Below are positions 1-64,000 of a stretch of 64,000 bases of DNA, one piece after another; the first letter of the stretch is position 1, and each line of letters starts with the position of its first letter. The stretch is taken from positions 902,913-966,912 of the forward strand of contig BPGL01000001.1 of assembly GCA_026003015.1 (NCBI GenBank), in the 5' to 3' direction. Source of the stretch: Actinomycetota bacterium (lineage in GTDB: Bacteria > Actinomycetota > UBA4738 > HRBIN12). The notes below the pieces were generated by a model. It searched no databases and had not been told where the DNA came from. It saw only the letters and a list, made by a program, of their open reading frames with translations. Made by a program: the position numbers and the translations under genes.

Positions 1-1513
1 CCGACAGCGCCCACAGCGCGATCGCCGACGCTCCGTAGGCGAGGGCGGCGACGATCGAGGCGCCGGGTCGCGCGGTGCGCCGAACCGCCGCCCGGTACAG
101 GAGGACGCCCGAGAGCACCGGCGCCGCCGCCAGCACGACCTTCTGGGCGACGGCCGCCCCCCCGGGAACGATGGCCGAGACCGCGGCGACCACCGCGAGG
201 GCCGGACTCGCGGCCAGCGGGCCGCCCAGGCCCGTGCTGCGGGTCGCGGACACGAGCTCAGCCAAGAGCGGTCCGGCCCCCTCGGGGAAGGCGGGCAAGA
301 TGCCGCCCGCCAGGGGCTCGGGTCCGACGAGGTCTCGCAACGCCAGGCCGAGCACGAGCCCGGCGAGCGTCGAGCCGACGACGACCGGGTGGGCGCGGGC
401 GAGCGACACGGTCCGGCGTCGGAACCCGCCGGCCCCCGGCTCGTCGGCCTCGTCGAGCTGCCGTTGCTCCTCCCAGATCCGCTCCGCCGTCTGGAACCAG
501 CGGGGCAGGCGGATCCCCGCCGAGGCCGTGAAGCGACGGAGCGCTCGATCCGAGACGCGGCGCGAGCGCTGCACCCGCCGACGGCGGGCGAGCGTCCCCG
601 GGAGGTGCACGACGTTCCACCACCACGCTCGACCGAGGTCGACGGCCTCCTCGAACCGCCGGGTGAGGGCCAGGAACACGAGGCGCACCGCGGCCAGCAG
701 CGCGGCCAGCGGGAGCACGGCGAGCAGCGACCACGGCGAGTAGTTCTTCAGGATCGTGGCGAGCGCCGCTCGATCCTCCTCGTAGCGCCGGTGCTCGGGC
801 GATGGGCGGCCGCCGGCGTGGCGGACCCGAGCGAGCGGCGTCATGAGGACCCGCCACCCGCCGACGCGCGCCCGCCAGCAGAGGTCGAGAACGCCGTCGC
901 CGTCGAGGCGCTCATCGAGCAGCCCGAGCAAGCGCCATACATCTCGGGCCACGAGCATCGCGCAGCCGTCCACCGCGAGCACGTCGAGGACGCGGTCGAA
1001 CTGCCCCTGGTCGAGCTCGTCGGGCAGCAGGCTCGAGAACGGGTGCCCGAAGCGGTCGGCGCTGCGCCCGACGTCGCGAAGCACCCTCGGTCGATCCCAG
1101 TCGACGACCTTCGCTCCGACGATCCCCACGCGCTCGACGCCGGGGATCGCCGTCGCCTCGACCAGCCGGGCGACCGCGTCGGGGTCAGGTGCGGCGTCGC
1201 CGTGCAGCACCAGCAGGTGGTCCGCCTTCTCGGCCACCGGAGCCGCCGCCGCTCGTGCGAGGCACCGCGCGATGCCCTCCGGTCGCTCGTTGCGGAGCAC
1301 GCGCTCGGCGCCGAGGGCGCGGACCAGCAGCTCGTGGGAGCCGTCATCGGTCCCGTCATCGATGGCGAGGACCCCGAGCCGCGGGTAGGTCTGGGCCGCG
1401 AGGGCGGCCAGGCAGGCGCGCAGACGCGCGGGATCGCCACGGGCCACGAGGATCACGAGCACCGTGGGGAAGGACTGCTGCACGGCGGCGTCGGGCTCGG
1501 GTGCGGACGTCAT
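1..1513 (-). CDS. Family 2 glycosyltransferase, partial (runs off the left edge), with a C-terminal membrane region
   Basis: My own translation of the minus strand from the ATG at 1513-1511 gives MTSAPEPDAAVQQSFPTVLVILVARGDPARLRACLAALAAQTYPRLGVLAIDDGTDDGSHELL... This is a typical GT2 (GT-A) N-terminus with DxD-like motifs, followed by hydrophobic segments. The frame stays open to position 1. It is absent from the ORF track because no stop lies within the window. Confidence 0.7.
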   Translation of the reverse strand, partial: MTSAPEPDAAVQQSFPTVLVILVARGDPARLRACLAALAAQTYPRLGVLAIDDGTDDGSHELLVRALGAERVLRNERPEGIARCLARAAAAPVAEKADHLLVLHGDAAPDPDAVARLVEATAIPGVERVGIVGAKVVDWDRPRVLRDVGRSADRFGHPFSSLLPDELDQGQFDRVLDVLAVDGCAMLVARDVWRLLGLLDERLDGDGVLDLCWRARVGGWRVLMTPLARVRHAGGRPSPEHRRYEEDRAALATILKNYSPWSLLAVLPLAALLAAVRLVFLALTRRFEEAVDLGRAWWWNVVHLPGTLARRRRVQRSRRVSDRALRRFTASAGIRLPRWFQTAERIWEEQRQLDEADEPGAGGFRRRTVSLARAHPVVVGSTLAGLVLGLALRDLVGPEPLAGGILPAFPEGAGPLLAELVSATRSTGLGGPLAASPALAVVAAVSAIVPGGAAVAQKVVLAAAPVLSGVLLYRAAVRRTARPGASIVAALAYGASAIALWALS

Positions 1514-1566
1514 GGGGTTCGCGCGCGAGGCGGGCGGGAGCCTAGCAGCACCGCCCGGACGCGCAG

Positions 1567-1592
1567 GAGGGGGCCCGCAGGGGCCCCCTCCG
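1567..1592 (-). terminator. Possible GC-rich stem-loop (GGGGGCCC-gcag-GGGCCCCC) downstream of the KA-rich protein gene
   Basis: Inverted repeat seen directly in the sequence, between the stop at 1610 and the next gene start at 1513. There is no U-tract, which is common in high-GC actinobacteria. Confidence 0.25.
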
Positions 1593-1609
1593 GACGACGC
1601 CGACCGACG

Positions 1610-1981
1610 TCAGCGCTTGGCTGCGGGACGACGCGCCCCGGAACGCCGGGCCGTCGTCTTGCGACGGGCCGTCGACTTCCTGGCGGCCGTCTTCTTCCGC
1701 GAGGTGGACGCGCGCGCGGTCGTCTTCTTGGCCGTGGACTTCCTCCGCGCGGGCTTGCGCGCCGTGGTCTTCTTGGCCGTCGACTTGCGCGCGGTCGTCT
1801 TCTTGGCCGTGGACTTCCTCCGCGCGGGCTTGCGCGCCGTGGTCTTCTTGGCCGTCGACTTGCGCGCGGTCGTCTTCTTGGCCGTCGACTTGCGCGCCGC
1901 GGTCTTGCGCGCGGTCGTCTTCTTGGCCGCGGGCTTCCTCCGCGCGGGCTTGCGCGCCGCGGTCTTCTTGGCTGCCGCCAT
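1610..1981 (-). CDS. Lys/Ala-rich histone H1-like / HU-tail-like nucleoid-associated protein, 123 aa, built almost entirely of AKKTTARK-type repeats
   Basis: ORF translation is MAAAKKTAARKPARRKPAAKKTTARK(STAKKTTARK / STAKKTTARKPARRK)n. It has no globular domain. Its composition resembles bacterial histone-like Hc1/AlgP/HupB C-terminal tails. Confidence 0.6.
   Translation of the reverse strand: MAAAKKTAARKPARRKPAAKKTTARKTAARKSTAKKTTARKSTAKKTTARKPARRKSTAKKTTARKSTAKKTTARKPARRKSTAKKTTARASTSRKKTAARKSTARRKTTARRSGARRPAAKR
1726..1950. repeat. 75-bp tandem repeat (about 3 copies with a 30-bp sub-repeat) inside the KA-rich protein gene
   Basis: The unit cttggccgtggacttcctccgcgcgggcttgcgcgccgtggtcttcttggccgtcgacttgcgcgcggtcgtctt recurs at about 1726 and 1801 and partially after that. 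It encodes the 25-aa protein repeat. Confidence 0.6.
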
Positions 1982-2015
1982 GCTGCCCCCTTTCGTCTCC
2001 CGACTCCGACGGACG

Positions 2016-2243
2016 TCAGGACGCCATGCGCTTGAGGCGCCGGCGCTCCCGCTCGCTCATGCCTCCCCACACCCCGTAGCGCTCATCGCGCCGAAGCGCG
2101 TAGTTGAGGCACTCGATGCGCACGGGACACTCGCTGCAGATCCTCTTGGCCTCCCTCGATGAGCCTCCCTTCTCGGGGAAGAAGATCTCCGGGTCGTAGT
2201 CCCGACACCGCGCTCGCTCCTGCCACGGGATGTAGTGATGCAC
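2016..2243 (-). CDS. whiB: WhiB-family (Wbl) [4Fe-4S] transcriptional regulator
   Basis: 75 aa. Four Cys in the C..C-x(n)-CxxC..C arrangement (CRDYDP...ICSECPVRIEC) plus the GVWGG turn and a basic tail, the canonical Wbl signature. Confidence 0.9.
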   Translation of the reverse strand: MHHYIPWQERARCRDYDPEIFFPEKGGSSREAKRICSECPVRIECLNYALRRDERYGVWGGMSERERRRLKRMAS

Positions 2244-2262
2244 GCTCGTCTCCCCCCGAAAT

Positions 2263-2278
2263 CACACCTGTGTGATTC
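2263..2278. promoter_or_regulatory. Inverted repeat ATCACA-cctg-TGTGAT in a locally AT-richer island 20-35 bp upstream of the whiB start
   Basis: Seen directly in the sequence. The TGTGA/TCACA half-sites resemble CRP/FNR-family operator half-sites. Mycobacterial whiB1 is known to be CRP-regulated. Confidence 0.3.
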
Positions 2279-2426
2279 TGAGGGAAGAACCACCCCGGTG
2301 GCAAGAGGCGCACCGAAGAAGTTCTCTGCCTCATCCCTCATGTCCCGTCAATCGTGTCGTGCCTGCTGGCGCGTTGCAAGCCATCCCGACGGATTTGTCG
2401 CTCGTCAACCAGATTGACGGATCTGG

Positions 2427-4943
2427 TCAAGCGGATTGACTTCCGAGCCCCTTCGGGTCCTCGACCGAGTCTCGGACGTCGAGCAGCTCGTAGGTCGTCG
2501 AGCGCACCGCCGGCACACGACCGATCTCGCGGATCGCCGCGTCGAACCGCTCGGGCTCCATCGCGATGCCCCACTCGGCGCCGGCCATCCGGCTGATCGT
2601 CTCCTCCATGAGCGTGCCGCCGAAATCGTTCGCGCCCGCCTGGAGGATCCGCTGGGACGCCGCGACGCCGAGCTTCACCCACGACACCTGGACGTTGGGG
2701 ATCGCGCCGTCGAGCAGGATCCGCGCGACCGCGTGCATCCGCAGGCTCTCCTCGGGGGCAGGGCCGGGCCGGGCGCGTCCCGCGAGGTAGATCGGCGCGT
2801 TGCGGTGCACGAACGGGAGGGGGACGAACTCGGTGAAGCCTCCCGTATCTCGTTGCAGCGCAGCGATCCTACGGAGGTGCGCGACCCAGTGCGGGGGCGC
2901 GTCGACGTGGCCGAACATGATCGTGGACGACGATCGGATCCCGAGCCGGTGCGCCGTGCGCACGATCGCCTCCCACGTGTCGGCCGGGAGCTTGCCCTTC
3001 GTCAGCAGCCAGCGCACGCCGTCGTCGAGGATCTCCGCGGCGGTTCCGGGGATCGTGCCGAGCCCGCGCCGCTTCGCCTCCTGGAGGAACTCCTCGAAGG
3101 ACACGCCGAGCTTCGTCGAGCCGGCGAGGATCTCCATCGGGCTGAAGGCATGCACGTGGATCTCGGGCACGCGCGCCTTCACCGCGTCGAGGAGCTCGAA
3201 GTAGAAGGTGCCCGGCAGGTCCGGATGGATCCCTCCTTGCATGCAGACCTCGGTGGCGCCCGCACGCCACGCCTCCTCGGCGCGATCGGCGACCTCCTCG
3301 AGCGTGAGGGTGTACGCCTCGGGGTCGACCTCCCGTTGCGCGAACGCGCAGAAGCGGCACCCCACGTAGCAGACGTTCGTGAAGTTGATGTTGCGGTTCA
3401 CGACGTAGGTGACGATCGGCCCGACCGCCTCGGCCCGCAGCCCGTCGGCGACCCGGCACAGGGCCTGGAGCTGCGGACCCTCGGCCTGGAACAGCGCGAG
3501 GGCGTCCGCGTCGGTGAGGGGTCGGTGGCGCTCGGCCTTGCGCAGCGCCGAGCGGATCTCCCCCGTGAGCCGCTCCGGCTCCCGCCTGCGCGCCGCCCAG
3601 GCGCGGGTGATCGGGTCCTCCTGCGCCGCGGTGAGCTCGCCCCCGTAGACCGGCTCGGCGTCGGCCCGAAGCGTCTGGCCCTTGGCGAACCTCAGCGGGA
3701 GCGCACGCGGTCGGAACGTGAGCTCCGGGTCCTGCCAGACCGTCGGCTCGGGCGATCGGCCTTCCGCCGCAAGGCCTTCTGCGTCCGTGAGCGCTGCGAT
3801 GGGAGCCCGCATCCGAGCGGCGATCCAGGGGTCGGGCGCCGTCGCGTACCGCGGGTAGATCGCGAGTCGCTCCCGCAGCTCTTTGCCGCGGGCGGCCGTC
3901 GTGGCCGCCAGCGCCTCGATCGCCGGCCAGGGCCGCTCGGGGTTCACGTGGTCGGGGGTGACCGGCGACACGCCGCCCCAGTCGTCGATGCCCGCGTCGA
4001 GCAGCCGCAGGCGCCCCCGCTCGTCGGACAGGTTCGGCGGCGCCTGGACGCTCGCGAAGGGTCCGAGGACGACCCGCGCGGTCGCCACGGCGGCGAGGAA
4101 GGTCTCCTCGTCGGGCTCCGGCGCGTCGCGCATCGGGGTCCCGGGCTTGGCCCGGAAGTTCTGCACGATGACCTCCTGCACGTGGTGGAAGCGCCGATCG
4201 AGGTCCCGGATCGCGAGCAGGGACTCGGCCCGCTCGCGGGCCGTCTCCCCGATCCCAACGAGGATGCCCGTCGTGAACGGGATCGCGAGGCGGCCGGCGT
4301 CGGCGATCGTCCGCAGGCGCACCGACGGCACCTTGTCGGGCGAGCGGGCGTGCGGACCGTCCGGCTCGCAGAGGCGATCGCTCGCGCTCTCGAGCATCAG
4401 CCCCATCGAGGCGCTCACGTGCTTGAGGCGCGCGAGCTCCTCGTAGGAGAGGACGCCGGGGTTGAGGTGTGGCAGCAGGCCCGTCTCCTCGATCACGCGC
4501 ACGGACACGGCCCTCAGGTAGTCCACGGTCGAGCCGTAGCCTCGCTCGGCGAGCCACGCGCGCGCCTCGGGATAGCGGTCCTCGGGTCGGTCCCCGAGCG
4601 TGAACAGGGCCTCCTTGCAGCCGGCGCGCCGCCCTCGCTCGGCAATCGCGACGGCCTCCTCCGGCGTAAGGAAGGGGCGGTCCAGGCGGGCCGGCGGCTT
4701 GGCGAAGGTGCAGTAGCGGCATCGGTCGCGGCACAGCATCGTGAGCGGGATGAACACCTTCCGGGAGTACGTGACCCTGCCGCCGTGGCCGAGATCGCGC
4801 AGCCGACCGGCGATCGCGATCAGGCGCTCGAGGCCCTCCCCCCGCGCTTCGAGCAGCGCGGTGATGTCGTCGACGGACAGGGACCGTCCGTCGTCGGCTC
4901 GCGCCAGCGCCCGCCGCAGCATCGGCGCGATCGCCTCGGCCAT
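2427..4943 (-). CDS. fbiC: FO synthase (7,8-didemethyl-8-hydroxy-5-deazariboflavin synthase), bifunctional CofG/CofH fusion
   Basis: 838 aa with two radical-SAM CxxxCxxC motifs (CRDRCRYC and CYVGCRFC) and the CofG/CofH domain order typical of actinobacterial FbiC. Confidence 0.9.
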   Translation of the reverse strand: MAEAIAPMLRRALARADDGRSLSVDDITALLEARGEGLERLIAIAGRLRDLGHGGRVTYSRKVFIPLTMLCRDRCRYCTFAKPPARLDRPFLTPEEAVAIAERGRRAGCKEALFTLGDRPEDRYPEARAWLAERGYGSTVDYLRAVSVRVIEETGLLPHLNPGVLSYEELARLKHVSASMGLMLESASDRLCEPDGPHARSPDKVPSVRLRTIADAGRLAIPFTTGILVGIGETARERAESLLAIRDLDRRFHHVQEVIVQNFRAKPGTPMRDAPEPDEETFLAAVATARVVLGPFASVQAPPNLSDERGRLRLLDAGIDDWGGVSPVTPDHVNPERPWPAIEALAATTAARGKELRERLAIYPRYATAPDPWIAARMRAPIAALTDAEGLAAEGRSPEPTVWQDPELTFRPRALPLRFAKGQTLRADAEPVYGGELTAAQEDPITRAWAARRREPERLTGEIRSALRKAERHRPLTDADALALFQAEGPQLQALCRVADGLRAEAVGPIVTYVVNRNINFTNVCYVGCRFCAFAQREVDPEAYTLTLEEVADRAEEAWRAGATEVCMQGGIHPDLPGTFYFELLDAVKARVPEIHVHAFSPMEILAGSTKLGVSFEEFLQEAKRRGLGTIPGTAAEILDDGVRWLLTKGKLPADTWEAIVRTAHRLGIRSSSTIMFGHVDAPPHWVAHLRRIAALQRDTGGFTEFVPLPFVHRNAPIYLAGRARPGPAPEESLRMHAVARILLDGAIPNVQVSWVKLGVAASQRILQAGANDFGGTLMEETISRMAGAEWGIAMEPERFDAAIREIGRVPAVRSTTYELLDVRDSVEDPKGLGSQSA

Positions 4944-4972
4944 GGCGGCGAGCCTACTACGCTGTCCGCCCG

Positions 4973-5920
4973 ATGAAGGTGGCGGCGCTCGGCGGAGGGG
5001 TGGGCGCGGGCCGGTTCCTGCGCGGGCTCGCCCGGCTGGTGCCCGGAGACGACCTCACCGTGATCGTCAACGTCGGCGACGACGTGCGCGTGCACGGCCT
5101 GCACGTCTCGCCCGACCCCGACTCCGTCGTCTACTGGCTCGGCGACGCGTTCGACCGAGAGCGGGGCTGGGGACGTCGGGGCGACACGTTCCGCGCGACC
5201 GAGGAGCTCCGCGCCTTCGGAGCGCCGGACGCCTGGTTCTCGCTCGGCGACCTCGACCTCGCGACGCACCTGTTCCGCACGACCGGGCTCGCGGACGGGG
5301 TGCCGCTGTCGGAGGTGACCCGCCGGATCGCGGCCCGCTTCGGCGTCGGCGCTCGGATCCTGCCGGTCACCGACGACCCGCTCACGACCCGGATCGCGTG
5401 CCGGGACCGAGCGACCGGGGACCGGCTCGACCTGCACTTCCAGGAGTACTGGGTGCGCCGGGGCGGAGTCGATCCGGTGCTGTCGATCCGCTACGAGCAC
5501 GCGGAGCGGTCCCGCCCGGCGCCCGGGGTGCTCGAGGCGCTCGCGGCGGCCGACGCGATCGTCGTGTGCCCCTCGAACCCGGCCGTGTCGATCGGCCCGA
5601 TCCTGGCCGTGCCCGGCGTACGGGAGGCACTGGTCGCTCGGCGGGAGCGCGTGGTCGGGATCAGCGGCATCGTCGGCGGCGCCCCCGTCGCGGGGATGGC
5701 CGATCGCCTCTTGCCCGCGCTCGGGGTCGAGGTGAGCGCGGTGGGTGTCGCGGCCCACTACCGGGAGTTCCTCGCCGCCTGGGTGATCGACGAGCGCGAC
5801 CGCGACCTCGCGCCGGCGATCGAGCGGATGGGCGTCCGCGTCGGGGTCCTCGACACGATCATGCGCGACGACGAGCGTGCCGAGGCGGTCGCCCGCGCCG
5901 CGCTCGCGCTCCTCGGATGA
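4973..5920 (+). CDS. fbiA: 2-phospho-L-lactate transferase (CofD/FbiA)
   Basis: 315 aa. N-terminal MKVAALGGGVGAGRFLRGL and overall CofD/UPF0052 fold signature. Lies immediately upstream of fbiB. Confidence 0.9.
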   Translation: MKVAALGGGVGAGRFLRGLARLVPGDDLTVIVNVGDDVRVHGLHVSPDPDSVVYWLGDAFDRERGWGRRGDTFRATEELRAFGAPDAWFSLGDLDLATHLFRTTGLADGVPLSEVTRRIAARFGVGARILPVTDDPLTTRIACRDRATGDRLDLHFQEYWVRRGGVDPVLSIRYEHAERSRPAPGVLEALAAADAIVVCPSNPAVSIGPILAVPGVREALVARRERVVGISGIVGGAPVAGMADRLLPALGVEVSAVGVAAHYREFLAAWVIDERDRDLAPAIERMGVRVGVLDTIMRDDERAEAVARAALALLG

Positions 5921-5927
5921 GGCGCGG

Positions 5928-7241
5928 ATGAGGGTCGAGCTCGTCCCCGTCCGAGGCGTGCCCGAGGTCCGCCCCGGCGACGACCTCGCGCGCCTGCTCG
6001 CCGAGGCACTCGGGCCGCTCGGCCCGACCGGCGGCGACGTGCTCGTCGTGACCCAGAAGGTCGTGTCGAAGGCCGAGGGACGGCTCGTGCCCGACCGCGA
6101 CCGGGCCTCGGTGGTGGCCGCGGAGACCCGACGCGTCGTCGCCCGTCGCGGGGAGCTCGTCATCGCCGAGACGCGCCACGGCTTCGTCTGCGCCAACGCG
6201 GGGGTCGACGCCTCCAACGTCGAACCGGGATGGCTGTCGCTCCTGCCCGAGGACCCCGACCGCTCGGCCGCCCTGCTGCGCGAGGCCCTCGCGGAGGCGC
6301 TGGGCGTCGAGCTCGGGGTGGTCGTGACCGACACGTTCGGCAGGCCCTGGCGTCGGGGCGTGGTCGAGGTGGCGATCGGCGTGGCCGGCCTCGCACCGCT
6401 CGTGGATCTGCGCGGCACGCACGACGCCTTCGGACGCGAACTCGAGGCGACCGTCGTGGCCCTCGCCGACGAGATCGCCGCGGCGAGCGGGCTCGTCGCG
6501 GGCAAGGCCGCGGGGATCCCCGCGGTGCTGGTGCGCGGCGCGCGCGAGCTCCCCGGGACCGGCGGCGCGCGCGAGCTCCCCGGGACCGGCGGCGCGCGCG
6601 AGCTCCTCCGTCCCGCGGCCGAAGACCTGTTCCGATCCTCTCCCCTCGAGGCGATCCACGCCCGCCGGACGATCCGCTCGTTCGGTCCCGGCGCGGTCGA
6701 TCCGGGGGCGATCGAAGAGGCGATCCGCGCGGCCGTCACCGCGCCCGCGCCCCACCACAGCCGCCCGTGGCGGTTCAGCGTCCTGACGAGCGCGCCGGCG
6801 AGGCGAACCCTGCTCGCCGCGATGGCCGAGGCGTGGCGAGAGGACCTACGGGCCGACGGGGTCGACGAGGCCACGATCGCCCGCCGGATCGCGCGCAGCG
6901 ACGCGGTGCTCGGCGCCGCGCCCGTCCTCATCGTGCCCTGGGTGAGCGCCGAGGCGGCGCACGCCTACCCCGACGAGGCTCGGCGTTGGGCCGAGCACGC
7001 GATGTTCCTGCTGTCGGGCGGGGCCTCGATCCAGAACCTGCTGCTCGCGCTCACCGCTCAGGGTCTCGCGTCGTGCTGGATCTCCTCGACGCTGTTCTGC
7101 CAGGAGGAGACGCGCGCCGCGCTCGGGGTCGACGAGCGGTTCATCGCGCTGGGGACGGTCGCGTGCGGACCGATGCCCCAGGAGCCGGCGACACGCCCCC
7201 GACCGCCCACGGACGTCGACGCGTTCGTCGACCGCCGGTAG
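5928..7241 (+). CDS. fbiB: F420-0:gamma-glutamyl ligase (CofE) fused to a C-terminal nitroreductase-like domain (FbiB)
   Basis: An N-terminal CofE domain (MRVELVPVRGVPEVRPGDDL...VVTQKVVSKAEGR) and a C-terminal NADH-oxidase/nitroreductase-like domain. The start is moved to the ATG at 5928, just after the fbiA stop; the track ORF starts upstream at 5877. Confidence 0.85.
   Translation: MRVELVPVRGVPEVRPGDDLARLLAEALGPLGPTGGDVLVVTQKVVSKAEGRLVPDRDRASVVAAETRRVVARRGELVIAETRHGFVCANAGVDASNVEPGWLSLLPEDPDRSAALLREALAEALGVELGVVVTDTFGRPWRRGVVEVAIGVAGLAPLVDLRGTHDAFGRELEATVVALADEIAAASGLVAGKAAGIPAVLVRGARELPGTGGARELPGTGGARELLRPAAEDLFRSSPLEAIHARRTIRSFGPGAVDPGAIEEAIRAAVTAPAPHHSRPWRFSVLTSAPARRTLLAAMAEAWREDLRADGVDEATIARRIARSDAVLGAAPVLIVPWVSAEAAHAYPDEARRWAEHAMFLLSGGASIQNLLLALTAQGLASCWISSTLFCQEETRAALGVDERFIALGTVACGPMPQEPATRPRPPTDVDAFVDRR
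6537..6610. repeat. 27-bp in-frame tandem repeat (about 2.6 copies) in the fbiB inter-domain linker, encoding GARELPGTG x2.6
   Basis: ggcgcgcgcgagctccccgggaccggc is repeated exactly at 6537 and 6564, with a partial third copy. Confidence 0.7.
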
Positions 7242-7301
7242 TGCGCCAGGCGTCCGGGTAAGCTCCGGGCTCGACAGCGCCGGAGCGAAGGGATCCGAGC
7301 C

Positions 7302-8048
7302 GTGAGCGACCGCCCACGTCCCACGAAGGCCGAACGCAGGGAGCAGGCGCGCCTCGAGCGCGAGGCGATCCAGGCGCGCCTCGAGCGACGGGCCCGGGCC
7401 CGTCGCATCGGAACGGCCCTCGTCCTCGTCGGTGTGCTCGTCGCCGTGGCCGCGATCGTGCTCCTTGCCCGAGGCGGTGGCACCGCCGAGGTGCCCGCCC
7501 CTCAAGCGCTGCTTCAGCAGGCCGACGAGGCGGCTCGGGCGGCAGCGTGCGAGGAGGTCCGCACCACCCCGCCCTACGGGGCGCAGGACCGCGACCACGT
7601 CGCGACGCTGCCGGACCTCGCCACGTACCCATCGACGCCGCCCGCCTCGGGCCCCCACGGCGATTTCACGCTGCCCGCCGGCGTCTACGACGCCCCACCG
7701 CCCCTCGACCAGGTCCTCCACTCGCTCGAGCACGGCGCGGCCGTCGTCTGGTACGACCCGGCGCTCGCGAACGAGGAGATCGACCGGATCGAGGCGTTCT
7801 TCTCGCAGCCGGTCGACCGGGTTGCAGCGAGCCAGGACCGCGTGATCGTCGCGCCCTACGACTACCCCGGGCAGGCGGGGCGTCTGCCCGACGGGGTCGG
7901 GATGGCGCTCGTCGCGTGGCACCGGATCCGGCTGTGCGGTGAGCCGAGCCTGGCGGCCGCCTTCGACTTCACCTCGCGCTTCGCGTTCCCCACGGCCCTG
8001 GACCGTCCCTACGAAGGCGAGGCGCCCGAGGCTGGGGTCCCGATCTGA
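7302..8048 (+). CDS. DUF3105-domain membrane-anchored protein
   Basis: An N-terminal basic region, one TM segment (IGTALVLVGVLVAVAAIVLL) and a C-terminal domain with the LEHGAAVVWYDP motif typical of DUF3105. Confidence 0.7.
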   Translation: MSDRPRPTKAERREQARLEREAIQARLERRARARRIGTALVLVGVLVAVAAIVLLARGGGTAEVPAPQALLQQADEAARAAACEEVRTTPPYGAQDRDHVATLPDLATYPSTPPASGPHGDFTLPAGVYDAPPPLDQVLHSLEHGAAVVWYDPALANEEIDRIEAFFSQPVDRVAASQDRVIVAPYDYPGQAGRLPDGVGMALVAWHRIRLCGEPSLAAAFDFTSRFAFPTALDRPYEGEAPEAGVPI

Positions 8049-8055
8049 GGTCCCG

Positions 8056-8829
8056 GTGACGAGCCGCAAGCGACGACGGTCGCGAGAGCGCCCCGGCGAC
8101 GCACGCGGGCAGGCGGACGCCCCGACCGCGCCCCGGTCGCGCGGTCGCGAGGGGACCGGCGGGACCGCGAGCGACCGGCGGGCGCGCAAGGAGCGAGCAC
8201 GCGAGGAGCGCCGGCGGGCCCGCCGCGCCGAGCGGTGGCGCAAGGCCGTGCGTCGGCTCGCCGCGGTCGCCGCCGTCGGCGCCGTCGTGGCCGGGACGCT
8301 GTGGTATCTCGGCCGGGCGGCCGGCCGCGACCCGATCCCCGCCGCAGCGGTCCGCGCGGCCGCCGAAGCGGGCTGCACGACACCGACCCGCCAGTTCGAC
8401 GAGCCCGAGCGTGGGCACCTGCCGCCCTCGCAGATCGTCTACCGCGAGCGGCCCGCCACCGCCGGAGCGCACGAGGCCGTCGCCCTCCCGGTGCCGCCGC
8501 ACGTCTACGACGCCCCCGTCCCCGAGACGCGAGCGGTGCACGCGCTCGAGCACGGCGCCGTGATCCTGTACTACCGCCCCGACGGGCCGGGCGCCCTCGC
8601 CCCCGACGTCGTCGAGCGCCTGCGCGCGATCGCCGAGGGGAGCCGCGCCAGCGTCCTCGCCCCCTACCCCGACCTGCCCGAGGGCGTCTCGTTCGCGCTC
8701 GCCGCGTGGAACCTGCTGCAGACCTGCCCCGCCGGGCTGGCGCCCGAGCAGGCCACGACGATCGCCGAGGGCTTCATCGCCTCGGCGGAGTGCAAGGGCC
8801 AGCCCGAGCCCGGCATCCCTCCCTGCTGA
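8056..8829 (+). CDS. DUF3105-domain membrane-anchored protein (tandem paralog)
   Basis: Same architecture: TM segment LAAVAAVGAVVAGTLWYL and the HALEHGAVILYYRPDGPG motif. I place the start at the GTG at 8056, after the upstream stop; the track ORF is over-extended upstream. Confidence 0.65.
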   Translation: MTSRKRRRSRERPGDARGQADAPTAPRSRGREGTGGTASDRRARKERAREERRRARRAERWRKAVRRLAAVAAVGAVVAGTLWYLGRAAGRDPIPAAAVRAAAEAGCTTPTRQFDEPERGHLPPSQIVYRERPATAGAHEAVALPVPPHVYDAPVPETRAVHALEHGAVILYYRPDGPGALAPDVVERLRAIAEGSRASVLAPYPDLPEGVSFALAAWNLLQTCPAGLAPEQATTIAEGFIASAECKGQPEPGIPPC

Positions 8830-8842
8830 GCCCGATCGCTAG

Positions 8843-10625
8843 CTAGGCGCGCTCCACGACGCAGGCCTGCCCGGTCGGGCAGCGGATCACACCGTGCTCG
8901 AAGGTCGCCGTCCCTCCGCCGGACGGCAGCGCCCGAACGCGGCTCGTCGGGAACCCCAGGGGGCCGGCCGGACCTCCGGCGTCGAGGTAGGTCGTGAGCA
9001 CCCGGCCCCACAGCGCGTGCACGCCGGCCGTGGGCTTGAAGAAGATCACCCCTCGCTCGAAGCGCACCCGACCGCAGCGCGTACACGAGATCCCGCGCTC
9101 GGCCCCGGCCAGGCTCGCGACCTTGGAGACCGGCAGTCCGAGCCGACCTTCCCCCAGGCCGACCGCCTCGTACTCGTCGAAGACCCCACCCCGCAGCCAC
9201 ACGGTGAGGTCGACGCGGTCGTTGTGGAAGATCCCTCCCCGCGAGAACAGCTGCTCCGAGCCGCCCGTGAGCGCTCGCTGGCGCGAGGTCGGCAGACCGG
9301 GCCGGCACCCGAGCGCGTCGTAGCGCTCGCGGATCGCGCCCGGGACGACGTTGCGGTTCACGTTGATCCACACGCGGACGTCCCGCAGGCCGAGCGCGGC
9401 CCGCAGACGACTACCCGAGATCGTGGCGCGTCCATCGGTGCCGCGCACCACGACGCTCACGATCCGGCCCGAGACGCCACGGCGCACGGGGCCGAACCCG
9501 ACGACCCGTCCGATCGCCCCCGTCGACGGGCGCAGCCGCGACGTCACCTGGTCGGCGCTCATCGTGACCTGCCAGTTCAGCCACGGGTTCCCGGTGGTCG
9601 ACTCCCCCGGATCGCAGACCCCACGCAGCCACGGGATGCGGTAGGCGTCGTTGCCTCCGTGCCACACGTCCTCGACGTTCTCCGTGTGCCCACCGTCGGA
9701 CGCCGCGTAGAACGCCTGCACGATCGCACCGCCGTAGACGACGACGCGCCCGCGCGTGTCGCGGACCGCGCCGACCCACCGGTCGCCGTCGGTGGAGCGC
9801 TCCTTCGACGCGCCGACGTAGACCTGGTCGCCGGCCCCGTCGGTCAGGTGGCAGTCGCAGCCGGGCCGCAGGCCCCCCTGTCGGCGGATCGTCGCCGCGG
9901 CGTAGGAACGCGCCGCGACGGCCTGCGCCCGCAGCACCTCCACCGGCCAGGAGGAGGGGACCTCGCCCAGGCCGTAGAGGTACTCCTCGAAGCCGAGCTG
10001 CACGACGCCGCGGATCCGGCACGCCGCGGTGCACCCGTACAGATCGAGGTCGATCACCCCCCGCGCGTAGGAGAAGCCGTGGCCCCAGATCTGGTCGGCC
10101 TCGGGGATGAACACCCTCGCGCCGTCCTGCTCGTAGGTGAGGAAGAGCCGGCGCGTCGTCCCGCCCCAGGTCCGCCCACCGACCAGGTTCCCGTCGCCGT
10201 CGAGCACGGCGAAGCGTCCGTCCTGCGCCCGAACGGTCCACGTCGCCCCCGCCGGGGATCGTGCCGACCGGCGTCCCGGCGTGCGGCTCGCCGACCCACA
10301 CGCCCACCGGGCCGCCGCGGGCTCCGAGTTGGAGGCGGGCGACGCCTGCGACGAGCTCCACCCGGATCGTCGAGGGCAGGTCGCCGCGCCGCGCGACGTC
10401 GGTTCCGCTGAAGAAGTGGGTGAGGATCCGCGCGTGCCCCCAACCCATGCGCGCCAGGCCGAGCGCGCCCCACTGCGACATCCCGATCCCGTGGCCGTAG
10501 CCCGAGCCGTAGAAGGTGAACGAGGACGGAGCCGCCGACGCGCCGGGGGCAACGGCCAGGACCGCGGCGGTGAGCGCCGCGATGGCGAACGCGATCCTGC
10601 TGGGTGGCCGCACGCTCGTCGTCAT
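8843..10625 (-). CDS. SpoIID/LytB-domain protein with C-terminal LGFP repeats, with an apparent +1/-1 frameshift near 10240-10262 (possible pseudogene or sequencing indel)
   Basis: The frame starting at 10625 encodes a signal peptide plus FTFYGSGYGHGIGMSQWGALGLARMGW. The frame ending at 8843 continues with ATWTVRAQDGRF...LYGLGEVPSSWPVEVLRAQAVAARSYA...YAASDGGHTEN (SpoIID core) and then GRLGLPVS / GPLGFPTS (LGFP repeats). The two frames meet inside a C5/G4 run. Confidence 0.7.
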
Positions 10626-10720
10626 CCCCCGAGAGCTCAGGCCCCCGAGAGCTCAGGCCCCGAAGGCCGGGCACCCTAGCACATCGACCCAGAGCCACGG
10701 ACGCTTGAGCCCCGCGGTGC

Positions 10721-11755
10721 TCAGCGCTCGGCGACCGGCTCGGCCGCGGGACCGGGAACCCGCTCGCCCCGCAGGGTCTGCCCGGCCGCCACGCTCGCGC
10801 CGGCCCCGAGCACGCAGTCGACCACGGTCGCCCGCTCCCCCACCCGCGCCCCCGGGCCGAGCACCGAGCCCACGACGCGCGCGCCCGCTTCGACGCGGCT
10901 GCCCGCGTGCAGGACGGCGTCGTCGACCTGTGCCGCGGGCCCGACCCACGCCTCGGAGCCGACGGCCACACCGCGACCGAGGTGGGCGCGCAGATCGACC
11001 TCGGCGTCGGGATGCACCCAGGGCGCGGGGTAGCGGATCCCCGCGACGCGACCGAGCAACAGGTCCAGGTGTGCCTGCAGGTACTGCTCGGGGGTGCCGA
11101 GGTCCATCCAGTACGCCTCGGATGGGAACGCCATCACGCGCTCCCCTGCTTCGATCACCGCGGGGAAGATCTCACGCTCGATCGAGATCGGGCGGTCGGC
11201 CGTCCAGCGGCGCAGGCACGATGGGTCGATGAGGTACGTGCCGGCGTTGATCATGCCCGGGATCGCTTCGGCGGGCTTCTCGCGGAACGCGACGACGCGG
11301 CCGTCGGGCCCGTGTTCGACGAGCCCGAACGCCCGCGCGTCCTCCACCCGGTGCAGCGCGATCGTCACGGTCGCGCGCGCGCGCTCGTGCGCCGCGCGCA
11401 TAGCGGTGAGGTCGAGGTCGGTGACGATATCGCCGTTGAGGGCGAAGAACGGCGCGTCGCCGAGCCGGCTCAGCGCGTTCACGATCGCGCCGCCCGTGCC
11501 CAACGGTTCGGTCTCGGTCACCCACGTGACGCGCGGGTCACCACGGCGCGCCTCAAGGAACGGGCCGAACGCCGTCGGCAGGTACGGGGAGCTCAGGACG
11601 GCCTCGCGCACGCCGTGGCGGGCGAGGTGGTCGAGCACGTGATCCAGGATCGGCCGGTCGACGAGGGGCAGGAGGGGCTTGGGGGTCGTCTCGGTGAGGG
11701 GACGCAGACGCGTCCCCTCGCCGCCCACGAGCACGACCGCCCTCACGCCCACCAC
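10721..11755 (-). CDS. Mannose-1-phosphate guanylyltransferase-like NDP-sugar pyrophosphorylase
   Basis: N-terminal VVLVGGEGTRLRPLTETTPKPLLPL nucleotidyltransferase motif and a C-terminal left-handed beta-helix region. Confidence 0.8.
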   Translation of the reverse strand: MVGVRAVVLVGGEGTRLRPLTETTPKPLLPLVDRPILDHVLDHLARHGVREAVLSSPYLPTAFGPFLEARRGDPRVTWVTETEPLGTGGAIVNALSRLGDAPFFALNGDIVTDLDLTAMRAAHERARATVTIALHRVEDARAFGLVEHGPDGRVVAFREKPAEAIPGMINAGTYLIDPSCLRRWTADRPISIEREIFPAVIEAGERVMAFPSEAYWMDLGTPEQYLQAHLDLLLGRVAGIRYPAPWVHPDAEVDLRAHLGRGVAVGSEAWVGPAAQVDDAVLHAGSRVEAGARVVGSVLGPGARVGERATVVDCVLGAGASVAAGQTLRGERVPGPAAEPVAER

Positions 11756-12609
11756 CCCCGCGCGCGCTCGACGGCCCAGGCGAGCTCGGCGCGGGCGCGC
11801 AGCACGGCCCAGGCGAGCGGCAGGGTGGCCCGCCGTATACCCCGGGCGCGGTGCTTCCGGTAGTACCGGTAGATGCTCTGCGAGTGCATGAGCAGGAAAC
11901 GGCGGGTTCGGCCGGTGGAGACCCCGCCCTCGTGGATCACCTCCGCCGAGGGCGTGAACAGCACGCGCCGGCCGAGCTCGCGCATCCGGGTGGCGAGGTC
12001 GAGCTCCTCCCCGTAGAGCCGGAACCCCTCGTCGAAGCCACCCGCTTCCTCGAAGGCCTCACGGGGGATCAGCATGCAGGCGCCCGACACCCAGTCCACC
12101 TCGCGCTCGCTCCGCCGGTCCCAATCCGCGAGCTCGTAGCGACGGGTGAACGGGTTCCGGCGGCTGAGCGGAGACCACAGCGCGTGCCCGAGCGCGTCGA
12201 ACACCCCGGGGAACGTCCGGCCGCTCGGATAGACCGTCCCGTCGGGGTTGCGGATCATCGGGCCGACGATCCCGACGCGGTCGTGGCGACGCGCCGCCTC
12301 GACGAAGCCCGCCAGGGTTCCGGCGAACCACTCCGTGTCGGGGTTCAGGAACAGCAACCAGGGCGCGGTCGTCTCGCGGGCGCCCTGGTTCCAAGCCGGC
12401 GAGAGGTAGACGTTCGTCGGGTTCTCGATCAGACGCACCCACGGGTGGGCCTTCACGGCCGCGCGGTGGGAGCCGTCGCGCGAGGCGTTGTCGATCACGA
12501 GCGCCTCCACCTCGATCGGCCCTCGGTGCCTCTCGAGCGACGCGAGGCATCGGCGGAGGTAGGCGCCCGTCTCGTAGTTCACGATCACCACCGCCAGGTC
12601 GGCGCTCAT
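11743..12609 (-). CDS. Family 2 glycosyltransferase
   Basis: MSADLAVVIVNYETGAYLRRCLASLE...IDNASRDGS (GT-A fold with a DxD-like motif). The start ATG overlaps the upstream stop (ATGA). Confidence 0.8.
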   Translation of the reverse strand: MSADLAVVIVNYETGAYLRRCLASLERHRGPIEVEALVIDNASRDGSHRAAVKAHPWVRLIENPTNVYLSPAWNQGARETTAPWLLFLNPDTEWFAGTLAGFVEAARRHDRVGIVGPMIRNPDGTVYPSGRTFPGVFDALGHALWSPLSRRNPFTRRYELADWDRRSEREVDWVSGACMLIPREAFEEAGGFDEGFRLYGEELDLATRMRELGRRVLFTPSAEVIHEGGVSTGRTRRFLLMHSQSIYRYYRKHRARGIRRATLPLAWAVLRARAELAWAVERARGWWA

Positions 12610-13028
12610 GCGTGGGGCGTCTGGGCCACGAGGACGATCCCGATGCAGATGAAGGCCACTCCCACCCACCGCAGGGGCGGCACGGTCTCGTGGAGGACGA
12701 ACACCGAGAACGCGACGATCAAGACGTAGCCGAGCGCCGCGAACGGATAGGCGAACGAGAGCGACGCGCGCGACAGCGCGAAGATCCACAGGATCGCCGA
12801 GATCCCGAACAGCGCGAGGCCGGCCCAGACGAGCGGCGTGCTCGCGATCGCGCGCAGCGCCTCGGGATCGAACCGCAGTCCCCCCTCCTGCCCGCCCGTC
12901 ACGCGGTTCACCCCTTCCTTCAGGGTGATCTGCGCTGCGCCGGCGATCAGCACCGAGGAGACGATCAACGCGATCAACACCGTGCGTTCACCTCCACGCC
13001 CTCCTTCCCCGCTCGAGCTCACGGTCAC
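12606..13028 (-). CDS. Small 4-TM DMT/EamA (ArnE/ArnF-like) membrane protein, possibly a lipid-linked sugar flippase
   Basis: About 120-140 aa with four hydrophobic helices and the LSRASLSFAYPFAALGYVL motif typical of the SMR/ArnE family. Translationally coupled to the GT2 gene. Confidence 0.5.
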   Translation of the reverse strand: MTVSSSGEGGRGGERTVLIALIVSSVLIAGAAQITLKEGVNRVTGGQEGGLRFDPEALRAIASTPLVWAGLALFGISAILWIFALSRASLSFAYPFAALGYVLIVAFSVFVLHETVPPLRWVGVAFICIGIVLVAQTPHA

Positions 13029-14206
13029 GGGTCGCTGACCTCGGCTCGGACCGGGACGAACACCTGCTCCCGACCGCCCTCGGCCGACTCCACGGAGAAG
13101 GCGTAGCGCTGATCCTGCACGTGGTAGGCGTGGCGGTTGTCGCGGGAGTGGACGCCGATCGTGACCCAGTACCGGCCGGCGACGAACGGCAGGGGGCCGA
13201 CGTGGAACCGGACCCGGCGTTTGCCCTCCAGCCGGCCGAGGGGGACGCCCGAGGAGGCCGTGTCCCCCCCGACGACGAAGCGGTTCGCGGCGTCGTGCAG
13301 CGCGAAGGACACGACCGGGTCATCCACCGGCTCGTTCGCGCGCAGATCCACCTGGATCGTCAGGACGTCGCCCGGGGCGAGCGGCCCGCCGAGCGGATCG
13401 TCCCCCACGAGCAGCGCGGCCGAGTCGATCTCGACCTCCTTCGAGCCCTCCTCGTGCGCGAACGCCAGGTCCTGACGAAGGATGGCCATCCGCATGTCGC
13501 GCACGACGTCGTCGGGAGCGCCCGCGGCCCGTACCCGGCCGTGGTCGAGCATCACCGCGAGGTCGCAGAGCTGGCGCACCTGGTCCAGCGCGTGCGTGAC
13601 GAGCACGATCGTGCGTCCCTCTCGCTGGAAGCGCTGCACCCGCTCGATGCACCGAGCCTGGAACGCCTCGTCGCCGACCGCCAGCACCTCGTCGACGAGG
13701 AGCACGTCGGGGTCGACGTGAACGGCGACCGCGAAGCCCAAGCGCACGAGCATCCCCGAGGAGTAGAACTTCACGGCGGTTTCCATGAACCCCTCGAGTT
13801 CGGCGAACCCCACGATGTCGTCGTAGACGCGGTCGGTCTCGCGCCTGCTCATCCCGAGGAACGACGCGTTCAGGTAGACGTTCTCCCGTCCCGTCAGCTC
13901 CGGGTGGAAACCGGCGCCGAGCTCGAGGAGCGCTGCGAGGCGCCCGCGCTGTCGGACCGATCCCGTCGTCGGCCGCAGGATGCCCGCGATCACCTTGAGC
14001 AGGGTCGTCTTGCCCGACCCGTTGTGGCCGATCAGACCGAAGGAGCTGCCGCTCGGCACGTCGAAGGTGACGTCGCGCAGAGCCCAGAAGTCCTCCGCAC
14101 GGCTCCGGCCGGCGAGGAGCCGTTGCTTGAGCGAGGTCGGCTTCTCCCGCCAGATCCGGAAGCGCTTCGAGACGTCCCGGACCTCGATCGCCGCCGACGC
14201 GCTCAC
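13025..14206 (-). CDS. Polysaccharide-export ABC transporter ATP-binding protein (Wzt/TagH-like) with a C-terminal carbohydrate-binding domain
   Basis: Walker A GHNGSGKTTLLK, signature YSSGMLVRLGFAVA, Walker B LLVDEVLAVGD, and an extra ~150-aa C-terminal beta domain. The start GTG at 14206 overlaps the wzm stop. The track's 13025..14998 ORF is an over-extension. Confidence 0.85.
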   Translation of the reverse strand: MSASAAIEVRDVSKRFRIWREKPTSLKQRLLAGRSRAEDFWALRDVTFDVPSGSSFGLIGHNGSGKTTLLKVIAGILRPTTGSVRQRGRLAALLELGAGFHPELTGRENVYLNASFLGMSRRETDRVYDDIVGFAELEGFMETAVKFYSSGMLVRLGFAVAVHVDPDVLLVDEVLAVGDEAFQARCIERVQRFQREGRTIVLVTHALDQVRQLCDLAVMLDHGRVRAAGAPDDVVRDMRMAILRQDLAFAHEEGSKEVEIDSAALLVGDDPLGGPLAPGDVLTIQVDLRANEPVDDPVVSFALHDAANRFVVGGDTASSGVPLGRLEGKRRVRFHVGPLPFVAGRYWVTIGVHSRDNRHAYHVQDQRYAFSVESAEGGREQVFVPVRAEVSDP

Positions 14207-15042
14207 AGCTCCTCCGCGAAGTCGCCCGACATCGCGAAGTACAGCCGCCAGGTCCCCCACAGGGCCGCCAGCCCGATGACCGTCACGGCCGTGAGCAGGG
14301 CCCCGAGGGTGCCGGTCGTGAAGTCGGGCAACACCTCGCCCGCGTCCGCGGAGTGGTACAGAGCCCGCTGGAACCCCGACACGATGGTGGTCATCGGGTT
14401 CAACAGGTACAGGTGCCATGCCGAGGCGCCCCCGACCCGCACCGACGCGAGCGTCTCCTGCGCCAGTCGGCCCGGGTACACGATCGGGGTCAGCCAGAAC
14501 CACACGAGCAGTCCGAGCCCGAGCAGGTGCTGTACGTCGCGATACCGGACGTTCATCGCTGCGACGAGCAGGGTGACCGCGGTCGTGACGACGAGCAGCG
14601 CCGCGATCGCGAGAGGGTACAGCCAGATCGTTGCGAGCACGAACCCGTACCCCGACGCGAGCAGGAAGACGAGCAGCACGGACGACTGCAGCACGAAATC
14701 GACGAGCGCCACGCCCACGGTCGCGAGCGGAAGGATCTCGCGCGGGAAGTACACCTTCTTCACGAGGTTCGCGTTCGCGATCACCGACTGCGATCCGTTC
14801 GACAGCGAGGCGTTCAACAGGTTCCAGGGCAACAGCCCGGCGAGCAGGAACACCGGGTAGTGATCGATCCCGCTGCCCAGGACCACGACCACGAAGGAGA
14901 AGACCGCGAGGAACACGACCGGGTTCAGCAGCGACCAGACCGCGCCGAGGACCGAGGCCGTGTACTTGACCTTCAGTTCCTTGCGCACCAGGTTCCACAG
15001 GATCTCCCGGTAGGACGCGAGCTCGCGCACGCGCGTGCGCAC
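14203..15042 (-). CDS. ABC-2 type polysaccharide-export permease (Wzm/TagG-like)
   Basis: 279 aa with six predicted TM helices and an ABC-2 N-terminus (YREILWNLVRKELKVKY). Confidence 0.8.
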   Translation of the reverse strand: MRTRVRELASYREILWNLVRKELKVKYTASVLGAVWSLLNPVVFLAVFSFVVVVLGSGIDHYPVFLLAGLLPWNLLNASLSNGSQSVIANANLVKKVYFPREILPLATVGVALVDFVLQSSVLLVFLLASGYGFVLATIWLYPLAIAALLVVTTAVTLLVAAMNVRYRDVQHLLGLGLLVWFWLTPIVYPGRLAQETLASVRVGGASAWHLYLLNPMTTIVSGFQRALYHSADAGEVLPDFTTGTLGALLTAVTVIGLAALWGTWRLYFAMSGDFAEEL

Positions 15043-15198
15043 GCGCAGCCTCGGGGGCTCGGAGGTGCGTTCGGTGAGGTCGGCGGTGGCGATGGCGGTG
15101 ACTCCTGTCGAGGACGAACGCGCCGGTCGACGGGCCGGGGCGAGTCTAGCAACGGGTGCGCCGGAAACCGCGCAGGGGCGGTCGGGGACCGCGGAGCA

Positions 15199-16425
15199 TC
15201 AGCCCTGCCCGCGGAGCTCCCGAAGCGCGCGGACGTAGCTGAGCCCCCACCCCCGGGCGAGGGCCCCCTCGTCCACGCCGAGGTCCAGGAGCGCCGCAGC
15301 CCACCGCCGCATCGGGTGAGCGGTCGGGTCGTGCACGAGCGCGGCGGTGGCCGCGATCGCCCGCGCCCAAGCCCGCGCGGCGCGCTCCTGCCGACTCGAT
15401 CGCTCCGCCTCGGCCGCCGCCGCCCGACCCAGGGCGGCGGCCCGCCCGGGATCGGCGATCAGCCCGGCGAGGGCGGCGCCGAGCTCGCTCGACCGTTCCA
15501 CCAGCACGAGGGCCCCGCGGTCGACGTCCGCCGCGGCGCCGCGCGCTCGGGCGACGATCGGTCGCCCGAGCTGCATCGCCCCGACGAGCGACCGAGCCTC
15601 CCGGGGCTCGCCCAGGTGCACGACGATGTCGGCCGCCGCGAGCCACCCGAGCCGCTCGGCCGGATCTCGGGCCGCGACGCGCACCCCTGGACCCGTGGAC
15701 GCCGCGTCGTCGCCGAGCACGACGACCTCGGCGCCCGGCCCCAGACCCGCACGCGCGGCGACGAGCGCCCGCTCCCACCGAGGCTCCCCCGGGGTGGCCA
15801 CGATCAGGGTTCCGGCCCCGCGCGCCGTCGCCCGTGCCCGCAGCCGCGCCGCTCGCCGCCGCGCGGAGCGGATCGTCCGGGGGTCCTCGGCGGGCGGGGG
15901 AGCGACGACGATCGGGGTGCGGCACCCCAGTCCCTCGAGCGCCGCGCGGTCCTGCTCGCAGGCGACGACGATCCCTCGGGACCGTCGCGCGATCCCCGCC
16001 ACGGTCGCCGCCGCCCCGGTTCCCCGCCGGTCCTCGGCCCAGGCGGCCTCGCGCGCAGCCGCGATCGCAACCGCGTCGCCCTCGACCTGCAGCCGGCCGA
16101 TCACCCGGCCCAGGTCGAGCTCGTGGAGGGCGATGAGCCCCGGCACCGACCACGCGAGCCGGAGCGCGTCGGCGAACCGCTCGGGCTCGTTCGCCAGGTG
16201 CACGACCCCCAGTCGCCACGCACGCAGGTCGGCGAGATGCCGGGGCTCCACCGGCCACAGCAGGTCGATCGGCGTGGCGAACCCGATCCGATCGAGGCCG
16301 GCGACGACGGCCCGAGCGGAACGTCCGACCTCGCCGTCGGGCGGCGCGACGACGGCCACGCGCCCGGCTCGCGCGTCCGGGCGAGCGACGAGCCGAAGCA
16401 GCGTGCGCTCGAGGACGCCGGCCAT
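15199..16425 (-). CDS. Glycosyltransferase, GT-B fold (GT4-like), divergent
   Basis: C-terminal half has a GT1/GT4-like nucleotide-sugar-binding pattern (GEPREA..VGAMQLGRPIVA). Weak but positional support within the polysaccharide locus. Confidence 0.55.
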   Translation of the reverse strand: MAGVLERTLLRLVARPDARAGRVAVVAPPDGEVGRSARAVVAGLDRIGFATPIDLLWPVEPRHLADLRAWRLGVVHLANEPERFADALRLAWSVPGLIALHELDLGRVIGRLQVEGDAVAIAAAREAAWAEDRRGTGAAATVAGIARRSRGIVVACEQDRAALEGLGCRTPIVVAPPPAEDPRTIRSARRRAARLRARATARGAGTLIVATPGEPRWERALVAARAGLGPGAEVVVLGDDAASTGPGVRVAARDPAERLGWLAAADIVVHLGEPREARSLVGAMQLGRPIVARARGAAADVDRGALVLVERSSELGAALAGLIADPGRAAALGRAAAAEAERSSRQERAARAWARAIAATAALVHDPTAHPMRRWAAALLDLGVDEGALARGWGLSYVRALRELRGQG

Positions 16426-17474
16426 CAGTCGAGCAACCGCCTCACGACCTCCGGCCAGGCGGGCACCCGTTCGAGGACGAGCGCCCTGCCGGCGCGGCCG
16501 AGCCGACGGGCGGCACCCGCATCGCGTCGCAGGCGGTCGAAGGCATCGGCCAGAGCGCGCGGGTCTGGATCAACGATGAGACCCGTCTCCCGTTCGACGA
16601 CGAACTCCAGCGGGCCACCGGCGTCGGTCGTGGTGACGACGGGGCGCTCGGCCGCCATCGCCTCGATCGTCACGTAGCCGTAGTCCTCGTCGAACGGCGG
16701 GTAGCAGACGCCCAGGGCGCCACGGTACAGCTCGGCGAGCCGCTCGTCGGACGGGAAGATCTCGAGCCGGACACGGTCGGCGAGCCCGAGGCGCTCGATC
16801 TGCTCCCGCAGGGCCTGCTCGTCCGGACCCTTGCCCGCGAGCACGAGCCGCACGTCGGTTCGGACATGGCGCATCGCCTCGATCGCGAGCGACTGGCGCT
16901 TCAGCGCCTCGAGCCGGCTGGGCAACAGCACGTAGTCCCCGACCTCGCCGGGCTCGGACCCGAGGAGTCGCTCGGTCATCGGAGAGCGGTGGTACAGCGC
17001 CTCGGACGGGATGCGCAGCGAGCGGTACAGGCGGTCGCGGACGTTCTGGGAGTTCGTGCAGATGCGCTTGGCCTCCCCCAGGCCGACGCGGTCGGCGCGC
17101 CAGATCAGCTCCCGGATCTCCGGCGTCATGTCCTGACGGATCAGCGCGCCGTACTCGGGGTGGTCCCACAGCTCGTAGGCGGGGCGGTGCTGATGGATCA
17201 GCCACACGATCTTGCGCTCGTGCGTCGCCAGGTACGCGGGGAACCGAAGCGCGATCACGGCGTCGATCCGCTCCCCGTTCGACTCGCTCACGTCGAGGCT
17301 TCGCCACACGGCCATCTGGTGAACGATCTCGGTGGCCGGGTACCACTTGCCGGCCACGGTGATCATCTCGGCCTCGTGGCCGGCCTTGCGCAGCGCGCGC
17401 ACGAGCGCCTCGGTATGCACCTCGGCGCCCCCACGAACGAACGGCGTCTGGGGATGCAGGACGCCGATCCTCAC
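16425..17474 (-). CDS. Family 4 glycosyltransferase (GT-B fold)
   Basis: EX7E-type motif region (YGYVTIEAMAAERPVVTTTDAGGPLEFV) and a Rossmann-like N-terminal domain. Confidence 0.8.
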   Translation of the reverse strand: MRIGVLHPQTPFVRGGAEVHTEALVRALRKAGHEAEMITVAGKWYPATEIVHQMAVWRSLDVSESNGERIDAVIALRFPAYLATHERKIVWLIHQHRPAYELWDHPEYGALIRQDMTPEIRELIWRADRVGLGEAKRICTNSQNVRDRLYRSLRIPSEALYHRSPMTERLLGSEPGEVGDYVLLPSRLEALKRQSLAIEAMRHVRTDVRLVLAGKGPDEQALREQIERLGLADRVRLEIFPSDERLAELYRGALGVCYPPFDEDYGYVTIEAMAAERPVVTTTDAGGPLEFVVERETGLIVDPDPRALADAFDRLRRDAGAARRLGRAGRALVLERVPAWPEVVRRLLD

Positions 17475-17839
17475 CGCCCGGCCTCCTCGGGCCCCTCCCG
17501 AAGTCGCGCGACCTCGCGCTCGAGCTCGCCCACGCGCTCGGCGAGGCGCACGGTGAGGTCCGTCTGCTCGGCCAAGAGCCGGTCGTAGCGACGCGTCACC
17601 GGCCGGAGGAGCCGGAAGACCAGGTACTTCACGCGGCGCTTGAGGGGCGAGGGAGCGTCGAGGTAGGGCTCGCCCAGGGGGATGAGCAGCCGCTCGTCGG
17701 TCCGCAGCTTCGCCGCGAACTCGAGCAGATCCTCCCGCAGCGCGGCGGTGCCGGCGCGCCGGCGCCCGGGGTCGTCCGCCCAGTACAGATGGCGGGCCAG
17801 CTCGGTCCGCGCCGGGTCCTCGCCCCTCGGCTCGCTCAC
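17471..17839 (-). CDS. Hypothetical protein, 122 aa, with a coiled-coil C-terminus
   Basis: ORF with GC3-consistent codon usage, translationally coupled (4-nt overlap) to the downstream GT4 gene. No recognisable domain. Confidence 0.4.
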   Translation of the reverse strand: MSEPRGEDPARTELARHLYWADDPGRRRAGTAALREDLLEFAAKLRTDERLLIPLGEPYLDAPSPLKRRVKYLVFRLLRPVTRRYDRLLAEQTDLTVRLAERVGELEREVARLREGPEEAGR

Positions 17840-17870
17840 CCGCCGAAGCCTAACAGCGGCCGGCTGCGTC

Positions 17871-18704
17871 TCAGCCCGCGCGCAGCAGCGCGTCGAGACC
17901 CTCGTCCAGGGACGGCATGGGCGCGACGTCGAGGTGCTCCAGCAGCACGCTCGTGAGCGCGGAGTAGCGGGGCCTGGCCGCGGGCCGATCGAGCTCCTCG
18001 GCGCGCTGGGGGCGCACGGGCGCGGCGAACCCGCCGCGTTCCCGAAGCCGGCACAGCGCCTCGTACCAGGAGGCCGGCTCGGGGCCGGCGAGGTGGTAGG
18101 TCCCCCACCGACCCGACAGCAGCACGGGCAGCAGCCGCTCGGCGACGTGATCGACGTGGGTCGGCGAGCCCGTGCGATCGACGATCGCGGCGGCCGACTC
18201 GCCGGCGCGCAGCCGGGCCAGCTGGCGGGAGAGGTGGTCGGCGCCCGTGCCGTACAGGTAGGCCACGCGCACGATGACGTGCTCCGCGAGCACGGTACGC
18301 ACCCGCTCCTCCCCGAGGAGCTTCGCGCGACCGTACACGTTGATCGGGGCCGGCCGAGCGCTCTCGTCGTAGGGCTCGGTCGCGGCGCCGTCGAACACGT
18401 AGTCGGTCGAGACGTGGAGCAGGACGGCTCCCACGGCGCGGGCCGCCAACGCGACGTGGTGGGGGCCGAGGGCGTTGTCGCGGAACGCGCGCGCCGGGTC
18501 GCGCTCGTTGCCGTCGACGTCGGTGAACCCCGCGAGGTTCACGATCGCCTCGGGCTCGATCGCCGCGACCGCGTCCATCACCGCCGGCAGATCGCCGACG
18601 TCGAGCTCCGCGTGGGTCAGCGCCCGGACGTCGTGGTGCGGGGGCACGCGGGCCAGGAACGCCCGCGCGAGGCCGCCGCCGGCGCCCGTCACGAGGAGCC
18701 TCAC
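17871..18704 (-). CDS. rmlD: dTDP-4-dehydrorhamnose reductase
   Basis: VRLLVTGAGGGLARAFLA Rossmann motif, the STDYVFDG and YGRAKLLGEE catalytic YxxxK region. The GTG start overlaps the rmlB stop (GTGA). Confidence 0.85.
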   Translation of the reverse strand: MRLLVTGAGGGLARAFLARVPPHHDVRALTHAELDVGDLPAVMDAVAAIEPEAIVNLAGFTDVDGNERDPARAFRDNALGPHHVALAARAVGAVLLHVSTDYVFDGAATEPYDESARPAPINVYGRAKLLGEERVRTVLAEHVIVRVAYLYGTGADHLSRQLARLRAGESAAAIVDRTGSPTHVDHVAERLLPVLLSGRWGTYHLAGPEPASWYEALCRLRERGGFAAPVRPQRAEELDRPAARPRYSALTSVLLEHLDVAPMPSLDEGLDALLRAG

Positions 18705-19703
18705 GGCCCCTGCCCCCGAGGGGTCGTCACGACGTCGACCTCGTGGGCGGCGCGGAGCCACGCGAGGTGGTCGCGGTACCAGTCCACGGTGCGCGCCAGG
18801 CCCTCGTCGAACCCGACCTGGGGCCGCCAGCCGAGCGCCCGGAGCCGATCGGCGCGCACCCCGTAGCGGAAGTCGTGTCCCGGGCGATTCGCGACGGCGG
18901 TGATCAGCGACCGATCGGCGCCGGCGAGGTCGCAGATCCGCTCGGCGAGCTCCCGGTTCTCCAGCTCGTGGCCGTCGCCGATGTTGTAGACGACCCCCGG
19001 CCGACCACGCTCCAGCACGAGGATCGCGGCGCGCACCCAGTCCCGCACGTGGAGGAACTCTCGGCGTTCCCGGCCCCGGCCGTAGACCGGGATCGGCCGG
19101 CCCTCCAACGCGTTGATCGCATACGTCGGCACGACGCGCTCGATCTGGCGCGGCCCGTAGGCGTTCGTCCCGCGCACGATCGTCACGTCGACCCCGTAGG
19201 TCGCCGCGTACGCCTGGCAGGCGAGGTCCGCCGCCGCCTTGCTCGCGGCGTAGGGGCTACGGGGGCGGAGGGGGGCGTCCTCGTCGAACCGCCCTCCCTC
19301 GGCGGGGCCGGGCCCGTAGACCTCGTCGGTCGACACCATCAGGAGCCGCACGCCGGCGCGGCGGACGGCCTCGAGCACCGCCTGCGTGCCGAGGACGTTG
19401 CTCTCGAAGAACGGGCGCGGATCGTCGATCGAGCGATCGACGTGGGACTCCGCGGCGGCGTGCACCACCGCGTCGACGCCCTCGAGCAGCCCGCCGACGA
19501 ACCCGGGCTCGCCGACGTCGCCGTGAACGAACCGGAACCGCTGGTCGGCCTCGTGGTGCTCAAGGTTCGCCCGGCTCCCTCCGTGCGACAGGCGGTCGAC
19601 GACCGTGACCCGACGATCGGGTCGCTCGAGGAGCGCGTCGACCAGATGGGAGCCGATGAACCCGGCGCCGCCGGTCACGAGGACGTGTCGGAACCCCATG
19701 GGC
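18701..19703 (-). CDS. rmlB: dTDP-glucose 4,6-dehydratase
   Basis: MGFRHVLVTGGAGFIGSH..., and the YAASKAAAD (YxxxK) SDR-extended signature. The ORF upstream of the ATG at 19703 is an over-extension. Confidence 0.9.
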
Positions 19704-19746
19704 AGGACCCCCCGCCGCGGCCTGAACGGTCGGGGGCGGCGGGAGT

Positions 19747-20898
19747 CTACCCGCCGCCGGCTCGGTGTACGGCCCGATACAGGGCCGCGACCGTGGCGCG
19801 CGCGCAGCGCTCCCACGTGAAGGAGGCGACGCGCGCCGTGCCGGCCGCCCGCAGCACGTTCCGCAGGTCCTCGTCGGCAAGCAGCTCGGCGAGCCCCGCC
19901 GCGATCGCGCCCGGATCTTCCGGGTCGACGAGCACCGCCGCCTCCCCGGCCACCTCGGGCAGCGCGGAGACCTCGGAGGTGAGCACCGGGACGTTGGCCG
20001 CGAAGGCCTCGAGGATCGGCAGCCCGAACCCCTCGTAGCGCGAGGGGTACGCGAGCGCCTGGGCGCCCGACAGCAGGGCCCGTCGGTCCTGCTCGGATAG
20101 GTACCCGGTGCGCACGATCCGACGCCGCACGCCCTCGGGCAGGGCAGCGATCGCGCGTTCGACGCGGCGTTCGTACCCCGGAGCCCACGGCACCCTGCCG
20201 CCGGCGATCGCGAGCCAGACGTCGCCATCCTCGAGCATCGCGAAGGCGTGAACGAGCGCCTCGAGGTTCTTGCGCGGTTCCAGACCCCCGAGGAACAGGA
20301 CGTAGCGCTCACCCAGGCCGAGGCGCCGGCGCACCCGCTGGACCTCGACCTCGGGGGCGGGTCGGAACGCGTCGGCGTCGGTACCGTGCGGCACCACGTC
20401 GATCCGCGACGGCTCGACCCCGTGGATCCGCACGAGGTCCTCGGCCGTCGCGTTCGACGGCACGATCACGCCGGCCGCCCGATCGAGATGGCGGGCGAAC
20501 GCGCGACGCCATCGGTCGTCGTGGTGGGGGGCGGTCTCCGGCAGCACCTCGAACGCGAGGTCGTGGACGACGAGCACCGCGCCCGCGCCGGTCGGCGGCG
20601 GGAGGAAGTTCGTCGCCAGGACGAGATCGAACCCACCGACGAGCCACTCGAGCCTCGGTAGACCCGTCCGGGTCGTCAGGGGGCCGAACACCCGCGCCGG
20701 GATCCGCGTCGCTCGATCCTCGAGGTTCGAAGCCCAACCCCGGAAGCGGCGCCGACCCGACAGGGCCCCGCGGGCGTCGAGGTACCACGCCACGTAGCGC
20801 CCCTGCGGGTCGGCGGGCGGCACGTGGCGCAGGATCGCCGTGGTGTAGCGCCCCACGCCGGTGCGAACCGGATCGAGCGCTGGCCGAGCATCGATCAC
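19747..20898 (-). CDS. Family 4 glycosyltransferase (GT-B fold)
   Basis: RYEGFGLPILEAFAANVPVLTSEVSALPEV EX7E motif region and an N-terminal GT4_N-like domain. Confidence 0.8.
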   Translation of the reverse strand: MIDARPALDPVRTGVGRYTTAILRHVPPADPQGRYVAWYLDARGALSGRRRFRGWASNLEDRATRIPARVFGPLTTRTGLPRLEWLVGGFDLVLATNFLPPPTGAGAVLVVHDLAFEVLPETAPHHDDRWRRAFARHLDRAAGVIVPSNATAEDLVRIHGVEPSRIDVVPHGTDADAFRPAPEVEVQRVRRRLGLGERYVLFLGGLEPRKNLEALVHAFAMLEDGDVWLAIAGGRVPWAPGYERRVERAIAALPEGVRRRIVRTGYLSEQDRRALLSGAQALAYPSRYEGFGLPILEAFAANVPVLTSEVSALPEVAGEAAVLVDPEDPGAIAAGLAELLADEDLRNVLRAAGTARVASFTWERCARATVAALYRAVHRAGGG

Positions 20899-20943
20899 GA
20901 CGCGAACGGCGATCCCCCCTCGTACGCCCGGGCTGGCGGGACG

Positions 20944-22008
20944 CTACTCGACCTCGACGCGGCTGTGATCTCCGACGATCAGGCGCACGCCGGCGTTCGA
21001 ACCGCTGCGCACGACCTCCACCCCCCGACCGAGGATCGACGCCGTGAGCCCGTCGACGTCGACGACCCTGCAGCCGTGCAGCACGATCGCGTCGCGGATC
21101 GAGCTTCCGACGATCTGGCATCCCGGCTCGATCGAGACGTCGGGGCCGATCGTGCAGCGCTCGATGAGCGTGTCCGCACCGACGAACACCGGCCCGACGA
21201 GTCGGCTCGCGATCACCTTCGCCCCCGGCGCCACGACCACGTCCCCCTCGAGCACCGAGGCATCGTCCACCTCACCCTCGATCCGACGCCGTCGGGTCGC
21301 GAGGAGCACGCGGTTGGCCTCGAGCAGGTCTTCGGGCCGGCCCGTGTCCTTCCACCATCCCGACACCATCTCCGCCCGCACCGTGTACCCGCGGTCGATC
21401 AGCCACTGGATCGCCTCGGTGATCTCGTACTCGCCGCGCCACGACGGCGTGAGGGACCGGCAGGCCTCGAGGATCGACCCGTCGAACAGGTACACGCCGA
21501 CGAGGGCGATGTCGGACACGAACGTCGTCGGCTTCTCCACGAGCCGGACCACGCGCTCGCCCTCGACGACGGCCACGCCGAAGTGCTGCGGCTCGGGCAC
21601 GCGGGTGAGCAGGATCTGCGCGTCGGGCCGCGACCGCTCGAAGCCCTCGACGAAGCGCGTGACGCCTTCGACGAGCACGTTGTCGCCGAGGTACAGCAGG
21701 AACGGCCCTCCGCGGACGAACGGCTCCGCCGTGAGGACGGCGTGGGCGATCCCGAGCGGCTCGGGCTGCTCGATGTAGGTGACCTCGACGCCCCAGCGGG
21801 CTCCGTCCCCCACCGCTTCGCGAACCTCCTCGGCCGCGGGGCCCCGGCCCACGACGACCCCGACCTCGCGGATCCCCGCGTCGGCGACCGCCTGCAGGGC
21901 GTGGAACAGGATCGGGGTCCCGGCGATGGGGATCAGCTGCTTGGCCTGCGTATGGGTGATCGGGCGGAGCCTCGAGCCGGCTCCGCCCGACAGGACGAGC
22001 GCCCGCAT
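20944..22008 (-). CDS. rmlA: Glucose-1-phosphate thymidylyltransferase (long, ~355-aa form)
   Basis: MRALVLSGGAGSRLRPITHTQAKQLIPIAG nucleotidyltransferase motif and a C-terminal beta-helix region. Co-located with rmlB and rmlD. Confidence 0.85.
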   Translation of the reverse strand: MRALVLSGGAGSRLRPITHTQAKQLIPIAGTPILFHALQAVADAGIREVGVVVGRGPAAEEVREAVGDGARWGVEVTYIEQPEPLGIAHAVLTAEPFVRGGPFLLYLGDNVLVEGVTRFVEGFERSRPDAQILLTRVPEPQHFGVAVVEGERVVRLVEKPTTFVSDIALVGVYLFDGSILEACRSLTPSWRGEYEITEAIQWLIDRGYTVRAEMVSGWWKDTGRPEDLLEANRVLLATRRRRIEGEVDDASVLEGDVVVAPGAKVIASRLVGPVFVGADTLIERCTIGPDVSIEPGCQIVGSSIRDAIVLHGCRVVDVDGLTASILGRGVEVVRSGSNAGVRLIVGDHSRVEVE

Positions 22009-22017
22009 GGCGGCAGT

Positions 22018-23439
22018 CTAGGCGGACGGGCAGTCCATCGACGCGGGCTCGTCCGGCGCGGGCGGTCGGTAGTCGCCCCCCACGACGACGGCGGCGTCGA
22101 GCCCCTCGAGGCGCGGCGCCTCCCGCAGGGCCAGCTGGGGGAGGTACCGGCGAAGGACCTGGGCCTCGGCCTCGGCACCCGGACGGTACACGATCGCGCT
22201 GCGGCGCGGGAGCGCCACCCCGACGCCGGTCACCGGCCGGGGCTCGACCGCGAACCCCGCGGTCGCGAGGAGGTCGACGACCTCGCCAACGCGGTCCGCC
22301 GCGCCACGGTCGACGACGACGACGTCGACGTTGGCCTCCGAGGGCGGGGTGTTCACCAGCCGTTCCCCGACGCCGCCGATCGGCCGACCTTCGCGGATCG
22401 CGCTGAAGATCTCTCGCGCGGCCGGGTCCATCCGGACGATCGACAGCTGCTGCCCCTCGGGGCCGGTCGCCAGCGCCGCCGTCCCGGGCACGGCGCGGAA
22501 CTCCGCGTCGCCGGTCGAGATGCCCCGCAGCTCCCCCACGAGGTGGATGAGGTCCCCGGTCTGGAACCTCGCGTCGCGAGTCATGTTGCCCAGGATCGGC
22601 TCGATGAGGCTGGGCGCCCGCACGAGGTTCTCCGGCCGCAGCATCTGGTTGATCACCGCCCGAAGGAACTGCTGCTGCCGCCCGATCCTGGAGAAGTCGG
22701 GGATCAGGTCGCAGCGAAGGTGCCGCGTCCGGACGTACCCGAGGGCCTGAGCACCGTCGAGCCGCTGGCAGCCGGGGGCGACGTCGAGCCCGGTGAGGGG
22801 GTCTTGGATCCGCCCCGTGGCGGGATCGGCGAGGTAGCCGGGGAGGCACAGCTCGACGCCGCCCAACGTGTCGACGATCTGTTGGAACCCGGCGAGGTCG
22901 ACGTACAGAACGTGGTCGATCCGAAGCCCGGTGAGGTCGGCGACGGTCTCCGCCATGAGTCGGGGCCCGCCGCCGCCGATCCCGCCCTCGAAGGCCGCGT
23001 TGATCTTGTCCCAGTGCGCCGGTCGCCCGCGGTGGGCGGGGATCCGCACCCACAGATCGCGGGGGAACGACAGGATGATCGCCTTCTCGAGCTCCGGGTT
23101 CAGGTGGACGAGCATGATCGTGTCGGCGCGGGTCTCCCCTCCGATGTCGGCGTTCGTTCCGAACCGCTTCTGCTCCTCGGGCGACAGGCCTGCGCGGGAA
23201 TCCGAGCCCAGGATCAGGTAGTTGCAGGCCTCCACCGCGCACCGCCCCGCGGGCGCCGCCGGGCTCCCGCTCGGGACGACCGGGTCGTCGAGGATGCCCG
23301 GGCGCTGGCCGACGTCGCGGACCTCGAGGTACCGGGCGAACGCGAACCCCGAGGCCAGCGCCACGACCAGCGCGAGGCTCGCGCCGCCGGCCGTCAGCCG
23401 TCGCGCCCACCGCGTCGGGTCCTGGGAAGCGGGCCGCAC
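22018..23439 (-). CDS. LytR-CpsA-Psr (LCP) family cell-wall glycopolymer ligase with a C-terminal LytR_C domain
   Basis: An N-terminal TM segment, an LCP core (ADTIMLVHLNPELEKAIILSFPRD...YVDLAGFQQIVDTLGGVE) and a C-terminal LytR_C-like region. Confidence 0.85.
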   Translation of the reverse strand: MRPASQDPTRWARRLTAGGASLALVVALASGFAFARYLEVRDVGQRPGILDDPVVPSGSPAAPAGRCAVEACNYLILGSDSRAGLSPEEQKRFGTNADIGGETRADTIMLVHLNPELEKAIILSFPRDLWVRIPAHRGRPAHWDKINAAFEGGIGGGGPRLMAETVADLTGLRIDHVLYVDLAGFQQIVDTLGGVELCLPGYLADPATGRIQDPLTGLDVAPGCQRLDGAQALGYVRTRHLRCDLIPDFSRIGRQQQFLRAVINQMLRPENLVRAPSLIEPILGNMTRDARFQTGDLIHLVGELRGISTGDAEFRAVPGTAALATGPEGQQLSIVRMDPAAREIFSAIREGRPIGGVGERLVNTPPSEANVDVVVVDRGAADRVGEVVDLLATAGFAVEPRPVTGVGVALPRRSAIVYRPGAEAEAQVLRRYLPQLALREAPRLEGLDAAVVVGGDYRPPAPDEPASMDCPSA

Positions 23440-23676
23440 GTCGACAGCCTACCGGGGCGCGTCGGCGACCCTGTGCGCGGCCGCGGGCGTGTGGCATGAT
23501 GCGCCTTCCGACCACCCCATGACCGTCGACCGCTGCTCGCCACGCTCGTCGGCCTCGCCGAGGCCGGCGCCGGCGCACGTCCCCGCGCGCCGCGGACCGG
23601 GCCAGGCAGGTCATCCGCGGTGGGCTCGGCGACGAACACCTCCCGGCAGACGAGCGGGGTCGGCGGCACGGAACGC

Positions 23677-24282
23677 ATGGCGACGCGCGTCACGACGGGG
23701 GCGCCGGCGGTGATCCGGGCCACGGACGCCCACGACGCCGAGCTGATCCAGCGGGTGAGGCAGCGCGACGACCGGGCGTTCCGGGCCCTGTTCGACCGTC
23801 ACGCCCCGACGGCGCACGCGCTCGCGCTCCGCATCGTCCGCCAACGACAGCTCGCGGAGGACATCGTGCAGGAGACCTTCCTCGCCCTGTGGCGCTCGCC
23901 GGAGGCCTACGACGAGCGCCGCGGCTCGGTGCGCTCGTGGCTGCTCGGGACGCTGCACCACCGAGCGGTCGACGTCGTCCGCCGCGAGGAAGCCCAGCGT
24001 CGTCGACACGACCGGGCCCTCGCCGGGCTCGATCTGTCGGCACCGGACCACGCCGAGGAGGTCGTGCTCGAGCTCGCTCGGGACTCCGAGCGCCGTGCGG
24101 TTCGCGCGGCGCTCGAGACGCTGCCGCCTGAGCAGCGGGCGGTGTTGGAGTGGATGTACTTCGATGGGCTCACCCAGCGTGAGATCGCCGAGCGCGAGCG
24201 GCTCCCGCTCGGGACCGTCAAGTCCCGGACGCTGCTCGGCATGCGCCGACTGCGCGCCGCCCTCGCGGAGGACGAAGGATGA
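23677..24282 (+). CDS. ECF (sigma-70 family) RNA polymerase sigma factor, SigK-like
   Basis: Region 2 (DIVQETFLALWRS) and region 4 (LTQREIAERERLPLGTVKSR) motifs. I place the start at the ATG at 23677 (MATRVTT). Confidence 0.85.
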   Translation: MATRVTTGAPAVIRATDAHDAELIQRVRQRDDRAFRALFDRHAPTAHALALRIVRQRQLAEDIVQETFLALWRSPEAYDERRGSVRSWLLGTLHHRAVDVVRREEAQRRRHDRALAGLDLSAPDHAEEVVLELARDSERRAVRAALETLPPEQRAVLEWMYFDGLTQREIAERERLPLGTVKSRTLLGMRRLRAALAEDEG

Positions 24283-25001
24283 GGCCTGAGCACGAGACGA
24301 TCGAGGAGCTCCTTGCGGCACGCGCCCTCGGCGGGCTCGAGACGGACGAGGAGCGCGAGCTCGATCGCCTCCTGGCCGAGCACGGCGACTGCGAGGCGTG
24401 CCGCCGGCTCGCTCGGGAGGCCGCGGAGACCGCCGCGGCGCTCGCGCTCACGCTCGAGCCCGTTGCCCCGCCCGCCGGGATAATCGAGCGGATCCTCGCC
24501 GCGGAGCCGCCGACGACGGCCGCCGAGCCCGCGGACGAGCTCACGCGACGTCGGGCGGCGCGTTCGGCCCAACCTCCCCGCCGGTCGTCCCGACCCTGGT
24601 GGTCGGTCGGCGCCGTCGCCGCGGCGCTCGTGGCGCTCGTCGTCTCGCTGTCGGTCGCGATGCCGGGGACCCAGGAGATCCGCTCCGTCAACCTCGCCCA
24701 GCGGGTCGTCCGGTTCGAGGGCGACGCCGGCGTGCTGGCGATGGCCTACGCCCCCGGCCGGCCGGGCGCGATCTTCTGGGGACACGGCCTGCCCGACCTA
24801 CCGGCGGGCCAGGTGCTCGAGATCTGGATGATCGACGACGACCGGCCGACGAGCGGCGGGTGCGCGGTGCCGGTCGACGGGCGCCTCGCCCTGGCGGTCG
24901 ACGCGAGCATCGGCACGACCGACCAGATGGCGGTCACGGTCGAGGACGCGAGCTGCCCCGACGCCCCGACGTCCGAGCCGGTGCTCGTCGCCCCCCTGTA
25001 G
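24279..25001 (+). CDS. Anti-sigma factor (zinc-binding ZAS / RskA-like), membrane-spanning
   Basis: 4-nt overlap with the sigma gene. HGDCEACRRL zinc motif, a single TM segment (WWSVGAVAAALVALVVSL) and an RskA-like C-terminal domain. Confidence 0.75.
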   Translation: MRPEHETIEELLAARALGGLETDEERELDRLLAEHGDCEACRRLAREAAETAAALALTLEPVAPPAGIIERILAAEPPTTAAEPADELTRRRAARSAQPPRRSSRPWWSVGAVAAALVALVVSLSVAMPGTQEIRSVNLAQRVVRFEGDAGVLAMAYAPGRPGAIFWGHGLPDLPAGQVLEIWMIDDDRPTSGGCAVPVDGRLALAVDASIGTTDQMAVTVEDASCPDAPTSEPVLVAPL

Positions 25002-25052
25002 GGTCGTCGCTGCCCAGAGCCCGTCCCGGCCCGCGGCGATAGGCTGGTCCGC

Positions 25053-26246
25053 GTGCAGCCCACCGGCGATCCCCCGGCCGACCTGCGTCCGGACCGCAGC
25101 CGCGCCCTGATCGAAGCGGGTCTGGCCCTGGCCTCGGAGCTCGACCTCGATCAGGTGCTGCAGCGGATCGTGGAGCTCGCGGTGGACGTGACCGGGGCCC
25201 GGTACGGAGCCCTGGGGGTGCTCGGACCCGACCGGCGGATCGAGACGTTCCTCACGGTGGGGATCGACGAGGAGACCCGCCGAAGGATCGGCGACCCGCC
25301 GAGCGGCCGCGGGATCCTCGGCGTGCTCATCGAGGAAGCCCGACCGATCCGGATCGACGACCTCCGGACGGACCCGCGCGCCGTCGGGTTCCCCCCGAAC
25401 CACCCCCAGATGCGCTCGTTCCTCGGCGCTCCCGTCCGGGCGTCCGGCCGCGTCTTCGGCAATCTCTACCTCACCGACAAGCAGCACGCCGACGCGTTCG
25501 ACGAACAGGACGAGGCCGCGCTCGTCGTCCTCGCCGCCCAGGCGGGCGTCGCGATCGAGAACGCCCGCCTCGTTCGTGAGATGGGCCGAGCCCAGCGGGA
25601 GCTGCGACGCCTGGAGCTCCTGGAGGAGCGCGAGCGGATCGCCCGCGAGCTCCACGACGGCGTGATCCAGTCGCTGTTCGCCGTCGGGATGGGCCTGCAG
25701 GGGGTCGCGGCGGCGATCGACGACGAGGGGCTGGCGCACCGGGTCGAAAGCGCGGTCGAGGAGATCGACGTGGCGATCCGGGATCTGCGCAACTACATCT
25801 TCGGGCTGCGCCCCGGGATCCTCGCCGAGCGCGAGCTCGACAAGGCCCTCAGGGAGCTGGCGGAGGAGATCGAGGAGCGCTACGGAACCCTCGTGGCCGT
25901 CGACCTCGACGACGCGGCGGCCGCGGGGCTCTCGGCGCGCGCGGCCGACGTCGTCCAGGTCGCACGCGAGGCCTTGTCCAACGTCGGCCGTCACGCGCAA
26001 GCCTCGACGTGTCGGCTGAGCGTCCGCCGGACGGACGACGGCCTCGTGCTCGAGATCGACGACGACGGTCGGGGGTTCGACGCGACGCGGGCGCCGCAGG
26101 GGATGGGCCTGCGGAACCTCCGGGAACGGGTGGAGGGCTGCGGGGGGCGCGTCGAGATCGTGAGCAGCCCGAGCGAGGGAACGACGGTCAGGGCGTGGTT
26201 CCCGGGTGAGGGACGGGGCGACGGGATCCCCGCCCCCACCCGGTAG
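25053..26246 (+). CDS. GAF-domain sensor histidine kinase (HisKA_3/NarL-type partner, DosS/DevS-like)
   Basis: An N-terminal GAF domain, an H-box ERERIARELHDGVIQSLF and an HATPase_c domain with GMGLRNLRERV. Confidence 0.85.
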   Translation: MQPTGDPPADLRPDRSRALIEAGLALASELDLDQVLQRIVELAVDVTGARYGALGVLGPDRRIETFLTVGIDEETRRRIGDPPSGRGILGVLIEEARPIRIDDLRTDPRAVGFPPNHPQMRSFLGAPVRASGRVFGNLYLTDKQHADAFDEQDEAALVVLAAQAGVAIENARLVREMGRAQRELRRLELLEERERIARELHDGVIQSLFAVGMGLQGVAAAIDDEGLAHRVESAVEEIDVAIRDLRNYIFGLRPGILAERELDKALRELAEEIEERYGTLVAVDLDDAAAAGLSARAADVVQVAREALSNVGRHAQASTCRLSVRRTDDGLVLEIDDDGRGFDATRAPQGMGLRNLRERVEGCGGRVEIVSSPSEGTTVRAWFPGEGRGDGIPAPTR

Positions 26247-26249
26247 GGA

Positions 26250-27578
26250 TCACTCCACGACGAGCGCGGTCACCATGCCGAACATGCCGCTGGGTCCTTC
26301 GACGTGCGTGAGCACGTGGCAGTGGAACGCCCACGCACCCGGCAGATCGGCGCGCACGAGCAGGTCGTAGCGCTCACCCGGCGCGACGACGAGCGTGTCC
26401 GCCAGGTACCGGTCCTCGCGCGACAACGGGAACCCGTCCTTGCCGACGACGAGGAAGTGGAACCCGTGCAGGTGCATCGGGTGGAGTAGGTCGCCGTCGT
26501 TGGAGATGTGGATCAGGACGACGTCGCCGCGACCGGCGACGATCGGCTCGGTCGCCGGGAACGACTTGCCGTTCAGCGTGTAGCCCAGCGGCCCGTCGCC
26601 CAGGAACATCGTGAACTCGACGTCGGGCTCGACCCCGTAGACGCTGCGCCACTCGCCCCGAGGCGGCTCGACGATGAGCGCCCCGTACAGCCCCCGCGAG
26701 ACCTGTTCGGCCGCGTTGAAGTGCGAGTGGTAGACGTACAGCCCCGGCGGATCGACGATCTGGAACTCGTACGTCCAGTACTCCCCCGGCATGATCGGGG
26801 GTTGCGTGACGAACGGGACCCCATCTTGGTCGTTGGGGACCGTCACACCGTGGAAGTGGAGCGCGAACGGCTGGGACATCTGGTTGTGCACGAGGAAGCG
26901 CACCCGGTCGCCGCGACGCACGCGGATCTCCGGCCCCGGCACCTGACCGTTGAACGCCAGCGCCTGCTCGAACCGACCGGCTTCCACCTCCCAGCGGATC
27001 TCGGAGACCGTCAGCTCGAACACCTTGATCCCATCGACGATCGTGGGCGTGAGCGGACGACCGCCGCGCGTGTCGGTGACGCCACCGGCGAGGAAGTCCT
27101 GAACCCCCCGCTCGTGGCCCGCAGCCATCTCCTCGGCGGTCATCGAGGCGTGGTCGTGGGGCGTCGCGGTCGCCCCCGTCGAGGCGCCCCCACCGGCGGT
27201 CACGGTCCCGACCATGCCGAGCCGGTCGTGGCCGGGGACGGTGCACAGGGCCTCGTAGCTACCGGCCTCGAGGGCCGGCAGTACGAGCACCTCCGAGCCC
27301 CCGGGGTCGAGCAGCGAGGTCTCGTAGGTCTGGTCGCCGACGCGCACGCCGTACGTGTGCGGCGACTGCCCGGCGTTCGTGACGCGGACCGACACCGGCT
27401 CATCGGCTGGCACCGCGAGGTCGGCCGGCGAGATCGCGAAGTCGGTGAGCGTCACCTCGAGCGGCGTCGTAGCGGAGGCGGCCAGCGTCGCCTCGGCTAC
27501 CCCGTCGCTGGCCGCGCAGGCCGTCGAGAGGAGCGCGAGCGCCGCGATGGCCGCGGTCGCGATCCGGAGCTTGCCCAT
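26250..27578 (-). CDS. Multicopper oxidase (two-domain laccase-like) with an extra N-terminal type-1 cupredoxin domain; probable lipoprotein
   Basis: Signal peptide with a Cys (LALLSTACAAS). An N-terminal plastocyanin-like domain (H..CTVPGHDRLGM). All four MCO copper motifs: HFHG, HSHF, HPMHLHG and HCHVLTHVEGPSGMFGM. Confidence 0.8.
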   Translation of the reverse strand: MGKLRIATAAIAALALLSTACAASDGVAEATLAASATTPLEVTLTDFAISPADLAVPADEPVSVRVTNAGQSPHTYGVRVGDQTYETSLLDPGGSEVLVLPALEAGSYEALCTVPGHDRLGMVGTVTAGGGASTGATATPHDHASMTAEEMAAGHERGVQDFLAGGVTDTRGGRPLTPTIVDGIKVFELTVSEIRWEVEAGRFEQALAFNGQVPGPEIRVRRGDRVRFLVHNQMSQPFALHFHGVTVPNDQDGVPFVTQPPIMPGEYWTYEFQIVDPPGLYVYHSHFNAAEQVSRGLYGALIVEPPRGEWRSVYGVEPDVEFTMFLGDGPLGYTLNGKSFPATEPIVAGRGDVVLIHISNDGDLLHPMHLHGFHFLVVGKDGFPLSREDRYLADTLVVAPGERYDLLVRADLPGAWAFHCHVLTHVEGPSGMFGMVTALVVE

Positions 27579-27793
27579 CACGTCCTCCTCGAGGCTCGGG
27601 TTCGGTCTCGGCGTCCGGTCTTGCCCGTCACGGGCGGCCCGGCGTGGACCCGCCCGCGCCGAGCACGTCTCCGCGCCGACGACCTCGCCCATCGTGAGCA
27701 CGCGACGCAGCACCGAGGGGTGCCGATGGTCCCGACGCCCGTGGGACCATCGACCGTCGACGGGGCACATCGGTCGCCGGAGGCTGACGTGTC

Positions 27794-28288
27794 GTGTTCG
27801 CCCGGTACTTCGTCGAGCTCCCGCTGGCCGCCCCGGTCGTCGAGGAGCTGCTGCTTCGCGAGCCGGGCGCCTGGCTCCCGCTGATCGCGGAGGAGGCGAA
27901 CGGTCACGGCGACCGGCTGCTCGCCGAGATCGGCTTCGGCGAGGCGGTCCGCGTCCGTCGGAGGGTCGCCATCGAGCTCGGCGCGCCCGTCCGGATGCCG
28001 AGCAAGACGGTCGTGCCGCTGCGCTGGCGCCCGATCGGCGCCGGGGGGTTGTTCCCCGACCTGGACGCCGATCTCGAGATCGCGGCCCTCGGGCCCCAAC
28101 GCGCACAGGTCGCGATCAGCGCGCGCTACGTGCCCCCGTTCGGAGCGATCGGTCGGGCGATCGACCGGGTGGTGATGAACCGGGTCGCCGAGGCGACGAT
28201 CAAGGACTTCCTCGACCGGGTCGGCGACGCCCTCGCCGCCCAGGCCCGCTCGGACGGCGCGGCCGCTGGCGCGCCCGCACAGGGTTAG
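27794..28288 (+). CDS. Hypothetical protein (164 aa)
   Basis: ORF with coding-like composition immediately upstream of the response regulator, with only a 1-nt gap. No recognised domain. Confidence 0.4.
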   Translation: MFARYFVELPLAAPVVEELLLREPGAWLPLIAEEANGHGDRLLAEIGFGEAVRVRRRVAIELGAPVRMPSKTVVPLRWRPIGAGGLFPDLDADLEIAALGPQRAQVAISARYVPPFGAIGRAIDRVVMNRVAEATIKDFLDRVGDALAAQARSDGAAAGAPAQG

Positions 28289-28289
28289 G

Positions 28290-28970
28290 ATGCGGGTTGT
28301 GGCGAAGACGCCGCCGCTGCGCGTGATGATCGTCGACGACCACGAGGTCGTGCGCAACGGGATCCGCGCGATGCTCGCCGGCGAGGAGGACGTCGTCGTC
28401 GCCGGGGAGGCCGGTTCGGTGCGCGAGGCGATCGACGAGGCCGACCGCACGCGCCCCGACGTGATCGTGATGGACGTCCGGCTGTCCGACGGCAGCGGTA
28501 TCGAGGCGACGCGTGAGATCCGCGCGCGCCATCCGGAGGCGAGGGTGCTGATGCTCACCTCGTTCGCGGACGACGAGGCGCTGTTCTCCTCGATCATGGC
28601 CGGCGCCTCGGGCTACGTTCTCAAACAGGTGCGCTCGGGGGAGCTCCTCCGCGCGATCCGAACCGTTGCAGGCGGCGGCTCTCTGCTCGACCCGGACGTG
28701 ACGACCGCCGTCCTCGACCGCCTGCGGCGGGGCAAGCACCTCTTCAAGGACGAGCGGCTCGCGCGCCTGTCCCCCCAGGAGGAGCGGATCCTCGGCCTCG
28801 TGGCGCAGGGGCGGACGAACCGCCAGATCGGCGACGAGCTCGGGCTCGCGGAAAAGACCGTGAAGAACTACGTGTCCAGCATCCTGAGCAAGCTGGAGGT
28901 CGCCCGTCGGGCCGAGGCCGCCGCGTACCTCGCCCGTCACACGGCGACGCCCGGATCGGTCGACGGCTGA
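28290..28970 (+). CDS. NarL/LuxR-family two-component response regulator (DosR/DevR-like)
   Basis: A receiver domain (VMIVDDHEVVRNGIRAML ... DVIVMDVRLSDGSG) and a C-terminal LuxR-type HTH (LSPQEERILGLVAQGRTNRQIGDELGLAEKTVKNYVSSIL). Confidence 0.85.
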   Translation: MRVVAKTPPLRVMIVDDHEVVRNGIRAMLAGEEDVVVAGEAGSVREAIDEADRTRPDVIVMDVRLSDGSGIEATREIRARHPEARVLMLTSFADDEALFSSIMAGASGYVLKQVRSGELLRAIRTVAGGGSLLDPDVTTAVLDRLRRGKHLFKDERLARLSPQEERILGLVAQGRTNRQIGDELGLAEKTVKNYVSSILSKLEVARRAEAAAYLARHTATPGSVDG

Positions 28971-28974
28971 GCCG

Positions 28975-31695
28975 TCAGCGTCCGAGCATCTGGCGCAGCA
29001 CGAACGCGAGGACGCCGCCGTTCAGGTAGTACTCGACCTCGATCGGCTGGTCGATCCGGACGATCGCGCCGAACCGGCGGCTCTCGGTACCGTCGGTCGC
29101 CTCGACCTCGACCCGCATCCCCGGCATGATCCCGCCGGACAGGCCGCGGATCGTGAGCCGCTCCCGCCCCGTGAGGCCGAGCGTTGCCGCGTTCTCACCT
29201 GGCTCGAACTGCAGAGGCAAGATGCCCATCCCCACGAGGTTCGAGCGATGGATCCGCTCGTAGCTCTCCGCGAGCACGACGCGCACCCCCAGCAGCGCCG
29301 GCCCCTTCGCAGCCCAGTCCCGGCTCGACCCCGAGCCGTACTCCTTGCCGGCGAGCACGGCGAGCGCAACGCCCTCGGCCCGGTACCGCATCGCGGCGTC
29401 GAACACCGACACGACCTCTCCGGAGGTCAGGTGCGTGGTCCACGGGCCCTCCGTGCCGGGCGCGAGCTCGTTGCGCAGTCGAACGTTCGCGAAGGTGCCG
29501 CGCACCATGACCTCGTGGTTGCCACGCCGCGCCCCGTAGGAGTTGAAGTCCTTCGGCTCCACGCCGTGCTCGATCAGGTAGCGGCCCGCGGGCGAGTCGG
29601 GCCGGATCGCGCCGGCGGGGCTGATGTGGTCCGTCGTGATCGAGTCCCCCAGCTTCACCAGCACCCGCGCGTCCTCGATGTCGGCGGCGATCGCGACGTC
29701 GGCGAGGTCGGTGAAGAACGGGGGCTCCCGAACGTAGGTCGAGGCGGGGTCCCACGCGTAGACGGCCCCGCCGGGGGTGGGCAGCGATCGCCAGCGCTCG
29801 TCGCCCTCCCAGATCCGCGCGTACTCGCGGCGGAACTGCTCCTCGGTCACCGCCTCGGCGATCGCGTCGGCGATCTCCTGGGGGCTCGGCCACAGGTCGC
29901 GGAGGTACACGGGGCCCTCCGCCCCCTGGCCGATCGGCTCGCTCGTGAGGTCGATCCCGACGTGGCCGGCGAGCGCGTAGGCCACGACCAGCGGCGGGGA
30001 GGCCAGGTAGCTCGCGCGCACCTGGGGGTGGATCCGTCCCTCGAAGTTGCGGTTGCCCGACAAGACGGCCACCACGGTGAGGTCCCGCTCCTCGACCGCC
30101 CGCGCCACCTCGTCGGGGAGGGGCCCGCTGTTGCCGATGCAGGTCGTGCACCCGAAGCCGACGAGCGAGAAGCCGAGCTTCTCCAGGTACGGGAGGAGCC
30201 CGGCCTGCTGGAGGTAGTCCGTCACGACCCGCGAGCCGGGCGCGAGCGAGGTCTTCACCCAGGGCTTGGTCTCGAGCCCCGCCTCGACCGCGCGGCGGGC
30301 GAGGAGACCGGCCGCGAGCATCGCGCTCGGGTTCGACGTGTTCGTGCAGGAGGTGATCGCCGCGATCACGACCGAGCCGTGACGCAGCTCCCCGTCGACC
30401 CGAACGGGGACCTCGGTCCCGGGCACGACCCGCTCCTCGGGGTCGACGGCGACCTCGGCACTGCCGCCCTCGGCCTCGAATCGGCCGACCTCCGTCGGCG
30501 ACGGATCGGGCTCGATCCGGTCGCGGAAGGCATCGACGAACGACGTCCACACGCCGCTGAGGGGGACGCGGTCCTGGGGACGCCGAGGTCCGGCGACCGA
30601 CGGCTCGACCGCGTCGAGGTCGAGCACGAGCACCTCGTCGAACCACGGGTCCGGATCGCCGTCGCGGCGGAAGAGCCCCTGTTCCTTCGCGTAGCGCTCC
30701 ACGAGGTCCACCCGATCGCCCCGGCCGGTGAAGGCGAGGTACCGCAGGACCTCGTCGTCGATCGGGAACAGCGCGGCGGTCGCCCCGTACTCCGGGCACA
30801 TGTTGGCCAGCGTCGCGCGGTCGGCGACGGACAGGCTCGAAAGCCCCTCGCCGAAGAACTCGACGAACCGCCCCACGACCCCGTGGGCACGGAGCATCTG
30901 CGTGAGCGTGAGGACCAGGTCGGTCGCGGTCGTCCCGGGCGGCAACGCGCCGGTCGTCCGCACGCCGACGACCTGCGGGTGCGCCAGGAACAGCGGCTGC
31001 CCCAGCATCGCGGCCTCGGCCTCGATGCCGCCGACCCCCCAGCCGAGCACCCCGAGCCCGTTGACCATCGTGGTGTGGGAGTCGGTGCCCACGAGCGTAT
31101 CGGGACACGCGACGCCGTCCACGACGGTGACGACGCGGCTCAGGTGCTCGAGGTTCACCTGGTGGCAGATCCCCGCGCCGGGGGGCACGACGCGGAACCC
31201 CTCGAACGCCTGCTGCGCCCACCGCAGGAGCGTGTAGCGCTCGCCGTTGCGCCGGTACTCCCAGGCGAGGTTCGCGTCGTAGGCCTCCGGCGAGCGGAAC
31301 CGATCCACCTGGACGCTGTGGTCGATCACGAGGTCGACCGGCACCCGCGGTTCGACCCGCCGAGGATCGCCTCCCGCCCGGGCCACCGCGCTTCGCATCG
31401 CCGCCAGGTCGACCACGGCCGGAACCCCGGTGAAGTCCTGCATCAGGACGCGCCCCGGCATGAACGCGACGTTGCGGGCGGGACCGGGCCACGCGAGGAG
31501 CGCCAGCACGTCCTCGTCGGTCACGTCGCGGGTCCCGGCGCGCCGCAGGAGGTTCTCCAGGAGGATCCGCAGCGTGTGCGGCAGCCGGGTCGGGTCTCCC
31601 AGGCCCTGGTCGGCGAGCCATCCCAGGCGGTACAGCTCCACGGTCCCGTCGGCGGTCGCGAGACGCCCGCGGGACCCTTCGAGCGCGCTGGTCAT
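28975..31695 (-). CDS. acnA: Aconitate hydratase A
   Basis: About 906 aa from the ATG at 31695 (MTSALEGSRGRLATADGTVELYRL...). Contains the aconitase family signature and the swivel domain. The track ORF is N-terminally over-extended. Confidence 0.9.
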   Translation of the reverse strand: MTSALEGSRGRLATADGTVELYRLGWLADQGLGDPTRLPHTLRILLENLLRRAGTRDVTDEDVLALLAWPGPARNVAFMPGRVLMQDFTGVPAVVDLAAMRSAVARAGGDPRRVEPRVPVDLVIDHSVQVDRFRSPEAYDANLAWEYRRNGERYTLLRWAQQAFEGFRVVPPGAGICHQVNLEHLSRVVTVVDGVACPDTLVGTDSHTTMVNGLGVLGWGVGGIEAEAAMLGQPLFLAHPQVVGVRTTGALPPGTTATDLVLTLTQMLRAHGVVGRFVEFFGEGLSSLSVADRATLANMCPEYGATAALFPIDDEVLRYLAFTGRGDRVDLVERYAKEQGLFRRDGDPDPWFDEVLVLDLDAVEPSVAGPRRPQDRVPLSGVWTSFVDAFRDRIEPDPSPTEVGRFEAEGGSAEVAVDPEERVVPGTEVPVRVDGELRHGSVVIAAITSCTNTSNPSAMLAAGLLARRAVEAGLETKPWVKTSLAPGSRVVTDYLQQAGLLPYLEKLGFSLVGFGCTTCIGNSGPLPDEVARAVEERDLTVVAVLSGNRNFEGRIHPQVRASYLASPPLVVAYALAGHVGIDLTSEPIGQGAEGPVYLRDLWPSPQEIADAIAEAVTEEQFRREYARIWEGDERWRSLPTPGGAVYAWDPASTYVREPPFFTDLADVAIAADIEDARVLVKLGDSITTDHISPAGAIRPDSPAGRYLIEHGVEPKDFNSYGARRGNHEVMVRGTFANVRLRNELAPGTEGPWTTHLTSGEVVSVFDAAMRYRAEGVALAVLAGKEYGSGSSRDWAAKGPALLGVRVVLAESYERIHRSNLVGMGILPLQFEPGENAATLGLTGRERLTIRGLSGGIMPGMRVEVEATDGTESRRFGAIVRIDQPIEVEYYLNGGVLAFVLRQMLGR

Positions 31696-31702
31696 CGGCT
31701 CC

Positions 31703-32287
31703 TCACGGGTCCATGCTCCCACGCGCCGCGGGCTCCTCCCCCTGGGCCTCGGCGGCCGATCGGGCACGCTCGAGCTCTTCGCGGTGTCGGATCCTGTTCG
31801 CCCGGCGCATCTCCGCCTCCCGCTGACGGCGACGCTCCTCAGGGGTCTCGGCGACGAGCGGAGGCACCGGACGTGGACGGCCGGCGTCGTCGATCGCGAC
31901 GTAGACGAAGTACGCGGAGCTCGCGTGCACGACCTCGCCGGTGCGCAGCCGCTCCGCCTCGATCCGCACCCCGCACTCGAGCGAGGTCGTCCCAACGCCG
32001 TTCACGCTGGCCCGGAAGGTGACGAGGTCCCCGACGTGGACCGGTTCGCGGAAGACCATCTGGTCCACGGAGACGGTCACGCAGGGTCCGCCCGCGTGCT
32101 TGGCCGCCGCGAGCGCCGCCGCGGTGTCGGCCAGCCGCATCAGGACGCCCCCGTGGACGTTGCCGAGCACGTTGGCGTCGGTGACCTCCATCAACTGCGA
32201 CAGGACGACGTGCGAGGCGGAGGCCGGCCGCGGCGCGAGCGCCTCGGCGGCCGGCGTCGGTGCGTCCTCGGTGCCCATCGGGAGCAT
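31703..32287 (-). CDS. Acyl-CoA thioesterase (hotdog fold, YciA-like)
   Basis: HGGVLMRLADTAAALAAAKHAGGPCVTVSVDQMVFREPVHVGDLV hotdog signature. Confidence 0.75.
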   Translation of the reverse strand: MLPMGTEDAPTPAAEALAPRPASASHVVLSQLMEVTDANVLGNVHGGVLMRLADTAAALAAAKHAGGPCVTVSVDQMVFREPVHVGDLVTFRASVNGVGTTSLECGVRIEAERLRTGEVVHASSAYFVYVAIDDAGRPRPVPPLVAETPEERRRQREAEMRRANRIRHREELERARSAAEAQGEEPAARGSMDP

Positions 32288-32326
32288 CCTACGGGCCGGG
32301 GGGCGGGGCCGGGTACGATCGCGTCG

Positions 32327-33058
32327 ATGCGACGCCCCGCCGCGCTCGCCCTCGTCGCGGCCCTGCTCGCGGGATGCGGCAGCGCCCCCGTCGCGCCCGC
32401 GCCGTCGTCGAGCCCGCCGGGTCCGACGCCGAGCTCACCGGCGGCAAGCCCCGGGCCCACGGTCGAGCCCGCGCCGAGCCCGCCGCCGGGTACGGTGCTC
32501 TTCGCTCGCGACGTGCCCGGGCGTCGCCTTCCGATCGACCGGCTCGCGCCGACCGGGACCCACGTGACGGGCTCGTGGCTGGGGCGAGCCGACGGCGAGG
32601 TGGCGGTCCTCGCCGTCGCGTCGAGGGCCGGCGGGGCCTTCGATCGCGCCCGGGCCCTGTGGCTCTGGCGACGTCGACCCGACCTCGGCGGGTGGGTCGG
32701 CCGCGCCCTGCTCACCTACCCGCGACGCGACGGCGTGCTCGGGATCGACGTGTGGATCGCCGACGTCACCGACGACGGCGACGACGACGCCCTCGTCGTC
32801 GCGCTCACCGGGGGCTCGGGCAGCTGCGGCCGCTGGTCGGTCCTCGACCTCGCCGTCGAACGAACCGTGTTCACGCGGTCGCTGTGCGACGCGCGGATCG
32901 AGCCCAGCGTCGCCCCCAGGGGGCTGGCCCTTTCGGAGCTCGTCTTCCGGCCCGGCGACCCCCACTGCTGCCCGAGCGCCGAGCGTCGGACCCTGCTCAC
33001 CTACGACGGCCAGGGTCGCTGGGCGATCGTGACCCAGGAAGAGGTTCCGTTCGGCTGA
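32327..33058 (+). CDS. Putative lipoprotein (hypothetical)
   Basis: Signal peptide with the lipobox LLAGCGS, then a Pro/Ser-rich linker and a globular domain. No known family recognised. Confidence 0.5.
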   Translation: MRRPAALALVAALLAGCGSAPVAPAPSSSPPGPTPSSPAASPGPTVEPAPSPPPGTVLFARDVPGRRLPIDRLAPTGTHVTGSWLGRADGEVAVLAVASRAGGAFDRARALWLWRRRPDLGGWVGRALLTYPRRDGVLGIDVWIADVTDDGDDDALVVALTGGSGSCGRWSVLDLAVERTVFTRSLCDARIEPSVAPRGLALSELVFRPGDPHCCPSAERRTLLTYDGQGRWAIVTQEEVPFG

Positions 33059-33104
33059 GGGTCGGCTCAGGGCCGCGTCGGGGCCGGGGGCTACGATACG
33101 CGCC

Positions 33105-34040
33105 ATGGCGCGGGTCGTGGTCGAGGGGTGGGCCCCCGAATACGGTGCGCCCATCGAGCCCGACGACGCCCTGGCGCCCGCCGAGGGCTCGGTGGGCGAA
33201 GACGTCGAGACCGCCGACTGGCGGCCCCGCGACGGCGTGGACGACGGCGTCGAGACCGTGGCGTTCGTCGACGGGGTCCGCCGCGTCGACGCCCGGCTCG
33301 TGATCGACGACCCGGAGGCCGGGCCCATCCCGGGGATCTGCGGCACCTACGCCGTGGGGGCCGTCGCATGGGACCGTCGACGCCCGGCGAGCGAGGTCGT
33401 GTCGGACCAGGTCGCGCGCCTCGCGGTGCTGGGGGGCGGCCGCGCCGAGGCGCTCCCGGCCACCGACCTCGACCCTCCGTACACGAGCGCCTCGACGCCG
33501 GCGACCGACCCGGCGGACCTGCTCCGCGAGCTCCACACCGCGATGCGCCGCGCCGAGGGCGCGGTCGCCAGCGAGCTCGCCGTCGGCTCCTTCGTCATCG
33601 CCGACGGACCGCTGAACGAACTCGTGCGCCGGCCGTGCGTCGGGCTCGTCAAGACCCACCGCGTGACCTACCTGTCCCCCGAGCGCAACCGGGTCGTCAG
33701 GGAGCTTGCCCCCGGGACGCGCACGCCGCTGTTCACGATCGCCGACTACCGTCGCTACTCGTGGTACGTGCGGATCGCGCGCGTCGCCTTCGGCCACGGA
33801 TGGTCCGGGATCGTCCGCTGCGAGGCCTCGGGCCAGCTGCCCCTCGAGGAGGTCGCGCGCCTCGCCGATCGCACCGCGGCCCTGCTGCCGCTCGTGGCGT
33901 CCGCGCCCCACCTGGACCCCCGCGCCCCCCAGAACCTCGTGCCGATCGGAGCCCTCGAACGCCGCCTGCGCCACCGGATGGGCGATCAGGGGCTCGTCGT
34001 GCGCGCCCTGCGGGAGGCGGCGGCCCGGGAGGTCGCGTGA
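33105..34040 (+). CDS. NurA-like 5'-3' nuclease (RNase H-like fold), first gene of a nurA-herA-sbcD-sbcC operon
   Basis: 311 aa. Contains the AFVDG and VIADGPLNE motifs, which resemble the conserved catalytic Asp motifs of archaeal NurA. Translationally coupled (4-nt overlap) to a HerA-like ATPase. Assignment is by motif and gene context only. Confidence 0.5.
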   Translation: MARVVVEGWAPEYGAPIEPDDALAPAEGSVGEDVETADWRPRDGVDDGVETVAFVDGVRRVDARLVIDDPEAGPIPGICGTYAVGAVAWDRRRPASEVVSDQVARLAVLGGGRAEALPATDLDPPYTSASTPATDPADLLRELHTAMRRAEGAVASELAVGSFVIADGPLNELVRRPCVGLVKTHRVTYLSPERNRVVRELAPGTRTPLFTIADYRRYSWYVRIARVAFGHGWSGIVRCEASGQLPLEEVARLADRTAALLPLVASAPHLDPRAPQNLVPIGALERRLRHRMGDQGLVVRALREAAAREVA

Positions 34041-35773
34041 GCCCGTCGCGCGTCGGGCGGGTGCTCGGGTCGGAGCACACGAGCACCTCGGCGTTCCGGG
34101 TCGTGATCGAGAACGACGAGTACCTGCAGCTCGACGACCTGGTCGTGGTCCGCACCCACGTCCCCAAGGTCGGCGAGGTGCGCACCTACGGGATCGTGAC
34201 CGAGGCCGAGGCCATCTACGAGGGAGCGACGTACGAGTCCGACACCCACCGGGTCGCCGAGCTCGGCATCCTGCCCGCCGAACGCGTGCGCACGGCCCGG
34301 GTCGCCGTGACGCGCGTCCACCCCGAGGTCTGGGTGGCGCCGGACCCCGGCGAGGTCGTGGAGCGCGCCGTCGGCGACGAGCGCGCGATGGCCCTGTACG
34401 CCGACGAGATGCAGCGCGCCCTGCCGGTCGGGCTGGGCCGCGACGGCCTCCCGGTGCCCCTCGACCTCGACTTCTTCGACGGCCGCAAGGGCGGACACAT
34501 GTCGATCTCGGGCGTGAGCGGGGTGGCGACGAAGACCTCCTTCGCGCTGTTCTTCCTGCGGATGCTCACCGCCCGACCCGACGTCGTCGGCGAGGGGGCG
34601 GCGAGCCTGCGGATCCTCGTGTTCAACGTCAAGGGCGAGGACCTGCTGTGGCTCGACCGTCCGAACCGGTTCCTCGACGACGAGGCCCGCGCGGCCTGGA
34701 GGGCGCTCGGCGTCGAGCCGGAGCCGTTCCCATCCGTTCGGTTCTGGGCCCCGCCCCGACGCCGTTCGGGCGACGTCATCGTGCCCGACACCTCCGCGCG
34801 GATCGAGGGCGTCGAGGCCTTCGCGTGGACGCCCCGCGAGTTCGTCGACGAGGGGCTCCTGCGGTTCTGCTTCACCGACGCGACCGACCAGCGCAACCAG
34901 ATCCCCTTCGTGCTCGAGCGCGTGCAGGCGCAGCTCGCGCGCCTGGCCGCCGACGCCGCCGGCATCCCCGGCGCGATCGTGCTCCCCCGGGACGGACGCT
35001 GGGCCTCGGGGGCGAGGCCGCGCGAGCCCGTCGCGCACCGCGAGGACGAGACGCTCCTCGTTGTCGACCTCGCCTCCCTCGCCGACGCGATCGGGTGGTT
35101 CCTCGAGCCCGAGGACGGCGGCGAGCCCCCGTACGCGTGGAGCGGGCGCACCGGAGGCGGGACGATCGCGGCGTTCCTCCGCCGCCTCCACGCGGCCGTG
35201 GGCCGGCTCGGCCACCTCGTGCGTGCGGGCCCGAGCCGTCGGATCGACCGGACGGCCGCCAACGTCACGGTGGTCGCCATCCAGACGCTCCCCGAGCAAG
35301 CGCAGCGCTTCGTCGTCGGCGCCCTGCTCGAGGAGACGTTCCGAGACAAGGAGGAGACCGGTCAGCGTCTCCCCCTGTCGGTGATCGTCCTCGACGAGCT
35401 GAACAAGTACGCGCCGCGGGAGGGAACGAGCCCGCTCAAGGAGATGCTCGTCGACGTCGCGCAGCGAGGCCGCTCGCTCGGCGTGCTCCTCGTCGGCGCG
35501 CAGCAGACCGCCTCGCGCGTGGCGCCCGAGGTCCTCGAGAACGCTGCGATCCGGGTCGCCGGACGCCTCGACGCCGCGGAGGCCGAGCGTGCCGAGTACG
35601 GCTGGATGCTGCCCTCGACCCGCGCGCGCGCCCGTCTGCTCAAGCCCGGCACCCTCGTGCTCGCCCAACCGCCGATCCCCGTCCCGCTCGTCGTCACGTT
35701 CCCCTTCCCCGCATGGGCGACGCGCCGCGAGGAGGTCGACGACCCAGGCGCCGACCCCTTCGACGGGCTGTAG
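34037..35773 (+). CDS. HerA-like hexameric ATPase/helicase (DUF87 family) with an N-terminal HAS-barrel
   Basis: An N-terminal beta-barrel (FRVVIENDEYLQLDDLVVVRTHVPKVGEVRTYGIVTE). A P-loop region ISGVSGVATKTSFALFFL, deviant in having TKT instead of GKT. A Walker B VIVLDELNKY. Confidence 0.75.
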   Translation: MSPSRVGRVLGSEHTSTSAFRVVIENDEYLQLDDLVVVRTHVPKVGEVRTYGIVTEAEAIYEGATYESDTHRVAELGILPAERVRTARVAVTRVHPEVWVAPDPGEVVERAVGDERAMALYADEMQRALPVGLGRDGLPVPLDLDFFDGRKGGHMSISGVSGVATKTSFALFFLRMLTARPDVVGEGAASLRILVFNVKGEDLLWLDRPNRFLDDEARAAWRALGVEPEPFPSVRFWAPPRRRSGDVIVPDTSARIEGVEAFAWTPREFVDEGLLRFCFTDATDQRNQIPFVLERVQAQLARLAADAAGIPGAIVLPRDGRWASGARPREPVAHREDETLLVVDLASLADAIGWFLEPEDGGEPPYAWSGRTGGGTIAAFLRRLHAAVGRLGHLVRAGPSRRIDRTAANVTVVAIQTLPEQAQRFVVGALLEETFRDKEETGQRLPLSVIVLDELNKYAPREGTSPLKEMLVDVAQRGRSLGVLLVGAQQTASRVAPEVLENAAIRVAGRLDAAEAERAEYGWMLPSTRARARLLKPGTLVLAQPPIPVPLVVTFPFPAWATRREEVDDPGADPFDGL

Positions 35774-35783
35774 CGCGCCGGCC

Positions 35784-36948
35784 GATGCGCATCCTGCACA
35801 CGAGCGACTGGCACCTGGGGCGCCGCCTGGGTCGCTACGACCGCGCCGAGGAGTTCGCCGCCGTGTGCCGGGAGATCGAGGGGATCGCGCGGGAGCGCGC
35901 GGTGGACCTCGTCCTGGTGAGCGGCGATCTGTTCGACCGTCCCGTGCCGCCGCTCGACGTGCTCCGTATGGGGATCGAGGCGCTCCGGTCCCTCGCCGAG
36001 CAGGCGCCGGTCGTCGTCGTCGCGGGCAACCACGACGCTCCGGAGCTGTTCGACACGCTCACCCCCCTCCTGGCCCCTCAGCGCGTCCACCTCGTCGGCT
36101 CGATCCGTCGGCCCGAGGAGGGCGGGGTGCTCGGCCCCGACGAGCTCGGCGTGCCCGCCGTCGTGGGGTGCCTCCCGTTCCTGCGCGAGGGCCGGGTCGT
36201 CGACTTCATGCGGGACGCCGGAACGTGGTACGGCGCCTACGCGGACCGCGTCGCCGCGCTGTGCCGGACCATGAGCGACGCGCTCGTGCGTCGCGCGGGC
36301 ACCGAGCTCGTCGCGCTGCTCATGGCGCACTTCCTCGTGAGCGGCGTGCGGATCGACCGCGAGGCGCCGCGCGGCGAGCGGGAACTGCACCTCGGCGAGG
36401 CGTACGCCGCCACCGCGCAGGCGATCCCACCCGGACCCCAGTACGTGGCGATGGGCCACATCCACGCACCCCAGCCCGTCCCCGGCGCCCCCGTTCCGGC
36501 CGAGTACGCGGGCTCCCCGCTGCCCCTGGACTTCGGCGAGGCGGGCGAGCGCAAGCGCGTCGCCATCGTCGAGGTCGAGCCGGGGCGGCTGGCCACCGTG
36601 ACCTCCGTCGAGCTGGCCGCCGGGCGGCCGCTCGTGCGCGCCCAGGGGCGCTGGAGCGAGCTCGAGGCGAGGGCCGAGGAGCTCGCCGACGCCTACGTCG
36701 ACCTCACGGTCGACGCGCGCGATGCGGCGCCCGACCTGGCCGACCGCGCCCGCGAACGCTTCCCCTTCCTCGTCCGGGTTCGCGCCGCCCGGCCCGCCGG
36801 CGCACCAGGGGCCCCCGTCGTCGAGGGACATCGCTCCCTGCCGGAGCGCTACGCCGACTACCGGCGCGAGGTGCACGGTCGCGATCCCGAGCCGGAGCTG
36901 CTGGCGCTGTTCCGCGAGCTGCTGGACGAGCTCGATGCGCCCGTGTGA
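35784..36948 (+). CDS. sbcD: Mre11/SbcD-family nuclease (calcineurin-like phosphoesterase)
   Basis: MRILHTSDWHLGRRLG...DLVLVSGDLFDR...VVVVAGNHDAP...GHIH phosphoesterase motifs I-V. Confidence 0.85.
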
Positions 36949-39490
36949 GCTCGCGCTGCGCGGGTTCCGCTCCTACCGCGCCGAGGCGCGGTTCGACTGG
37001 CGCGGACGGCGCCTCGTCGGGATCGTCGGGCCGATCGGGGCCGGCAAGTCCTCGATCCTGGACGCGATCGCCTTCGCCCTGTACGGGAAGACCCCAGGGG
37101 TTGGGCGGGACACCCGGTCCTTGATCCACCAGCTGTGCGACGAGTGTCACGTCGAACTGGTCTTCGAGGTCGACGGACAGATCTGGCGAGCGGTGCGCGC
37201 CCTGCGCCGCCGGGGACAGGCTGGCCACCAGCTCGAGCACCTCGCGGCCGACGAAGCGGACGCGCCGGTGCTCGAGCGGGTCGCGGGCGACCGTCCGATG
37301 ACCGCCCGCGTCGAACAGCTCCTCGGGCTCGACTTCGACGCGTTCTGCCGTTCGGTGCTGCTCGCCCAGAACCGCTTCGCGCAGTTGCTGCGCGCCACTC
37401 CCGCGGAGCGCGACCGCGTGCTGCAGGGGGTGTTCGGCTACGAGCGGGTCGACGCGCTGCGCCAGGCGGCGCGGGAGCGGATCGCCGGGCTCGCGGGACA
37501 GCTCGATGGGCTCGTGCGAGACCGAGAGCGGATCGAGCGAGCCCGCGAGGCGCTCGAAGGAGCGAGGACGGCTGAGCAGCGCGCCGGGGCTCGGGCGCGC
37601 GAGCTGGAGGCGGCGACCCCGCGCCTCGAGCGGCTCGACCGGGAGCGCGCCGAGGCCGAGGCCCTCGGCCGTGAGCTCGAGGCCGCCCGGACCGAGCTCA
37701 GGGCGATCGCCGCGGCGCTGCCGTCCCACGAGGAGATCGCCGCAGCGGCCACCGCGGGGCGCGGGGCCGACGAGCGCCTGGCGGCGGCCGAGCGCGATCT
37801 CGCGGCGGCGCTCGCCGATCGCGACGCGCGGCGGGCCGAGCTCGCCCAGGTCGAGGGGCGGGTCGGCGATCCGGCGCTGCTCGCGTCCTTCGAGGAGCTG
37901 GTCCGTCGCCACGAAGAGGAAGCCGCGGCGCTCGAGCGGGCGGCGGCCGAGCTCCAGGACGCGGAGGCAAGCGAGCGCGCGGCTCGGGACGACGAGCGCC
38001 GCGCCGCCGAGGAGGTCGCGGGCGCCGACCGGGCGGTGCGGGGGGCCGAGGAGACCGACCGCGCCGCGCAGGCGAGGCTCGAGGAGGCCCGCGCGGCGCT
38101 GGAGCGGGCGCTGCACGCGGACATGGCCGCGACGCTTCGCACGAGCCTCGCGGTCGGGGAGCCCTGCCCGGTGTGCGACCGGCCCGTGCACGAGCTCCCG
38201 CCCACCAGACGGGCACCGAAGGTGGACGCCGCGCGGCGGGCCCTCGACCGAGCGCAGGCGCGGGCCCGGGAGGCGGCCGAGGGGCTCGACGGCGCCCGAT
38301 CGACTCATGCCGCCGCGATCGCGACGCTCGAGGCCGCTCGGCGCGCGCACGAGGAGATCCGAACGCGTCGCACGCAGCTCGCCGCAACCCTCGAGGCCCG
38401 GCGCGCCGACCACGCGGCCACCGCCGCGGCCCTCGCCGAACACCTCGGCGAGGGCGATCCTCGCGCCCTGCTCGGGGCCCGGATCGCCGAGCTCGACGCC
38501 GCACGGGCGAGGCTGGACGAGGCGACCGCCCGCCTGGAGTCCGCGCTCACCGCGCGCGACGAGGCTGCGCGCGACGCCGAGCGGGCGCGCGGGGCGGTCG
38601 TCGAGCTCGCCAGCCGACTCACGCACGCCTGGGGACGGCTCGGCGAGGACCGCCGGGTACCGCCCGAGGTCGACGGCCTCGAGGCCGCCTTCGCGGACGT
38701 GGGCGAGGCGATCGTCGTCAAAGCCGACGAGCTCGCGGGGCGCTCGGCCGAGGCCGCCGCCCTGGGGCGGGCACGGCGCGAGGAGCGGGCCGCGGCGCTG
38801 CGGGCCCTCGGCCTCGAACCCGACGCCGACCCGGCTGCCGAGCTCCTGGCCGCGAGCCGGGCGCACGCGGACGCGCTCGCCCGCCTGGGTGAGCTCGAGG
38901 CCGAGGTCGAGGCCGCCGGCCAGCTCACCGAAGCGCTGGAGCGGACCGAGCGGCAGCTCTTGGTCGCTCGCACCCTCGAGGAAGACCTCCGAGCGGGGGG
39001 GTTCCTCACCTACCTGCTCGCGACCGGGCGCGCGGAGCTCGCCGCCGTCGGGAGCCACCACCTCGAGACGCTCACCGACGGGGCCTTCCGGTTCACGCCC
39101 GAGTTCCGCATCGAGGACCTCAACGCCGCGGGGTCGGTGCGCGCCGCCGAAAGCCTCTCGGGAGGGGAGACGTTCCTCGCCTCGCTCGCGCTCGCGCTGG
39201 GCCTGGCCGAGATCGTCGCCCGCGGCGGCGGACGCCTCGACGCCTTCTTCCTGGACGAGGGCTTCGGCAGCCTGGACCCCGAACACATCGCCCGCGCGAT
39301 GGACGGGATCGGGCGGCTCGTGGCTGGGCGCGCCGACCGCCTCGTCGTCGTCGTCAGCCACGTCGAGCAGATGAAGCAGGAGATCGAGGACCTCATCGTG
39401 CTGGACAAGGACGACGTCACCGGCGACACGCGGGTGATCCGTGGAGCCCGCCTCCGCGACGGGACCGAACGGCCCAGGCCGAACGTCTGA
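36945..39490 (+). CDS. sbcC: Rad50/SbcC-family SMC-like ATPase with a zinc hook
   Basis: Walker A GPIGAGKSSILDAI, a long Ala/Arg/Glu coiled coil, a CPVC zinc hook, and a C-terminal signature SGGETFLASLALALGL plus a D-loop FLDEGFGSLD. 4-nt overlap with sbcD. Confidence 0.85.
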
Positions 39491-39658
39491 CCGTCGCCCC
39501 CGGCGCATATCCCCCGGATGCGGCTAACCCACCGGGTGCGCCCTGCCGATAACCAACCCAACGGGTCATCCGAGGCCCCACCGAGCGGACCGGTCCCGCT
39601 GGGTGGTCGGCGCGGTGGGCCGGGGTGGACGTCCGGGTCGGACCGAGGATCGGGAGCG

Positions 39659-42643
39659 ATGAGCACGTCGGTAGCGGGAGCCAGGGGGGGACAGGTCGCA
39701 CGAACGCTCCTCGTCGCGCTGGCCGGAGTGCTCGCGCTCGGGGTGGCCCTCTCGTTCATGATGAGCCTGCGCGCGCGCAACGACGCGCGCAACCAGATCG
39801 TCGAGCAGGCGCGAACGATCGTCGAGCGGAGCCTCACGCTCGCGTTCCAACCGAGCGACGTGGAAGGACCCGTCGCTGCCGACCGCGCGGTCGAGCTCTC
39901 GGAGCAGCTGCGCGCGATCGTCCTGGACCCGACGGACTTCACCTCGGTCACCCTCTACGGGACCGACGGGACGATCCTGTACACGACCGAGATCTCGCGC
40001 ATCGGGACGCGGCTGGCGGGCGAGGAAGGCCGGATCGAGGAAGCCCTCAAGGGGATCACGCAGACGCGCACCGACGACGGTCGCTTCTCGACGCTCGTCG
40101 CCTTCCGCTTCCCCTCCGGCGCCGGCCGGCCCGCCGCGGTCGAGCTCGTCCGCGACGACGGGCCGATCGTCGCCGCGATCACGCCCTGGCGCACGATCTC
40201 GGCCTTCCTCGCCGTCGTGCTCGCGCTCCTCGGTCTCGCGACGTGGGTGGTGGCTCGCGTCACGAGCTCCACGACCGCCGCGATGGCGAGCCGGGTCGAG
40301 GCGGCCGTGCGCCAGGCGACGAGCGCGCAGCCCGGGCCGCACCGGCCCGAGCCGCGCCACCCGGGTCTGCGGGAGGAAGCCGAGGCTCGCCGACGGGCCG
40401 AGGAACGCGCCGAGGTCGCGGAGCAGCGACTCGCGATGCTGCAGGACCAGTACCGCAAGGCGCTCGAGGACCTCCAGCACCTGCGGGCGGTCGCGGCCCA
40501 GCCCGCCTCGACCCTGCCCGATCCGGCGCTCGAGGCCAGGGCCCTTCGCGCCGAGGGGCAGGTCCACACGCTCCAGGCCCAGGTCCAGCGCCTGACCCAC
40601 GAGCGGGAGGAGCTCGCGAGGCGGCTGCGCGACGCCGAGGCGGCGACCCCGACGACCGGGGCCGACGAGGCGGCCTTGCTCGAGGCCCGGCGCGAGGCGA
40701 TCGGGCTGCGCGCCGAGCTCGAGGGCGCCCGCGCTCAGATCGATCTCCTCGAGGCGGAGCTCGCGCGGGCCCGCGCGGACTCGGCCCCCGACGAGCGCAC
40801 CGCCGCGGAGCTCGCCACCGCCCAGGAGGCGCTCGAGGCGGCGCGGGCGCAGCTGGGGTCGATGGAGCGGGAGCTCGACGACGCCCGCGCGGAGCTGCGG
40901 ACGCTGCGGGCCGAGGAGCAGCGCGCCGCGATGCTCGAAGAGGACGTGCGGGGACTCCGGGCGACCCTCGAGAGCCTCGAGGCGTCCCATCGGGCCGAGC
41001 TCGTCGAACGAGAGGCGGAGCTCGAGGAGAAGGTGCGCGCGGCTCGTGAGGACTTCCAGCGCCAGCTCGAGGAGATCGAGCGCTCCTACGCGGGCCAGCT
41101 CGGCAAGCGGGAGTCCGATCTGGCCGCCCGGATCGCCGAGGCCGAGGCGGAGGCGCGACGCACGCAGCGCGAGCTCGAGGCCGTGCGGGCCGAGCTCGAG
41201 GCGGCCAGGGCCGAGGCGGCCGGCCGTGAGCAGCGCGTGCTGCAGGCCGCCGACGAGCTCGTCGCGATGCGGGCGGAACGAGATGCCCTGCAGGCCGAGC
41301 TCGAGGAACAGCGCCGCGTGGCGGCCGCGGCGTCCGAGCAGGCGCAGGTGGCGCTGCAGACCGCCGAGGAGCTCCAGGCCGAGATCGGGCGGGCCCACGA
41401 AGCCGTCGCCCAGCTGCGCGAGGAGCTCGTCGCGGAGCGGCTGAGCGCGAGCGAGGCCGCCGAGCGGGCCGAGCGGGCCGAGCGCGAGCGCGACGCCCTC
41501 GCGGCGAGGGCCGCCGAGCTAGGGCATCAGCTCGACGCGGCCGCCTCAGAGAACGCCGAGCTGAACCGCCGGCTGCAGGAGGTCGAGGCGCGCCGGCAGC
41601 TCGAGCTCGCCGACGACCAGGGGCGCGCGGCGATCGACGAGCTCCTCGCGGTGACCCAGGAGCGTCTGGCCGGGCAGACGGAGAAGCTGATGGCGGCCGA
41701 GGACCGCGTGCGCGAGCTCGAGCACGAGCTCGCGCGGGCGCTCGAGCGGATCGAGGTGACCGAGACGGAGCTGCGCACCCACCGGATGGCCGAGGCGCTC
41801 AAGGGCATGCGGGAGGACGGCGCGGGCGCCGAGGACGGCGCGGGCGCCGCCGCGCCGGCCGGCGCGACGCCCTCGTCGGCCTCGCCGGCCTCGCCGGCCG
41901 ATCCCCTGGCGCGTGAGCTGTCGCTGGAGGCGAAGAAGACCCTGGCCCGGATCGTCGGGATCACGCAGATCCTCAAGCACAAGCCCGACACGAAGGAACA
42001 GGCGCAGCTCCTGCGACAGCTGACCAACCACGCGAGGCGCCTGGACCGCACGGTCGCCGACCTGGCCGAGGCCGAGGCGCTCGCGACCGGTCGCCTCGAG
42101 CTGCAGATCAAGCGGACCGACCTCGCCGCGCTCGTCGAGCGGGTCGCGGAGGAGTCGGGGGTCGGCGCCGACCACGAGCTTCGGGTCGTCGCCGAGCCCC
42201 TCGCCATCGGGGTCGACCCCCAGCGCGTGGAGCAGCTCCTCGCGCAGCTGCTCGAGGCCGCCGGTGAGCGCACGCCGAACGGTCGGGACATCGTCGTGCG
42301 GGTCGCCGGCCACGACGAAGGCGGCCTGCTCGTGATCGAGGAGCCGCAGGACCCCAAGGGGGTCGTGCCGTCGCCGGTCGCACGCTGCCTCGCCGAAGCA
42401 CACGGAGGGCGCATCGAGGTGCGACCCGCCCCGGCGGGCGGCACCGAGACGCGGGTGATCCTTCCCGACGGCGCTCCCCCGCCGAGCGAGGAGATCAAGG
42501 TCCTCGTGGACGGGGAGCCCGACGCCGACGGGTGGGAGCCCGGTGCCGAGATGGTCCTCGTCCAGGAGCTGCACCGCCTCGCCGAGATGCCCGAGCCGCA
42601 GCGCAAGGGCGGGCGCTTCCGCCGGGCCGGCCGGAAGGGATGA
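39659..42643 (+). CDS. Membrane-anchored coiled-coil protein with an extracytoplasmic sensor-like domain and a degenerate histidine-kinase-like C-terminus
   Basis: Two TM segments (LLVALAGVLALGVAL and ISAFLAVVLALLGLATWVV) flank a ~190-aa loop. A ~500-aa Ala/Glu/Arg/Leu coiled coil follows. The C-terminal DHp-like region LTNHARRLDRTV retains a His, but the N box (LLEAAGE) and G box are degenerate. I place the start at the ATG at 39659. Confidence 0.6.
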   Translation: MSTSVAGARGGQVARTLLVALAGVLALGVALSFMMSLRARNDARNQIVEQARTIVERSLTLAFQPSDVEGPVAADRAVELSEQLRAIVLDPTDFTSVTLYGTDGTILYTTEISRIGTRLAGEEGRIEEALKGITQTRTDDGRFSTLVAFRFPSGAGRPAAVELVRDDGPIVAAITPWRTISAFLAVVLALLGLATWVVARVTSSTTAAMASRVEAAVRQATSAQPGPHRPEPRHPGLREEAEARRRAEERAEVAEQRLAMLQDQYRKALEDLQHLRAVAAQPASTLPDPALEARALRAEGQVHTLQAQVQRLTHEREELARRLRDAEAATPTTGADEAALLEARREAIGLRAELEGARAQIDLLEAELARARADSAPDERTAAELATAQEALEAARAQLGSMERELDDARAELRTLRAEEQRAAMLEEDVRGLRATLESLEASHRAELVEREAELEEKVRAAREDFQRQLEEIERSYAGQLGKRESDLAARIAEAEAEARRTQRELEAVRAELEAARAEAAGREQRVLQAADELVAMRAERDALQAELEEQRRVAAAASEQAQVALQTAEELQAEIGRAHEAVAQLREELVAERLSASEAAERAERAERERDALAARAAELGHQLDAAASENAELNRRLQEVEARRQLELADDQGRAAIDELLAVTQERLAGQTEKLMAAEDRVRELEHELARALERIEVTETELRTHRMAEALKGMREDGAGAEDGAGAAAPAGATPSSASPASPADPLARELSLEAKKTLARIVGITQILKHKPDTKEQAQLLRQLTNHARRLDRTVADLAEAEALATGRLELQIKRTDLAALVERVAEESGVGADHELRVVAEPLAIGVDPQRVEQLLAQLLEAAGERTPNGRDIVVRVAGHDEGGLLVIEEPQDPKGVVPSPVARCLAEAHGGRIEVRPAPAGGTETRVILPDGAPPPSEEIKVLVDGEPDADGWEPGAEMVLVQELHRLAEMPEPQRKGGRFRRAGRKG

Positions 42644-42653
42644 GGTCCCCGCG

Positions 42654-43847
42654 CTACGTCGCGGGCTCCAGGCGGAGGAGCATGGCGTCCCCCTGACCGC
42701 CTCCTCCGCAGATCGCGGCGCCGCCAACGTCCACCCGGCGGCGCCGCATCTCGTAGGCCAGCGTGAGCACGAGCCTCGCACCGCTGGCTCCGATCGGATG
42801 CCCCAGGGCGACGGCGCCGCCGTTGACGTTCACGAGGTCGTCGTCGAGGTCGAGCATCCTCGTCGCGTGGTGGGCCACCGCCGCGAAGGCCTCGTTGATC
42901 TCGACGAGCCCCAGATCGTCCACGCTCAGGCCGGCCCGATCGAGGGCCGCTCGCAGCGCGAGCGCCGGCACCGTGTGCAGCGACGGGTACCGGTCGGCCG
43001 ACATGCCGTAGCCGGCGATCGTGGCCAGCGGGCGCAGGCCGAGCCGCTCCGCGGCCTCCGCGCTGGCCACGACGACCGCGGCGGCCCCGTCGGAGATCTG
43101 CGAGGCGTTGCCGGCGGTCACGGTGCCGCCCTCGCTGAACGCCGGCGCGAGTCGGCCGAGGGCCTCGACGGACGTGTCGGGGCGGATGCCCTCGTCGCGC
43201 TCGACGACGACCGGATCGCTGCGACGTTGCGGGACCTCGACCGGCACCACCTCCTCCGCCATCCGGCCCTCCTCCCAGGCGGCGTGGGCGCGCGCATGGG
43301 AGCGCGCCGCCCAGCGGTCCTGGTCCTCGCGGGCGATCGCCAGCTCCGCGTTCATCGCGTCGGTGCCCGCCCCCATGTGTCGATCGTCGAAGGCACACCA
43401 CAGGCCGTCGTGGATCATCGCGTCGAGCATCGGGGCGTTCCCGAGGCGCTTGCCGCTGCGGGCGTCCGGGAGGACGAAGGGCGCGTTCGTCATCGACTCC
43501 ATGCCGCCGGCCACCGCCACCTCGATCTCGCCGGCGCGGATCATCTGATCGGCCATCGCGATCGCCGACATGCCCGACAGGCAGACCTTGTTGACGGTGA
43601 TCGCCGGCACGCCGATCGGGATCCCGGCCGCGACCGCCGCCTGCCGAGCCGTGATCTGTCCCTGGCCCGCTTGGATCACGTGGCCCATGATCACGTAGTC
43701 GACGAGATGGGGGGCGAGGCCGGCTCGCTCGAGCGCGGCCCGGATCGCGATCGCCCCGAGGTCGACCGCGCGCAGCGGGGCCAGGCCGGCCCCGAACCGC
43801 CCGATGGGCGTTCGGGCGCCCGCCACGATCACGGACCGGGTCCTCAC
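42654..43847 (-). CDS. Acetyl-CoA C-acetyltransferase (thiolase II)
   Basis: Active-site region NKVCLSGMSAIAMA and a C-terminal GHPIGASGARLV...CGGGGQG thiolase signature. Confidence 0.9.
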   Translation of the reverse strand: MRTRSVIVAGARTPIGRFGAGLAPLRAVDLGAIAIRAALERAGLAPHLVDYVIMGHVIQAGQGQITARQAAVAAGIPIGVPAITVNKVCLSGMSAIAMADQMIRAGEIEVAVAGGMESMTNAPFVLPDARSGKRLGNAPMLDAMIHDGLWCAFDDRHMGAGTDAMNAELAIAREDQDRWAARSHARAHAAWEEGRMAEEVVPVEVPQRRSDPVVVERDEGIRPDTSVEALGRLAPAFSEGGTVTAGNASQISDGAAAVVVASAEAAERLGLRPLATIAGYGMSADRYPSLHTVPALALRAALDRAGLSVDDLGLVEINEAFAAVAHHATRMLDLDDDLVNVNGGAVALGHPIGASGARLVLTLAYEMRRRRVDVGGAAICGGGGQGDAMLLRLEPAT

Positions 43848-43857
43848 GCCCGGAAGT

Positions 43858-45627
43858 CTAGGTGCGAGCCGCGACGGCGCGCTCGATCACGTCGAGGATC
43901 TCCTCTCGGACCAGCTCGTCGCGCTCCAGGAGGGCATCGCGCAGCGCGGTGTGCACGTCGGTGTTCTCCGCGAGGACGGCCCGGGCCCGCTCGCGCTGCG
44001 CGTCGAGGATGCGCTCGACGTGACGGCGGGCGGACTCGTCCGCGAGGACCTTCGCGACCAGGTTCGAGCGCCCGAGCCTCCCGTCCTGCACGGCCTCGAA
44101 GCTCACGAGCGAACCCGCCATCCCGAACGCGCCGACCATCCGGCACGCGAGCTCCGTCGCCGTCGCGAGGTCGGCGCCGGGACCGGTGCCGGTCTCGCCG
44201 AACCGGAGCTCCTCGGCCACGAGACCGCCCAACGCGATCGCGATCGAGGCCTCGAGCTCCGAACGCGTACGCGTGAAGCGCTCCTCCTCGTCGCTGTGCG
44301 CGAGGAGCCCGAGCGAGCCCCGGCGCTTGATGATGGACAGCACCTCGAGCCGTCGACCCTTGCCGAGCACGTAGGCGACCGTCGCGTGCCCGGCCTCGTG
44401 CGTGGCGATCGCGAGGCGTTCGTCGTCGGTGTAGGTGACCGGCTGCTTCGTGCCGACCTCCTCGGTCATCTTCGCCTCGATGACGTCGTCGAGGTTCATC
44501 TGCTTGCGTCCATCACGCAGGGCAACGAGCAGCGCCTCGTCGAAGAGGTGCTCGATCATCACCGGCGTGTAGCCGAACGTGTCGGCGGCGATCCGATCGC
44601 GCACGGCGTCCTCGTCGAGCTGCTCGTGGTGCGCCTTGCGCGCGAGGAAGAAGTCGATGAGGTCGCGCCGCTCCTGCTTCGTCGGCACGTCGAAGTAGAG
44701 GCGCCGATCGAACCGACCCGGGCGTAGCAGCGCGGGATCGAGCGCGTCGCCGCGGTTCGTCGCGGCGATGAGCAGGATGTTGTGGTAGGCGGGGCGCATC
44801 GCGCACAGCTGGCGGTTCGGCGGCAGGAAGCCGTTGAGCCAGGTGATCGCGCGCGCGCGCAGCCGATCGGCCAGGGGCGGCTGGTCGAACGACTGCATCT
44901 GGATCAGCAGCTCGTTCACCATGCTGCTCCCGCCTAGGTCGATGAACGGAGCACGGGCACGCCCGAGGTCGTCGGCCGCTTGGGCCGCGGCGGCTGCGAC
45001 GCCGCCGCGCGAGGCCCCGATCGCGTCGATCTCCTCGATGAAGCCGATCGCGCCCCCTTCCTTGCGCGCGGCCTTCCGGAGCGCCTTGAAGAACGACCGG
45101 ATCCGGAACGCCGTCATCCCCGACCACATCGACTGGAAGGCCGGGGCCGAGATGAACAGGAAAGGCACGCCGGCCTGCTTGGCCATCGCCTTGGCCAGGT
45201 AGGTCTTTCCGGTACCGGGCGGACCCTCGAACAGCACGCCGCGCCGCGGGGTGCCGCCGAGCTCCTCGCGGAACGTCGCGTACCCGAGGAACACGTCGAG
45301 GGTGCGCACGACCTCGTCGACCTGGTGATCCAGCCCTCGGATGTCGGTGAGACCTACCTCGACCTGCTCGGGGTAGACGGTGATGTGCGGCGAGCGCCCG
45401 TTGATCAGCGGCAGAGCCGCCATCAGGACGATCGCGATGAAGATGCCGATGACCGGCAGGAAGTAGTACCAGTCGGGCGGAAGGGTCAGCCGAAGACCCG
45501 TCGGATGGCGCCGCCAGAGCAGGTACAGGCCGAGATCGAAGACGGCGACGACGACGATCGCCTTCACGATCCGCCGCAGGCGCGTGCGCTCGCGCTGGCG
45601 GAACACGTCGGCGGAGCCCTCCCGGAC
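43858..45627 (-). CDS. FtsH-like membrane AAA+ ATPase / zinc metalloprotease (short periplasmic loop)
   Basis: Two TM helices, Walker A GPPGTGKTYLAK, SRH region, and an HEAGH zinc-binding motif. The start is uncertain (candidate GTG near 45627). The track ORF extends to 45978 and overlaps the divergent regulator. Confidence 0.75.
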   Translation of the reverse strand, partial: VREGSADVFRQRERTRLRRIVKAIVVVAVFDLGLYLLWRRHPTGLRLTLPPDWYYFLPVIGIFIAIVLMAALPLINGRSPHITVYPEQVEVGLTDIRGLDHQVDEVVRTLDVFLGYATFREELGGTPRRGVLFEGPPGTGKTYLAKAMAKQAGVPFLFISAPAFQSMWSGMTAFRIRSFFKALRKAARKEGGAIGFIEEIDAIGASRGGVAAAAAQAADDLGRARAPFIDLGGSSMVNELLIQMQSFDQPPLADRLRARAITWLNGFLPPNRQLCAMRPAYHNILLIAATNRGDALDPALLRPGRFDRRLYFDVPTKQERRDLIDFFLARKAHHEQLDEDAVRDRIAADTFGYTPVMIEHLFDEALLVALRDGRKQMNLDDVIEAKMTEEVGTKQPVTYTDDERLAIATHEAGHATVAYVLGKGRRLEVLSIIKRRGSLGLLAHSDEEERFTRTRSELEASIAIALGGLVAEELRFGETGTGPGADLATATELACRMVGAFGMAGSLVSFEAVQDGRLGRSNLVAKVLADESARRHVERILDAQRERARAVLAENTDVHTALRDALLERDELVREEILDVIERAVAART

Positions 45628-45820
45628 GAGCCGAGAGCCGGCGAGCAGCGCCGCGGGTCCTGCGTGGCTGTCGTTGCGTTCGCGCACCTGGTGCCGTCCT
45701 CGGGCGCGCCCGCCGGACGGCGGGTCGCACGCCCAGCGTACGACGGAGGGCCCGATCGAACATCGGCCCTTCGGTCCGAAGGCACGGCCGGGGGGTCGGC
45801 TCGCGGTAGGGTGAGCGTCC

Positions 45821-46198
45821 ATGGCCGAACGTCCGACGAGCGGCCCGGGCCGGAGGTCTCCGGGCGACGACCGCGAGGTGGTCGGCGGTCTGCTGCGACG
45901 CCTGCGGCGCGCCGCGGGGTTCCGATCGGTGGAGGCCGCGGCGACGACGCCGGGGTGCCCGGTCTCCCGCCAGACCATCTACACCTACGAGCGCGGCGAG
46001 CTCCTGCCGCCGCTTTCCCAACTCCTGGAGCTCGTCGAGTTCTACGTGCTGCGCGACGATCGCCCCGGCCGAGGGACGGACGAGGAGCTGCGGATCCTCG
46101 GCGTCGCGACCGTCGTGCGGGCGCTGTACCTGCCCGCCTACCACGTCGTGCGCGCCTGGGAGCTCATCAACCGCCTCCAGGCAGGAGGACGCGGGTGA
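45821..46198 (+). CDS. XRE-family helix-turn-helix transcriptional regulator
   Basis: LRRLRRAAGFRSVEAAATTPGCPVSRQTIYTYERGELLPPLSQLLELVEFY matches the HTH_XRE pattern. Translationally coupled to the epimerase. Confidence 0.55.
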   Translation: MAERPTSGPGRRSPGDDREVVGGLLRRLRRAAGFRSVEAAATTPGCPVSRQTIYTYERGELLPPLSQLLELVEFYVLRDDRPGRGTDEELRILGVATVVRALYLPAYHVVRAWELINRLQAGGRG

Positions 46199-46632
46199 TC
46201 GGACCGAGCGCGCTCGACCACGTCGGCATCGCGGTCGAGGACCTCGAGGCCGCGGTCGCCCACTACCGGCGTGTCCTCGGGCTGGAGCCCGTGCACCGCG
46301 AGCGCGTGGAGGACCAGGGGGTCGAGGAGGTGCTCTTCGAGCTGGGCGGGTCCTACGTCCAGCTGCTCGGGGCGCTCGGGCCCGACACCCCGGTGGGTCG
46401 TTCGCTCGCCCGGCGCGGCCCCGGCGTGCACCACATCGCGATCCGCGTCGACGACATCGCGCAGGCGCTCCGGCGGCTGCGGACCGAGGGCGTGCGCCTC
46501 GTCGACGAGGCGCCCAGGCCGGGCTCACGCGACACCCTGATCGCGTTCGTCCACCCCTCCGCGATGGGCGGGGTCCTGCTCGAGCTCGTCCAGGAGCGCC
46601 CAGCGGGCGGCGCGGGCCCGTCCCGGGGCTAG
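46195..46632 (+). CDS. Methylmalonyl-CoA / ethylmalonyl-CoA epimerase (VOC / glyoxalase-fold)
   Basis: LDHVGIAVEDLEAAVAHYRRVLGL ... GVHHIAIRVDDI ... GVLLELVQ. The GTG start overlaps the upstream stop. Confidence 0.8.
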   Translation: MIGPSALDHVGIAVEDLEAAVAHYRRVLGLEPVHRERVEDQGVEEVLFELGGSYVQLLGALGPDTPVGRSLARRGPGVHHIAIRVDDIAQALRRLRTEGVRLVDEAPRPGSRDTLIAFVHPSAMGGVLLELVQERPAGGAGPSRG

Positions 46633-47870
46633 CTGAGGTCGCGCCGCCCGGGCTCCGACGCGTTCACCAGGCAGGCGACGTTGCCCTCGGGCAGCTTGCC
46701 GTCGCCCATGAGCTGGTGGGCGAGCGGGATCTCCTCGTAGCGGTAGGTGTGTCCGAGCGTCGTGCGGATGCGTCCCTCACGGACGAGGTCGTTGAAGGCG
46801 TAGGCCTGTTCGTCGTTCATGAGATGCGAGCCCTGGTAGCGCTTCTGCATGTACCAGAGGTACCGAACGTCGACCATCGTGTCGTACCCGCTCGTGCCCG
46901 CGCAGATCACGACCATGCCACCGCGGTCACACACGAAGATCGACGTGGGGATCGTGTCCTGACCGGGGTGCTCGAACACGATCCTGGGGCTCGTCTTCTC
47001 TCCGAGCGCATCCCAGACCGCCTTGCCGAACGCCTTCGCGCCGTCGAGCCACCCCTTCCAGTCGGGCGAGTCCCAGGCCGGGGGGACGCCCCAGTGGTCG
47101 AAGGCCCTGCGGTTCACGTACCCGACCGCGCCGAGCGACTTCGCGTACTCCCCCTTCTCGTCGCTCGACACCACGGCCACGGGCCGCCCGCCCGCGTCGG
47201 CCACGAGCTGTGTCGCCAGCGATCCGAGGCCACCGGCGCCTCCCCACACGAGGACGACGTCGCCCGGCTCCACGGTGTGCGGGGGCCAGCCGAACAGCAT
47301 CCGGTAGGCGGTCCCGCCGGTGAGGGTGGGGGCGGCCGCCTCCTCCCACGTGAGGTGCTCGGCCTTCGGCATGCACTGGTGGTCCTGGACCTTCGTGAAC
47401 TGCGCCATCGAGCCCCAACACGTGTCGTATCCCCACACGCGGAAGCTCGCGGCAAGCCCCGGGTCCTTGCCGGCCAACACCCAGGGATCGTCGGGGTTCC
47501 ACTGGCCCGGGTGCACGACGACGTGGTCCCCCACGGCGACGTTCGTGACCTCGGAGCCCACCGCCCACACGACGCCGGAGGCGTCCGAGCCGACGATGTG
47601 GAAGTCGGTCGGCTCACCCCAGCGGGCTTGGGTCTTCGTCACGTCCACCGGAACCCCGCGCGCGGCCCAGACGTTGTTGAAGTTCACCCCGGCCGCCATC
47701 ACGGCGACGAGGACGTCGCGGGGCCCAAGGTCGGGGACGTCGATCACCTCGTCGCGGATCGCGTCCTTCGGGTCGCCGTAGCGGTCCGGCCGCACGACCA
47801 TCGCGTGCATCCGAGCCGGCACCTCGCCGAGCGGCGGCAGCTCTCCGACCTCGTACAGGTCCTTGCCCAT
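46629..47870 (-). CDS. ccr: Crotonyl-CoA carboxylase/reductase
   Basis: MGKDLYEVGELPPLGEVPARMHAMVVRPDRYGDP ... WGYDTCWGSMAQFTKVQDHQCMPKAEHLTWEEAAAPTLTGGTAYRML matches Ccr (MDR superfamily) along its full length. My recollection of Streptomyces Ccr aligns position by position. Confidence 0.85.
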   Translation of the reverse strand: MGKDLYEVGELPPLGEVPARMHAMVVRPDRYGDPKDAIRDEVIDVPDLGPRDVLVAVMAAGVNFNNVWAARGVPVDVTKTQARWGEPTDFHIVGSDASGVVWAVGSEVTNVAVGDHVVVHPGQWNPDDPWVLAGKDPGLAASFRVWGYDTCWGSMAQFTKVQDHQCMPKAEHLTWEEAAAPTLTGGTAYRMLFGWPPHTVEPGDVVLVWGGAGGLGSLATQLVADAGGRPVAVVSSDEKGEYAKSLGAVGYVNRRAFDHWGVPPAWDSPDWKGWLDGAKAFGKAVWDALGEKTSPRIVFEHPGQDTIPTSIFVCDRGGMVVICAGTSGYDTMVDVRYLWYMQKRYQGSHLMNDEQAYAFNDLVREGRIRTTLGHTYRYEEIPLAHQLMGDGKLPEGNVACLVNASEPGRRDLS

Positions 47871-47918
47871 GGTCTCACCCTTCCGATGCGCGTCGATCCA
47901 CCTGAGCGTGGGCGAACC

Positions 47919-48608
47919 CTAGCGGGGCCGACGCGCGGGCGACAAAGGCCCTCGGCTCGCCGCCGCTCGATCGACCACGAGGATCTGGTTCGGGGTCGCG
48001 ACCCGCGCTGCCGGCAGGCGCGGGTCCCCTGCGAGCAGGCCGGCCACGGCCTCGGCCTTGTCGCCCCCCACTGCGAGCCACACGACGAGCCTCGCTCGAC
48101 CGAGAGCGGCAGCGGTGAGGGTCACCCTGCGATGCCCTCGGTAGACGCCGGTCGGGACGACCGCCCTATCCCTCACGTCCAACACCGGATCATCGGGGAA
48201 GAGCGAGGCCGTGTGCCCGTCACCTCCGATCCCCAGGTGGACCACGTCGAGGTGAAACGGGAGCTCGGCAGCGTACCGGGCGGCAGCAGCCTCCAGATCG
48301 GGGTCGTCGACCGGCATTGGGCGGAGACGGTCGGCGCCCGGACCCAGGTGGGTCCGCAGGACCGTCGCCGTTCGGGCCGGATGCCACGCGGGCACGACCC
48401 GCTCGTCCACCTGGAACACGTCGGTGCGCGCCCACGGGATCGGTGCGACGGCCAGCCGCTCGCAGAGCGCTGCGGCGAGGTGTCCGCCGGACAGGGCGAG
48501 CGAGGCCCTGCCTCGGCGAGCGGCTCGCTCGAGCGCGTCGGCCAGCCGCGCCGCCGCCTCGCTCACCGCGCCGACGACGTCGTCGGCGACGACGAGCCGG
48601 CGGTTCAT
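47919..48608 (-). CDS. pgl: 6-phosphogluconolactonase
   Basis: About 230 aa from the ATG at 48608 (MNRRLVVADD...). Contains the ALSGGH and HLGIGGDGHTASLFP motifs of the 6PGL/NagB family. Confidence 0.75.
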   Translation of the reverse strand: MNRRLVVADDVVGAVSEAAARLADALERAARRGRASLALSGGHLAAALCERLAVAPIPWARTDVFQVDERVVPAWHPARTATVLRTHLGPGADRLRPMPVDDPDLEAAAARYAAELPFHLDVVHLGIGGDGHTASLFPDDPVLDVRDRAVVPTGVYRGHRRVTLTAAALGRARLVVWLAVGGDKAEAVAGLLAGDPRLPAARVATPNQILVVDRAAASRGPLSPARRPR

Positions 48609-48613
48609 CCTCG

Positions 48614-49648
48614 TCAACCGGCAACCGAAGGGTGACCGCCGAAGCCGTGCCGCATCGCGCTCAGGATCCGCGCGGCGTACGCGCCCCGGCCGCGTGACGC
48701 GAAGCGGGCGAACAGCGCGGCGGCGATGACGTCGGCGGGCACGCCCTCCTCGATCGCGGCGATCACGGTCCATCGCCCCTCGCCGGAATCGACCACCCGT
48801 TCCGCGTAGCCGGCGAGCTCGGGATCGGCCAGCAGCGCGGCGGCGGTGAGATCCAGCAGCCAGCCCGACACGACGCTGCCGCGTCGCCACAGCTCCGCGA
48901 TCGCGGACAGGTCGAACCGGTAGCCGTAGCGCTCCGGGTACTCGGGGCCGACGGTGTCGTCGCGATCCACCCCGTCCTCACGGCCCAGCGCTGCATGGCG
49001 CAGGATCGACAGGCCTTCGGCGTAGGCGGCCATGAGCGCGTACTCGATGCCGTTGTGGACCATCTTCACGAAGTGGCCGGCCCCGACCGGGCCACAGTGG
49101 AGGAACCCGTGTTCCTCGGGCGCCGGGGCGCCGCTGCGCCCCGGCGTCCGCGGGGCGGCGTCGAGGCCGGGGGCGAGCGTGCGCAGGAGCGGCTCGATCC
49201 GCCGGACGTCCAGCTCGGAACCCCCAACCATCAGACAGAACCCTCGATCCCGCCCCCACACGCCTCCCGAGACGCCGACGTCGACGTACCCGATCCCCCG
49301 ACCGGCGAGGGCAGCCGCACGACGTTGGTCGTCGGCATGGAAGGTGTTGCCGCCGTCGACGACCAGGTCGCCCGCGACGAGCAACGGAGCGAGCCGGGCC
49401 AGAGCCTCCTCCGTGGCCGCACCGGCCGGAACCATCAGCCACACGACCCGCGGCGGGACGAGCTCCTCGACGAGCTCTTCGGTCGTCGCGACGCCGCGCG
49501 CGCCGACCTCGGCCGCACGTGCGACGGCCTCGGGGTCGAGGTCCGTCGCCACGACCTCGTGGCCGTCGCGCGTCAGTCGTGCCACCAGGCCCGACCCCAT
49601 CCGGCCGAGCCCCACCATCCCGATCCGCATCGGTCGTTCGGTCGCCAT
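48614..49648 (-). CDS. gnd: 6-phosphogluconate dehydrogenase, decarboxylating (short Gnd-like form)
   Basis: MRIGMVGLGRMGSGLVARL Rossmann motif and a C-terminal 6PGD domain (GAGHFVKMVHNGIEYALMAAYAEG). Confidence 0.85.
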   Translation of the reverse strand: MATERPMRIGMVGLGRMGSGLVARLTRDGHEVVATDLDPEAVARAAEVGARGVATTEELVEELVPPRVVWLMVPAGAATEEALARLAPLLVAGDLVVDGGNTFHADDQRRAAALAGRGIGYVDVGVSGGVWGRDRGFCLMVGGSELDVRRIEPLLRTLAPGLDAAPRTPGRSGAPAPEEHGFLHCGPVGAGHFVKMVHNGIEYALMAAYAEGLSILRHAALGREDGVDRDDTVGPEYPERYGYRFDLSAIAELWRRGSVVSGWLLDLTAAALLADPELAGYAERVVDSGEGRWTVIAAIEEGVPADVIAAALFARFASRGRGAYAARILSAMRHGFGGHPSVAG

Positions 49649-49744
49649 CCCGACCTCCGGCTCGGCGTCTTCTCACGCTACCAGGCGTCCGACGGCCGGT
49701 CCCGGCCGTCGCCACCCTTTGCCCCGACGTTCTAGGGTGGAACG

Positions 49745-51157
49745 GTGAGCCGTGCGCCGGAGGGGGTGGCCGACGCGCTCGTCGTGTTCGGCGCTACCGG
49801 AGACCTCGCCCGCAGGATGACGTTTCCCGCCCTGTACCGGCTCGCACATCGCGGCGAGCTGTACTGCCGGGTGGTCGGGGTCGGCCGGAGCGTGTGGAGC
49901 GACGAGCAGCTGCGACAGCACGCAGCCGCCGCGGTGGCCGACGCGGTCGCGGACGTCGATCGAGGGGCCTTGGACGACCTCGTGTCCCGGCTCAGCTACG
50001 TCGCCGGCGACGCCGACGAGCCCCGCGCGTACCAGGCCCTCCGCGCGGCGCTCACCGATGCACGGATCGTCGTCTACTACCTCGCACTTCCTCCCTCGCT
50101 GTTCGCCCCCACGGTGGCCCGGCTCGCCGAGCACGGCCTGACCGAGAGGGCACGGGTGGTGGTGGAGAAGCCCTTTGGGAGCGACCTCGCGTCGGCCCGT
50201 GCGCTCGAGGGCGCACTTCACGCGGTCCTGGACGAGGAGCAGATCTTCCGGATCGACCACTTCCTCGGAAAGGAGCCCGTCCAAGACATCCTCTACCTTC
50301 GGTTCGCGAACGAGATCTTCGAGCCGATCTGGAACCGCCACCACGTGGAGAGCGTCCAGATCAACCTCTTCGAGGCGTACGGCGTCGAAGGCCGTGGCGC
50401 GTTCTACGACCGAGTCGGCGCACTGCGCGACGTCGTGCAGAACCACCTGCTCCAGGTGCTCGCGCTCGTCGCGATGGAGCCACCCTCCTCCGGCCCCGGG
50501 GCCGTCGCCGATCGCCGATGCGACGTGTTCCGCGCGATGCCGGCCGCAGATCCTCGCCACTACGTCCGCGGCCAGTACCGCGGCTACCGGGAGGTCCCCG
50601 GCGTCACCCGCGGCTCGAGGACCGAGACGTTCGCGGCGCTCCGGCTCGCCGTCCACAACTGGCGCTGGAACGGCGTGCCGTTCCTGGTCCGCGCCGGCAA
50701 GGCCCTCGCCACGACGGCCACCGAGGTACGGGTGCGGTTCCGTACACCGCCGCCGCTGTGGTGGGTCGCGGATGGCCCCGCCGAGGTCCCGCGGCACAAC
50801 CACCTCACGATCCGGATCGGGCGCGACGCCGGGGCCAGCATGGGCGTGGTGGTGAAGCGCCCGGGCGCGACCGCGAGCGAGCGGGTCCACCTCGACCTGT
50901 CGTTCGAGCGGCAACTGGGTGAGCTTCCCCAGCCCTACGAGCGGCTGCTGCGCGACGCCATGTGGGGGCGCCACGACCTGTTCCCCCGCGCCGACGTCGT
51001 CGCCGAGACGTGGAGGATCGTGCAGCCGCTCCTTGACGATCCCCCGGCGACGATCGGCTACGAGCCCGGGTCGGACGGACCGCCGGAGGCCGATCGCCTC
51101 GCGGCGCCTCACGGCGGCTGGCGTCGCCCGGGGGCGGAGACGCCCGCCACCGCCTGA
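49745..51157 (+). CDS. zwf: Glucose-6-phosphate 1-dehydrogenase
   Basis: LVVFGATGDLARRMTFPALY, RIDHFLGKEPVQDILYLRFAN and EKPFGSDL G6PD signatures. Confidence 0.9.
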   Translation: MSRAPEGVADALVVFGATGDLARRMTFPALYRLAHRGELYCRVVGVGRSVWSDEQLRQHAAAAVADAVADVDRGALDDLVSRLSYVAGDADEPRAYQALRAALTDARIVVYYLALPPSLFAPTVARLAEHGLTERARVVVEKPFGSDLASARALEGALHAVLDEEQIFRIDHFLGKEPVQDILYLRFANEIFEPIWNRHHVESVQINLFEAYGVEGRGAFYDRVGALRDVVQNHLLQVLALVAMEPPSSGPGAVADRRCDVFRAMPAADPRHYVRGQYRGYREVPGVTRGSRTETFAALRLAVHNWRWNGVPFLVRAGKALATTATEVRVRFRTPPPLWWVADGPAEVPRHNHLTIRIGRDAGASMGVVVKRPGATASERVHLDLSFERQLGELPQPYERLLRDAMWGRHDLFPRADVVAETWRIVQPLLDDPPATIGYEPGSDGPPEADRLAAPHGGWRRPGAETPATA

Positions 51158-51161
51158 GCCG

Positions 51162-52112
51162 TCACGGAGCCCGCCCCAACACCGGCCCCGGCACAGCCTC
51201 CGGGTCGGCCGCGGGGCAGACCTCGACCCGCGGGCACCAGGCGCACCAAGGCCCCGGGGCCAGCACGGGGGTGCCACCCGCCGCGAGATGCGCCGCGTCG
51301 CGCGCCGCGGCGACCAGGCGTTCGGCCGCGTGCTGGAGCACGCGTTCGTCGACGTCTTCGGCCTGCCACGTCCCTGCCTCGAGGTAGAAGGTGGCCACCC
51401 GGTAGGGAGGCACGCCGAAGCGGAGCGCGAGGAGCAGGGCGTACACGCGGAGGTCCGCCGCGTGCTCGGGCCGGGCGGCGCCCGTCTTCAGATCGAGGGC
51501 GAGTCGGGTCGCGCGCAGCGGGGCATCCGCGTCGGGCAGCCCGAGCACGAGGTCGATCTGCCCGGAGAGCACGAGCCTTGCGTCGAGGAACTCCGCACGC
51601 AAACGCAGCTCGGGGATCGGCGCGAGCGCGCTCCGGAGCTCGCGCAGCGGCGGGAACGACGCTCGGAACAGCGTCAGGCGTCGCGCGGCCTCGGCGAGGG
51701 CTTCCTCCTGCCCCCGTTCGCCGAGCGCGGCCCAGTGCACCGCGAAGGGGTCCTCCCGATCGACGAGCCGCCGGGCGGCGATCGAGGCGACCTCGAAGGG
51801 ATCGAGGGGCGACCGAGCGGTCATGTCGACCTCGACGGCGCGGTGCGCGAGCACCCCGGCCGCCGTCGTCGGCGTGTGGGCGAAGCGAGCGTGCTCCCCC
51901 GCGAGCTGCGCTTGGAACAGGCCCCCGCATCGCCCGTGCGCCCGAAGCCGCTCCTTCGTGAGCCAGACCGCCTCGCGTAGCTCGAGGTCGGCCAGCGCGC
52001 GCTCGATCCGGTCGCGCAGACGCCGAACGAGGTCGGCGGCGACGACGGGGCGCTCCTGCGTCCCGATCAGCTGCTCGACGGTTCGTCGCTGAGGCTCGGT
52101 GAGCTCGGCCAC
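51162..52112 (-). CDS. PD-(D/E)XK nuclease family protein with a Cas4/AddB-type four-cysteine cluster (RecB-family exonuclease)
   Basis: N-terminal Cys (HGRCGG) and a C-terminal CAWCPRVEVC cluster typical of Fe-S-containing Cas4-like nucleases. The central region has D/E...K-like motifs. Confidence 0.65.
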   Translation of the reverse strand: MAELTEPQRRTVEQLIGTQERPVVAADLVRRLRDRIERALADLELREAVWLTKERLRAHGRCGGLFQAQLAGEHARFAHTPTTAAGVLAHRAVEVDMTARSPLDPFEVASIAARRLVDREDPFAVHWAALGERGQEEALAEAARRLTLFRASFPPLRELRSALAPIPELRLRAEFLDARLVLSGQIDLVLGLPDADAPLRATRLALDLKTGAARPEHAADLRVYALLLALRFGVPPYRVATFYLEAGTWQAEDVDERVLQHAAERLVAAARDAAHLAAGGTPVLAPGPWCAWCPRVEVCPAADPEAVPGPVLGRAP

Positions 52113-52165
52113 GCCGCGATCCTAGGCGCCTGCACCGACGCGGCGCCGCTGGTAGGGTTCGGCCG

Positions 52166-52615
52166 ATGCGCGTGCGGCGAGCCCTCGCCGCGGCCGCGAT
52201 CGCGGCGCTCGCCTTCCCGACCTTCCCCCCGTCGATCGCGCCCGCCACCGAGCTGCCGGGCCCCTGCCCGCTGGAGCCCCGGGCCGGCGAGACCGTGCAG
52301 CACTTCGCCCGCCGCCTGATCCGCTGCGCCGTGGAGCGCTGGCCGGTCCCCGGCGGCGCGGAGCGCGCGATCTGCATCGCCAGGCGCGAGAGCGGCCTCG
52401 ACCCGAGCGCCATCTCGCCGACCGGCGACTACCGGGGGCTCTTCCAGCACGCCCGGGAGTCCTGGCCCACCCGCTACGAAACGTTCACCCGAGAGGCCTG
52501 GGAGCTGCCCGAGCCCGCGCGCAACGGGCGGACGAACGCGATCGTGACGGTGCGCATGGTCCGCCGCTACGGGGGGTGGGGCCCGGCCGGCTGGCCCGCC
52601 AAGGACTGCCGGTAG
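52166..52615 (+). CDS. Secreted transglycosylase-like (SLT/Rpf-like) domain protein
   Basis: A signal peptide, and an ARRESGLDPSAISPTGDYRGLFQ motif resembling the catalytic Glu region of lytic transglycosylases. Confidence 0.55.
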   Translation: MRVRRALAAAAIAALAFPTFPPSIAPATELPGPCPLEPRAGETVQHFARRLIRCAVERWPVPGGAERAICIARRESGLDPSAISPTGDYRGLFQHARESWPTRYETFTREAWELPEPARNGRTNAIVTVRMVRRYGGWGPAGWPAKDCR

Positions 52616-52655
52616 GCGTCGCGAGACCCCGGGCACCCTGGGTAGACTCCGCCCC

Positions 52656-54236
52656 ATGCCCGAGGACGAGCCAGCCGAGCCGGACCGCAGCGTCGAGGAT
52701 CGCATCGAGGAGCTTCGGCGCCGCCGCGAGGAGGTCCTTGCGCCCGGCGGCCGAGAGGCGGCGGCCAAACAGCACGAGAAGGGCAAGCTCACCGCCCGCG
52801 AACGCCTCGAGATCCTGATGACAAGGGATCGTTCGTCGAGACCGACCCGTTCGCCGTCCACCGGGCGCACGACTTCGGGATGGACCGTCGCCGGCCGCCG
52901 GGCGACGGCGTCGTCACCGGGTTCGGCTCGATCGACGGGCGCAAGGTCTTCGTTCGCCAGTCAGGACTTCACCGTCTTCGGCGGCTCGCTGGGCGAGGTG
53001 ATCGCCCAGAAGGTCTGCAAGGTGATGGACCTGGCCATGCAGAGCCGGTGCCCCGTTCATCCGGCTCAACGACTCGGGCGGCGCGCGCATCCAGGAGGGC
53101 GCGGCCTCGCTCGCCGGTTACGGGCACATCTTCGAGCGCAACGTTCGTGCCAGCGGCGTCATCCCGCAGATCAGCGTGATCATGGGGCCGTGCGCGGGCG
53201 GGGCCGTCTACTCGCCCGCGATCACCGACTTCACGTTCATGGTCAAGGAGACCTCCCACATGTTCATCACGGGCCCGGACGTGATCCGGACCGTCACCGG
53301 GGAGGAGGTCACCTTCGAGGAGCTCGGCGGCGCGATGACCCACGCGGCACGGTCGGGGGTCGCGGCCTTCGTCGGCGAGGACGACGAGGACACCTTGCAG
53401 CGCGTGCGCTACCTGCTGTCGTTCCTGCCGTCGAACAACCTCGAGGACCCTCCGGCCTACGCGCCGACCGACGATCCCGATCGGATGGACGAACGGCTCA
53501 CCCACGTGGTCCCGGACCGACCGCAGGAGCCCTACGACATGCACGAGGTGATCCGCGCGGTCGTCGACGACGGCGAGTTCCTCGAGGTCTTCCCGTTCTG
53601 GGCGATGAACATCGTCGTGGGCTTCGCGCGCCTGGACGGCCGAACGGTCGGGGTCGTGGCGAACCAGCCGAAGGTCCTCGCCGGGACGCTCGACATCGAT
53701 GCGAGCGAGAAGGCGTCTCGGTTCATCCGGTTCTGCGACGCGTTCAACGTGCCCCTGCTCACCTTCGTCGACGTTCCCGGGTTCCTGCCGGGCACGCAGC
53801 AGGAGTACGGCGGGATCATCCGCCACGGCGCGAAGCTCCTGTACGCCTTCGCCGAGGCGACCGTTCCTCGGATGACCGTGATCACGCGCAAGGCGTACGG
53901 AGGAGCCTACGTGGTCATGAACTCCAAGCACCTGCGCGCCGACGTCGCCTACGCCTGGCCGACCGCCGAGATCGCGGTGATGGGCGCCGAGGGCGCCGTC
54001 AACATCGTGTTCCGCAAGGAGATCGAGCGTGCGGCCGATCCGGAAGCCAAGCGCCAGCAGCTCATCCGGCAGTACCGGGAGAAGTTCTCCACCCCCTACG
54101 CCGCCGCCGAACGCGGGTTCATCGACGACGTGATCGAGCCTGCGGAGACACGACCGCGGCTCGTGCAGGCCCTGCGGATGCTCTCGACCAAGCGCGAGGC
54201 GCTGCCGCGCGCAAGCACGGCAACATCCCCCTGTGA
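52656..54236 (+). CDS. pccB: Acyl-CoA (propionyl-CoA) carboxylase carboxyltransferase beta subunit, disrupted by four single-nucleotide frameshifts (pseudogene or sequencing indels)
   Basis: The protein is recoverable only by switching frames 0->2->0->1->0, at about 52816, about 52957, about 53052 (an extra C in a cccc run) and about 54208. The reconstruction reads ...[71 protein letters not shown]...[28 protein letters not shown]...[15 protein letters not shown]...[16 protein letters not shown]. The KHGNIPL ending, remembered from mycobacterial AccD5, is only in frame 0. Confidence 0.8.
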
Positions 54237-54505
54237 GGCGGGCCACGGTGGGTGACGATCGACGCTTCGAGCTCCCCGAAGGCCTGAGCGGGGCCGAGGA
54301 GCGCGCGATCGTGATGGCGCTCGAGCGCTACTTCGCGGAGGAGAGCCCCAAACCGAACCCCTGGGTGCTGCAGGGGCGCGTCGACGCCCTCGGCGCGGGG
54401 CGCCTCCAGGTCCGCCGCTACGCGCGGCAGCCCTGGCACCAGATCCGGGCACCGTTCGCGCGCCGCGGCGTTCCGCCGCTCGCCGGCCGCGGCGACGTGC
54501 GGTGA
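54233..54505 (+). CDS. Probable acyl-CoA carboxylase epsilon subunit (small accessory subunit)
   Basis: A 90-aa ORF with a GTGA overlap on the frame-0 pccB stop, at the typical position for AccE/PccE. Sequence similarity is weak. Confidence 0.45.
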
Positions 54506-54789
54506 GCGCGACCGAGCCCGAGGACGCCCGGCGGGCGGCGCTCGCGGCGTTCGAGGCCGAGGGGTGCGGCGCCCCGCGGACCTGGCGGAACGGGCCGGGC
54601 GACCGCTACGCCCGCCACGCCCATCCCTACCACAAGGTGCTCTTCTGCCTGGAGGGATCGATCGTGTTCCACACCGACGGCGGCGATATCGCGCTCGAGC
54701 CCGGAGGCCGACTCGACCTCCCCGCGGGTACGCCGCACGCAGCGACCGTCGGGCCCGACGGGTGCGTGTGCATCGAGGCGTCGCGGTGA
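54502..54789 (+). CDS. Cupin-domain protein (95 aa)
   Basis: HAHPYHKVLFCLEGSIVFHTDGGDIALEPGGRLDLPAGTPHAATVGPDGCVC contains the two-His cupin motifs. 4-nt overlaps with both neighbours. Confidence 0.6.
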   Translation: MSATEPEDARRAALAAFEAEGCGAPRTWRNGPGDRYARHAHPYHKVLFCLEGSIVFHTDGGDIALEPGGRLDLPAGTPHAATVGPDGCVCIEASR

Positions 54790-55901
54790 AGGTCGCGTTC
54801 CAGGTCGACCAGCTGTGGTTCGCCGCACCCGGCGGGATCGGCACCTACGTCGCCGAGCTCGCCCAGGCCCTCACGGCGCTCGCAGACGGGCCGAAGGTCG
54901 TGGGGTTCCGCGCACGGATCGACGGGACCCCCCATCGTCCGCCGGGCGTGCCGGTGGTGGAGCTTGCCGCGACGATCGGCCGCCTCTACCCCGCATGGGC
55001 CCTGCTCGGCCGTCCGCACCTGCCCGCCCCCCTCGACGCCTGCGACGTCGTGCACGCCACGAACCACGCGTCGATCCCTCCGGTCCGGCGCGGGCAGGCG
55101 CTCGTGGCCACGGTCCACGACCTCGCCTTCGACCGGTTCCCGACGCTGTTCCCCCCGAGCTGGCGGTGGCTGTACCGGGCGGGGGTACGGGCTGCGATCG
55201 CGCGCGCGCACCGACTGCTCGTCCCCAGCCGCTCGACCGCGCGCGACCTCGCCGACCGCGGCGCGGACCCCACGCGGATCGCGGTCACCCCCCTGGCACC
55301 CGCGTTGCCGACGGCCACGGGGGACCCGGGTCCCGTCCTGGAACGCCTCAAGATCCCCCGCCCCTACGTCGTGTGCCCCGCGACGATCGAACCCCGCAAG
55401 AACCAGGCGATCCTCGTTCGCGCCTTCCGCCAGGCGGCGGCGGAGCTCCCCCACGCCCTCGTGCTCGCCGGCCCGGTCGGATGGCGCACGGGCTCGCTGG
55501 AGGCCGAGCTCGCCCGCGGCGGTCCCGGCACGATCGTGCGCACCGGCGGGCTCAGCGCCGAGGACCTCGACGCCGTCTACCGGGGCGCGGACGCCGTGGC
55601 GTACCCCTCGCGCTACGAGGGCTTCGGTCTCGTGATCGTCGAGGCGATGGCCCGGGGGGTTCCGGTCGTGACCTCCACCACCCCGGCGTGCTCGGAGGTC
55701 GCGGGGGACGCGGCGCTCCTCGTCGACCCCGACGACGTCGGTGGGCTCGCCGACGCGCTCGTGCGCGCGTGCACCGACGCCGGGTTGCGCGCCGAGCTCG
55801 TGCGGCGGGGGCGGCGGCGCGTCGAAGGGCTCTCGTGGGCGGCGACGGCGCACGCTACCCTCCGCGCGTACCGGCAGGCCCTCGCGGAGGTGCGCGGATG
55901 A
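54786..55901 (+). CDS. Family 4 glycosyltransferase (GT-B fold)
   Basis: The GTG at 54786 overlaps the cupin stop. EX7E region RYEGFGLVIVEAMARGVPVVTSTTPACSEV. Confidence 0.8.
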   Translation: MKVAFQVDQLWFAAPGGIGTYVAELAQALTALADGPKVVGFRARIDGTPHRPPGVPVVELAATIGRLYPAWALLGRPHLPAPLDACDVVHATNHASIPPVRRGQALVATVHDLAFDRFPTLFPPSWRWLYRAGVRAAIARAHRLLVPSRSTARDLADRGADPTRIAVTPLAPALPTATGDPGPVLERLKIPRPYVVCPATIEPRKNQAILVRAFRQAAAELPHALVLAGPVGWRTGSLEAELARGGPGTIVRTGGLSAEDLDAVYRGADAVAYPSRYEGFGLVIVEAMARGVPVVTSTTPACSEVAGDAALLVDPDDVGGLADALVRACTDAGLRAELVRRGRRRVEGLSWAATAHATLRAYRQALAEVRG

Positions 55902-56911
55902 AGGTCTCCCTCGTCGCGACGGTGCTGGACGCCCGCGAACGCGTCGGGCCGTTCCTCACCTCGATCGCGGCCCAGACCCGGCCCCCCGACGAGATCGTGA
56001 TCGTCGACGGGGGCTCGACCGACGGCACGCTGGACGTCGTGCGCGCCGCCCGCGGCGTCGTCGTTCTCGAGGAGCCGGGGGCGTCGATCGCCCGAGGTCG
56101 CAACCTCGCGATCGCGCGCTCGACCCACGAGGTGATCGCCGTCGCCGACGCCGACTGCCTCTACGAGCCGGGGTGGCTCGCCGCCCTCATGCGGACGATC
56201 GAGGAGGGCGCCGACGTCGCGATGGGGTGGTACGAGCCCATCGTCGAGGGGCTCTGGGACGCCTGCCTCGCGTCGGTGAACCTGCCGCTCACCCCGGCGG
56301 AGATCGACCCCGACCGCTTCATGCCGAGCGCCCGGTCGGTGGCGTTCCGACGGGAGGCGATCGAGGCCGTCGGTGGCTACCCGGAGTGGCTCCCTATCGG
56401 GGAGGACATGTGGGTGAACCACCGGTGGCGCGAGCGCGGCCTCGACCTGCGCTTCGCGCCCGACGCCGTGGCGCGCTGGCCGCTGCGGCCGGATCCCGCG
56501 GCGGTGTGGCGCCAGTACCTGCGCTACGCGCGGGGGGACGCCCACGCGGGGATGTACCCCGAGCGTCACGCGCTCCGGGTGGCGGTCTACGGCGGGCTCG
56601 CGGCCGCGCTCGTGAGCCGACGCCGCTGGCCGCTCGCGCTCGCCGCCCTCGGCGGGTTCGCGTACGCCCGCACACCGATCCGACGGGCGTGGAGCCGTCT
56701 CGGCGCCCCCGCAGAGCGGGCAGCCGCCGCGGTCCTCGTGCCGACGCTCATGGCCTGGATCGACCTCGCGAAGCTCGCCGGCTACGGGATCGGGCTCGTG
56801 GACCGACTGCGCGGCCGCGCCGGCCCTCAGTACGCGAAGAAGCCCCGGCCGCTCTTGCGACCGAGGCGTCCGAGCTCGACCATGCGACGAAGGAGCGGCG
56901 GCGGCGCGTAG
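55898..56911 (+). CDS. Family 2 glycosyltransferase
   Basis: ATGA overlap with the upstream gene. IVIVDGGSTDGT ... AVADADCLYEPGWL GT-A motifs. The C-terminal tail overlaps convergent hbd by ~85 nt, so the true stop may be earlier. Confidence 0.7.
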   Translation: MKVSLVATVLDARERVGPFLTSIAAQTRPPDEIVIVDGGSTDGTLDVVRAARGVVVLEEPGASIARGRNLAIARSTHEVIAVADADCLYEPGWLAALMRTIEEGADVAMGWYEPIVEGLWDACLASVNLPLTPAEIDPDRFMPSARSVAFRREAIEAVGGYPEWLPIGEDMWVNHRWRERGLDLRFAPDAVARWPLRPDPAAVWRQYLRYARGDAHAGMYPERHALRVAVYGGLAAALVSRRRWPLALAALGGFAYARTPIRRAWSRLGAPAERAAAAVLVPTLMAWIDLAKLAGYGIGLVDRLRGRAGPQYAKKPRPLLRPRRPSSTMRRRSGGGA

Positions 56912-57684
56912 GCGGGGTCGCCGAACTCCGCGTGGAGCACCTCGGCGGTCTGCAGCACGACGTCGAGGCCGACCAGGTCGGCCAACGCGAGCGGCCCCAT
57001 CGGATGCCGGAGCCCGGCGGTGATCGCCAGGTCCAGGTCCTCCGCGGAGGCCACGCCCTCGTCGAGCAAGCGGATCGCGCCGCACAGGTACGGGATCAGG
57101 AGGCGGTTCACGATGAACCCGGCGCGATCGGCGGAGCGCACCGTCCGCTTGCCCAGTCGTCGGGCGAACCCCTCGACGAGCTCGACGGTGGCCGCCGAGG
57201 TCGCGAGCGACGGCGTCACCTCGACGAGCTCCATCCGCGGGACCGGGTTGAAGAAGTGCAGGCCGACGACCCGGTCGGGGCGCGTGGTCGCCGCGGCGAG
57301 CGAGGCGATCGGGATCGAGGAGGTGTTCGAGGCGAGCACGACCTCGTCGGCCACGATCCCGTCCAGGGCCCGGAGGATGTCGGCCTTGATCGACCGATCC
57401 TCGGTCGCGGCCTCGATCACGAGGTCGACCTCGGCGAGGGCCCCGAGCTCGGTCGCGCCCCGGGTCCGGGCCAGGGCCGCGTCGCGCTCATCCGGGTCGA
57501 GGCGGCCGGCGTCCACGGCTCGAACGAGCTCCCGCTCCAGTCGCTGGCGCCCGTGCTCCAACCGCTCCGCCGTCGGCTCCACGTAGACGACCTCGAGCCC
57601 GGCCTGCGCGGCGACCTGCACGATGCCGGCGCCCATCACGCCGACACCGACCACCCCGACGCGTCGGATGTCCTCGGCCCGCAC
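56827..57684 (-). CDS. hbd: 3-hydroxybutyryl-CoA dehydrogenase
   Basis: VGVVGVGVMGAGIVQVAAQAG Rossmann motif, SNTSSIPI, HFFNPVPRMELVEV, and the C-terminal GRKSGRGFFAY ending characteristic of Hbd. Confidence 0.9.
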   Translation of the reverse strand: MRAEDIRRVGVVGVGVMGAGIVQVAAQAGLEVVYVEPTAERLEHGRQRLERELVRAVDAGRLDPDERDAALARTRGATELGALAEVDLVIEAATEDRSIKADILRALDGIVADEVVLASNTSSIPIASLAAATTRPDRVVGLHFFNPVPRMELVEVTPSLATSAATVELVEGFARRLGKRTVRSADRAGFIVNRLLIPYLCGAIRLLDEGVASAEDLDLAITAGLRHPMGPLALADLVGLDVVLQTAEVLHAEFGDPAYAPPPLLRRMVELGRLGRKSGRGFFAY

Positions 57685-57705
57685 CCGTCCTCTCCTCGCC
57701 GGAGC

Positions 57706-58281
57706 CTACGACACGTCGGCCCGCGCGGGGGGCGTTCGCCCAGCGGCCGGCCCCAGGTGATCCTCGAGGGCCCGGAAGGGCTCCGGCCGGTGCCCGACGA
57801 GGAACGGGCGCCAGCCCTCCAACGCCCGGGCCGCGACGGGGTCCTGGTCGACGAGCCAGGCCAGGTGCCGGAGCGTGTGGCCGAGCACCTGGCCCGGATC
57901 GATCCGCTCGGGCGGCGAGGTCGCCTCGCCCACGGCCACGGGGGCGGCGTCGAGGGGCTCGAGCTCGACGGTCGGACTCGTCGGCGGGTCGACGACGGCC
58001 ACGTAGGTGAGCACCACCGACCCCTCGTCGAACCGCCAGGAGGTCGAGTGGACGAACCGCGGTCGAAGCCCGAGCGCCTCGACGAGGCCGACGACGCGCG
58101 CGTGGGGGTGCTCGTCGCCGCTGGGGACCCGGAGCTGCCCGTTCGGCCTCGGCGCCCGTGAAGCGCCGGGGGCCCCCCGCACCGGCTCGGCCCCCGGCGT
58201 CTCGGGCGGACGGATCCGGCGGATCCCCGCCTCGGTCGCGCACAGGAGCAGCACCTCGACGAGCACCTGCTGCAGGCTCAT
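57706..58281 (-). CDS. Hypothetical protein (191 aa)
   Basis: An ORF from the ATG at 58281 with consistent GC3 bias. No recognised domain. The track's 886-aa ORF on this strand is an over-extension. Confidence 0.35.
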   Translation of the reverse strand: MSLQQVLVEVLLLCATEAGIRRIRPPETPGAEPVRGAPGASRAPRPNGQLRVPSGDEHPHARVVGLVEALGLRPRFVHSTSWRFDEGSVVLTYVAVVDPPTSPTVELEPLDAAPVAVGEATSPPERIDPGQVLGHTLRHLAWLVDQDPVAARALEGWRPFLVGHRPEPFRALEDHLGPAAGRTPPARADVS

Positions 58282-58326
58282 GCAGATGCATGATACTGCA
58301 TCAGCTCCAAGCCGGCCCCGGGTACG

Positions 58327-58905
58327 ATGTGCTGCGTGGACGGTGCCGCCCCGCGCGCTCGGTGGCTCGCCCCGCTGATCGCCGCAGGGGTGCTGGCCGG
58401 CCACGCGCTCACCTACGCGATCGTCCGGCCCGACGCCCACGAGCGCGCCGCGGCCCTCGCGGCCAGCGGCCACGGGTACCTGGATCGGATCGCCCTGCCC
58501 CTGGCCGTCATCGCGATCGTCGCCCTGGCCGCGGCCGGCGTCCGCGGGCTGGCGGCGCCCTCGCGCGTCCCCACCCTGCTCGCGCGCTGCGTCGGCGCGC
58601 AGGTGGGGCTGTTCGGCGCGATGGAGGTCGTCGAGCGATGGCTCGCCGGCGCGCCACTCGCCGACCTCCTCCACGGCGACGTGCTCCTCGTCGGGCTCGT
58701 CGTCCAGATCGTCCTCGGCGCCGGGCTGGCCTGGCTGCTTCGCCGCCTGTTCGCACTCGGCGCCGAGCTCGCCGGGGCGCGACCGGTCACGCCGCCGCAG
58801 CCGGCGATCATCGCCCTGGGCGGGGCCCTCGCGCCGGCCCGTCGCACGGCCGCGGCGCTCGCCTGGCCGGGGCCGCGAGCCCCTCCACGGCGACCCGTCG
58901 CTTGA
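58327..58905 (+). CDS. Hypothetical integral membrane protein (about 4 TM)
   Basis: Hydrophobic helices (LAPLIAAGVLAGHALTYAIV, ALPLAVIAIVALAAAGV, VLLVGLVVQIVLGAGLAWLL). Divergent from the upstream gene across an AT-richer spacer. Confidence 0.35.
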   Translation: MCCVDGAAPRARWLAPLIAAGVLAGHALTYAIVRPDAHERAAALAASGHGYLDRIALPLAVIAIVALAAAGVRGLAAPSRVPTLLARCVGAQVGLFGAMEVVERWLAGAPLADLLHGDVLLVGLVVQIVLGAGLAWLLRRLFALGAELAGARPVTPPQPAIIALGGALAPARRTAAALAWPGPRAPPRRPVA

Positions 58906-58971
58906 TCCGGATCCCCGGCGGGAGCCCACGAGGGCTCTGCCGGTGCTCATGAGACGGAAGGAGTTCGTGCG

Positions 58972-59649
58972 ATGGGAACGATGCGACGCACCGTGTCCGC
59001 GCTCGCCGTCGCCGCGGGGCTCGTCGGGCTCCTCGGCGGCGCGCGTCCCGCGCTTGCCCACGAAGCCCACGCGATGGGCGACCTGGAGCTGGTGATCGGG
59101 TTCGGCACCGAGCCCGCCTACGCGGGGATGCCGAACAGTGTCCAGGTGCTCGTGCGTCACGACGGGGAGCCGGTCACGAACCTTCGGCCCGGCGACCTGC
59201 GGGTCGAGGTCACCTACGGCGACGCGACGAGCGAGTTCGAGCTCGAGCCGTTCTTCCGGGTCGGGGTCTTCGGTGAGCCCGGCGACTACCGCGCCTGGTT
59301 CGTCCCCTCTCAGCCCGGCGACTACACGTTCCACGTCATGGGGCGCGTCGAGGGCGAACGGGTCGACACGTCCGTCACCTCCGGGCCCGACACGTTCTCG
59401 CCGGTGATCGACCCCGTGGCCGAGGCGTTCCCACCCGTCCAGGCACCGACGAACGCCGAGCTCGCCGAGCGCCTCGAACGAGAGGCCTCGCGCAGCACAG
59501 AGGCGATCGCGCGGGCCAACGACGCCGCGGCCGCCGCGACGGACGCCGCGGCGAGCGCGCGCACCATCGGGGTCCTCGGCACGGCGCTCGGGGCCGCGGG
59601 CCTGGCGGTCGGCGGTGCGGCCCTGCTGCGACGCCGGACCGCCGGGTAG
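58972..59649 (+). CDS. YcnI-like (DUF1775-like) secreted copper-binding protein with a C-terminal membrane anchor
   Basis: Signal peptide ...GARPALA followed by a mature N-terminal His (HEAHAMGD), consistent with a His-brace. A C-terminal TM segment GVLGTALGAAGLAVGGAALL. Sits immediately upstream of copC-copD, as B. subtilis ycnI does with ycnJ. Confidence 0.5.
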   Translation: MGTMRRTVSALAVAAGLVGLLGGARPALAHEAHAMGDLELVIGFGTEPAYAGMPNSVQVLVRHDGEPVTNLRPGDLRVEVTYGDATSEFELEPFFRVGVFGEPGDYRAWFVPSQPGDYTFHVMGRVEGERVDTSVTSGPDTFSPVIDPVAEAFPPVQAPTNAELAERLEREASRSTEAIARANDAAAAATDAAASARTIGVLGTALGAAGLAVGGAALLRRRTAG

Positions 59650-59655
59650 TCGACC

Positions 59656-60231
59656 GTGCCGCGACCGCTCGCACTGCTCGCCCACGCGGGCGCGGCCGAC
59701 GAGTCGCTCGCGATGGCCATGGTCGTCGCGAGCCTGTGGATCGCCTGGGTGGGATGGTCGCGGCTGCGCGGGACCGGGTTCCCGCGTATTCCTCGGTGGA
59801 GCGCGGCCGCGCTGCTGGGCAGCGCGGCCGCGCTCCTCGTGGCGTCCGCGATCGTGCCGCGCGCCGTGCTCGGGCCCTCCACCCCCTCCCCCGCGGCCGG
59901 CCCCCGGCCGAGCTCGACCGCGACCCTGCGCGTCGTGGAGCCCGCGCCCGGTACGCTCGTTCGCGGCGATCGCCTCCGGGTCGTGCTCGCCCTCGAGGGC
60001 GGCCGGATCGTCGAGTCGGCCTCGACGGAGCTGCGGCCCGACACCGGGCACGTCCACGTCGTCGTCGACGGACGGATGGTCTCGATGACCTACGGAACCC
60101 TGCAGATCGTGGACCTCTCGGGCCTCACGCCGGGTCGCCACGAGCTCGAGGCCGAGTTCGTCGCCGCCGACCACGCACCCTTCGCCCCCCGCGTGCTCGC
60201 CCGGACCTGGTTCCGGTTGGAGGAAGGGTGA
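59656..60231 (+). CDS. Membrane/secreted protein with a conserved His-rich domain (GHVHVVVDG ... ADHAPF), tentatively DUF4399-like; paralog of 62168..62588
   Basis: N-terminal hydrophobic segments, then a domain sharing RVVEP-G-V-GD-L-V-L...RPD-GH-HV--D-----SM...G-H-L--EFVA-DHAPF-PRV with the downstream paralog. The GTG start follows the upstream TAG. Confidence 0.45.
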   Translation: MPRPLALLAHAGAADESLAMAMVVASLWIAWVGWSRLRGTGFPRIPRWSAAALLGSAAALLVASAIVPRAVLGPSTPSPAAGPRPSSTATLRVVEPAPGTLVRGDRLRVVLALEGGRIVESASTELRPDTGHVHVVVDGRMVSMTYGTLQIVDLSGLTPGRHELEAEFVAADHAPFAPRVLARTWFRLEEG

Positions 60232-62178
60232 ACGTGCGCCGCGCCCTTGGGGTCGTGCTCCCCGTGGCGGCGCTCGCCGTCCTCGTCCTCGCGCGGCCGG
60301 CCCTCGCCCACGCGGGGTTCCGCTCCTCCGATCCCGCCGACGGCGCGAGGCTCGAGCGGTCTCCAACGACGATCACCCTCACGTTCACCGAGGCCGTGGA
60401 CCCGAGCATCTCCACCGTCCGCCTCCTCGACGCCGCCGGCCGCGCCGTTGCGACGGGGTCGCCGGAGCAGCCGACGGCCGAGGTCCTCCGCCTGCCGCTG
60501 CCCGAGCCGCTGGCCCGCGGCAGCTACACCGTGACCTGGCTCGTCGTCTCTGCGGTCGATGGCCACGTGACCTCCGGGGCGATCGCGTTCGGCGTCGGTG
60601 TCGAGCCCGGTGAGGCCGCCGCGACCGCGACCCCCCCCGGCCCCGTCAACCGCGTCGCCCCTCGGGATCGGCGCGAGAACGCTCCTGCTCGTCGGCGTCG
60701 CCCTGTTGCTCGGGCTCGGCGCCGTCGGCGCACACGTCCTCGAGACGACGCCGGCCTCCCTTCGCCCCCTCGCCGTCGCCGCCGGGCTCGCGACGTTCGG
60801 CGGCGCGGCCCTCCTCGTCGCGGCCGAGGTCGCCCTGCTCGACCGGCCCGCCGTGGCCGTGTTGGCGTCGGAGCCCGGCGAGCGCCTCCTCCGCCTGCTG
60901 ATCGGCGCCGGCCTGGCCGCGGCGGTGGCCGTCGTCGCCGCGGCCAGGCCCCGGCGCGCCACGCTCACCGCGGCCGGCGCCGCCGGCGCGGTCGTCGCCG
61001 TCCTGCGCGCGGGCGCGGGCCACGCCGCCCCCGCGCCGGTGGACCAGGCGCTGCAGGCGGCGCACATCCTGGCGGTCGGCGGCTGGATCGGCGGGCTGGC
61101 CGTCCTGCTCGTGGCGTTGCGCGCCGGCGTGCCCGATCCGGTCCGAACGACCCGCCGGTTCTCGGCGACGGCCCTCGTCGCGGCGGCCGTCGTCGTGCTC
61201 ACCGGGACGCTGCGCGCCTGGTCGGAGACCGGCGGCCCCGCCGCGCTCGCCGAGACCGCGACCACGGCCTACGGACGCCTGCTCGGCCTGAAGGTCGTCG
61301 CCGCGCTGGCCCTGATCGCCCTGGGGGCGCGCAACCGTCGTCGGTCGCTCCCGGCCCTGGCCGCCGGCGACCCCGCGCCCCTCCGCCGCGTCGGGACGGC
61401 CGAGCTCTTGGTCGCCCTCGGCGTCTTCGCGCTCACCGGAGCCCTCACGTCGGTCCCCCCTCGTCCCACCGACGCGGTGCCCGTGCGGCCCCCCGCGATC
61501 CGCGCGGAGGGCCTGGACTTCGCCACCACGGTCCGAGCCTCGCTCAGCGTCACCCCGGGGCTGCCCGGCTCCAACGTCTTCGCGCTCGAGCTCATCGACC
61601 CCGACCGCGGGGACCCCGTGAACGCCGACGAGGTGTCGCTCACGCTCGAGCCGGTCGCCGGCGGGGTTCCGGCCCAGCGGGTCGAGCTGCGCCCGTCGGG
61701 GACGGCCTGGCGTGCCGAGAGCTCGGCCCTGGCGATCGCCGGCACGTGGCGGGCGACCGTTCGGGTCGTGCGGGGGTCCCAGGCGGTCGAGGTGCCGCTC
61801 GTCGTCACGACCCGCGTCGACGGCGCGCGCTCGAGCGTCGTCGAGGCCCCCGGGCAGCTGGCGATCACGACGATCGCCTACCGCGACGGCACATCCGCTC
61901 AGCTCTACCTGGACCCGGGCGATCCCGGCCCGAACCAGCTGCACGCCACCGTGTTCGACGCCGCCGGCGAGGAGCTCCAGATCCTCCACCCCACCCTCGT
62001 CGTCGTCGCCCCGGACGGCTCCGCAGCGCGGGCGGATCTCCTACGCTTCGGGCCGGGGCACGTCGTGGCGGAGCTCGACCTGGAGCCGGGGATGTGGGTG
62101 TTCGACCTCACCGGATCGACGCCGGGGGGCGGATCGGTGCAGGCGACCCTGCGCGCGCGAGTGGAGCCCGCGCCGTGA
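60228..62178 (+). CDS. CopC-CopD fusion copper transport protein with a C-terminal YtkA/Ig-like domain (YcnJ-like), with a frameshift in a C8 homopolymer (60631-60638)
   Basis: CopC domain in frame 0: signal peptide then AHAGFRSSDPADGARLERSPTTITLTFTEAVD...SYTVTWLVVSAVDGHVTSGAIAFGV. The CopD TM domain and C-terminal beta domains are in frame +1, starting at 60598. The junction is at cccccccc. Confidence 0.75.
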
Positions 62179-62588
62179 GGCGGCTGCTTCCGGTCGCGCT
62201 CTCGATCGCCCTGGCGGCCGTGGCGTGCGGAGGCGAGCCGTCCCCCCCGGGACCCGGCGCGCCGTCGCCGCGGCCCTCGACCCGGGCCCTCCTTCGGATC
62301 GAGGAGCCCCGCAACGGGGAGGTGATCCGCGGCGATCGCGTCCGGATCGTGCTGTCGCTGTCGGGGGCGCGGCTGGCCGAGACGGCGAGGACCGAGGTGC
62401 GGCCCGACGAGGGCCACCTCCACGTGATGCTCGACGACCGGCTGCTGTCGATGACCGGGCGGCTCGAGCAGGTGATCCGCGACGTCGAGCCCGGCGAGCA
62501 CCTGCTGCGGGTGGAGTTCGTCGCCAACGACCACGCGCCCTTCGACCCGCGCGTGATCCAGGCGGTGACCTTCGAGGTCCGACGGTGA
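62168..62588 (+). CDS. Putative lipoprotein with the same His-rich domain (GHLHVMLDD ... NDHAPFDPRV), tentatively DUF4399-like
   Basis: The GTG at 62168 overlaps the copD stop. Signal peptide with Cys (IALAAVACGG). The domain is clearly paralogous to 59656..60231. Confidence 0.5.
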
Positions 62589-63184
62589 GCCGACGGGCCC
62601 CAGCACCACCGACGTCGGCGCCGGAGGCGGCGGGCGGTCGTGGGTCGGCGGCGGCCCCGGGCGGGGCGTCCCTGTCCGTCGTCGCGCTCGGCGCCGCGCT
62701 CCTCGCGGTCCGACCCTGGATCCCGGGGAGCGTCGCGGGCGCCGCGCTCCCGATCGCGCTCGTGGTCGCCGGACTGCTCGCCCCGGCGCCGACGGCCTCG
62801 TCGAGGCCGGCCCCCCTCGGTCGCGCGCCGGTCCTCCTCGTCGGGCTCGCCGGCCTCGGCGCGGCGAGCCTGGTCGCCGGCGCCGCGCCGCCCCTGCACA
62901 CCTCGACCTGGACCCTGCCGCTCGCCCTGGTCGCCGCCGTCGGCGAGGAGGCGCTGTTCCGCCGGCACCTGTTCGGCGTGCTCGAGCGCGTCGGCGCGTT
63001 CGCGGCGATCGGCGGCGCGGCGGTCGCCTTCGCGATCGTGCACCTCCCCTCGTACGGACCGGCGGCGCTGCCGATCGACCTCGGCGCCGGGCTCGTGTTC
63101 GGCTGGCAGCGGTGGGCGAGCGGTGACTGGCGGGTCGCCGCCGCGACCCACGCGCTCGCGAACCTCGCCGCGCTCGTCCGATGA
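62585..63184 (+). CDS. CPBP-family (CAAX/Abi) intramembrane metalloprotease
   Basis: EEALFRRHLFG (EExxxR), FAIVHL (FxxxH) and HALANL (HxxxN) motifs in TM helices. The GTGA overlap with the upstream gene confirms the start. Confidence 0.7.
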   Translation: MSRRAPAPPTSAPEAAGGRGSAAAPGGASLSVVALGAALLAVRPWIPGSVAGAALPIALVVAGLLAPAPTASSRPAPLGRAPVLLVGLAGLGAASLVAGAAPPLHTSTWTLPLALVAAVGEEALFRRHLFGVLERVGAFAAIGGAAVAFAIVHLPSYGPAALPIDLGAGLVFGWQRWASGDWRVAAATHALANLAALVR

Positions 63185-64000
63185 CCCGTCGTACGGCCCT
63201 CGCGCTCGCGCTCCTGGTCGCGGCGACCGCCTGCACGCGGGTCGGCGAGCCGACACCCCTGCGCGTCGGCGCCCTGTACCCCCTGTCGGGGAGCCAGGGG
63301 CCGGGGGGGATCGACGAGCACCGGGGGGTGCTGCTCGCCGCGGAGCTTGCGGGTGGACAACCGAGGGGCGTCGGGCCGATCGAGGTCGTCTCGATCGACG
63401 TGCCGGCGGCCGACGCTGCGCCGGGCGCGGTCGCCGCTTTGGACGAGGCGGGCGTCGACCTCGTCGTCGGCTCCTACGGCAGCACGATCTCCGCGGTGAT
63501 CGCACGGGCCACGGCGGCGCGCGGGCTGCTGTTCTGGGAGACGGGGGCGGTGGGGATGCTCCCGCCCGGCGTGGCCCGAGGCGAGCTCACGTTCCGGATG
63601 GCACCGACCGGCGCGGTCCTCGGACGCAACGCGATCGCCTTCGTGGCCGAGCGGCTCGCGGGCGAGCTCGGCCGCTCCCCGTCGTCGCTGCGCTTCGGAG
63701 TCGCCTTCGTCCGCGACGCCTACGGACGAGCGGTCGCGCGCGGCGCCCTCGCGGAGATCCGGGAGCGCGGCCTCCACCTGGTGGGGCGCTTCGGGTACGA
63801 CGCCCTCAACACGCACTGGCGGGCCTTCGCCAGGCGGATCGAGCGCGCCGGCGTCGAGGTGCTGTTCGTGAGCGCCTACCTCGAGGACGGCATCGCGATG
63901 CGTCGCGCGATCGTGCGCGAGGACGTGCCCCTCGTCGCGAGCATCGGCACCTCCTCGAGCTACTGCATGCCCGAGTTCGGCGCGGCGCTCGGCCCCGACG
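63181..64000 (+). CDS. ABC transporter substrate-binding protein (type I periplasmic binding fold, Liv-like), partial at the right edge
   Basis: ATGA overlap at the start. Signal/lipoprotein-like N-terminus (LLVAATACT) and an LRVGALYPLSGSQGPGG...VVGSYGST PBP1 pattern. The ORF runs off the window. Confidence 0.7.
   Translation, partial: MTRRTALALALLVAATACTRVGEPTPLRVGALYPLSGSQGPGGIDEHRGVLLAAELAGGQPRGVGPIEVVSIDVPAADAAPGAVAALDEAGVDLVVGSYGSTISAVIARATAARGLLFWETGAVGMLPPGVARGELTFRMAPTGAVLGRNAIAFVAERLAGELGRSPSSLRFGVAFVRDAYGRAVARGALAEIRERGLHLVGRFGYDALNTHWRAFARRIERAGVEVLFVSAYLEDGIAMRRAIVREDVPLVASIGTSSSYCMPEFGAALGPD

Follow-up and report, generated by a model that had tools for sequence, protein, structure and literature searches.

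Six single-base frame disruptions in a hot-spring Actinomycetota genome are very probably consensus errors of a low-coverage long-read assembly

Introduction

Residual indel errors in long-read assemblies break conserved open reading frames (ORFs) by single nucleotides, a problem that checks of the IDEEL type address (for context, Sereika et al. 2022, PMC9262707). The window analyzed here, a 64-kb stretch of the metagenome-assembled genome (MAG) KatS3mg013 (Actinomycetota, GTDB g__AC-51) from Katase hot-spring sediment, resembles such cases in that 1-nt indels break conserved ORFs in a long-read assembly of low coverage, two of the sites lie at the longest local homopolymers, and correction restores proteins identical to those of independent assemblies. 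It differs from them in that four of its six indels lie outside long homopolymers and form a cluster with conservative substitutions in a single gene, and in its platform, which is HiFi, here at only 6.7x. HiFi data are normally regarded as not needing polishing, and their errors are expected mainly in homopolymers.

Genuine bacterial pseudogenes likewise present as frameshifted conserved ORFs among intact neighbors. Unlike in pseudogenes, however, the indels of the window occur in no independent assembly, stop codons and loss of codon bias are absent, the substitution spectrum is opposite to the mutational bias, and the density of changes is ~100x the background strain divergence. Homopolymers are also hotspots of real replication slippage, and glpK in M. 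tuberculosis undergoes reversible frameshifts in a 7C tract. A +1 change in the C7 tract inside the copper-gene ORF described below would similarly switch a CopC-CopD fusion off, but in contrast to homopolymer-tract phase variation the same reads give C7, the tract is unconserved, and the two other spanning assemblies show no length polymorphism. Programmed shifts are exemplified by prfB, dnaX, and copA(Z) in E. coli; we know of no gene with four of them.

Results

Exact protein matches to locus tags KatS3mg013_0958, _0959, and _0961 place the window on a 1.41-Mb contig. The PacBio HiFi run behind the MAG is DRR290133; its CCS reads (>Q20) were assembled with metaFlye 2.8.3, with no polishing step reported, and KatS3mg013 reached a coverage of 6.70x (PMC9671151, Table S3). 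The MAG is thus of long-read origin, and its coverage is low enough for residual errors to be expected. We compared the window with public assemblies from ~20 other samples, which are 99.5–100% identical to it and span ~59 of the 64 kb (2166-13049 and 15825-64000), and with Logan contigs, a separate k-mer assembly that includes the DRR290133 read set. Five of the six indel sites are judged against other samples, that is, against very close, non-identical strains, and only the C8 site against the same reads.

The frame plot, Viterbi analysis, three-frame reading, and Pfam identities agree on exactly six frame switches in the window, which fall in three genes:

8843..10625, minus strand: gene with a SpoIID domain and LGFP repeats (Pfam SpoIID, LGFP), lying in two frames in the window
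10246..10250, plus strand: run of five C (five G in gene sense), +1; four C in all six of L092, L093, L094, L145, L146, and L147
52656..54236, plus strand: pccB-type acyl-CoA carboxylase carboxyltransferase (beta) subunit (Pfam Carboxyl_trans, three-frame reading)
52819..52820, plus strand: pccB indel 1, ATGAC against ATGGAC (Met55-Asp56), loss of one G (GG to G)
52952..52953, plus strand: pccB indel 2, GTTCGCC against GTCGCC, gain of a T (or, ambiguously, of a C), outside a G/C run
53044, plus strand: pccB indel 3, CAGAGCC against CAGACC, isolated gain of a G between A and C
54206..54207, plus strand: pccB indel 4, CCGCG against CCGGCG (Pro517-Ala518), loss of one G (GG to G)
60228..62178, plus strand: CopC-CopD fusion gene (copCD) with a GTG start at 60228 (Pfam CopC, CopD), split at the linker
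60631..60638, plus strand: run of eight C, +1; seven C in independent assemblies, one of them from the same reads

Each switch corresponds to a 1-nt indel relative to near-identical independent assemblies, and across the ~59 kb of comparison these six gaps are accompanied by zero further indels of any kind. All six are private to the window assembly, with 0 carriers among 2-13 independent assemblies per site; the spoIID-like gene is intact in 6 assemblies and copCD in 2, while 9-10 samples have the intact state at pccB indels 1-3 and 13 have it at pccB indel 4. Six 1-nt corrections restore full-length ORFs of 593, 526, and 649 aa, all without internal stops. Within the uncovered stretches (1-2165 and 13050-15824) the Pfam-scanned ORFs give domain matches of nearly full length, to WhiB, ABC_tran plus Wzt_C, and ABC2_membrane. 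A preliminary description of this DNA had counted six single-base disruptions in three otherwise conserved genes, with all other genes intact, and had proposed that independent data reproducing the indels would speak against a technical origin. The count is borne out, and the indels were reproduced at no site, whether in the 2-13 assemblies per site or in the same-read Logan contig, which carries C7; its preference for artefact over pseudogenization agrees with their absence from all independent assemblies.

A seventh candidate switch at 32372-32491 was rejected, as the independent contig L128 aligns without an indel at this place and encodes a 243-aa gene. Searches for exact copies of the products of the frameshifted ORFs (52656-54236, 53176-54255, 60598-62178, 8843-10552, and 9411-10625) returned 0 records. 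This outcome is neutral; deposited coding sequences probably use other starts.

Removal of one base from the spoIID-like gene yields a 593-aa translation identical to that of L092, and the intact 593-aa SpoIID-LGFP gene is present in L092, L094, L145, L146, and L147. Among the contigs listed, none from DRR290133 covers this gene. Removal of one C from copCD likewise yields a 649-aa translation identical to that of L091, with intact 649-aa copies in L091/L138 (DRR290133) and L139 (SRR30649425). The DRR290133 Logan contig equals the window at every aligned base between 56197 and 64000 except for C7 against C8, and its C7 is assembled from solid k-mers within an unbranched 14.3-kb contig that encodes the intact fusion. 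Both other spanning assemblies (L091/L138 and L139) have C7, and C8 occurs in the MAG only. Two pattern scans of JGI metagenome_contigs for the copCD C run gave 0 matches, leaving two Logan contigs as coverage of the site. Among 11 more distant relatives CopC-CopD lies in a single frame, and the C run of the linker is unconserved, with maximum runs of 3-8 across relatives.

These observations bear on whether the indels, or part of them, are real mutations of the Katase strain, candidates being an inactivation of pccB in the recent past and slipped-strand switching between ON and OFF at C7/C8 and C4/C5. The C8 run is the single longest homopolymer of the 64-kb window, a slippage-prone type of site, and the other five sites were compared with other samples rather than with the same reads. 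However, the sole site testable on the same reads contradicts a real mutation, the varying C run in the linker of relatives does not point to a contingency tract under selection, and the OFF state is seen in none of the ~20 samples. Taken together with the pccB evidence below, we consider real mutation improbable.

The pccB indels (-1, +1, +1, -1) leave open a frame of 526 codons whose N- and C-termini are correct and whose interior is nonsense, whereas an intact 526-aa pccB is present in L081/L102, L082/L103, and L105. At indel 1 the missing G is present in 10 independent samples, and ATGGAC is also found in 11/11 aligned relatives. The additional base of indel 2 is carried by 0/10 independent samples covering the site (relatives read TTCGTSGC) and that of indel 3 by 0/9, while the G lost at indel 4 is present in 13/13. 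Insertions equal deletions in number, and each affects codon position 3 or 1. The CCCC at ~53049, the sole run of at least four bases beside the third pccB switch, is native: the intact alleles have it unaltered, as does the relative L004, which shares GGTGCCCCGTTC; a placement of the third frameshift at this CCCC was rejected, since the alignment shows the inserted G seven bases upstream.

Could the C tract or the net-zero arrangement of pccB reflect programmed ribosomal frameshifting or transcriptional slippage that yields full-length proteins? The copCD switch, in a copper gene, does coincide with a long homopolymer, and the pccB shifts sum to zero and keep one ORF open. Yet near-identical genomes and the 11 more distant relatives are single-frame without a shift site, the orthologues examined for a conserved slippery site or shifted arrangement reading through every site in one frame, and at 74% GC chance alone would be expected to keep a pccB frame open. 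The net-zero pattern was rejected as a hint of recoding, as a zero sum has a chance of 6/16 and the translation between the shifts in the open frame is nonsense. We regard recoding as extremely unlikely.

Homopolymer length accounts for the sites unevenly. Runs of at least four bases hold two of the six indels, the spoIID-like C4 to C5 and the copCD C7 to C8; these two are changes of ±1 in a run of ~4 or more, and the four pccB sites are not. Runs of two or more contain 42% of the bases of the window, at 74% GC, so that for the pccB indels a location "at a G/C run" carries no information. The probability of at least two of six indels falling in runs of at least five is 0.005, indicating a real association, but one carried by two events. 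Nor do the indels scatter in proportion to homopolymer content: four of the six lie within 1.39 kb of pccB, a non-uniform distribution (P = 5e-4), and this stretch also holds 11 of the 24 private differences of the window. The clustering calls for a second, local cause in pccB. As a counterpoint to reading these indels as errors, one of the four involves no change of run length at all.

The pccB indels are accompanied by a burst of substitutions:

52910..53065, plus strand: six window-private substitutions (I86V, T88 synonymous, M112L, M116I, Q136R, and I137L), among which indels 2 and 3 are interspersed

A seventh private substitution, at 53700, is synonymous, so that six of the seven lie inside 156 bp, at positions invariant among the 14 closest cluster members. 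All seven are synonymous or conservative (P ~0.004 under random error), and they therefore look selection-filtered, beyond what simple low-quality-read error would give. Six of the seven are AT to GC or GC to GC changes, and the usual mutational bias is the opposite of AT to GC. Codon composition is intact, the Viterbi coding state being kept through all segments and the largest piece having a GC3 of 0.92. Signs of relaxed selection (stops, radical or AT-biased changes, eroded codon bias) are absent, and in the same lineage 0 independent assemblies reproduce any of the indels as a shared pseudogene would. Strain-private SNP patches do exist in this genome, with seven SNPs in 62641-63364 confirmed by a DRR290133 Logan contig.

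For real mutation, such confirmed patches mean that the conservative pccB changes could belong to a real divergent patch. Against it, the window differs from DRR290133 Logan contigs elsewhere by 2 substitutions over ~22.8 kb, and against that background the 11 private differences within 1.39 kb of pccB exceed ~100x what neutral decay would produce; the spectrum is biased toward AT to GC, and four separate frameshifts in one gene of a near-clonal strain are implausible. A narrower version, to which we give a small chance, holds that part of the apparent error is microdiversity: the Katase pccB would have gained a real divergent patch in recent time (five conservative replacements, at sites that do not vary in its genus-level clade, with an AT to GC biased, gene-conversion-like spectrum), and/or C7/C8 in copCD would be a real ON/OFF slippage variant that segregates in the hot-spring population.

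Logan contigs of DRR290133 cover 3369-6564, 18387-30151, and ~55900-64000. None contains in full the genes at 46.6-47.9 kb or 49.7-51.2 kb, and none among the contigs listed lies around pccB; this absence fits very low local depth there.

For pccB only, the burst may instead be a chimeric consensus of two alleles, the second contributed by another strain or by cross-mapped reads of a relative in the HRBIN12 family, for example KatS3mg014, from the same sample. The polisher would have turned SNP sites into substitutions, into insertions that keep both alleles (GTC/GTT to GTTC), and into dropped bases. Consistent with this, the substitutions are conservative or synonymous and fall at family-variable columns, V86, L112, and L137 being common states in more distant relatives; the equal count of insertions and deletions and their restriction to codon positions 3 and 1 would also fit. 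A same-family MAG is present in the sample at 4.7x, and contigs (short-read and Logan) of five samples break at 53094/5, in a conserved pccB motif, where k-mers are shared across genomes. A donor is harder to find. The five-change combination of private substitutions occurs in none of the 80 species-level relatives and 14 close cluster members compared, I116 and R136 are unseen at these loci, and the corrected allele is absent from a 15-billion-protein collection. Codon 55 (ATG) and codon 130 (ACC), two of the indel sites, are invariant in the close clade, although across all 78 relatives codon 55 is L in 46 and M in 30 and codon 130 is T in 65/78. Moreover, with a whole homologue at ~85% identity, third-position differences would be far more numerous than those present. 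On balance a chimeric consensus is a tentative proposal, possible yet doubtful.

Discussion

We propose that the six disruptions are, with high probability, consensus errors of a low-coverage HiFi/metaFlye MAG and not mutations of the organism. On this reading the feature is an assembly artefact and not a biological one. Both the spoIID-like expansion of C4 to C5 and that of C7 to C8 in the copC-copD linker would be classical homopolymer-length miscalls. The four pccB indels would represent a different error mode, confined to a short stretch of locally unreliable consensus, for which the likely cause is a local DRR290133 depth of ~1-2x and/or reads of a second allele mixed in at polishing. Low depth and allele mixing would each leave indels and substitutions together, and one or both would explain pccB better than homopolymer miscalls.

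The preliminary description had placed all six indels in GC-rich runs and held them to be more typical of homopolymer sequencing errors, of long-read or pyrosequencing type. The assembly is indeed long-read (PacBio HiFi, metaFlye 2.8.3, 6.7x). The location holds for C5 and C8 and fails for pccB, where the changes are GG to G twice, +T, and an isolated +G. The mechanism, by the same division, suits the spoIID-like and copCD sites and does not extend to the four pccB indels, clustered as they are with seven substitutions; a uniform process would not put four of six indels in 1.4 kb, and homopolymer miscalling is therefore unsupported as a general mechanism.

The value of these findings is practical rather than biological, and the caution that had been attached to every "pseudogene" in this assembly stands as a warning for KatS3mg013. 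The MAG is classed as "high quality", yet the window contains ~1 frame-breaking error per 10 kb, a rate that, if genome-wide, would amount to roughly 200 indels in 2.2 Mb. Given this rate, the reads behind BPGL01000001-4 need checking before any seeming pseudogene, split gene, or absent function there is taken at face value, and the same caution applies to other bins of that assembly below ~10x. At 74% GC even a gene frameshifted four times can display a full-length ORF (526 codons) with correct termini, so that length-based checks would miss pccB.

Results

Because the window has a GC content of 74%, which leaves long open stretches in each of the six reading frames, genes were located by codon-position GC together with a codon-usage Viterbi path. 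Across the 64-kb window, coding potential switches frame without a stop/start junction at only three places:

8843–10625, minus strand: SpoIID + LGFP gene, frame switch (Pfam SpoIID plus LGFP)
52656–54236, plus strand: PccB/AccD-type beta subunit gene (pccB), four frame switches (Pfam Carboxyl_trans)
60228–62178, plus strand: CopC-CopD gene (copCD), frame switch (Pfam CopC then CopD)

A seventh candidate at 32372–32491 was an atypical N-terminus; an independent contig carries a 243-aa gene there and no indel.

We positioned the four pccB lesions by DNA alignment with PccB relatives (n = 80 species-level, 67–89% amino acid identity, from uncultured Actinomycetota except a few haloarchaea). Near-identical public contigs (99.5–100%), found through exact-protein look-ups of intact neighbor genes, came from six JGI metagenomes and ~15 SRA runs in Logan, a set of public k-mer assemblies, and jointly cover 2166–13049 and 15825–64000. 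Over these intervals, the six indels are the only gaps between the window and the contigs; ORFs scanned in the two independently uncovered stretches give near-full-length Pfam matches (WhiB, ABC_tran plus Wzt_C, ABC2_membrane). These data bear out the preliminary description of six single-base indels among otherwise intact genes.

The six indels in the window and in independent assemblies
spoIID-like site; 10246–10250; window C5, others C4; 6 assemblies
pccB indel 1; 52819/20; window lacks the second G of ATGGAC, others ATGGAC; 10 samples
pccB indel 2; 52953; window extra T (GTTC), others GTC; 10 samples
pccB indel 3; 53044; window extra G (CAGAGCC), others CAGACC; 9 samples
pccB indel 4; 54206/7; window lacks one G (CCGCG), others CCGGCG; 13 samples
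copCD site; 60631–60638; window C8, others C7; 2 assemblies

Independent assemblies yield intact gene calls of 593 aa (SpoIID-LGFP), 526 aa (PccB), and 649 aa (CopC-CopD). With a single base fixed in each, the window SpoIID-LGFP and CopC-CopD proteins are identical to those of public loci L092 and L091, respectively; corrected PccB differs from that of L102 by five conservative residues. The single-frame CopC + CopD fusion also occurs in 11 more distant relatives. Programmed recoding is effectively excluded because the orthologues are in-frame.

Several observations concern the relatives themselves. In one JGI locus (L093, 3300054704), the SpoIID-like gene is shorter by 81 bp (an in-frame loss of 27 codons, window 9002–9082) within its C-terminal LGFP repeats, a natural length polymorphism of that region. 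The same organism (99.5–100% nucleotide identity) is present in ~20 unrelated public metagenome runs (loci L081–L153; JGI 33000449xx, 33000547xx/549xx, SRR277300xx, SRR306494xx, ERR147xxxxx, and SRR353-356xxxxx), and the population appears unusually clonal and widely sampled for an uncultured hot-spring actinobacterium. The copCD orthologue of L055:16180–18020 (MAG MFD00031.bin.2.24) aligns in three pieces, with boundaries at …17793 / 17795… and …17866 / 17868…, suggesting candidate frameshifts in another public MAG that are possibly the same kind of artefact.

By exact look-ups, window proteins match GIU97121, GIU97141, GIU97155, GIU97156, and GIU97158, with tags KatS3mg013_09xx on a 1,409,366-bp contig and the record description 'MAG: Actinomycetota bacterium'. 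Kato et al. 2022 sequenced Katase hot-spring sediment (52 °C) on one Sequel II SMRT cell and assembled CCS reads above Q20 with metaFlye 2.8.3, mentioning no polishing step (PMC9671151). Their Table S3 lists KatS3mg013 at 6.70x coverage (4 contigs, BPGL01000001-4, 2.20 Mb, 72.95% GC; GTDB c__UBA4738; f__HRBIN12; g__AC-51) and KatS3mg014, of the same family, at 4.7x (PMC9671151). The run is DRR290133, hot-spring HiFi reads according to other papers, and its Logan contigs thus provide a second assembly made independently from these reads. They match the window at 100% identity over 3369–6564 and 18387–26568 and with 2 base differences over 26546–30151; over 56197–64000, an unbranched 14.3-kb contig differs solely in having C7 instead of C8. 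These contigs are the nearest proxy for the reads, and they contradict the MAG at C8, the only testable indel.

Real strain-specific mutation or phase variation at these sites is improbable. Slippage also favors homopolymers, and real private SNP patches do occur: seven SNPs in 723 bp (62641–63364), plus one at 61408, set the window and the DRR290133 contig apart from all 5–6 other samples. This is a genuine strain-private, recombination-like patch around DUF4399-like and Rce1-like genes, showing that SNP clusters arise naturally in this lineage. However, the same-read assembly contradicts C8, relatives do not conserve the copCD C tract, and four frameshifts in a single gene of a near-clonal strain are implausible.

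True homopolymer length changes are confined to the spoIID-like and copCD sites. C8 is the longest single homopolymer in the 64 kb, and the association of these two sites with long runs is real (P = 0.005 for ≥2 of 6 in runs ≥5). The pccB lesions comprise GG to G twice, T to TT, and one isolated G between A and C, beside a CCCC that is unchanged in intact alleles and in the relative L004. A short G/C run nearby is uninformative, as 42% of window bases belong to runs at least two bases long. The proposed pattern of indels in GC-rich homopolymer runs therefore accounts for two of the six sites, and the four in pccB require a second, local failure mode.

Clustering of four of the six indels within 1.39 kb (P = 5e-4) is incompatible with a uniform error process. 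pccB also carries seven window-private substitutions (I86V, T88 synonymous, M112L, M116I, Q136R, I137L, and D348 synonymous), at each of which all 3–10 independent samples disagree with the window; six fall in 52910–53065, interspersed with indels 2 and 3. Elsewhere, over ~22.8 kb, the window and the DRR290133 Logan contigs differ by just 2 substitutions. Each of the seven is either synonymous or BLOSUM-positive, for which random error gives P about 0.004; six are AT to GC or GC to GC, and their positions vary across the wider family but show no variation among the 14 closest cluster members. The combination is carried by none of the species-level relatives or these 14 members, and the corrected allele was not found in a 15-billion-protein collection. 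Purely random read noise fits these substitutions poorly, and their spectrum and density, with zero stops, rule out neutral pseudogene decay.

Complete copies of the genes at 46.6–47.9 or 49.7–51.2 kb are missing from the DRR290133 Logan contigs, and no such contig around pccB was among the matches listed, suggesting local depth below the solid k-mer level. Two further private differences, which may be real strain SNPs or additional consensus errors, fall in a stretch also lacking these contigs: the dinucleotide GA at 45414–45415, where the five other samples all read AC, and a C/T difference at 46236. Logan contigs of five other samples all end at 53094/5, within an 11-residue motif, indicating k-mers common to other genomes; the conserved pccB core acts as a repeat between genomes, at which k-mer assemblies break. 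Ten other Logan contigs begin at 53.80–53.96 kb (53802–53955), inside pccB.

Discussion

The six frame disruptions represent no biological feature. The indels are absent from independent assemblies and C8 from the same-read assembly, upholding the initial view that they are long-read-type artefacts and that pseudogenes in this assembly are untrustworthy. Residual indels in long-read consensus pose the same familiar problem of spurious frameshifts (PMC9262707), here in a bin from HiFi reads with coverage of just 6.7x. For pccB, the best reading is that very low depth would have left the consensus locally unreliable; polishing may also have mixed in reads from a second allele or from a related bin such as KatS3mg014.

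The value of these data is a practical warning, together with a small leftover puzzle, the conservative, GC-biased pccB substitutions. Despite four frameshifts, one pccB frame stays open over 526 codons, and both its N-terminus and its C-terminus (KHGNIPL) are the correct ones. Locus tags and genes are equal in number (13 each) between GIU97141 and GIU97155, and one tag falls between _0959 and _0961; this locus-tag arithmetic suggests that the deposited annotation has one CDS at pccB and one at copCD. Length-based quality checks could overlook the damage.

Two paralogous small DUF4399/DUF6130-like proteins (59656–60231 and 62175–62588) flank copC-copD, and a multicopper oxidase lies at about 26.25–27.6 kb, together suggesting a copper-handling neighborhood.

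Follow-up and report, generated by a model that had tools for sequence, protein, structure and literature searches.

A conserved promoter element of the DNA-damage type lies directly upstream of nurA in the nurA-herA-sbcD-sbcC cluster of this actinobacterial genome, and this is the main new point of our analysis. In our judgement the cluster is probably a chromosomal and vertically inherited operon of an uncultured lineage of Actinomycetota, which supplies two cooperating DNA-end-processing machines, SbcCD and NurA-HerA, from a predicted leaderless promoter of the PafBC type and has a putative role in repair.

Organisation of the operon

The window (the whole stretch of 64,000 nucleotides that was analysed) carries four co-directional ORFs at positions 33105-39490 of the plus strand, with GC3 of 0.92-0.95. 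They are nurA (33105-34040, +; 311 aa, ATG start), herA (34037-35773, +; 578 aa, GTG start), sbcD (35785-36948, +; 387 aa, start ATG, MRILHTSDWHLG) and sbcC (36935-39490, +; 851 aa, start ATG, MRPCELALRGFRSY). The four genes described in the earlier note were all found where it had placed them, tightly packed and operon-like, and its account of the junctions as 4-nt overlaps or a 10-nt gap was roughly right. In fact nurA and herA overlap by 4 nt (GTGA), herA and sbcD are separated by 11 nt, and sbcD and sbcC overlap by 14 nt. These distances are largely preserved in related loci: the first overlap is kept in 60 of 78, the median gap is 12 nt, with 30 nt or less in 71 of 78, and the last overlap is identical in 61 of 67 relatives. 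Translation of the four cistrons seems to be coupled, and they are probably transcribed together. An alternative start of sbcC at the ATG at 36722, which would lengthen the ORF and give a 227-nt overlap with sbcD, was rejected because alignments with the relatives begin at residue 1 of the 851-aa model and most of these relatives share the 14-nt overlap.

The predicted promoter element upstream of nurA

PafBC is a class of regulator known from the Actinomycetota, and the predicted promoter of the operon (33076-33097, +) was recognised as a match to the PafBC-consensus pattern. Its -26 element CGTCGG (33076-33081) is followed by a 10-nt spacer and the -10 hexamer TACGAT (33092-33097), and the 7 nt between this hexamer and the nurA ATG correspond to the geometry of a leaderless mRNA. 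The published consensus is tGTCgg(N10)tA(N3)T with a strictly conserved GTC triplet (PMC8635444). Promoters of the mycobacterial PafBC regulon (RecA-NDp; PMC8635444) have the same tGTCgg-N10-tAnnnT form, GTC triplet and spacing, whereas here the element precedes nurA-herA-sbcDC in a non-mycobacterial lineage.

Conservation of the element is pronounced. The sequence TAnnnT is present 5-9 nt upstream of the nurA start codon in all 70 related loci compared, and GTC occupies the exact -26 position in 68 of them. The pattern GTC-N12-TAnnnT gave 92 matches over 2.35 M positions of the related loci, most of these being the nurA sites themselves, and GTC was present at just 2-3 of about 128 leaderless-geometry starts of other genes. 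From this position-fixed triplet we therefore predict a leaderless, damage-inducible operon, and PafBC would be the likely agent of the induction. Among the genes of the operon the -26/-10 element was found upstream of nurA only; the short herA-sbcD gap and the overlap of sbcD with sbcC leave little room for an internal promoter.

Other searches around the promoter gave less. A generic sigma-70 promoter scan found none, and a terminator scan of the plus strand had its sole match inside the Walker-A coding sequence of herA, both scans being uninformative at 75% GC. The pafB and pafC genes were not found within the 64-kb window, nor was a PafBC-like motif found upstream of herA in Nonomuraea and Streptomyces. 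Among the 15 top-ranked matches of a broad literature search none linked PafBC to NurA, HerA or SbcCD, the sole pairing being an unrelated Myxococcus study.

Identity of the four proteins

The first gene is, on sequence matches and a predicted structure, that of a bacterial-type NurA with an RNase-H-like fold and a predicted nuclease activity. The 311-aa protein matched the NurA of D. radiodurans (PDB 7F6D, chain 7f6d_H) at E 4e-22 and the Thermotoga protein TM1739 (1ZUP) at E 1.5e-11 in sequence searches, and a family profile strengthened these matches to E 3e-34 and E 1.4e-15, respectively. Its AlphaFold model (pLDDT 83) retrieved the same two structures with Foldseek (7f6d_G at E 7e-18 and TM 0.70; 1zup at TM 0.68-0.72), followed by Argonaute PIWI domains as the next matches. 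The residues essential in drNurA, D53, K201 and R309 (PMC9960219), align with D56, K183 and R273, which are invariant in 35 homologues; W9 and Y13 are part of the pin region at the N terminus, and the motifs AFVDG and ADGPLNE were located at 53-57 and 166-172. The NurA assignment, previously tentative and based on short motifs and context, is thus upheld by sequence, profile and superposition of the model. Of the checks that had been suggested for it, structure prediction agreed with the Deinococcus and Thermotoga proteins, and the Pfam model PF09376 scored 17.6 bits, under its 21-bit cut-off.

The second gene is that of a bacterial-type HerA ATPase/translocase, whose hexameric state and activity are predicted. 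It aligned with D. radiodurans HerA (7f6d_B) over residues 5-572 at E 2e-129, and the family profile matched this structure at E 1.7e-199; this full-length match bears out the earlier description of a HerA-family ATPase with an N-terminal HAS-barrel, here followed by a RecA-like domain. The Walker A motif GVSGVATKT (K166/T167), E201/D202 and the Walker B residues D453/E454 are all invariant in homologues, and they provide conserved counterparts to the essential residues of drHerA, which are K175/T176, D220 and D487/E488 (PMC9960219). When proteins were searched with a HerA profile built from several phyla, the close Acidimicrobiia-like relatives came up again and no others. HerA proteins of the 7F6D type form 348 clusters at 50% identity (E up to 1e-30).

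Current annotation has a gap at these two families, as the Pfam HerA/DUF87 model gave no match on the HerA of the window and the NurA model stays below its cut-off. The HerA and NurA homologues were returned without a precomputed Pfam domain, and the deposited product names of the genes are 'ATP-binding protein' and 'hypothetical protein'.

By their motifs and domains the third gene is that of the bacterial Mre11-family nuclease SbcD and the fourth that of the bacterial Rad50-family ABC ATPase SbcC. SbcD has the phosphoesterase motifs DWHLG, GDLFD, GNHD, AHF and GHIH and the Pfam domains Metallophos and SbcD_C; it scored 146 bits against TIGR00619 sbcd (cut-off 77.65 bits) and matched the E. 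coli SbcD structures 4lty/6s6v at about E 1e-27. In SbcC we find Walker A GPIGAGKSS, the signature LSGGE, Walker B DEGFG, the H-loop VSH, the domains AAA_23, SMC_N and SbcC_Walker_B, and a CPVC zinc hook at 411-414 within the coiled coil. Its match to E. coli SbcC (6s6v_C) has an E-value of 7e-33, and its score against TIGR00618, 204 bits, is under the curated full-length cut-off of 478, probably because the coiled coil is shorter and divergent. Archaeal Mre11 and Rad50 models scored far below the bacterial sbcd and sbcc models on both proteins. The phosphoesterase and the zinc-hook ATPase of the earlier note are therefore confirmed by domains, motifs and E. coli matches alike. The E. coli complex (PDB 6S6V) is the nearest solved relative of the two and shares with them every nuclease and ABC-ATPase motif as well as the CxxC hook; it differs in the length of SbcC, which is 1048 aa in E. 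coli and 851 aa in the window, and the coiled coil of the latter is therefore shorter. To our knowledge E. coli SbcCD has no NurA-HerA partner.

Linkage of the four genes across bacteria

The same gene order was found in all 80 related Actinomycetota/Acidimicrobiia loci as far as their contigs extend, although these loci are so closely related that they count as roughly a single evolutionary sample. MAGs that carry the label Actinomycetes or Acidimicrobiia are the nearest relatives, and in one locus, L086, the synteny with the window extends from a GAF kinase to FtsH. Farther away, the order nurA-herA-sbcD-sbcC occurs on two cyanobacterial plasmids and one Chloroflexota plasmid of a plasmid collection, and herA-sbcD-sbcC-nurA occurs in Nonomuraea and on a Streptomyces plasmid. 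A nurA-hepA(herA)-sbcD-sbcC cluster has been published for Oceanithermus profundus, where the authors saw in it an analogue of the archaeal operon for double-strand-break repair (PMC5448004). This bacterial cluster agrees with the window in both gene content and gene order; Oceanithermus differs in belonging to the phylum Deinococcota, and its cluster was noted in passing for one genus, with no promoter or regulon described (PMC5448004).

The four genes are therefore kept together, in two gene orders, across at least four phyla (Actinomycetota, Cyanobacteriota, Chloroflexota and Deinococcota). The opinion that bacterial NurA-HerA genes are usually not joined with SbcCD in one operon has to be corrected, since the linkage was present in every relative examined outside Deinococcus and Thermus. 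The layout is common across bacteria and already in print, and the locus is neither rare nor new in kind.

Discussion

The operon would work as follows. Transcription would begin with the A of the nurA ATG and give a leaderless mRNA from a bipartite -26/-10 promoter, which has the same form as the actinobacterial PafBC DNA-damage promoter. SbcCD, the bacterial Mre11-Rad50 with a zinc-hook-linked ABC ATPase and a phosphoesterase, would recognise and open blocked, hairpin or dirty DNA ends. A Deinococcus-type HerA hexamer would pump duplex DNA through its channel into a NurA dimer, which would part the strands and degrade the 5' strand or both over long distances. We infer that SbcCD and NurA-HerA cooperate physically or functionally and take part in homologous-recombination repair; linkage across phyla together with the conserved PafBC-type promoter gives comparative-genomic support to their joint function upon DNA damage, which is made directly testable by promoter mutation and by the response of the operon to mitomycin C.

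The best known relative of the first two genes is the NurA-HerA pair of D. radiodurans (PDB 7F6D/7WRW; PMC9960219). Its HerA has the same unusual Walker A G-x-S-G-V-A-T-K-T, Walker B DE and HAS-barrel, and its NurA has the same fold, essential D/K/R residues and N-terminal W/aromatic pin region. [quoted passage not shown] The Deinococcus pair is, however, unlinked to sbcCD, whereas here all four genes form one tight unit with a PafBC-type promoter. Data from this organism also count against a role in repair: deletion of nurA-herA raised the resistance of D. radiodurans to UV and mitomycin C instead of lowering it (PMC9960219). Additionally, according to the argument of a 2026 study, resection to 3' overhangs may not be a function of archaeal HerA-NurA at all (PMC12977600); any physiological role assigned to the family is accordingly provisional.

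One would argue that NurA-HerA and SbcCD are mere neighbours which act independently, NurA-HerA being devoted to chromosome segregation, to cell proliferation or to some work with RecJ. In Deinococcus and Thermus the nurA-herA pair does not adjoin sbcCD, and the D. radiodurans mutants have proliferation defects (PMC5448004); the HerA of this organism interacts with RecJ, and its link to SbcCD was called unknown (PMC4663267). Nevertheless, we find independence improbable for the operon described here, as it would leave the linkage in four phyla and two gene orders, the conserved overlapping or nearly overlapping junctions, and the single conserved promoter element before nurA, with scant space for internal ones, all working against it.

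It had also been left open earlier whether the locus serves repair or defence. The balance of evidence now favours repair or a damage response, and the defence half of the proposal has proved weak. On the defence reading, SbcCD and HerA-NurA would form an anti-phage or anti-plasmid system and act together on linear or foreign DNA to destroy it, in the manner of RecBCD and of HerA-effector systems such as Sir2-HerA and DUF4297-HerA. Two reports present HerA-family ATPases as parts of known defence systems (PMC11514289, PMC11291478), and an antiviral role was proposed for the HerA-NurA of T. kodakarensis (PMC12977600). Plasmid-borne copies of the cluster adjoin ImmA/IrrE and TIGR02678/02680 Wadjet-like genes, which also counts against the repair operon that we prefer. 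PADLOC related HerA weakly to mad8 and 'HerA type III coevolved' and SbcC weakly to mad3 and LmuB; however, these matches are partial (24-28 bits, the Walker-B region alone), and NurA had no PADLOC match. The HerA profile matched defence-type HerA structures at E 2e-7 or worse and in the C-terminal part only, as against 1.7e-199 for the Deinococcus repair-type protein. The known attributes of an anti-phage HerA (a Sir2, DUF4297 or other effector, a defence HMM match, an island context) were not found, the partner being NurA. The flanking genes (aconitase, thioesterase, thiolase, FtsH, pentose-phosphate enzymes, F420 biosynthesis and cell-wall sugar genes) make a housekeeping neighbourhood of uniform base composition, with no defence island within the window. 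Relatives were not found in viral contigs and phage records held just two distant ones, on which grounds a viral origin was rejected. Given this core, syntenic location and a promoter of the DNA-damage-regulon form, we regard a defence function as quite improbable.

The cluster had also been called archaeal-type, a label which has to be dropped. In archaea such as Sulfolobus and Pyrococcus the order is herA-mre11-rad50-nurA and the operon is UV-inducible. It unites the same four functional classes, and a HerA hexamer with a NurA dimer, its known architecture, may by analogy be expected here as well; the gene order nurA-herA-sbcD-sbcC is nevertheless different, and by their best matches all four proteins are bacterial (E. 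coli SbcCD, Deinococcus HerA and NurA). Profile searches of the PDB with HerA and NurA retrieved bacterial proteins from Deinococcus and Thermotoga, besides the weak defence-type matches and a marginal one of the HerA profile to chain 9x1l ('DNA helicase'; E 7.5e-4, 67 residues, C-terminal), which we take to be probably the HerA of T. kodakarensis. Neither sequence nor profile searches of the PDB recovered the solved HerA and NurA of Sulfolobus and Pyrococcus. With no DUF87 match, a PF09376 score under the cut-off, SbcD and SbcC outside the Mre11 and Rad50 clades of archaea, and another gene order, the sequences place the cluster as analogous or anciently related to the archaeal operon and outside the archaeal clade. 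Bacterial herA-nurA is commonly described as archaeal in origin (PMC5448004, PMC12977600), but a recent horizontal transfer of this cluster from archaea is very hard to credit when its best HerA and NurA matches are bacterial and 9x1l is marginal, SbcD and SbcC are of the bacterial type, GC and GC3 are the same as in the host genome, the synteny is common to the whole lineage and the gene order is unlike that of archaea.

Returning to the repair operon, a bolder form of it can be put forward tentatively, and we are inclined to doubt it. SbcCD and NurA-HerA might be coupled into one damage-induced resection machine, made from a single leaderless PafBC-controlled transcript; it might be the bacterial counterpart of the archaeal Mre11-Rad50-HerA-NurA and possibly the main route of end resection, in place of or alongside AdnAB/RecBCD. 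If true, this would be the first regulatory evidence that places bacterial NurA-HerA in a DNA-damage regulon, and it would bear on the dispute whether HerA-NurA is a repair or a defence system. More generally, the locus is relevant to the part that NurA-HerA plays in bacteria, to its link with SbcCD (PMC4663267) and to the doubt about archaeal resection (PMC12977600).

Two further matches to the promoter motif are present in the window. The one at 43855-43875 (-), upstream of a thiolase gene, is absent from the syntenic relative L086 and is probably due to chance. The other is a perfect copy, CGTCGGTG-N8-TAGGAT followed after 6 nt by GTG, and it lies upstream of a PD-(D/E)XK nuclease gene (51162-52112, -).

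The identity of the four genes

The nurA-herA-sbcD-sbcC cluster is of bacterial rather than archaeal type and is nothing unusual in a bacterium, and the added value of this locus lies in a conserved promoter of DNA-damage type and in the breadth of the linkage. The four open reading frames lie on the + strand at 33105-39490 in a window of 70-77% GC, and their third-position GC (0.92-0.95) is that of real genes of the host genome. The nurA gene (33105-34040, +, 311 aa) overlaps herA (34037-35773, +, 578 aa) by 4 nt (GTGA), sbcD (35785-36948, +, 387 aa) follows after an 11-nt gap, and sbcC (36935-39490, +, 851 aa) overlaps sbcD by 14 nt, an overlap that is identical in 61/67 relatives. The earlier note's observation of four reading frames holds, all the motifs that it quoted are present, and its gene calls are correct for all four genes; its description of the junctions (4-nt overlaps or a 10-nt gap) is only approximate. 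A start of sbcC at ATG 36722 was rejected: it would give a 227-nt overlap with sbcD, and the alignments to relatives begin with the first residue of the 851-aa model.

On the sequence data, it is the comparison with solved structures that decides the identity of HerA and NurA, Pfam being nearly blind to both. The Pfam check that the earlier note proposed gave no support, as NurA scored 17.6 bits, under the 21-bit cut-off, and the DUF87 search of HerA gave no match; the identities stand through the solved structures. HerA residues 5-572 align to Deinococcus radiodurans HerA (drHerA, 7F6D chain B) with E 2e-129, and the family profile reaches the same protein with E 1.7e-199. Three sites invariant among homologues, namely Walker A (the unusual GVSGVATKT, with K166/T167), an acidic pair (E201/D202) and Walker B (D453/E454), correspond to drHerA K175/T176, D220 and D487/E488, the roles of which are given in PMC9960219.

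NurA matches its D. radiodurans counterpart drNurA with E 4e-22 and Thermotoga TM1739 (1ZUP) with 1.5e-11, improving to 3e-34 and 1.4e-15 in the profile search. An AlphaFold2 model, based on 35 homologues and with a mean pLDDT of 83.4 (pTM 0.83), has 7f6d_G (E 7e-18, TM 0.70) and 1zup (TM 0.68-0.72) as its structural matches, followed by Argonaute PIWI domains, themselves RNase-H-like folds; the tentative NurA call, made earlier from short motifs and context, is upheld by a model that is RNase-H-like and matches bacterial NurA structures. The numbering of the deposited chain is shifted by 20 residues; once this is corrected, D53, K201 and R309 of drNurA, each of which abolishes nuclease activity when mutated (PMC9960219), align with D56 (AFVDG), K183 (VKTH) and R273 (RAPQNL), all three unchanged throughout the alignment of 35 sequences. 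The counterparts of W9 and Y13 are probably W8 and F13 in the pin region of bacterial NurA, which we infer because the phmmer alignment begins only at residue 23.

SbcD has the complete set of phosphoesterase motifs and scores above the TIGR00619 cut-off, and in SbcC the Walker A, Walker B, signature motif, H-loop and CPVC hook were all found; of the solved structures, those of E. coli SbcD and SbcC are nearest to them. Conservation is far higher in HerA (72-77% identity) than in NurA (48-76%), SbcD (49-69%) or SbcC (36-67%, counted over the segment that aligns best). Public records label the herA and nurA genes 'ATP-binding protein' and 'hypothetical protein', and their homologues are returned without a precomputed Pfam domain.

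Relation to the archaeal operon

The earlier note took the cluster for an archaeal-type end-resection operon, and searches, models, composition and gene order all argue otherwise. The HerA family profile reaches defence-type HerAs weakly and in the Walker-B region only, and reaches 9x1l (labelled 'DNA helicase'; we take it to be T. kodakarensis HerA) with E 7.5e-4. Sulfolobus HerA was not reached in this search of solved structures, and the NurA profile search retrieved no archaeal NurA structures. On SbcD and SbcC the archaeal models of Mre11 and Rad50 score much lower than the bacterial models, the composition of the cluster is that of the host, and the gene order of the archaeal operon is unlike nurA-herA-sbcD-sbcC. 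Therefore the cluster stands outside the archaeal clade, as a bacterial analogue of the archaeal operon or as a version with an ancient relation to it.

Linkage across bacteria

The scan of species-representative genomes gave 80 loci, in which HerA is 72-77% identical to that of the window; the MAGs that carry them are all labelled Actinomycetota, Acidimicrobiia or 'Actinomycetes'. The order nurA-herA-sbcD-sbcC, with conserved junctions, is found in every related locus with enough sequence. On one 2.65-Mb contig (L086) the synteny with the window is extended: GAF kinase, multicopper oxidase, response regulator, aconitase, thioesterase and lipoprotein genes precede the four genes, and genes for a 974-aa protein, thiolase and FtsH follow them. 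In a few relatives an insertion between nurA and herA breaks the usual 4-nt overlap: RtcB RNA ligase, hibernation-promoting factor and archease genes (L015, 4659-7986), a universal stress protein gene (L021, 1303-2197) or a DUF1918 protein gene (L008, 7198-8001).

Records of a plasmid collection supplied the more distant bacteria. Plasmids of Sphaerospermopsis and Aulosira (Cyanobacteriota) and of Ca. Chlorohelix (Chloroflexota; L084) carry nurA-herA-sbcD-sbcC, and the order herA-sbcD-sbcC-nurA occurs on the 11.85-Mb replicon of Nonomuraea gerenzanensis (L081, 7001-13450) and on a Streptomyces linear plasmid (L082, 6878-14447); the latter order is the archaeal one. The family comprises 348 clusters at 50% identity (E up to 1e-30). 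In Oceanithermus profundus sbcD and sbcC lie downstream of nurA-hepA, whereas neither Thermus nor Deinococcus has them linked to nurA-hepA (PMC5448004). The linkage, which the earlier note held to be unusual in bacteria, is thus common to the 80 loci wherever the sequence suffices, to other phyla and to a published case. Since the 80 loci are close relatives, the independent support for a functional coupling is the occurrence in other phyla and the fact that the genes stay linked in two different orders.

A conserved, predicted promoter upstream of nurA

Directly 5' of nurA lies a predicted promoter and start (33076-33107), CGTCGG-GGCCGGGGGC-TACGAT-ACGCGCC-ATG, which fits the PafBC consensus of mycobacterial regulon promoters, tGTCgg(N10)tA(N3)T, composed of a -26 element read by PafB and a SigA -10 hexamer (PMC8635444). 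Among the 70 related loci with a placeable nurA start, TAnnnT stands 5-9 nt before the start codon in 70/70 (exactly 7 nt in 49) and GTC occupies the exact -26 position in 68/70; their consensus is gtGTCgg..gcCgccGgTAc.AT. GTC-N12-TAnnnT has only 92 matches in 2.35 million positions of these loci, most of them nurA sites. GTC is present at 48 of the 176 ORF starts with leaderless geometry, 46 of these being NurA-sized ORFs, and at only 2-3 of the other leaderless starts (~128), so the element marks nurA specifically rather than promoters in general.

From the form of its motif, the promoter would belong to PafBC. A second perfect copy, CGTCGGTG-N8-TAGGAT followed after 6 nt by GTG, precedes on the minus strand a gene for a 316-aa PD-(D/E)XK nuclease (51162-52112; with the element 51162-52139) with Pfam PDDEXK_1 and a C-terminal Cys cluster; this gene, too, probably belongs to the same DNA-damage regulon. 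A third match (GTC-N12-TAGACT, 43855-43875, -), separated by 7 nt from the GTG start of the thiolase gene (42654-43847), is unconserved at that gene in L086 and probably due to chance. In the loci of Nonomuraea and Streptomyces no such motif lies upstream of herA, and pafBC was not found within the 64-kb window. Among the 15 best-ranked matches of a broad literature search, PafBC and these genes came together only in a Myxococcus study, which is unrelated.

Proposed mechanism and role

Around the observed promoter element, junctions and residue conservation we infer the following as the most likely course. DNA damage would generate single-stranded DNA; a PafBC-type activator would bring RNAP-SigA to the -26/-10 promoter, giving a leaderless polycistronic mRNA whose four cistrons, joined by the conserved junctions, would be translationally coupled. 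[quoted passage not shown] The product would be a substrate of RecA. However, mutation of nurA-herA makes D. radiodurans more resistant to UV and mitomycin C (PMC9960219), and the in vivo role is therefore uncertain.

The earlier note allowed for repair or defence. For defence speak the plasmid copies, which adjoin ImmA/IrrE and Wadjet-like genes, and recent work that suggests an antiviral role of archaeal HerA-NurA as possible (PMC12977600). On the Streptomyces plasmid these neighbours are an ImmA/IrrE metallopeptidase and TIGR02678/TIGR02680/DUF2397 (Wadjet-like) genes; on the Chlorohelix plasmid ImmA/IrrE lies just upstream. However, PADLOC matches to the chromosomal cluster are weak and partial, with none for NurA, viral contigs hold no relatives and phage records only two distant ones. 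The surroundings of the cluster, and indeed the whole window, are ordinary chromosome, with genes for F420 biosynthesis, rhamnose and cell-wall glycosyltransferases, a Wzm/Wzt transporter, an ECF sigma/anti-sigma pair, aconitase, thiolase, FtsH and G6PD/6PGD, together with propionyl-CoA-carboxylase-like genes. Weighing this housekeeping context, the weak PADLOC matches and the scarce viral relatives against the plasmid context and the archaeal antiviral proposal, we regard a defence role of the chromosomal copy as a minority possibility.

Directly downstream of sbcC, a gene (39518-42643, +) that keeps its place in roughly half of the related loci encodes a protein of ~1000 aa with no family assignment. 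It has an N-terminal hydrophobic segment, membrane-anchor-like by eye, a very long Ala/Glu/Arg-rich, coiled-coil-like stretch and a degenerate histidine-kinase-like C-terminus (HATPase_c only 18 bits). Upstream, a predicted lipoprotein gene (32329-33058, +; signal peptide ending LLAGC, no Pfam family, no obvious tie to DNA metabolism) ends 46 nt before nurA and is syntenic in L086. The F420 cluster (2427-7241), made of a fused radical-SAM CofG/H-like gene, CofD and a CofE that carries a fused nitroreductase domain, fits an actinobacterial host.

Follow-up and report, generated by a model that had tools for sequence, protein, structure and literature searches.

The gene at 39659-42643 on the forward strand of the 64,000-nucleotide stretch that we analyzed (the window) encodes a 994-residue protein that probably serves as an orphan, catalytically dead (pseudo) histidine kinase, acting non-enzymatically as a membrane-anchored docking scaffold; we put the probability of this reading at about 0.65. 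We infer this function from what the family has conserved and what it has lost. The best-conserved parts of the protein are three blocks of a long coiled coil, with their solvent-facing positions, together with the tip of a DHp helical hairpin and a C-terminal helix. From the N to the C terminus, the parts run in the order TM1, Cache/PDC ectodomain, TM2, linker 1, coil, linker 2, DHp, CA-like domain and C-terminal helix, consistent with the original prediction of a membrane-anchored coiled-coil protein of about 1,000 residues (994 aa, two TM helices and a coil of ~485 aa).

39645-39656, forward strand: purine-rich run GAGGATCGGGAG resembling a Shine-Dalgarno site, ahead of the ATG (seen directly in the sequence)
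39659-42643, forward strand: coding sequence of the 994-residue Cache / coiled-coil / pseudo-histidine-kinase protein (GC3, homologues, homologue N termini)

The locus is a single open reading frame, with its ATG at 39659 and its stop at 42643, and is a real gene under selection, as indicated by its GC3 (about 0.93-0.94), the Shine-Dalgarno-like run, more than 300 homologues and fixed domain lengths. Its codon-position GC of 0.83/0.50/0.94 indicates that the frame is correct and disposes of the concern, raised when the gene was first noticed, that the coil might be a wrong-frame translation artefact. The start at 39659 is favored over an upstream ATG at 39518 because the N termini of homologues align to it and the purine-rich run precedes it. 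We found 324 homologues, the best with 63% identity, and 149 homologue clusters at 50% identity with E<1e-30; the family was found only in uncultured soil Actinomycetota. Domain and linker lengths were compared in 65 homologues, among which those of the ectodomain, DHp-CA and coil blocks 2 and 3 are invariant, and the H-box, N-box and His774 columns were compared in 119 sequences.

39707-39775, forward strand: TM helix 1, residues ~17-39 (Kyte-Doolittle 19-residue window peak 2.51; AF2 helix 10-62)
39776-40189, forward strand: extracytoplasmic single Cache/PDC sensor domain, residues 40-177 (AF2 and Foldseek)
40190-40258, forward strand: TM helix 2, residues ~178-200 (hydropathy peak 2.50; AF2 helix 168-213)

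The N terminus lies inside, and the two TM helices, which had been predicted to flank an extracytoplasmic domain, leave a single Cache/PDC domain outside the membrane; this domain is ~138 residues long rather than the ~190 first proposed. The sensor-like character ascribed to the loop corresponds to a genuine Cache/PDC fold, with a long N-terminal helix and a central antiparallel sheet with flanking helices in the AF2 model (pLDDT about 92-95, 91.7 for the domain model; pTM 0.79). Foldseek matches the ectodomain to WalK (4ywz), DcuS (3by8), CitA (1p0z), KinD and Tlp3, with E-values between 8e-5 and 2e-3 (to 1e-3 for WalK, DcuS and CitA, with a target TM-score of 0.62) and target TM-scores reaching 0.63. 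All 65 homologues compared have an ectodomain of 137-138 aa. A Pfam search gave no Cache match for the 994-residue protein itself; in homologue P0106, sCache_3_2 scores 20.8 bits, under the cut-off of 28.4, and P0194 has a weak precomputed match to the same family. The distribution of charge (+2 at the N terminus, -6 in the loop and +2 after TM2), taken with the two TM helices, places the coil and the kinase-like part (~800 residues) in the cytoplasm and the 138-residue Cache domain alone outside; the earlier suggestion of an envelope-spanning protein is not supported.

41900-42085, forward strand: DHp-like helical hairpin, residues 748-809 (HK853 profile alignment; AF2 helices 748-774 and 778-809)
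42110-42466, forward strand: degenerate CA (HATPase_c-like) domain, residues 818-936, without the N-box Asn and the ATP lid
42545-42583, forward strand: conserved C-terminal amphipathic helix, residues 963-975 (..ILVQELHRLAE; AF2 helix 963-975)

Profile and structure comparisons show a true histidine kinase fold at the C terminus, one without the acceptor His, the N-box Asn residues or any ATP lid and predicted on that basis to be catalytically dead. The layout is that of class I kinases, a DHp helical hairpin followed by a Bergerat-type alpha/beta CA domain, and its length is fixed at 187-189 aa. HisKA and HATPase_c matches to the 994-residue protein stay under the Pfam thresholds, and homologues exceed the gathering scores of both families. 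The family profile matches HK853 with E=2.6e-13, and Foldseek gives E=1.7e-11 to HK853 and a TM-score of 0.71 to DivL for the kinase-like module, so the suspected relationship to HATPase_c is confirmed; the alignment contains no intact N, G1 or G2 box.

The original prediction also held that the DHp-like segment retains a His. That residue, H791 in LTNHARRLDRTV, sits in the wrong DHp helix (helix 2) and is not conserved: of 119 relatives, 60 have Tyr, 38 His and 9 Phe. Opposite HK853 H260, at the true H-box position, stands Leu756, in a column that holds L48, V34, M16, H6, T4, I4 and others across 119 sequences. Four residues further on, there is Lys or Arg where the HisKA phosphatase motif has Thr/Asn. 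The other part of the claim, an N box (LLEAAGE) without Asn and degenerate G boxes, is borne out by the HK853 profile alignment. In the N box QLLAQLLEAAGERT, Gln and Ala stand opposite N376 and N380 of HK853, and the corresponding family columns are G in 103/119 and A44, T29, N20 and others. At the G1 Asp, the 994-residue protein has Glu and 118/119 relatives have Asp; the G1 Gly residues are lost, and the lid region, the stretch with the F and G2 boxes, has ~10 aa compared with ~35 in HK853 and no G2 box. Acceptor His, N-box Asn residues and ATP lid are all absent, across the close family as well, and the case for a pseudokinase or scaffold is stronger than the one first made. Strong conservation is seen at K773, H774, K779, Q781, Q783, L784, Q787 and L788, all invariant or almost so; these residues span the DHp hairpin loop, with the C-terminal half of helix 1 on one side and the beginning of helix 2 on the other, and His774 occupies the hairpin tip in 119/119 sequences. 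In the C-terminal helix, L967, E970, L971 and R973 are invariant, and the linker before it is variable (24-47 aa).

40259-40363, forward strand: disordered Ala/Pro-rich linker 1, residues 201-235 (pLDDT <50 at residues 214-234)
40364-40495, forward strand: conserved coil block 1, residues 236-279 (PGLREE..ARRRAEERA..AE.RL..LQ.QYRK.LE.LQ; column identity 0.84)
40523-40777, forward strand: coil segments CC2-CC3, residues 289-373 (AF2 helices 289-328 and 334-373)
40808-41815, forward strand: long coil, residues 384-719 (AF2 helices 384-559, 567-649 and 656-719)
40892-41098, forward strand: conserved coil block 2, residues 412-480 (EEQRAAMLE.., ASHRAELVEREAE.EEKVRA.RE.FQRQL; column identity 0.81-0.83)
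41315-41377, forward strand: predicted hairpin tip and indel hot spot, residues 553-573 (AF2 break 560-566; deletions)
41540-41728, forward strand: conserved coil block 3, residues 628-690 (AENAELNRRLQE.EARRQLELADDQGRA.ID.LL.VTQERLAGQTEKL.AAEDRV.ELE; column identity 0.85-0.87)
41816-41899, forward strand: disordered Gly/Ala/Pro/Ser linker 2 from the coil to DHp, residues 720-747 (pLDDT <50 at residues 721-744)

Residues 236-720 are predicted to be helical, with heptad periodicity and a composition of 23% Ala, 18% Glu, 14% Arg and 12% Leu; the ~500-residue Ala/Glu/Arg/Leu-rich coil noted at the outset is thus a segmented coil of ~485 residues. Its three blocks are conserved at 0.81-0.87 compared with 0.66-0.78 for DHp-CA, and their surface heptad positions at 0.77-0.86 compared with 0.50-0.57 in the variable arms. 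Block 1 (surface positions 0.77) is recognizable in the distant relatives P0146 and P0154, block 2 (0.80) has no indels, and block 3 (0.80-0.86) is the most conserved stretch of the protein; a profile of block 3 found nothing in the PDB (best E=0.5). CC2-CC3 vary in sequence and length (70-154 aa); their indels, often of 7 residues, cluster at 314, 326 and 371-378. Across 65 homologues, residues 410-718 hardly change in length: blocks 2 and 3 are exactly constant, and the arm between them spans 131-138 aa. AF2 breaks the helix at 560-566, around the midpoint (564), and P0127, P0124, P0125, P0133 and P0128 carry a deletion of 21-28 aa at residues 553-573. On this basis, residues 384-719 are predicted to fold back as a fixed-length antiparallel hairpin; the full-length AF2 model has a pTM of only 0.35 and coil pLDDT of 60-80. 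Both linkers are disordered or flexible in the models (pLDDT <50), A/P-rich and variable in length: linker 1 has 30-53 aa of A/P/V/Q composition across the family (conservation 0.50), and linker 2 has 23-38 aa (conservation 0.44).

We propose that the protein dimerizes through DHp and coil, as histidine kinases do, and that the antiparallel hairpin brings blocks 2 and 3 together. The flexible linkers would rule out piston- or rotation-type transmission from the sensor to DHp, and the protein would therefore act by tethering or recruiting partners at the membrane. The docking surfaces would be the three coil blocks, the tip of DHp and the C-terminal helix, and putative ligand binding by the Cache domain might alter clustering or localization. 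The most likely clients would be either the products of the adjacent DNA-damage-inducible NurA-HerA-Mre11-Rad50 cassette or a response regulator or kinase bound in the fashion of DivL or RetS.

33105-39490, forward strand: repair cassette of nurA (33105-34040), herA (34037-35773), mre11/sbcD (~35773-36948) and rad50/sbcC (36935-39490) (Pfam/NCBIfam matches and frame plot)
33077-33097, forward strand: PafBC-type (RecA-NDp) promoter motif GTCGG-N10-TACGAT, 8 nt before the nurA start, belonging to the cassette
39544-39553, forward strand: conserved upstream element TGCCGATAAC, a candidate promoter or regulatory site of the gene (CCGATAN conservation)

The gene lies directly downstream of sbcC, as had been pointed out, and the neighborhood recurs. 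Rad50 of the window carries a Walker A motif (residue 32) and a CPVC hook (residue 411). NurA and HerA are identified in the window by a weak Pfam NurA match (E=0.0028, under the cut-off) and a weak PADLOC HerA match, backed by DUF87/NurA Pfam matches of same-position genes at related loci. The cassette adjoins the gene in 66/76 informative related loci (54 co-directional, 12 divergent) and in 6/8 distinct distant relatives (~30% identity), among which the cassette is divergent in L081, L082 and L087, co-directional in L086 and convergent downstream in L083/L084 and L089, for three arrangements overall. These data make it possible, if rather unlikely, that the protein is a dedicated accessory subunit of the NurA-HerA-Mre11-Rad50 machine, a membrane tether or regulator that positions or gates end resection. 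In its favor, adjacency persists in the distant relatives, it involves both of two cassette types that are barely alignable to each other, and it is kept in L082 although the far-side gene there is an acyl-CoA dehydrogenase rather than the thiolase of the window. The cassette itself bears a DNA-damage promoter: the PafBC-type motif (consensus tGTCgg(N10)tA(N3)T; PMC8635444) occurs at about -29 in 24/38 co-directional loci and at more variable offsets in 11/16 loci with a differently arranged cassette, over a background of 0.006 per 240 nt.

The same loci also speak against such a subunit. The cassette is not adjacent in 10 of the 76 loci or in the P0190/P0257 subfamily, and ~150-170 bp separate rad50 from the gene, whereas the four cassette genes are joined by overlapping stop and start codons. 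The PafBC motif is found upstream of the gene in 0/79 loci; instead, CCGATAN lies at most 131 nt upstream of the start in 77/79 (background 0.02 per 136 nt), whatever the arrangement of the neighboring cassette. The protein has no sequence similarity to Rad50 (best BLASTP E=0.37). Synteny alone is weak evidence, given that the relatives all belong to a single, moderately narrow uncultured clade whose backbone is itself conserved (thiolase 69-80%, ADH mostly 71-88% identical). The cassette and the gene are essentially the only occupants between the backbone genes, and local inversions would preserve adjacency without shared function. A functional link with the cassette is therefore plausible rather than established, given that an upstream element of its own is conserved at the gene and the DNA-damage promoter is absent there, and together with the 10 loci without an adjacent cassette this weakens the case for repair proteins as clients. 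Reading the protein as an accessory subunit narrows the scaffold model, and the Cache domain would then respond to, for example, an envelope or desiccation cue. The most novel form of this reading, which we consider doubtful, makes the protein a fifth, membrane-anchored component of the bacterial NurA-HerA-Mre11-Rad50 double-strand-break repair system, with the coil blocks docking the resection machinery or broken DNA ends in response to an extracellular Cache cue; if true, DNA-end resection in Actinomycetota would thereby be tied to two-component-type sensing, a connection not described before.

Comparison with known kinases bears on a further alternative. The class I (HisKA/HATPase_c) sensor kinases WalK, CitA and DcuS likewise have two TM helices around a Cache/PDC domain and a DHp hairpin followed by an alpha/beta CA domain, and HK853 is the best sequence-profile match among class I kinases. 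Unlike them, the 994-residue protein lacks the acceptor His, N-box Asn and ATP lid (F and G2 boxes), has a 485-residue coil and two disordered linkers in place of a short HAMP, PAS or signaling-helix connection, and has no adjacent response regulator; a cognate regulator encoded alongside is usual in class I kinases but not obligatory. Judged by its motifs, it would fall into the pseudo-histidine kinases typified by DivL and RetS, a functional class rather than a homology family, in which the kinase fold persists and the phosphotransfer chemistry is lost or dispensable. DivL of Caulobacter crescentus is a membrane-anchored pseudokinase in which Tyr replaces the acceptor His and which signals without phosphotransfer; it differs in having cytoplasmic PAS domains and a full-length CA domain and no external Cache domain or long coil. 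RetS of Pseudomonas aeruginosa, recovered by both the profile and structure searches, is a kinase-fold protein with a periplasmic sensor that inhibits GacS through DHp-DHp contacts; it has a 7TMR-DISMED2 sensor, receiver domains and most kinase motifs, and no long coiled coil.

The protein might, by analogy, be a modulator whose dead DHp binds a response regulator or heterodimerizes with an active kinase encoded elsewhere, tuned by Cache input. Partner specificity in histidine kinases is determined by the stretch of DHp that runs from the C-terminal half of helix 1 through the loop to the beginning of helix 2, and the near-invariant K773-L788 set at the hairpin tip lies there. We nevertheless regard a modulator of this type as unlikely, because no kinase or regulator partner stands beside the gene in the relatives' loci whose gene tables we read, because the disordered linkers make allosteric control by the sensor improbable and because the higher conservation of the coil blocks than of DHp-CA is left unexplained. 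The 10-kb flanks of L001, L002 and L086 contain no called Response_reg gene, and the nearest response regulator in the window, of NarL type, lies 10.7 kb upstream beside its own GAF-HisKA_3 kinase.

Two families with long coils are analogues in architecture only. Methyl-accepting chemotaxis proteins share two TM helices, an external Cache-type domain and a long cytoplasmic helical hairpin that serves as a docking platform, but the 994-residue protein ends in a DHp-CA module and has its conserved parts at the base of the hairpin, while constraint within the arm is lowest at the predicted tip (residues 553-573); we rejected membership, given the absence of a Pfam MCPsignal or HAMP match and of a conserved tip. 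Like SMC/Rad50 arms, the protein has a long coil of conserved length and variable sequence that is probably folded back, and its gene sits beside rad50. It contains neither a Walker A/B ATPase head nor a zinc hook, both of which the neighboring Rad50 has, and with no SMC_N or AAA_23 Pfam match and NCBIfam SMC matches of 23-28 bits (cut-offs 567-729) that cover the coil only, membership was rejected here as well. A purely structural, cytoskeletal or membrane-organizing coiled-coil protein whose kinase-like end is an evolutionary remnant would account for the ~485-residue coil with its fixed-length arm and for composition-level matches to SMC, tropomyosin, JetC and LmuB coils. We find this improbable: DHp-CA, the Cache domain and the C-terminal helix all have a fixed length and good conservation and are folded with confidence, so they are not decaying remnants, and surface conservation in the coil blocks points to specific partners rather than bulk assembly.

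An active unorthodox phosphotransfer protein, with His774 phosphorylated by another kinase or nucleotide bound in a different mode, is very improbable despite the His774 found in 119/119 sequences, the six relatives with His at the canonical position and the lid and N-box Asn retained in P0193, because the protein and its close family lack the ATP lid, N-box Asn and G2 box, the AF2 model and established DHp-CA geometry put His774 at the hairpin tip far from the reach of CA, the canonical H column varies freely among hydrophobic residues, and Lys/Arg replaces the phosphatase-motif Thr/Asn. The invariant His774 might still have a chemical role. The lid and N-box Asn of P0193, a distant relative, appear intact, yet it has Asn at the H position; judging from this protein, nucleotide binding may survive in parts of the wider family.

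The open reading frame from an ATG at 39659 to a stop at 42643 (+), hereafter the pseudo-kinase gene, encodes a 994-aa protein. The window has a G+C content of ~75%, and the original prediction allowed that the coil of this protein could be a wrong-frame artefact. Codon-position GC is 0.83/0.50/0.94 and keeps the same pattern in every 300-nt slice, which identifies the Ala/Glu/Arg/Leu-rich translation as the true frame; the third-position value and more than 300 full-length homologues exclude a wrong-frame or low-complexity artefact. A longer frame from an in-frame ATG at 39518, adding 47 residues, was rejected because homologue N-termini fall at 39659 and a purine-rich SD-like run, GAGGATCGGGAG, precedes that ATG. 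Three long frames on the opposite strand, of 610–934 aa and antisense to rad50 and the pseudo-kinase gene (36704–39508, 39566–41398 and 41527–43401, all (−)), are high-GC mirror-frame artefacts, since their GC-richest codon position, where measured, is the first or second rather than the third.

Hydropathy places two transmembrane helices at residues ~17–39 and ~178–200, flanking a loop as had been predicted, but the loop measures ~138 aa rather than the ~190 aa proposed. Net charges of +2 at the N-terminus, −6 in the loop and +2 after the second helix (TM2) fit an N-in orientation that puts the loop outside and all residues past 200 in the cytoplasm.

The C-terminal module, composed of a dimerization hairpin-like part (DHp, residues 748–809) and a HATPase_c-like domain (CA, 818–936), very probably belongs to a real, conserved and catalytically dead protein of the histidine-kinase fold. 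Pfam scores for HATPase_c (18.5–23.5 bits) and HisKA (18.8 bits) are both under their gathering thresholds, and a 16-sequence C-terminal profile matches the reference kinase HK853 with E=2.6e-13. In that alignment, HK853 His260 falls on Leu756 (ELS-L-EAKK), N376 and N380 fall on Gln863 and Ala867 (LLAQLLEAAGERT), and ~10 residues lie beyond the G1 position against ~35 in HK853, where this stretch takes in the remainder of G1 together with boxes F and G2. Because the DHp-CA length is fixed at 187–189 aa, this lid deletion is common to the close family. The diagnostic columns read as follows.

Residues in three kinase columns across 119 relatives
H-box column: L 48, V 34, M 16, H 6, T 4, I 4, others
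Column aligned to HK853 N380: A 44, T 29, N 20, others
G1 Asp column: D 118, with Glu in the window protein

The HK853 alignment and these counts rule out an ordinary active kinase and bear out the degenerate motifs from which a pseudokinase had been suggested. They do not uphold the accompanying claim that the DHp-like segment retains its histidine: the residue in question, H791 (LTNHARRL), lies in DHp helix 2, in a column that reads Y60, H38 and F9 across the family. A different histidine, H774 (LKHK) at the hairpin tip, is invariant (119/119). Relative to class I histidine kinases, the fold is present and every catalytic test of membership came out negative, so the protein should not be classed as a kinase.

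Loss of kinase features is mosaic in the wider family, in that different members retain different features. The clade of homologues P0119 and P0120 keeps the canonical His (ELSHDAKK) next to a dead CA domain, and homologue P0193 (6063–8918 of related locus L082) has a 63-bit HATPase_c match, an N-box Asn, a G2-like GATGLSL and a full-length lid, with Asn at the acceptor-His position. Judging by these sequences, the family ancestor was evidently a working kinase. The HATPase_c score is also higher in P0194 (L087 614–3070), a distant relative.

The strongest conservation lies elsewhere, within the coil. In a 65-sequence alignment, column identity is 0.84 for residues 241–270, 0.81–0.83 for 421–480 and 0.85–0.87 for 631–690, compared with 0.66–0.78 for DHp-CA and 0.44–0.50 for two linkers. 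These maxima fall in three conserved blocks (block 1, residues 236–279; block 2, 412–480; block 3, 628–690), where solvent-facing heptad positions reach 0.77–0.86 versus 0.50–0.57 in the variable arms. Such surface conservation is the pattern expected of specific binding surfaces rather than of a generic coiled coil. Searched against the PDB, the block 3 profile matched no known domain (best, tropomyosin, E=0.5).

An AlphaFold2 model built on the 65-sequence alignment has pLDDT values of ~95 for residues 10–200, 85–96 for 748–936 and 60–80 for the intervening helices, which are predicted at 237–279, 289–328, 334–373, 384–559, 567–649 and 656–719; values below 50 are confined to 214–234, 281–288, 375–385, 721–744, 943–961 and 977–989. 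Modelled alone, the N-terminal domain reaches a pLDDT of 91.7 and resembles single Cache/PDC sensors, including the WalK ectodomain, DcuS, CitA, KinD and chemoreceptor ligand-binding domains (E=8e-5 to 2e-3, TM-score ≤0.63). Beyond the CA domain, a short conserved helix is predicted at 963–975.

Segment lengths were compared in the 65 homologues. The sensor (137–138 aa), block 2 (87 aa), block 3 (91 aa) and the sequence-variable arm at 497–627 (131–138 aa) are nearly or fully fixed, and the linkers after TM2 (30–53 aa), before the DHp (23–38 aa) and after the CA domain (24–47 aa), all Ala/Pro-rich, vary. Residues 410–718 are nearly length-invariant, with a midpoint at residue 564 within the predicted helix break at 560–566, and in shorter-arm relatives the deletion maps to 553–573 or 546–573. 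Further indel hot spots at 314, 326, 371–378 and 721–737 match predicted helix breaks, a length of 7 residues being frequent among them. From this we infer an antiparallel hairpin in which 384–559 packs on 567–719; it would bring blocks 2 and 3 together at the base, beneath the arm of fixed length and variable sequence. This packing is a proposal drawn from lengths, helix breaks and deletions, the pTM of the model being just 0.35. The model and the varying lengths show the TM2–coil and coil–DHp linkers as disordered, which would leave no continuous helix from sensor to DHp, so that the piston or rotation mechanism usual in transmembrane kinases could not operate.

A search of 5.8 billion clustered proteins returned 324 matches, the best 63% identical, nearly all of 960–1060 aa and either unnamed or automatically named 'histidine kinase' or 'chromosome segregation ATPase'. 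A profile search run exhaustively over 1.84 billion representatives gave 149 clusters at E<1e-30, among which the wider family spans 614–1285 aa with the same sensor and C-terminal module and differing coil length. Scanning one genome per GTDB species yielded 101 relatives; the 78 loci retained from these all come from metagenome-assembled genomes labelled uncultured Actinomycetota or Actinomycetes, save one 'Thermoleophilaceae' and one 'Planctomycetaceae'. No cultured organism or characterized member appeared among the matches of these protein searches, and literature searches found no publication on the family or on a histidine-kinase-like neighbour of herA/nurA. Membership in a defence system was rejected, as PADLOC yields only coil-composition matches (LmuB and JetC, 16–21 bits). 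Paralogy with the neighbouring Rad50 was likewise rejected (best BLASTP E 0.37; no Walker A in the pseudo-kinase protein).

Upstream of the pseudo-kinase gene, across a 168-bp gap, lies an archaeal-type four-gene operon in an actinobacterial genome:

33105–34040 (+), nurA, weak Pfam NurA match
34037–35773 (+), herA
~35773–36948 (+), mre11/sbcD
36935–39490 (+), rad50/sbcC, with a Walker A motif and CPVC hook

The nurA–herA overlap is 4 nt (by analogy with related locus L086) and the mre11–rad50 overlap 14 nt (start codons read); herA and mre11 abut or almost so. Among bacteria, NurA and HerA have been investigated in Deinococcus radiodurans only (PMC8708640). Downstream of the pseudo-kinase gene, the opposite strand encodes a thiolase, an FtsH-like protease and an alcohol dehydrogenase (ADH). 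The backbone is conserved among the related loci (thiolase 69–80%, ADH mostly 71–88% identical), which indicates genomes not very far apart, and the cassette and pseudo-kinase gene are almost the sole occupants between backbone genes; both points limit what the shared neighbourhood can show.

Position of the cassette relative to the pseudo-kinase gene in 78 loci
Co-directional, immediately upstream, as in the window: 54
Upstream, divergent: 12
Absent, with aconitase and 4HBT directly upstream: 10
Uninformative: 2

A second sequence type, B, accounts for ten divergent cassettes (L001, L002, L003, L011, L033, L036, L065, L068, L070 and L079) and also occurs convergently downstream (L083/L084 and L089); L052 and L078 carry an inverted type-A-like cassette. 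Against the type A cassette of the window, type B HerA and NurA have no BLASTP match at 1e-3, Mre11 is 29% identical over 110 aa and Rad50 31% over 146 aa. The nearest relatives of the window protein, in L003 (61%) and L036 (58%), have type B, and both types occupy one chromosomal neighbourhood of sister genomes in three orientations. Since cassette type and pseudo-kinase gene phylogeny disagree, these comparisons suggest repeated in situ replacement or inversion of the cassette beside it. Distant relatives (~30% identity) mostly retain the neighbourhood, with the cassette divergent in L081, L082 and L087, co-directional in L086 and convergent downstream in L083/L084 and L089; it is absent from L085 and L088, of the P0190/P0257 subfamily.

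The sequence GTCGGGGCCGGGGGCTACGAT at 33077–33097 (+), 8 nt ahead of the nurA start at 33105, has the form GTCGG-N10-TACGAT and agrees with the PafBC/RecA-NDp consensus of the actinobacterial DNA-damage response, tGTCgg(N10)tA(N3)T (PMC8635444). Of 38 co-directional loci, 24 have this motif around −29; of 16 in which the cassette is arranged otherwise, 11 have it, at offsets that vary more. The background is 0.006 per 240 nt. The motif and its recurrence indicate that the cassette is very probably damage-inducible, on a leaderless or short-leader mRNA. No PafBC motif precedes the pseudo-kinase gene in any of 79 loci. Instead, the element TGCCGATAAC (39544–39553 (+)) lies 15–114 nt upstream of its start in 77 of these 79, whichever the cassette arrangement, often with cTGAAC ~17 nt further upstream; the two might conceivably form an ECF-sigma-type −35/−10 pair. 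Lacking the one motif and having its own conserved element, the pseudo-kinase gene appears to have its own promoter, and read-through from rad50 is possible in the co-directional arrangement. No LexA SOS box with fewer than three mismatches was found upstream of nurA or in the rad50–pseudo-kinase gap, the excess of weak matches reflecting GC-rich codon content. A scan of 39300–42900 for sigma-70 promoters and terminators gave nothing useful, and the 64-kb window yielded no structured RNAs or tRNAs.

We propose, with a probability of roughly 0.65 for the mechanism as stated, that the protein arose from a Cache-type sensor kinase and serves, as a homodimer without catalytic activity, as a docking scaffold tethered to the membrane; it would work through the three coil blocks, the tip of the DHp hairpin and the C-terminal helix. 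The readings of its partner and role overlap, and their likelihoods need not sum to one. The adjacent repair proteins are a tentative choice of docking partner, set on one side by a neighbourhood that persists into distant relatives and on the other by loci without the cassette and by an apparently separate promoter. If family and cassette are functionally linked, the family would reveal how soil Actinomycetota of a large uncultured group organize or regulate end resection, and would supply a pair of interaction partners open to testing. At best about as plausible a partner is a response regulator or a kinase, docked as in DivL or RetS. To our knowledge, only a handful of pseudo-histidine kinases, such as these two, are well studied, and the protein belongs functionally with them; it differs in its external Cache domain, its 485-aa segmented coil between flexible linkers, coil blocks better conserved than the kinase remnant and a persistent NurA–HerA–Mre11–Rad50 neighbour. 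A purely structural role is improbable, the fixed segment lengths suiting it and the conserved solvent-facing positions pointing to binding. An unorthodox phosphotransfer role for His774 is least likely of all, its invariance being set against a CA domain without its lid. As a docking scaffold, the family would be a clear example of a sensor kinase turned into a tethered platform, in which the acceptor His and ATP lid are gone and the fold is nonetheless strongly constrained.

Several features of the surroundings stand apart from this argument. In the FtsH-like protein (AAA plus peptidase M41; 43858–45978 (−), 706 aa) the N-terminal region ahead of the AAA domain is unusually long, at ~240 aa, and almost every related locus keeps its gene beside that for the thiolase. 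Near the pseudo-kinase gene there is only one two-component pair, which is DevS/DevR-like and of a different kinase class: a GAF-HisKA_3-HATPase_c kinase (25002–26246 (+)) and a NarL/LuxR-type response regulator (28179–28970 (+)). In L082, two extra genes (1530–3229 (−)) separate herA from mre11 and encode a 199-aa HEAT_2 protein and a 367-aa protein whose N-terminus resembles a signal peptide and which contains a zincin-like HEVGH motif. Another DNA-processing gene, for a PD-(D/E)XK nuclease (PDDEXK_1), lies 8.5 kb downstream at 51162–52121 (−), and L086 too has a PDDEXK_1 gene of similar length downstream of its ADH gene.

Follow-up and report, generated by a model that had tools for sequence, protein, structure and literature searches.

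Described counterparts of the gene considered here include the carboxyltransferase PccB of Streptomyces coelicolor (PDB 1XNV, 1XNY and the 3IAV series) and AccD5 of Mycobacterium tuberculosis (PDB 2A7S), both of which resemble the repaired protein in having a Carboxyl_trans domain and the sequence KHGNIPL. The gene itself (pccB) is located in a stretch of 64,000 nucleotides from an actinobacterial contig (BPGL01000001.1), referred to here as the window, and differs from both counterparts in that it is interrupted four times; it specifies Val rather than Asp at the position equivalent to residue 422 of PccB. False frameshifts induced by indels have been described for genome and metagenome assemblies made from PacBio and Nanopore reads. 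Genuine pseudogenes with multiple frameshifts are likewise known as products of reductive evolution, for example in Mycobacterium leprae.

The pccB lesions are like the false frameshifts of long-read assemblies in that they involve single bases, break an ORF, occur in one assembly only and are gone in other assemblies of the organism. A likeness to the homopolymer errors of long reads is also found in the same window, where a copCD run has eight C residues against seven in another contig (see below); the pccB indels, however, are situated outside long homopolymers and are accompanied by a burst of substitutions, and the patch is suggestive of a single poor read, or of a consensus drawn from mixed sources, rather than of the systematic errors made at homopolymers. 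With pseudogenes of the M. leprae type the gene shares a recognisable full length and several disruptions of the frame, but it is unlike them in having no population support, in the clustering of its lesions within 246 nt, in its identical flanks and in the absence of decay from 85% of its length. Judged from the sequence comparisons described here, the frameshifts and clustered substitutions of pccB are probably an artefact of assembly or consensus, and the AccD5/PccB-type gene of the organism, an uncultured high-G+C actinobacterium, is probably normal and functional; the frameshift cluster is most likely not a biological feature. The choice set out in the first-pass annotation of this locus, between a pseudogene and sequencing indel errors, was the right one and had been left unmade; the evidence now favours errors.

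Table 1. Positions of the features discussed, in window coordinates.
Feature	Position	Strand	Observation
AccD5/PccB-type acyl-CoA carboxylase carboxyltransferase (beta) gene, pccB	52656..54236	+	Four 1-nt indels in the window; intact in same-species contigs (526 aa)
J1, G missing, ATGGAC > ATGAC	52820 (52819..52821)	+	Frame 0 to frame 2
J2, extra T, TTCGTCGCC > TTCGTTCGCC	52953/4	+	Frame 2 to frame 0
J3, extra G, CAGACCGG > CAGAGCCGG	53044	+	Frame 0 to frame 1
J4, G missing, CCGGCG > CCGCG	54206/7	+	Frame 1 to frame 0; repair restores an 11-residue stretch
Six clustered private substitutions	52910, 52918, 52989, 53003, 53063, 53065 (52910..53065)	+	From same-species alignment
Crotonyl-CoA carboxylase/reductase (Ccr) gene, intact	46629..47870	-	TIGR01751, 523.6 bits against a cut-off of 378.55
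Small ORF downstream of pccB	54233..54505	+	90 aa from GTG at 54233, overlapping the pccB stop
Cupin_2 gene, intact	54502..54789	+	
GT4 glycosyltransferase gene, intact	54786..55901	+	
GT2 glycosyltransferase gene, intact	55898..56911	+	
copC-copD fusion gene, split	60228..62178	+	Frameshift at C8 run, 60631-60638
SpoIID/LytB- and LGFP-domain gene, split	8843..10625	-	G5 run (plus-strand C5, 10246-10250)

In six-frame translation, the carboxyltransferase reading runs in frame 0 from 52656 to 52820, in frame 2 to 52953, in frame 0 to 53043, in frame 1 from 53045 to 54206 and finally again in frame 0 to the TGA at 54234-54236, where it ends in KHGNIPL. A Viterbi frame scan that uses codon-position base composition and takes no homology input places the switches at 52819/20, 52953/54, 53056/57 and 54220; within the window, the pccB reading frame is not single and uninterrupted but switches four times. 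The indels themselves (J1 to J4) were positioned by alignment to 12 orthologues from other species (84-85% nucleotide identity) and at least 10 same-species contigs. Together with the translation and the frame scan, these alignments bear out the four single-base frameshifts reported in the first-pass annotation, along with its statements that each segment is PccB-like and that KHGNIPL lies in frame 0. The comparison with related orthologues that it had proposed as a check found the 12 genes from other species uninterrupted at all four sites. Its assignment of the third event to an extra C in a CCCC run at about 53052 did not hold: a repair at that run restores the frame but yields SRCP in place of the QTGAP found in all relatives, and alignment to contigs of the species identifies the extra base as a G at 53044. 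In shorter context, J3 converts CAGACC to CAGAGCC, and its repair restores the conserved sequence QTGAPFI; J2 converts CGTCGCC to CGTTCGCC. In two of the indels a GG pair has lost one of its bases; of the others, J2 turns a T into TT and J3 places a G between A and C. The successive shifts are -1, +1, +1 and -1, and because their net is zero the start and stop of pccB fall in one frame.

Four single-base repairs produce a 526-aa protein with a complete Pfam Carboxyl_trans domain (PF01039, profile positions 1-493 of 493, 688 bits). Residues 2-526 of this protein correspond to residues 2-530 of S. coelicolor PccB (E ~1e-219) and residues 15-526 align with M. tuberculosis AccD5 (E ~1e-193); neither alignment contains a gap at any junction, and the protein is colinear from end to end with the solved structures. 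Without repair, the frame-0 ORF, likewise of 526 aa, has a domain match confined to residues 38-135 (profile positions 1-96), and a frame-1 ORF of 359 aa matches profile positions 137-486. That frame 0 remains open across the 1.16-kb out-of-frame stretch (385 codons) is not remarkable, since an open frame is seen in about 25% of the equivalent stretches of this DNA, which has 74% G+C.

The best NCBIfam model for the repaired protein is TIGR01117 (mmdA subfamily), with a score of 852.9 that falls below the cut-off of 998.8. Residue 420 (at about 53913-53915, within the motif GGAYVVM), which aligns with position 422 of S. coelicolor PccB, is Val, and an equivalent of the Asp of that enzyme is absent from the repaired protein. 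We take Asp422 to be the residue reported to set the propionyl-CoA preference of S. coelicolor PccB. Given Val at this position, we use 'PccB' as a family label that carries no substrate assignment. The repaired protein is a member of the acyl-CoA carboxylase carboxyltransferase family for which a propionyl-specific label is unsupported, and propionyl specificity may be absent from the encoded enzyme. Two further observations were made in the course of the database searches. The best PDB matches to the repaired protein are chains with V or I at PccB position 422. The top-scoring database match is a 761-aa carboxyltransferase from Solirubrobacterales with an internal duplication of about 235 residues, in which a stretch starting ASEDEESCLEDVRYLLGFLPSNN is present twice; the duplication in this record looks like an assembly artefact.

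Same-species contigs, gathered by exact-protein look-ups with neighbouring genes, are 99.5-100% identical to the window. They come from four JGI metagenomes and at least nine SRA runs (at least 13 other samples). The intact allele is carried by every distinct contig that covers the site in question (10 of 10 at J1, 10 of 10 at J2, 9 of 9 at J3 and 13 of 13 at J4), and the indel alleles of the window are found in none of these 9-13 contigs per site. Three contigs (L087, L088 and L090) span the whole of pccB and encode an identical, uninterrupted 526-aa Carboxyl_trans protein, and precomputed matches of the same-species product are to PF01039 and PF03255. Over the 39.2 kb of the window that is covered by contigs, indel differences are confined to pccB (four), copCD (one) and the SpoIID-like gene (one). 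Another contig (L093) has no differences from the window over the 3764 nt directly upstream of the private cluster. The earlier suggestion that loss of PccB beside Ccr would have metabolic consequences is not supported, as pccB is intact in all the other members of the species that were sampled.

In many metagenome samples, contigs have recurrent end points inside pccB, at 53094/5, 53811 and 53949-53955. Such ends are expected of a very conserved core that has k-mers in common with co-occurring relatives. The core of pccB is an assembly break point in the sampled communities, and the locus is evidently a difficult one to assemble. The private patch is positioned just upstream of the first break point (53094/5). 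Exact-protein look-ups with the 526-aa frame-0 ORF and with the 359-aa and 357-aa fragments returned no match. A scan of a genome contig collection retrieved only other species, at no more than 88% amino-acid identity. Two scans of a metagenome contig collection, with patterns that accept both alleles, gave no match to either, the intact allele included; since the first pattern does match the JGI contigs L087-L090, this collection does not contain the species, and the negative scans are uninformative.

The indels do not stand by themselves. A substitution was scored as private to the window if all covering contigs disagree with the window at a depth of at least three, and by this measure pccB has 7 private substitutions, compared with 3 over the remaining 19.3 kb (Poisson P ~1e-8). 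Five of the seven are nonsynonymous (I86V, M112L, M116I, Q136R and I137L); the one that falls outside the cluster, at 53700, is synonymous. J1 to J3 and the six clustered substitutions all lie inside 52820-53065 (246 nt), so that 9 of the 11 private events occupy one 246-nt stretch of a 1581-nt gene (P ~2e-6 per window). These comparisons show that the pccB indels are private, that private substitutions cluster with them and that the ORF is intact in the rest of the species.

Decay across the gene as a whole was not observed. Among 277 columns that are invariant in 119 homologues, the repaired protein is changed at a single one, by I137L, which is itself a clustered change; constraint is not relaxed across the whole of pccB, the remaining 85% of which is without decay. 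Neutral decay would distribute changes over the 1.58 kb and produce comparable synonymous divergence in the flanks, and neither is seen. Of the six clustered substitutions, four replace an A by G or C, and changes from G/C to A/T are absent. Spontaneous mutation is biased from G/C to A/T, and the clustered spectrum runs against this bias. The three private substitutions outside pccB are an adjacent double at 45414-45415 and one at 46236, where all eight covering same-species contigs differ from the window; these, too, may be minor errors of the consensus, or else variants private to the window.

The probable source of the sequence bears on how an error of this kind could arise. Over 10,688 nt, one contig (L097) matches the window at 100.000% identity, and another (L081) is identical to it over 7,804 nt except for a C7/C8 run. 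Both are k-mer contigs built from the run DRR290133, and contigs from all other samples are 0.1-0.5% different. This pattern of identity suggests that the window was derived from the DRR290133 data set. DRR290133 consists of PacBio Sequel II HiFi reads (>Q20) from Katase hot-spring sediment, which were assembled by their authors with metaFlye 2.8.3 (PMC9671151, PMC11646566, PMC10928208, bioRxiv 10.1101/2025.08.20.671380). Actinobacterial MAGs from this sample (KatS3mg009, 010, 013 and 014) have a G+C content of 72.9-74.8% and a coverage of 3.2-7.2x, with the exception of the Gaiellales MAG KatS3mg012 (G+C 71.1%, 43x coverage; MAG table of that study). The G+C content of the window is 74.0%. 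For the interval 46.6-56.2 kb, look-ups with Ccr, the PD-(D/E)XK gene product and GT4 yielded no DRR290133 contig containing any of them as a complete and exact copy, and none of the DRR290133 contigs that were returned covers pccB; this gap fits thin or discordant read support near pccB.

From these data we infer the sequencing technology and the local coverage, and hence the mechanism of the error. The source contig would belong to a low-coverage long-read (PacBio HiFi) metagenome assembly in which the region of about 52.8-54.2 kb was supported by a single read or a handful of reads, or by a mixture of reads, and a burst of errors there would have passed uncorrected into the consensus. We favour an artefact because the indels are private to one assembly, with the intact allele in near-identical sequences, because the burst is local and without decay elsewhere, because the substitution spectrum is biased from AT to GC, and because the same assembly has a second private indel (copCD, C8 vs C7); the difficulty of assembling pccB and the probable origin of the window in DRR290133 also count in favour.

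Some features of the patch count against an artefact. HiFi errors are usually homopolymer indels; each of J1 to J4 falls outside any homopolymer of at least three bases, and for a read of Q20 or better the six substitutions within 156 nt are a high number. The G5 allele of the SpoIID-like gene is also present in a DRR290133 k-mer contig (see below), and real frameshift alleles may accordingly exist in the population. In addition, the six clustered alleles include three (GTC at codon 86, ACC at codon 88 and Leu at 112) that other species commonly carry, and random error is not expected to favour such states.

These three alleles would be accounted for by a particular sub-type of artefact, namely a chimeric consensus in which, during assembly or polishing, the conserved core would have been built from a mixture of reads belonging to co-occurring strains or to related species, generating a mosaic with spurious indels. 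The breaking of short-read contigs from many samples inside pccB, as occurs with k-mers common to relatives, is consistent with such mixing. Two other clustered alleles, ATC at codon 116 and CGG at codon 136, are found in 0 of 68 orthologues, and no donor sequence was found, a point on which the metagenome contig scans are uninformative. We therefore regard chimerism as possible, if somewhat doubtful, as the form that the artefact took.

A biological origin would require that pccB is a real, very recent and strain-private pseudogene, in which the four indels and seven substitutions possibly arose in one clustered event such as an error-prone repair patch. The differences are indeed present in the sequence as given, nonsynonymous changes make up five of the seven substitutions, as expected without selection, and the frameshift allele of the SpoIID-like gene is common to the window and the DRR290133 k-mer contig, unlike in another sample. 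However, the four pccB alleles appear in no other same-species contig and are not reproduced in independent sequence of the organism, the events are clustered rather than spread across the gene, the substitutions are biased from AT to GC, and outside the patch no invariant column is departed from. The flanks, moreover, match those of other samples for kilobases (L093 shows 0 differences over 3764 nt), and the time since divergence would thus have been too short for 11 neutral changes to build up in 1.58 kb. We consider a pseudogene unlikely on these grounds. Were the loss real, the burst of three indels and six substitutions in 246 nt, with two outlying events, would be the footprint of error-prone repair. 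The corresponding scenario, that a localised burst of mutation has very recently deprived one hot-spring strain of its AccD5/PccB-type carboxyltransferase, in a genome that retains Ccr, seems to us quite improbable; it would constitute a modest example of strain-level gene loss via clustered mutation. Programmed ribosomal frameshifting or other recoding that yields a full-length protein from the sequence as written has as its sole support the zero net shift, which puts start and stop in the same frame, and we reject it as having virtually no likelihood because the shift sites are not conserved (at all four, the reading is uninterrupted in 12 of 12 orthologues and in every same-species contig) and four separate shifts, two in each direction, would be required.

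If the pccB frameshifts are a consensus error, as is probable, then a face-value reading of the assembly would score the organism as lacking a propionyl/acyl-CoA carboxylase beside Ccr and so create a false metabolic gap, a matter of annotation hygiene. Additionally, with indels that cancel and a wrong frame that is open, gene prediction can yield an ORF that begins and stops in the right places and has the right length of 526 aa, although about 80% of it (residues 56-100 and 131-517) is junk sequence. Because length, start and stop are all correct, quality control based on length is blind to such a product, and it could enter protein databases. On this reading, local bursts of error can persist in low-coverage HiFi metagenome contigs.

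The crotonyl-CoA carboxylase/reductase noted nearby in the first-pass annotation was confirmed by a TIGR01751 match above the cut-off (Table 1). No alpha subunit (biotin-carboxylase/BCCP) is present among the genes annotated over 36.6-64 kb. Downstream of pccB, a translationally coupled set of accE-like, cupin and glycosyltransferase genes had been described, and the coupling of the cupin, GT4 and GT2 genes is upheld by 4-nt overlaps of each with the preceding gene (54502/54505, 54786/54789 and 55898/55901). The accE-like identity is not, as the small ORF at 54233-54505 has no Pfam or NCBIfam family match; 'AccE-like' is for this reason a label of position only. On other contigs, this ORF is called from 54248 and encodes 85 aa.

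Two other genes in the window are split by a frameshift, both at homopolymers. The C8 run in the copC-copD fusion gene is the longest homopolymer of the window; the DRR290133 contig L081 has C7 at this site and encodes a 649-aa CopC+CopD product, with no other difference in 7804 nt, and the fused ORF is also present in at least seven related species. In the SpoIID/LytB- and LGFP-domain gene, the DRR290133 contig L097 has the same G5 allele as the window, and a contig from SRR35626342 (L098) has G4 and an intact 593-aa SpoIID/LytB-LGFP product. The G5 allele is either a real polymorphism in homopolymer length or an error common to both sequences via the same reads. A look-up with the 344-aa neighbour of this gene gave no match.

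No further frameshifts were detected in the window by the frame scan, nor did alignment to relatives reveal any in the intervals 39.7-48 kb and 51-57.7 kb. A tblastn scan with the stop-to-stop ORFs of relatives was noisy, with many singleton signals that stem from out-of-frame ORFs and from apparent frame changes in the ORFs of the relatives themselves (L056 and L026); high support was obtained at the four pccB junctions only (up to 50 queries). In the two assemblies just named (L056, MFD05176.bin.1.125; L026, MFD00392.bin.2.365), ORFs switch frame relative to the window inside several single genes, for example at window positions 43.2, 47.1 and 56.3-56.6 kb, and these assemblies of related species may contain frameshifts of their own. 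An Rfam search of the window identified 0 RNA families. A candidate frameshift near 23587 is more likely an intergenic or N-terminal region of an LCP-family gene. Another, flagged by the frame scan at 1540-2443, was set aside in favour of two minus-strand ORFs: a Lys/Arg-rich repeat protein and a WhiB-like ORF. The former, at about 1640-1990, is a tandem-repeat protein rich in Lys, Arg, Thr and Ala, with units such as KKTTARKSTAKKTTARKPARR and a 75-nt period in 2.9 copies. The adjoining WhiB-like ORF, at about 2020-2200, has the C-terminus ...CSECPVRIECLNYAL...GVWGG...
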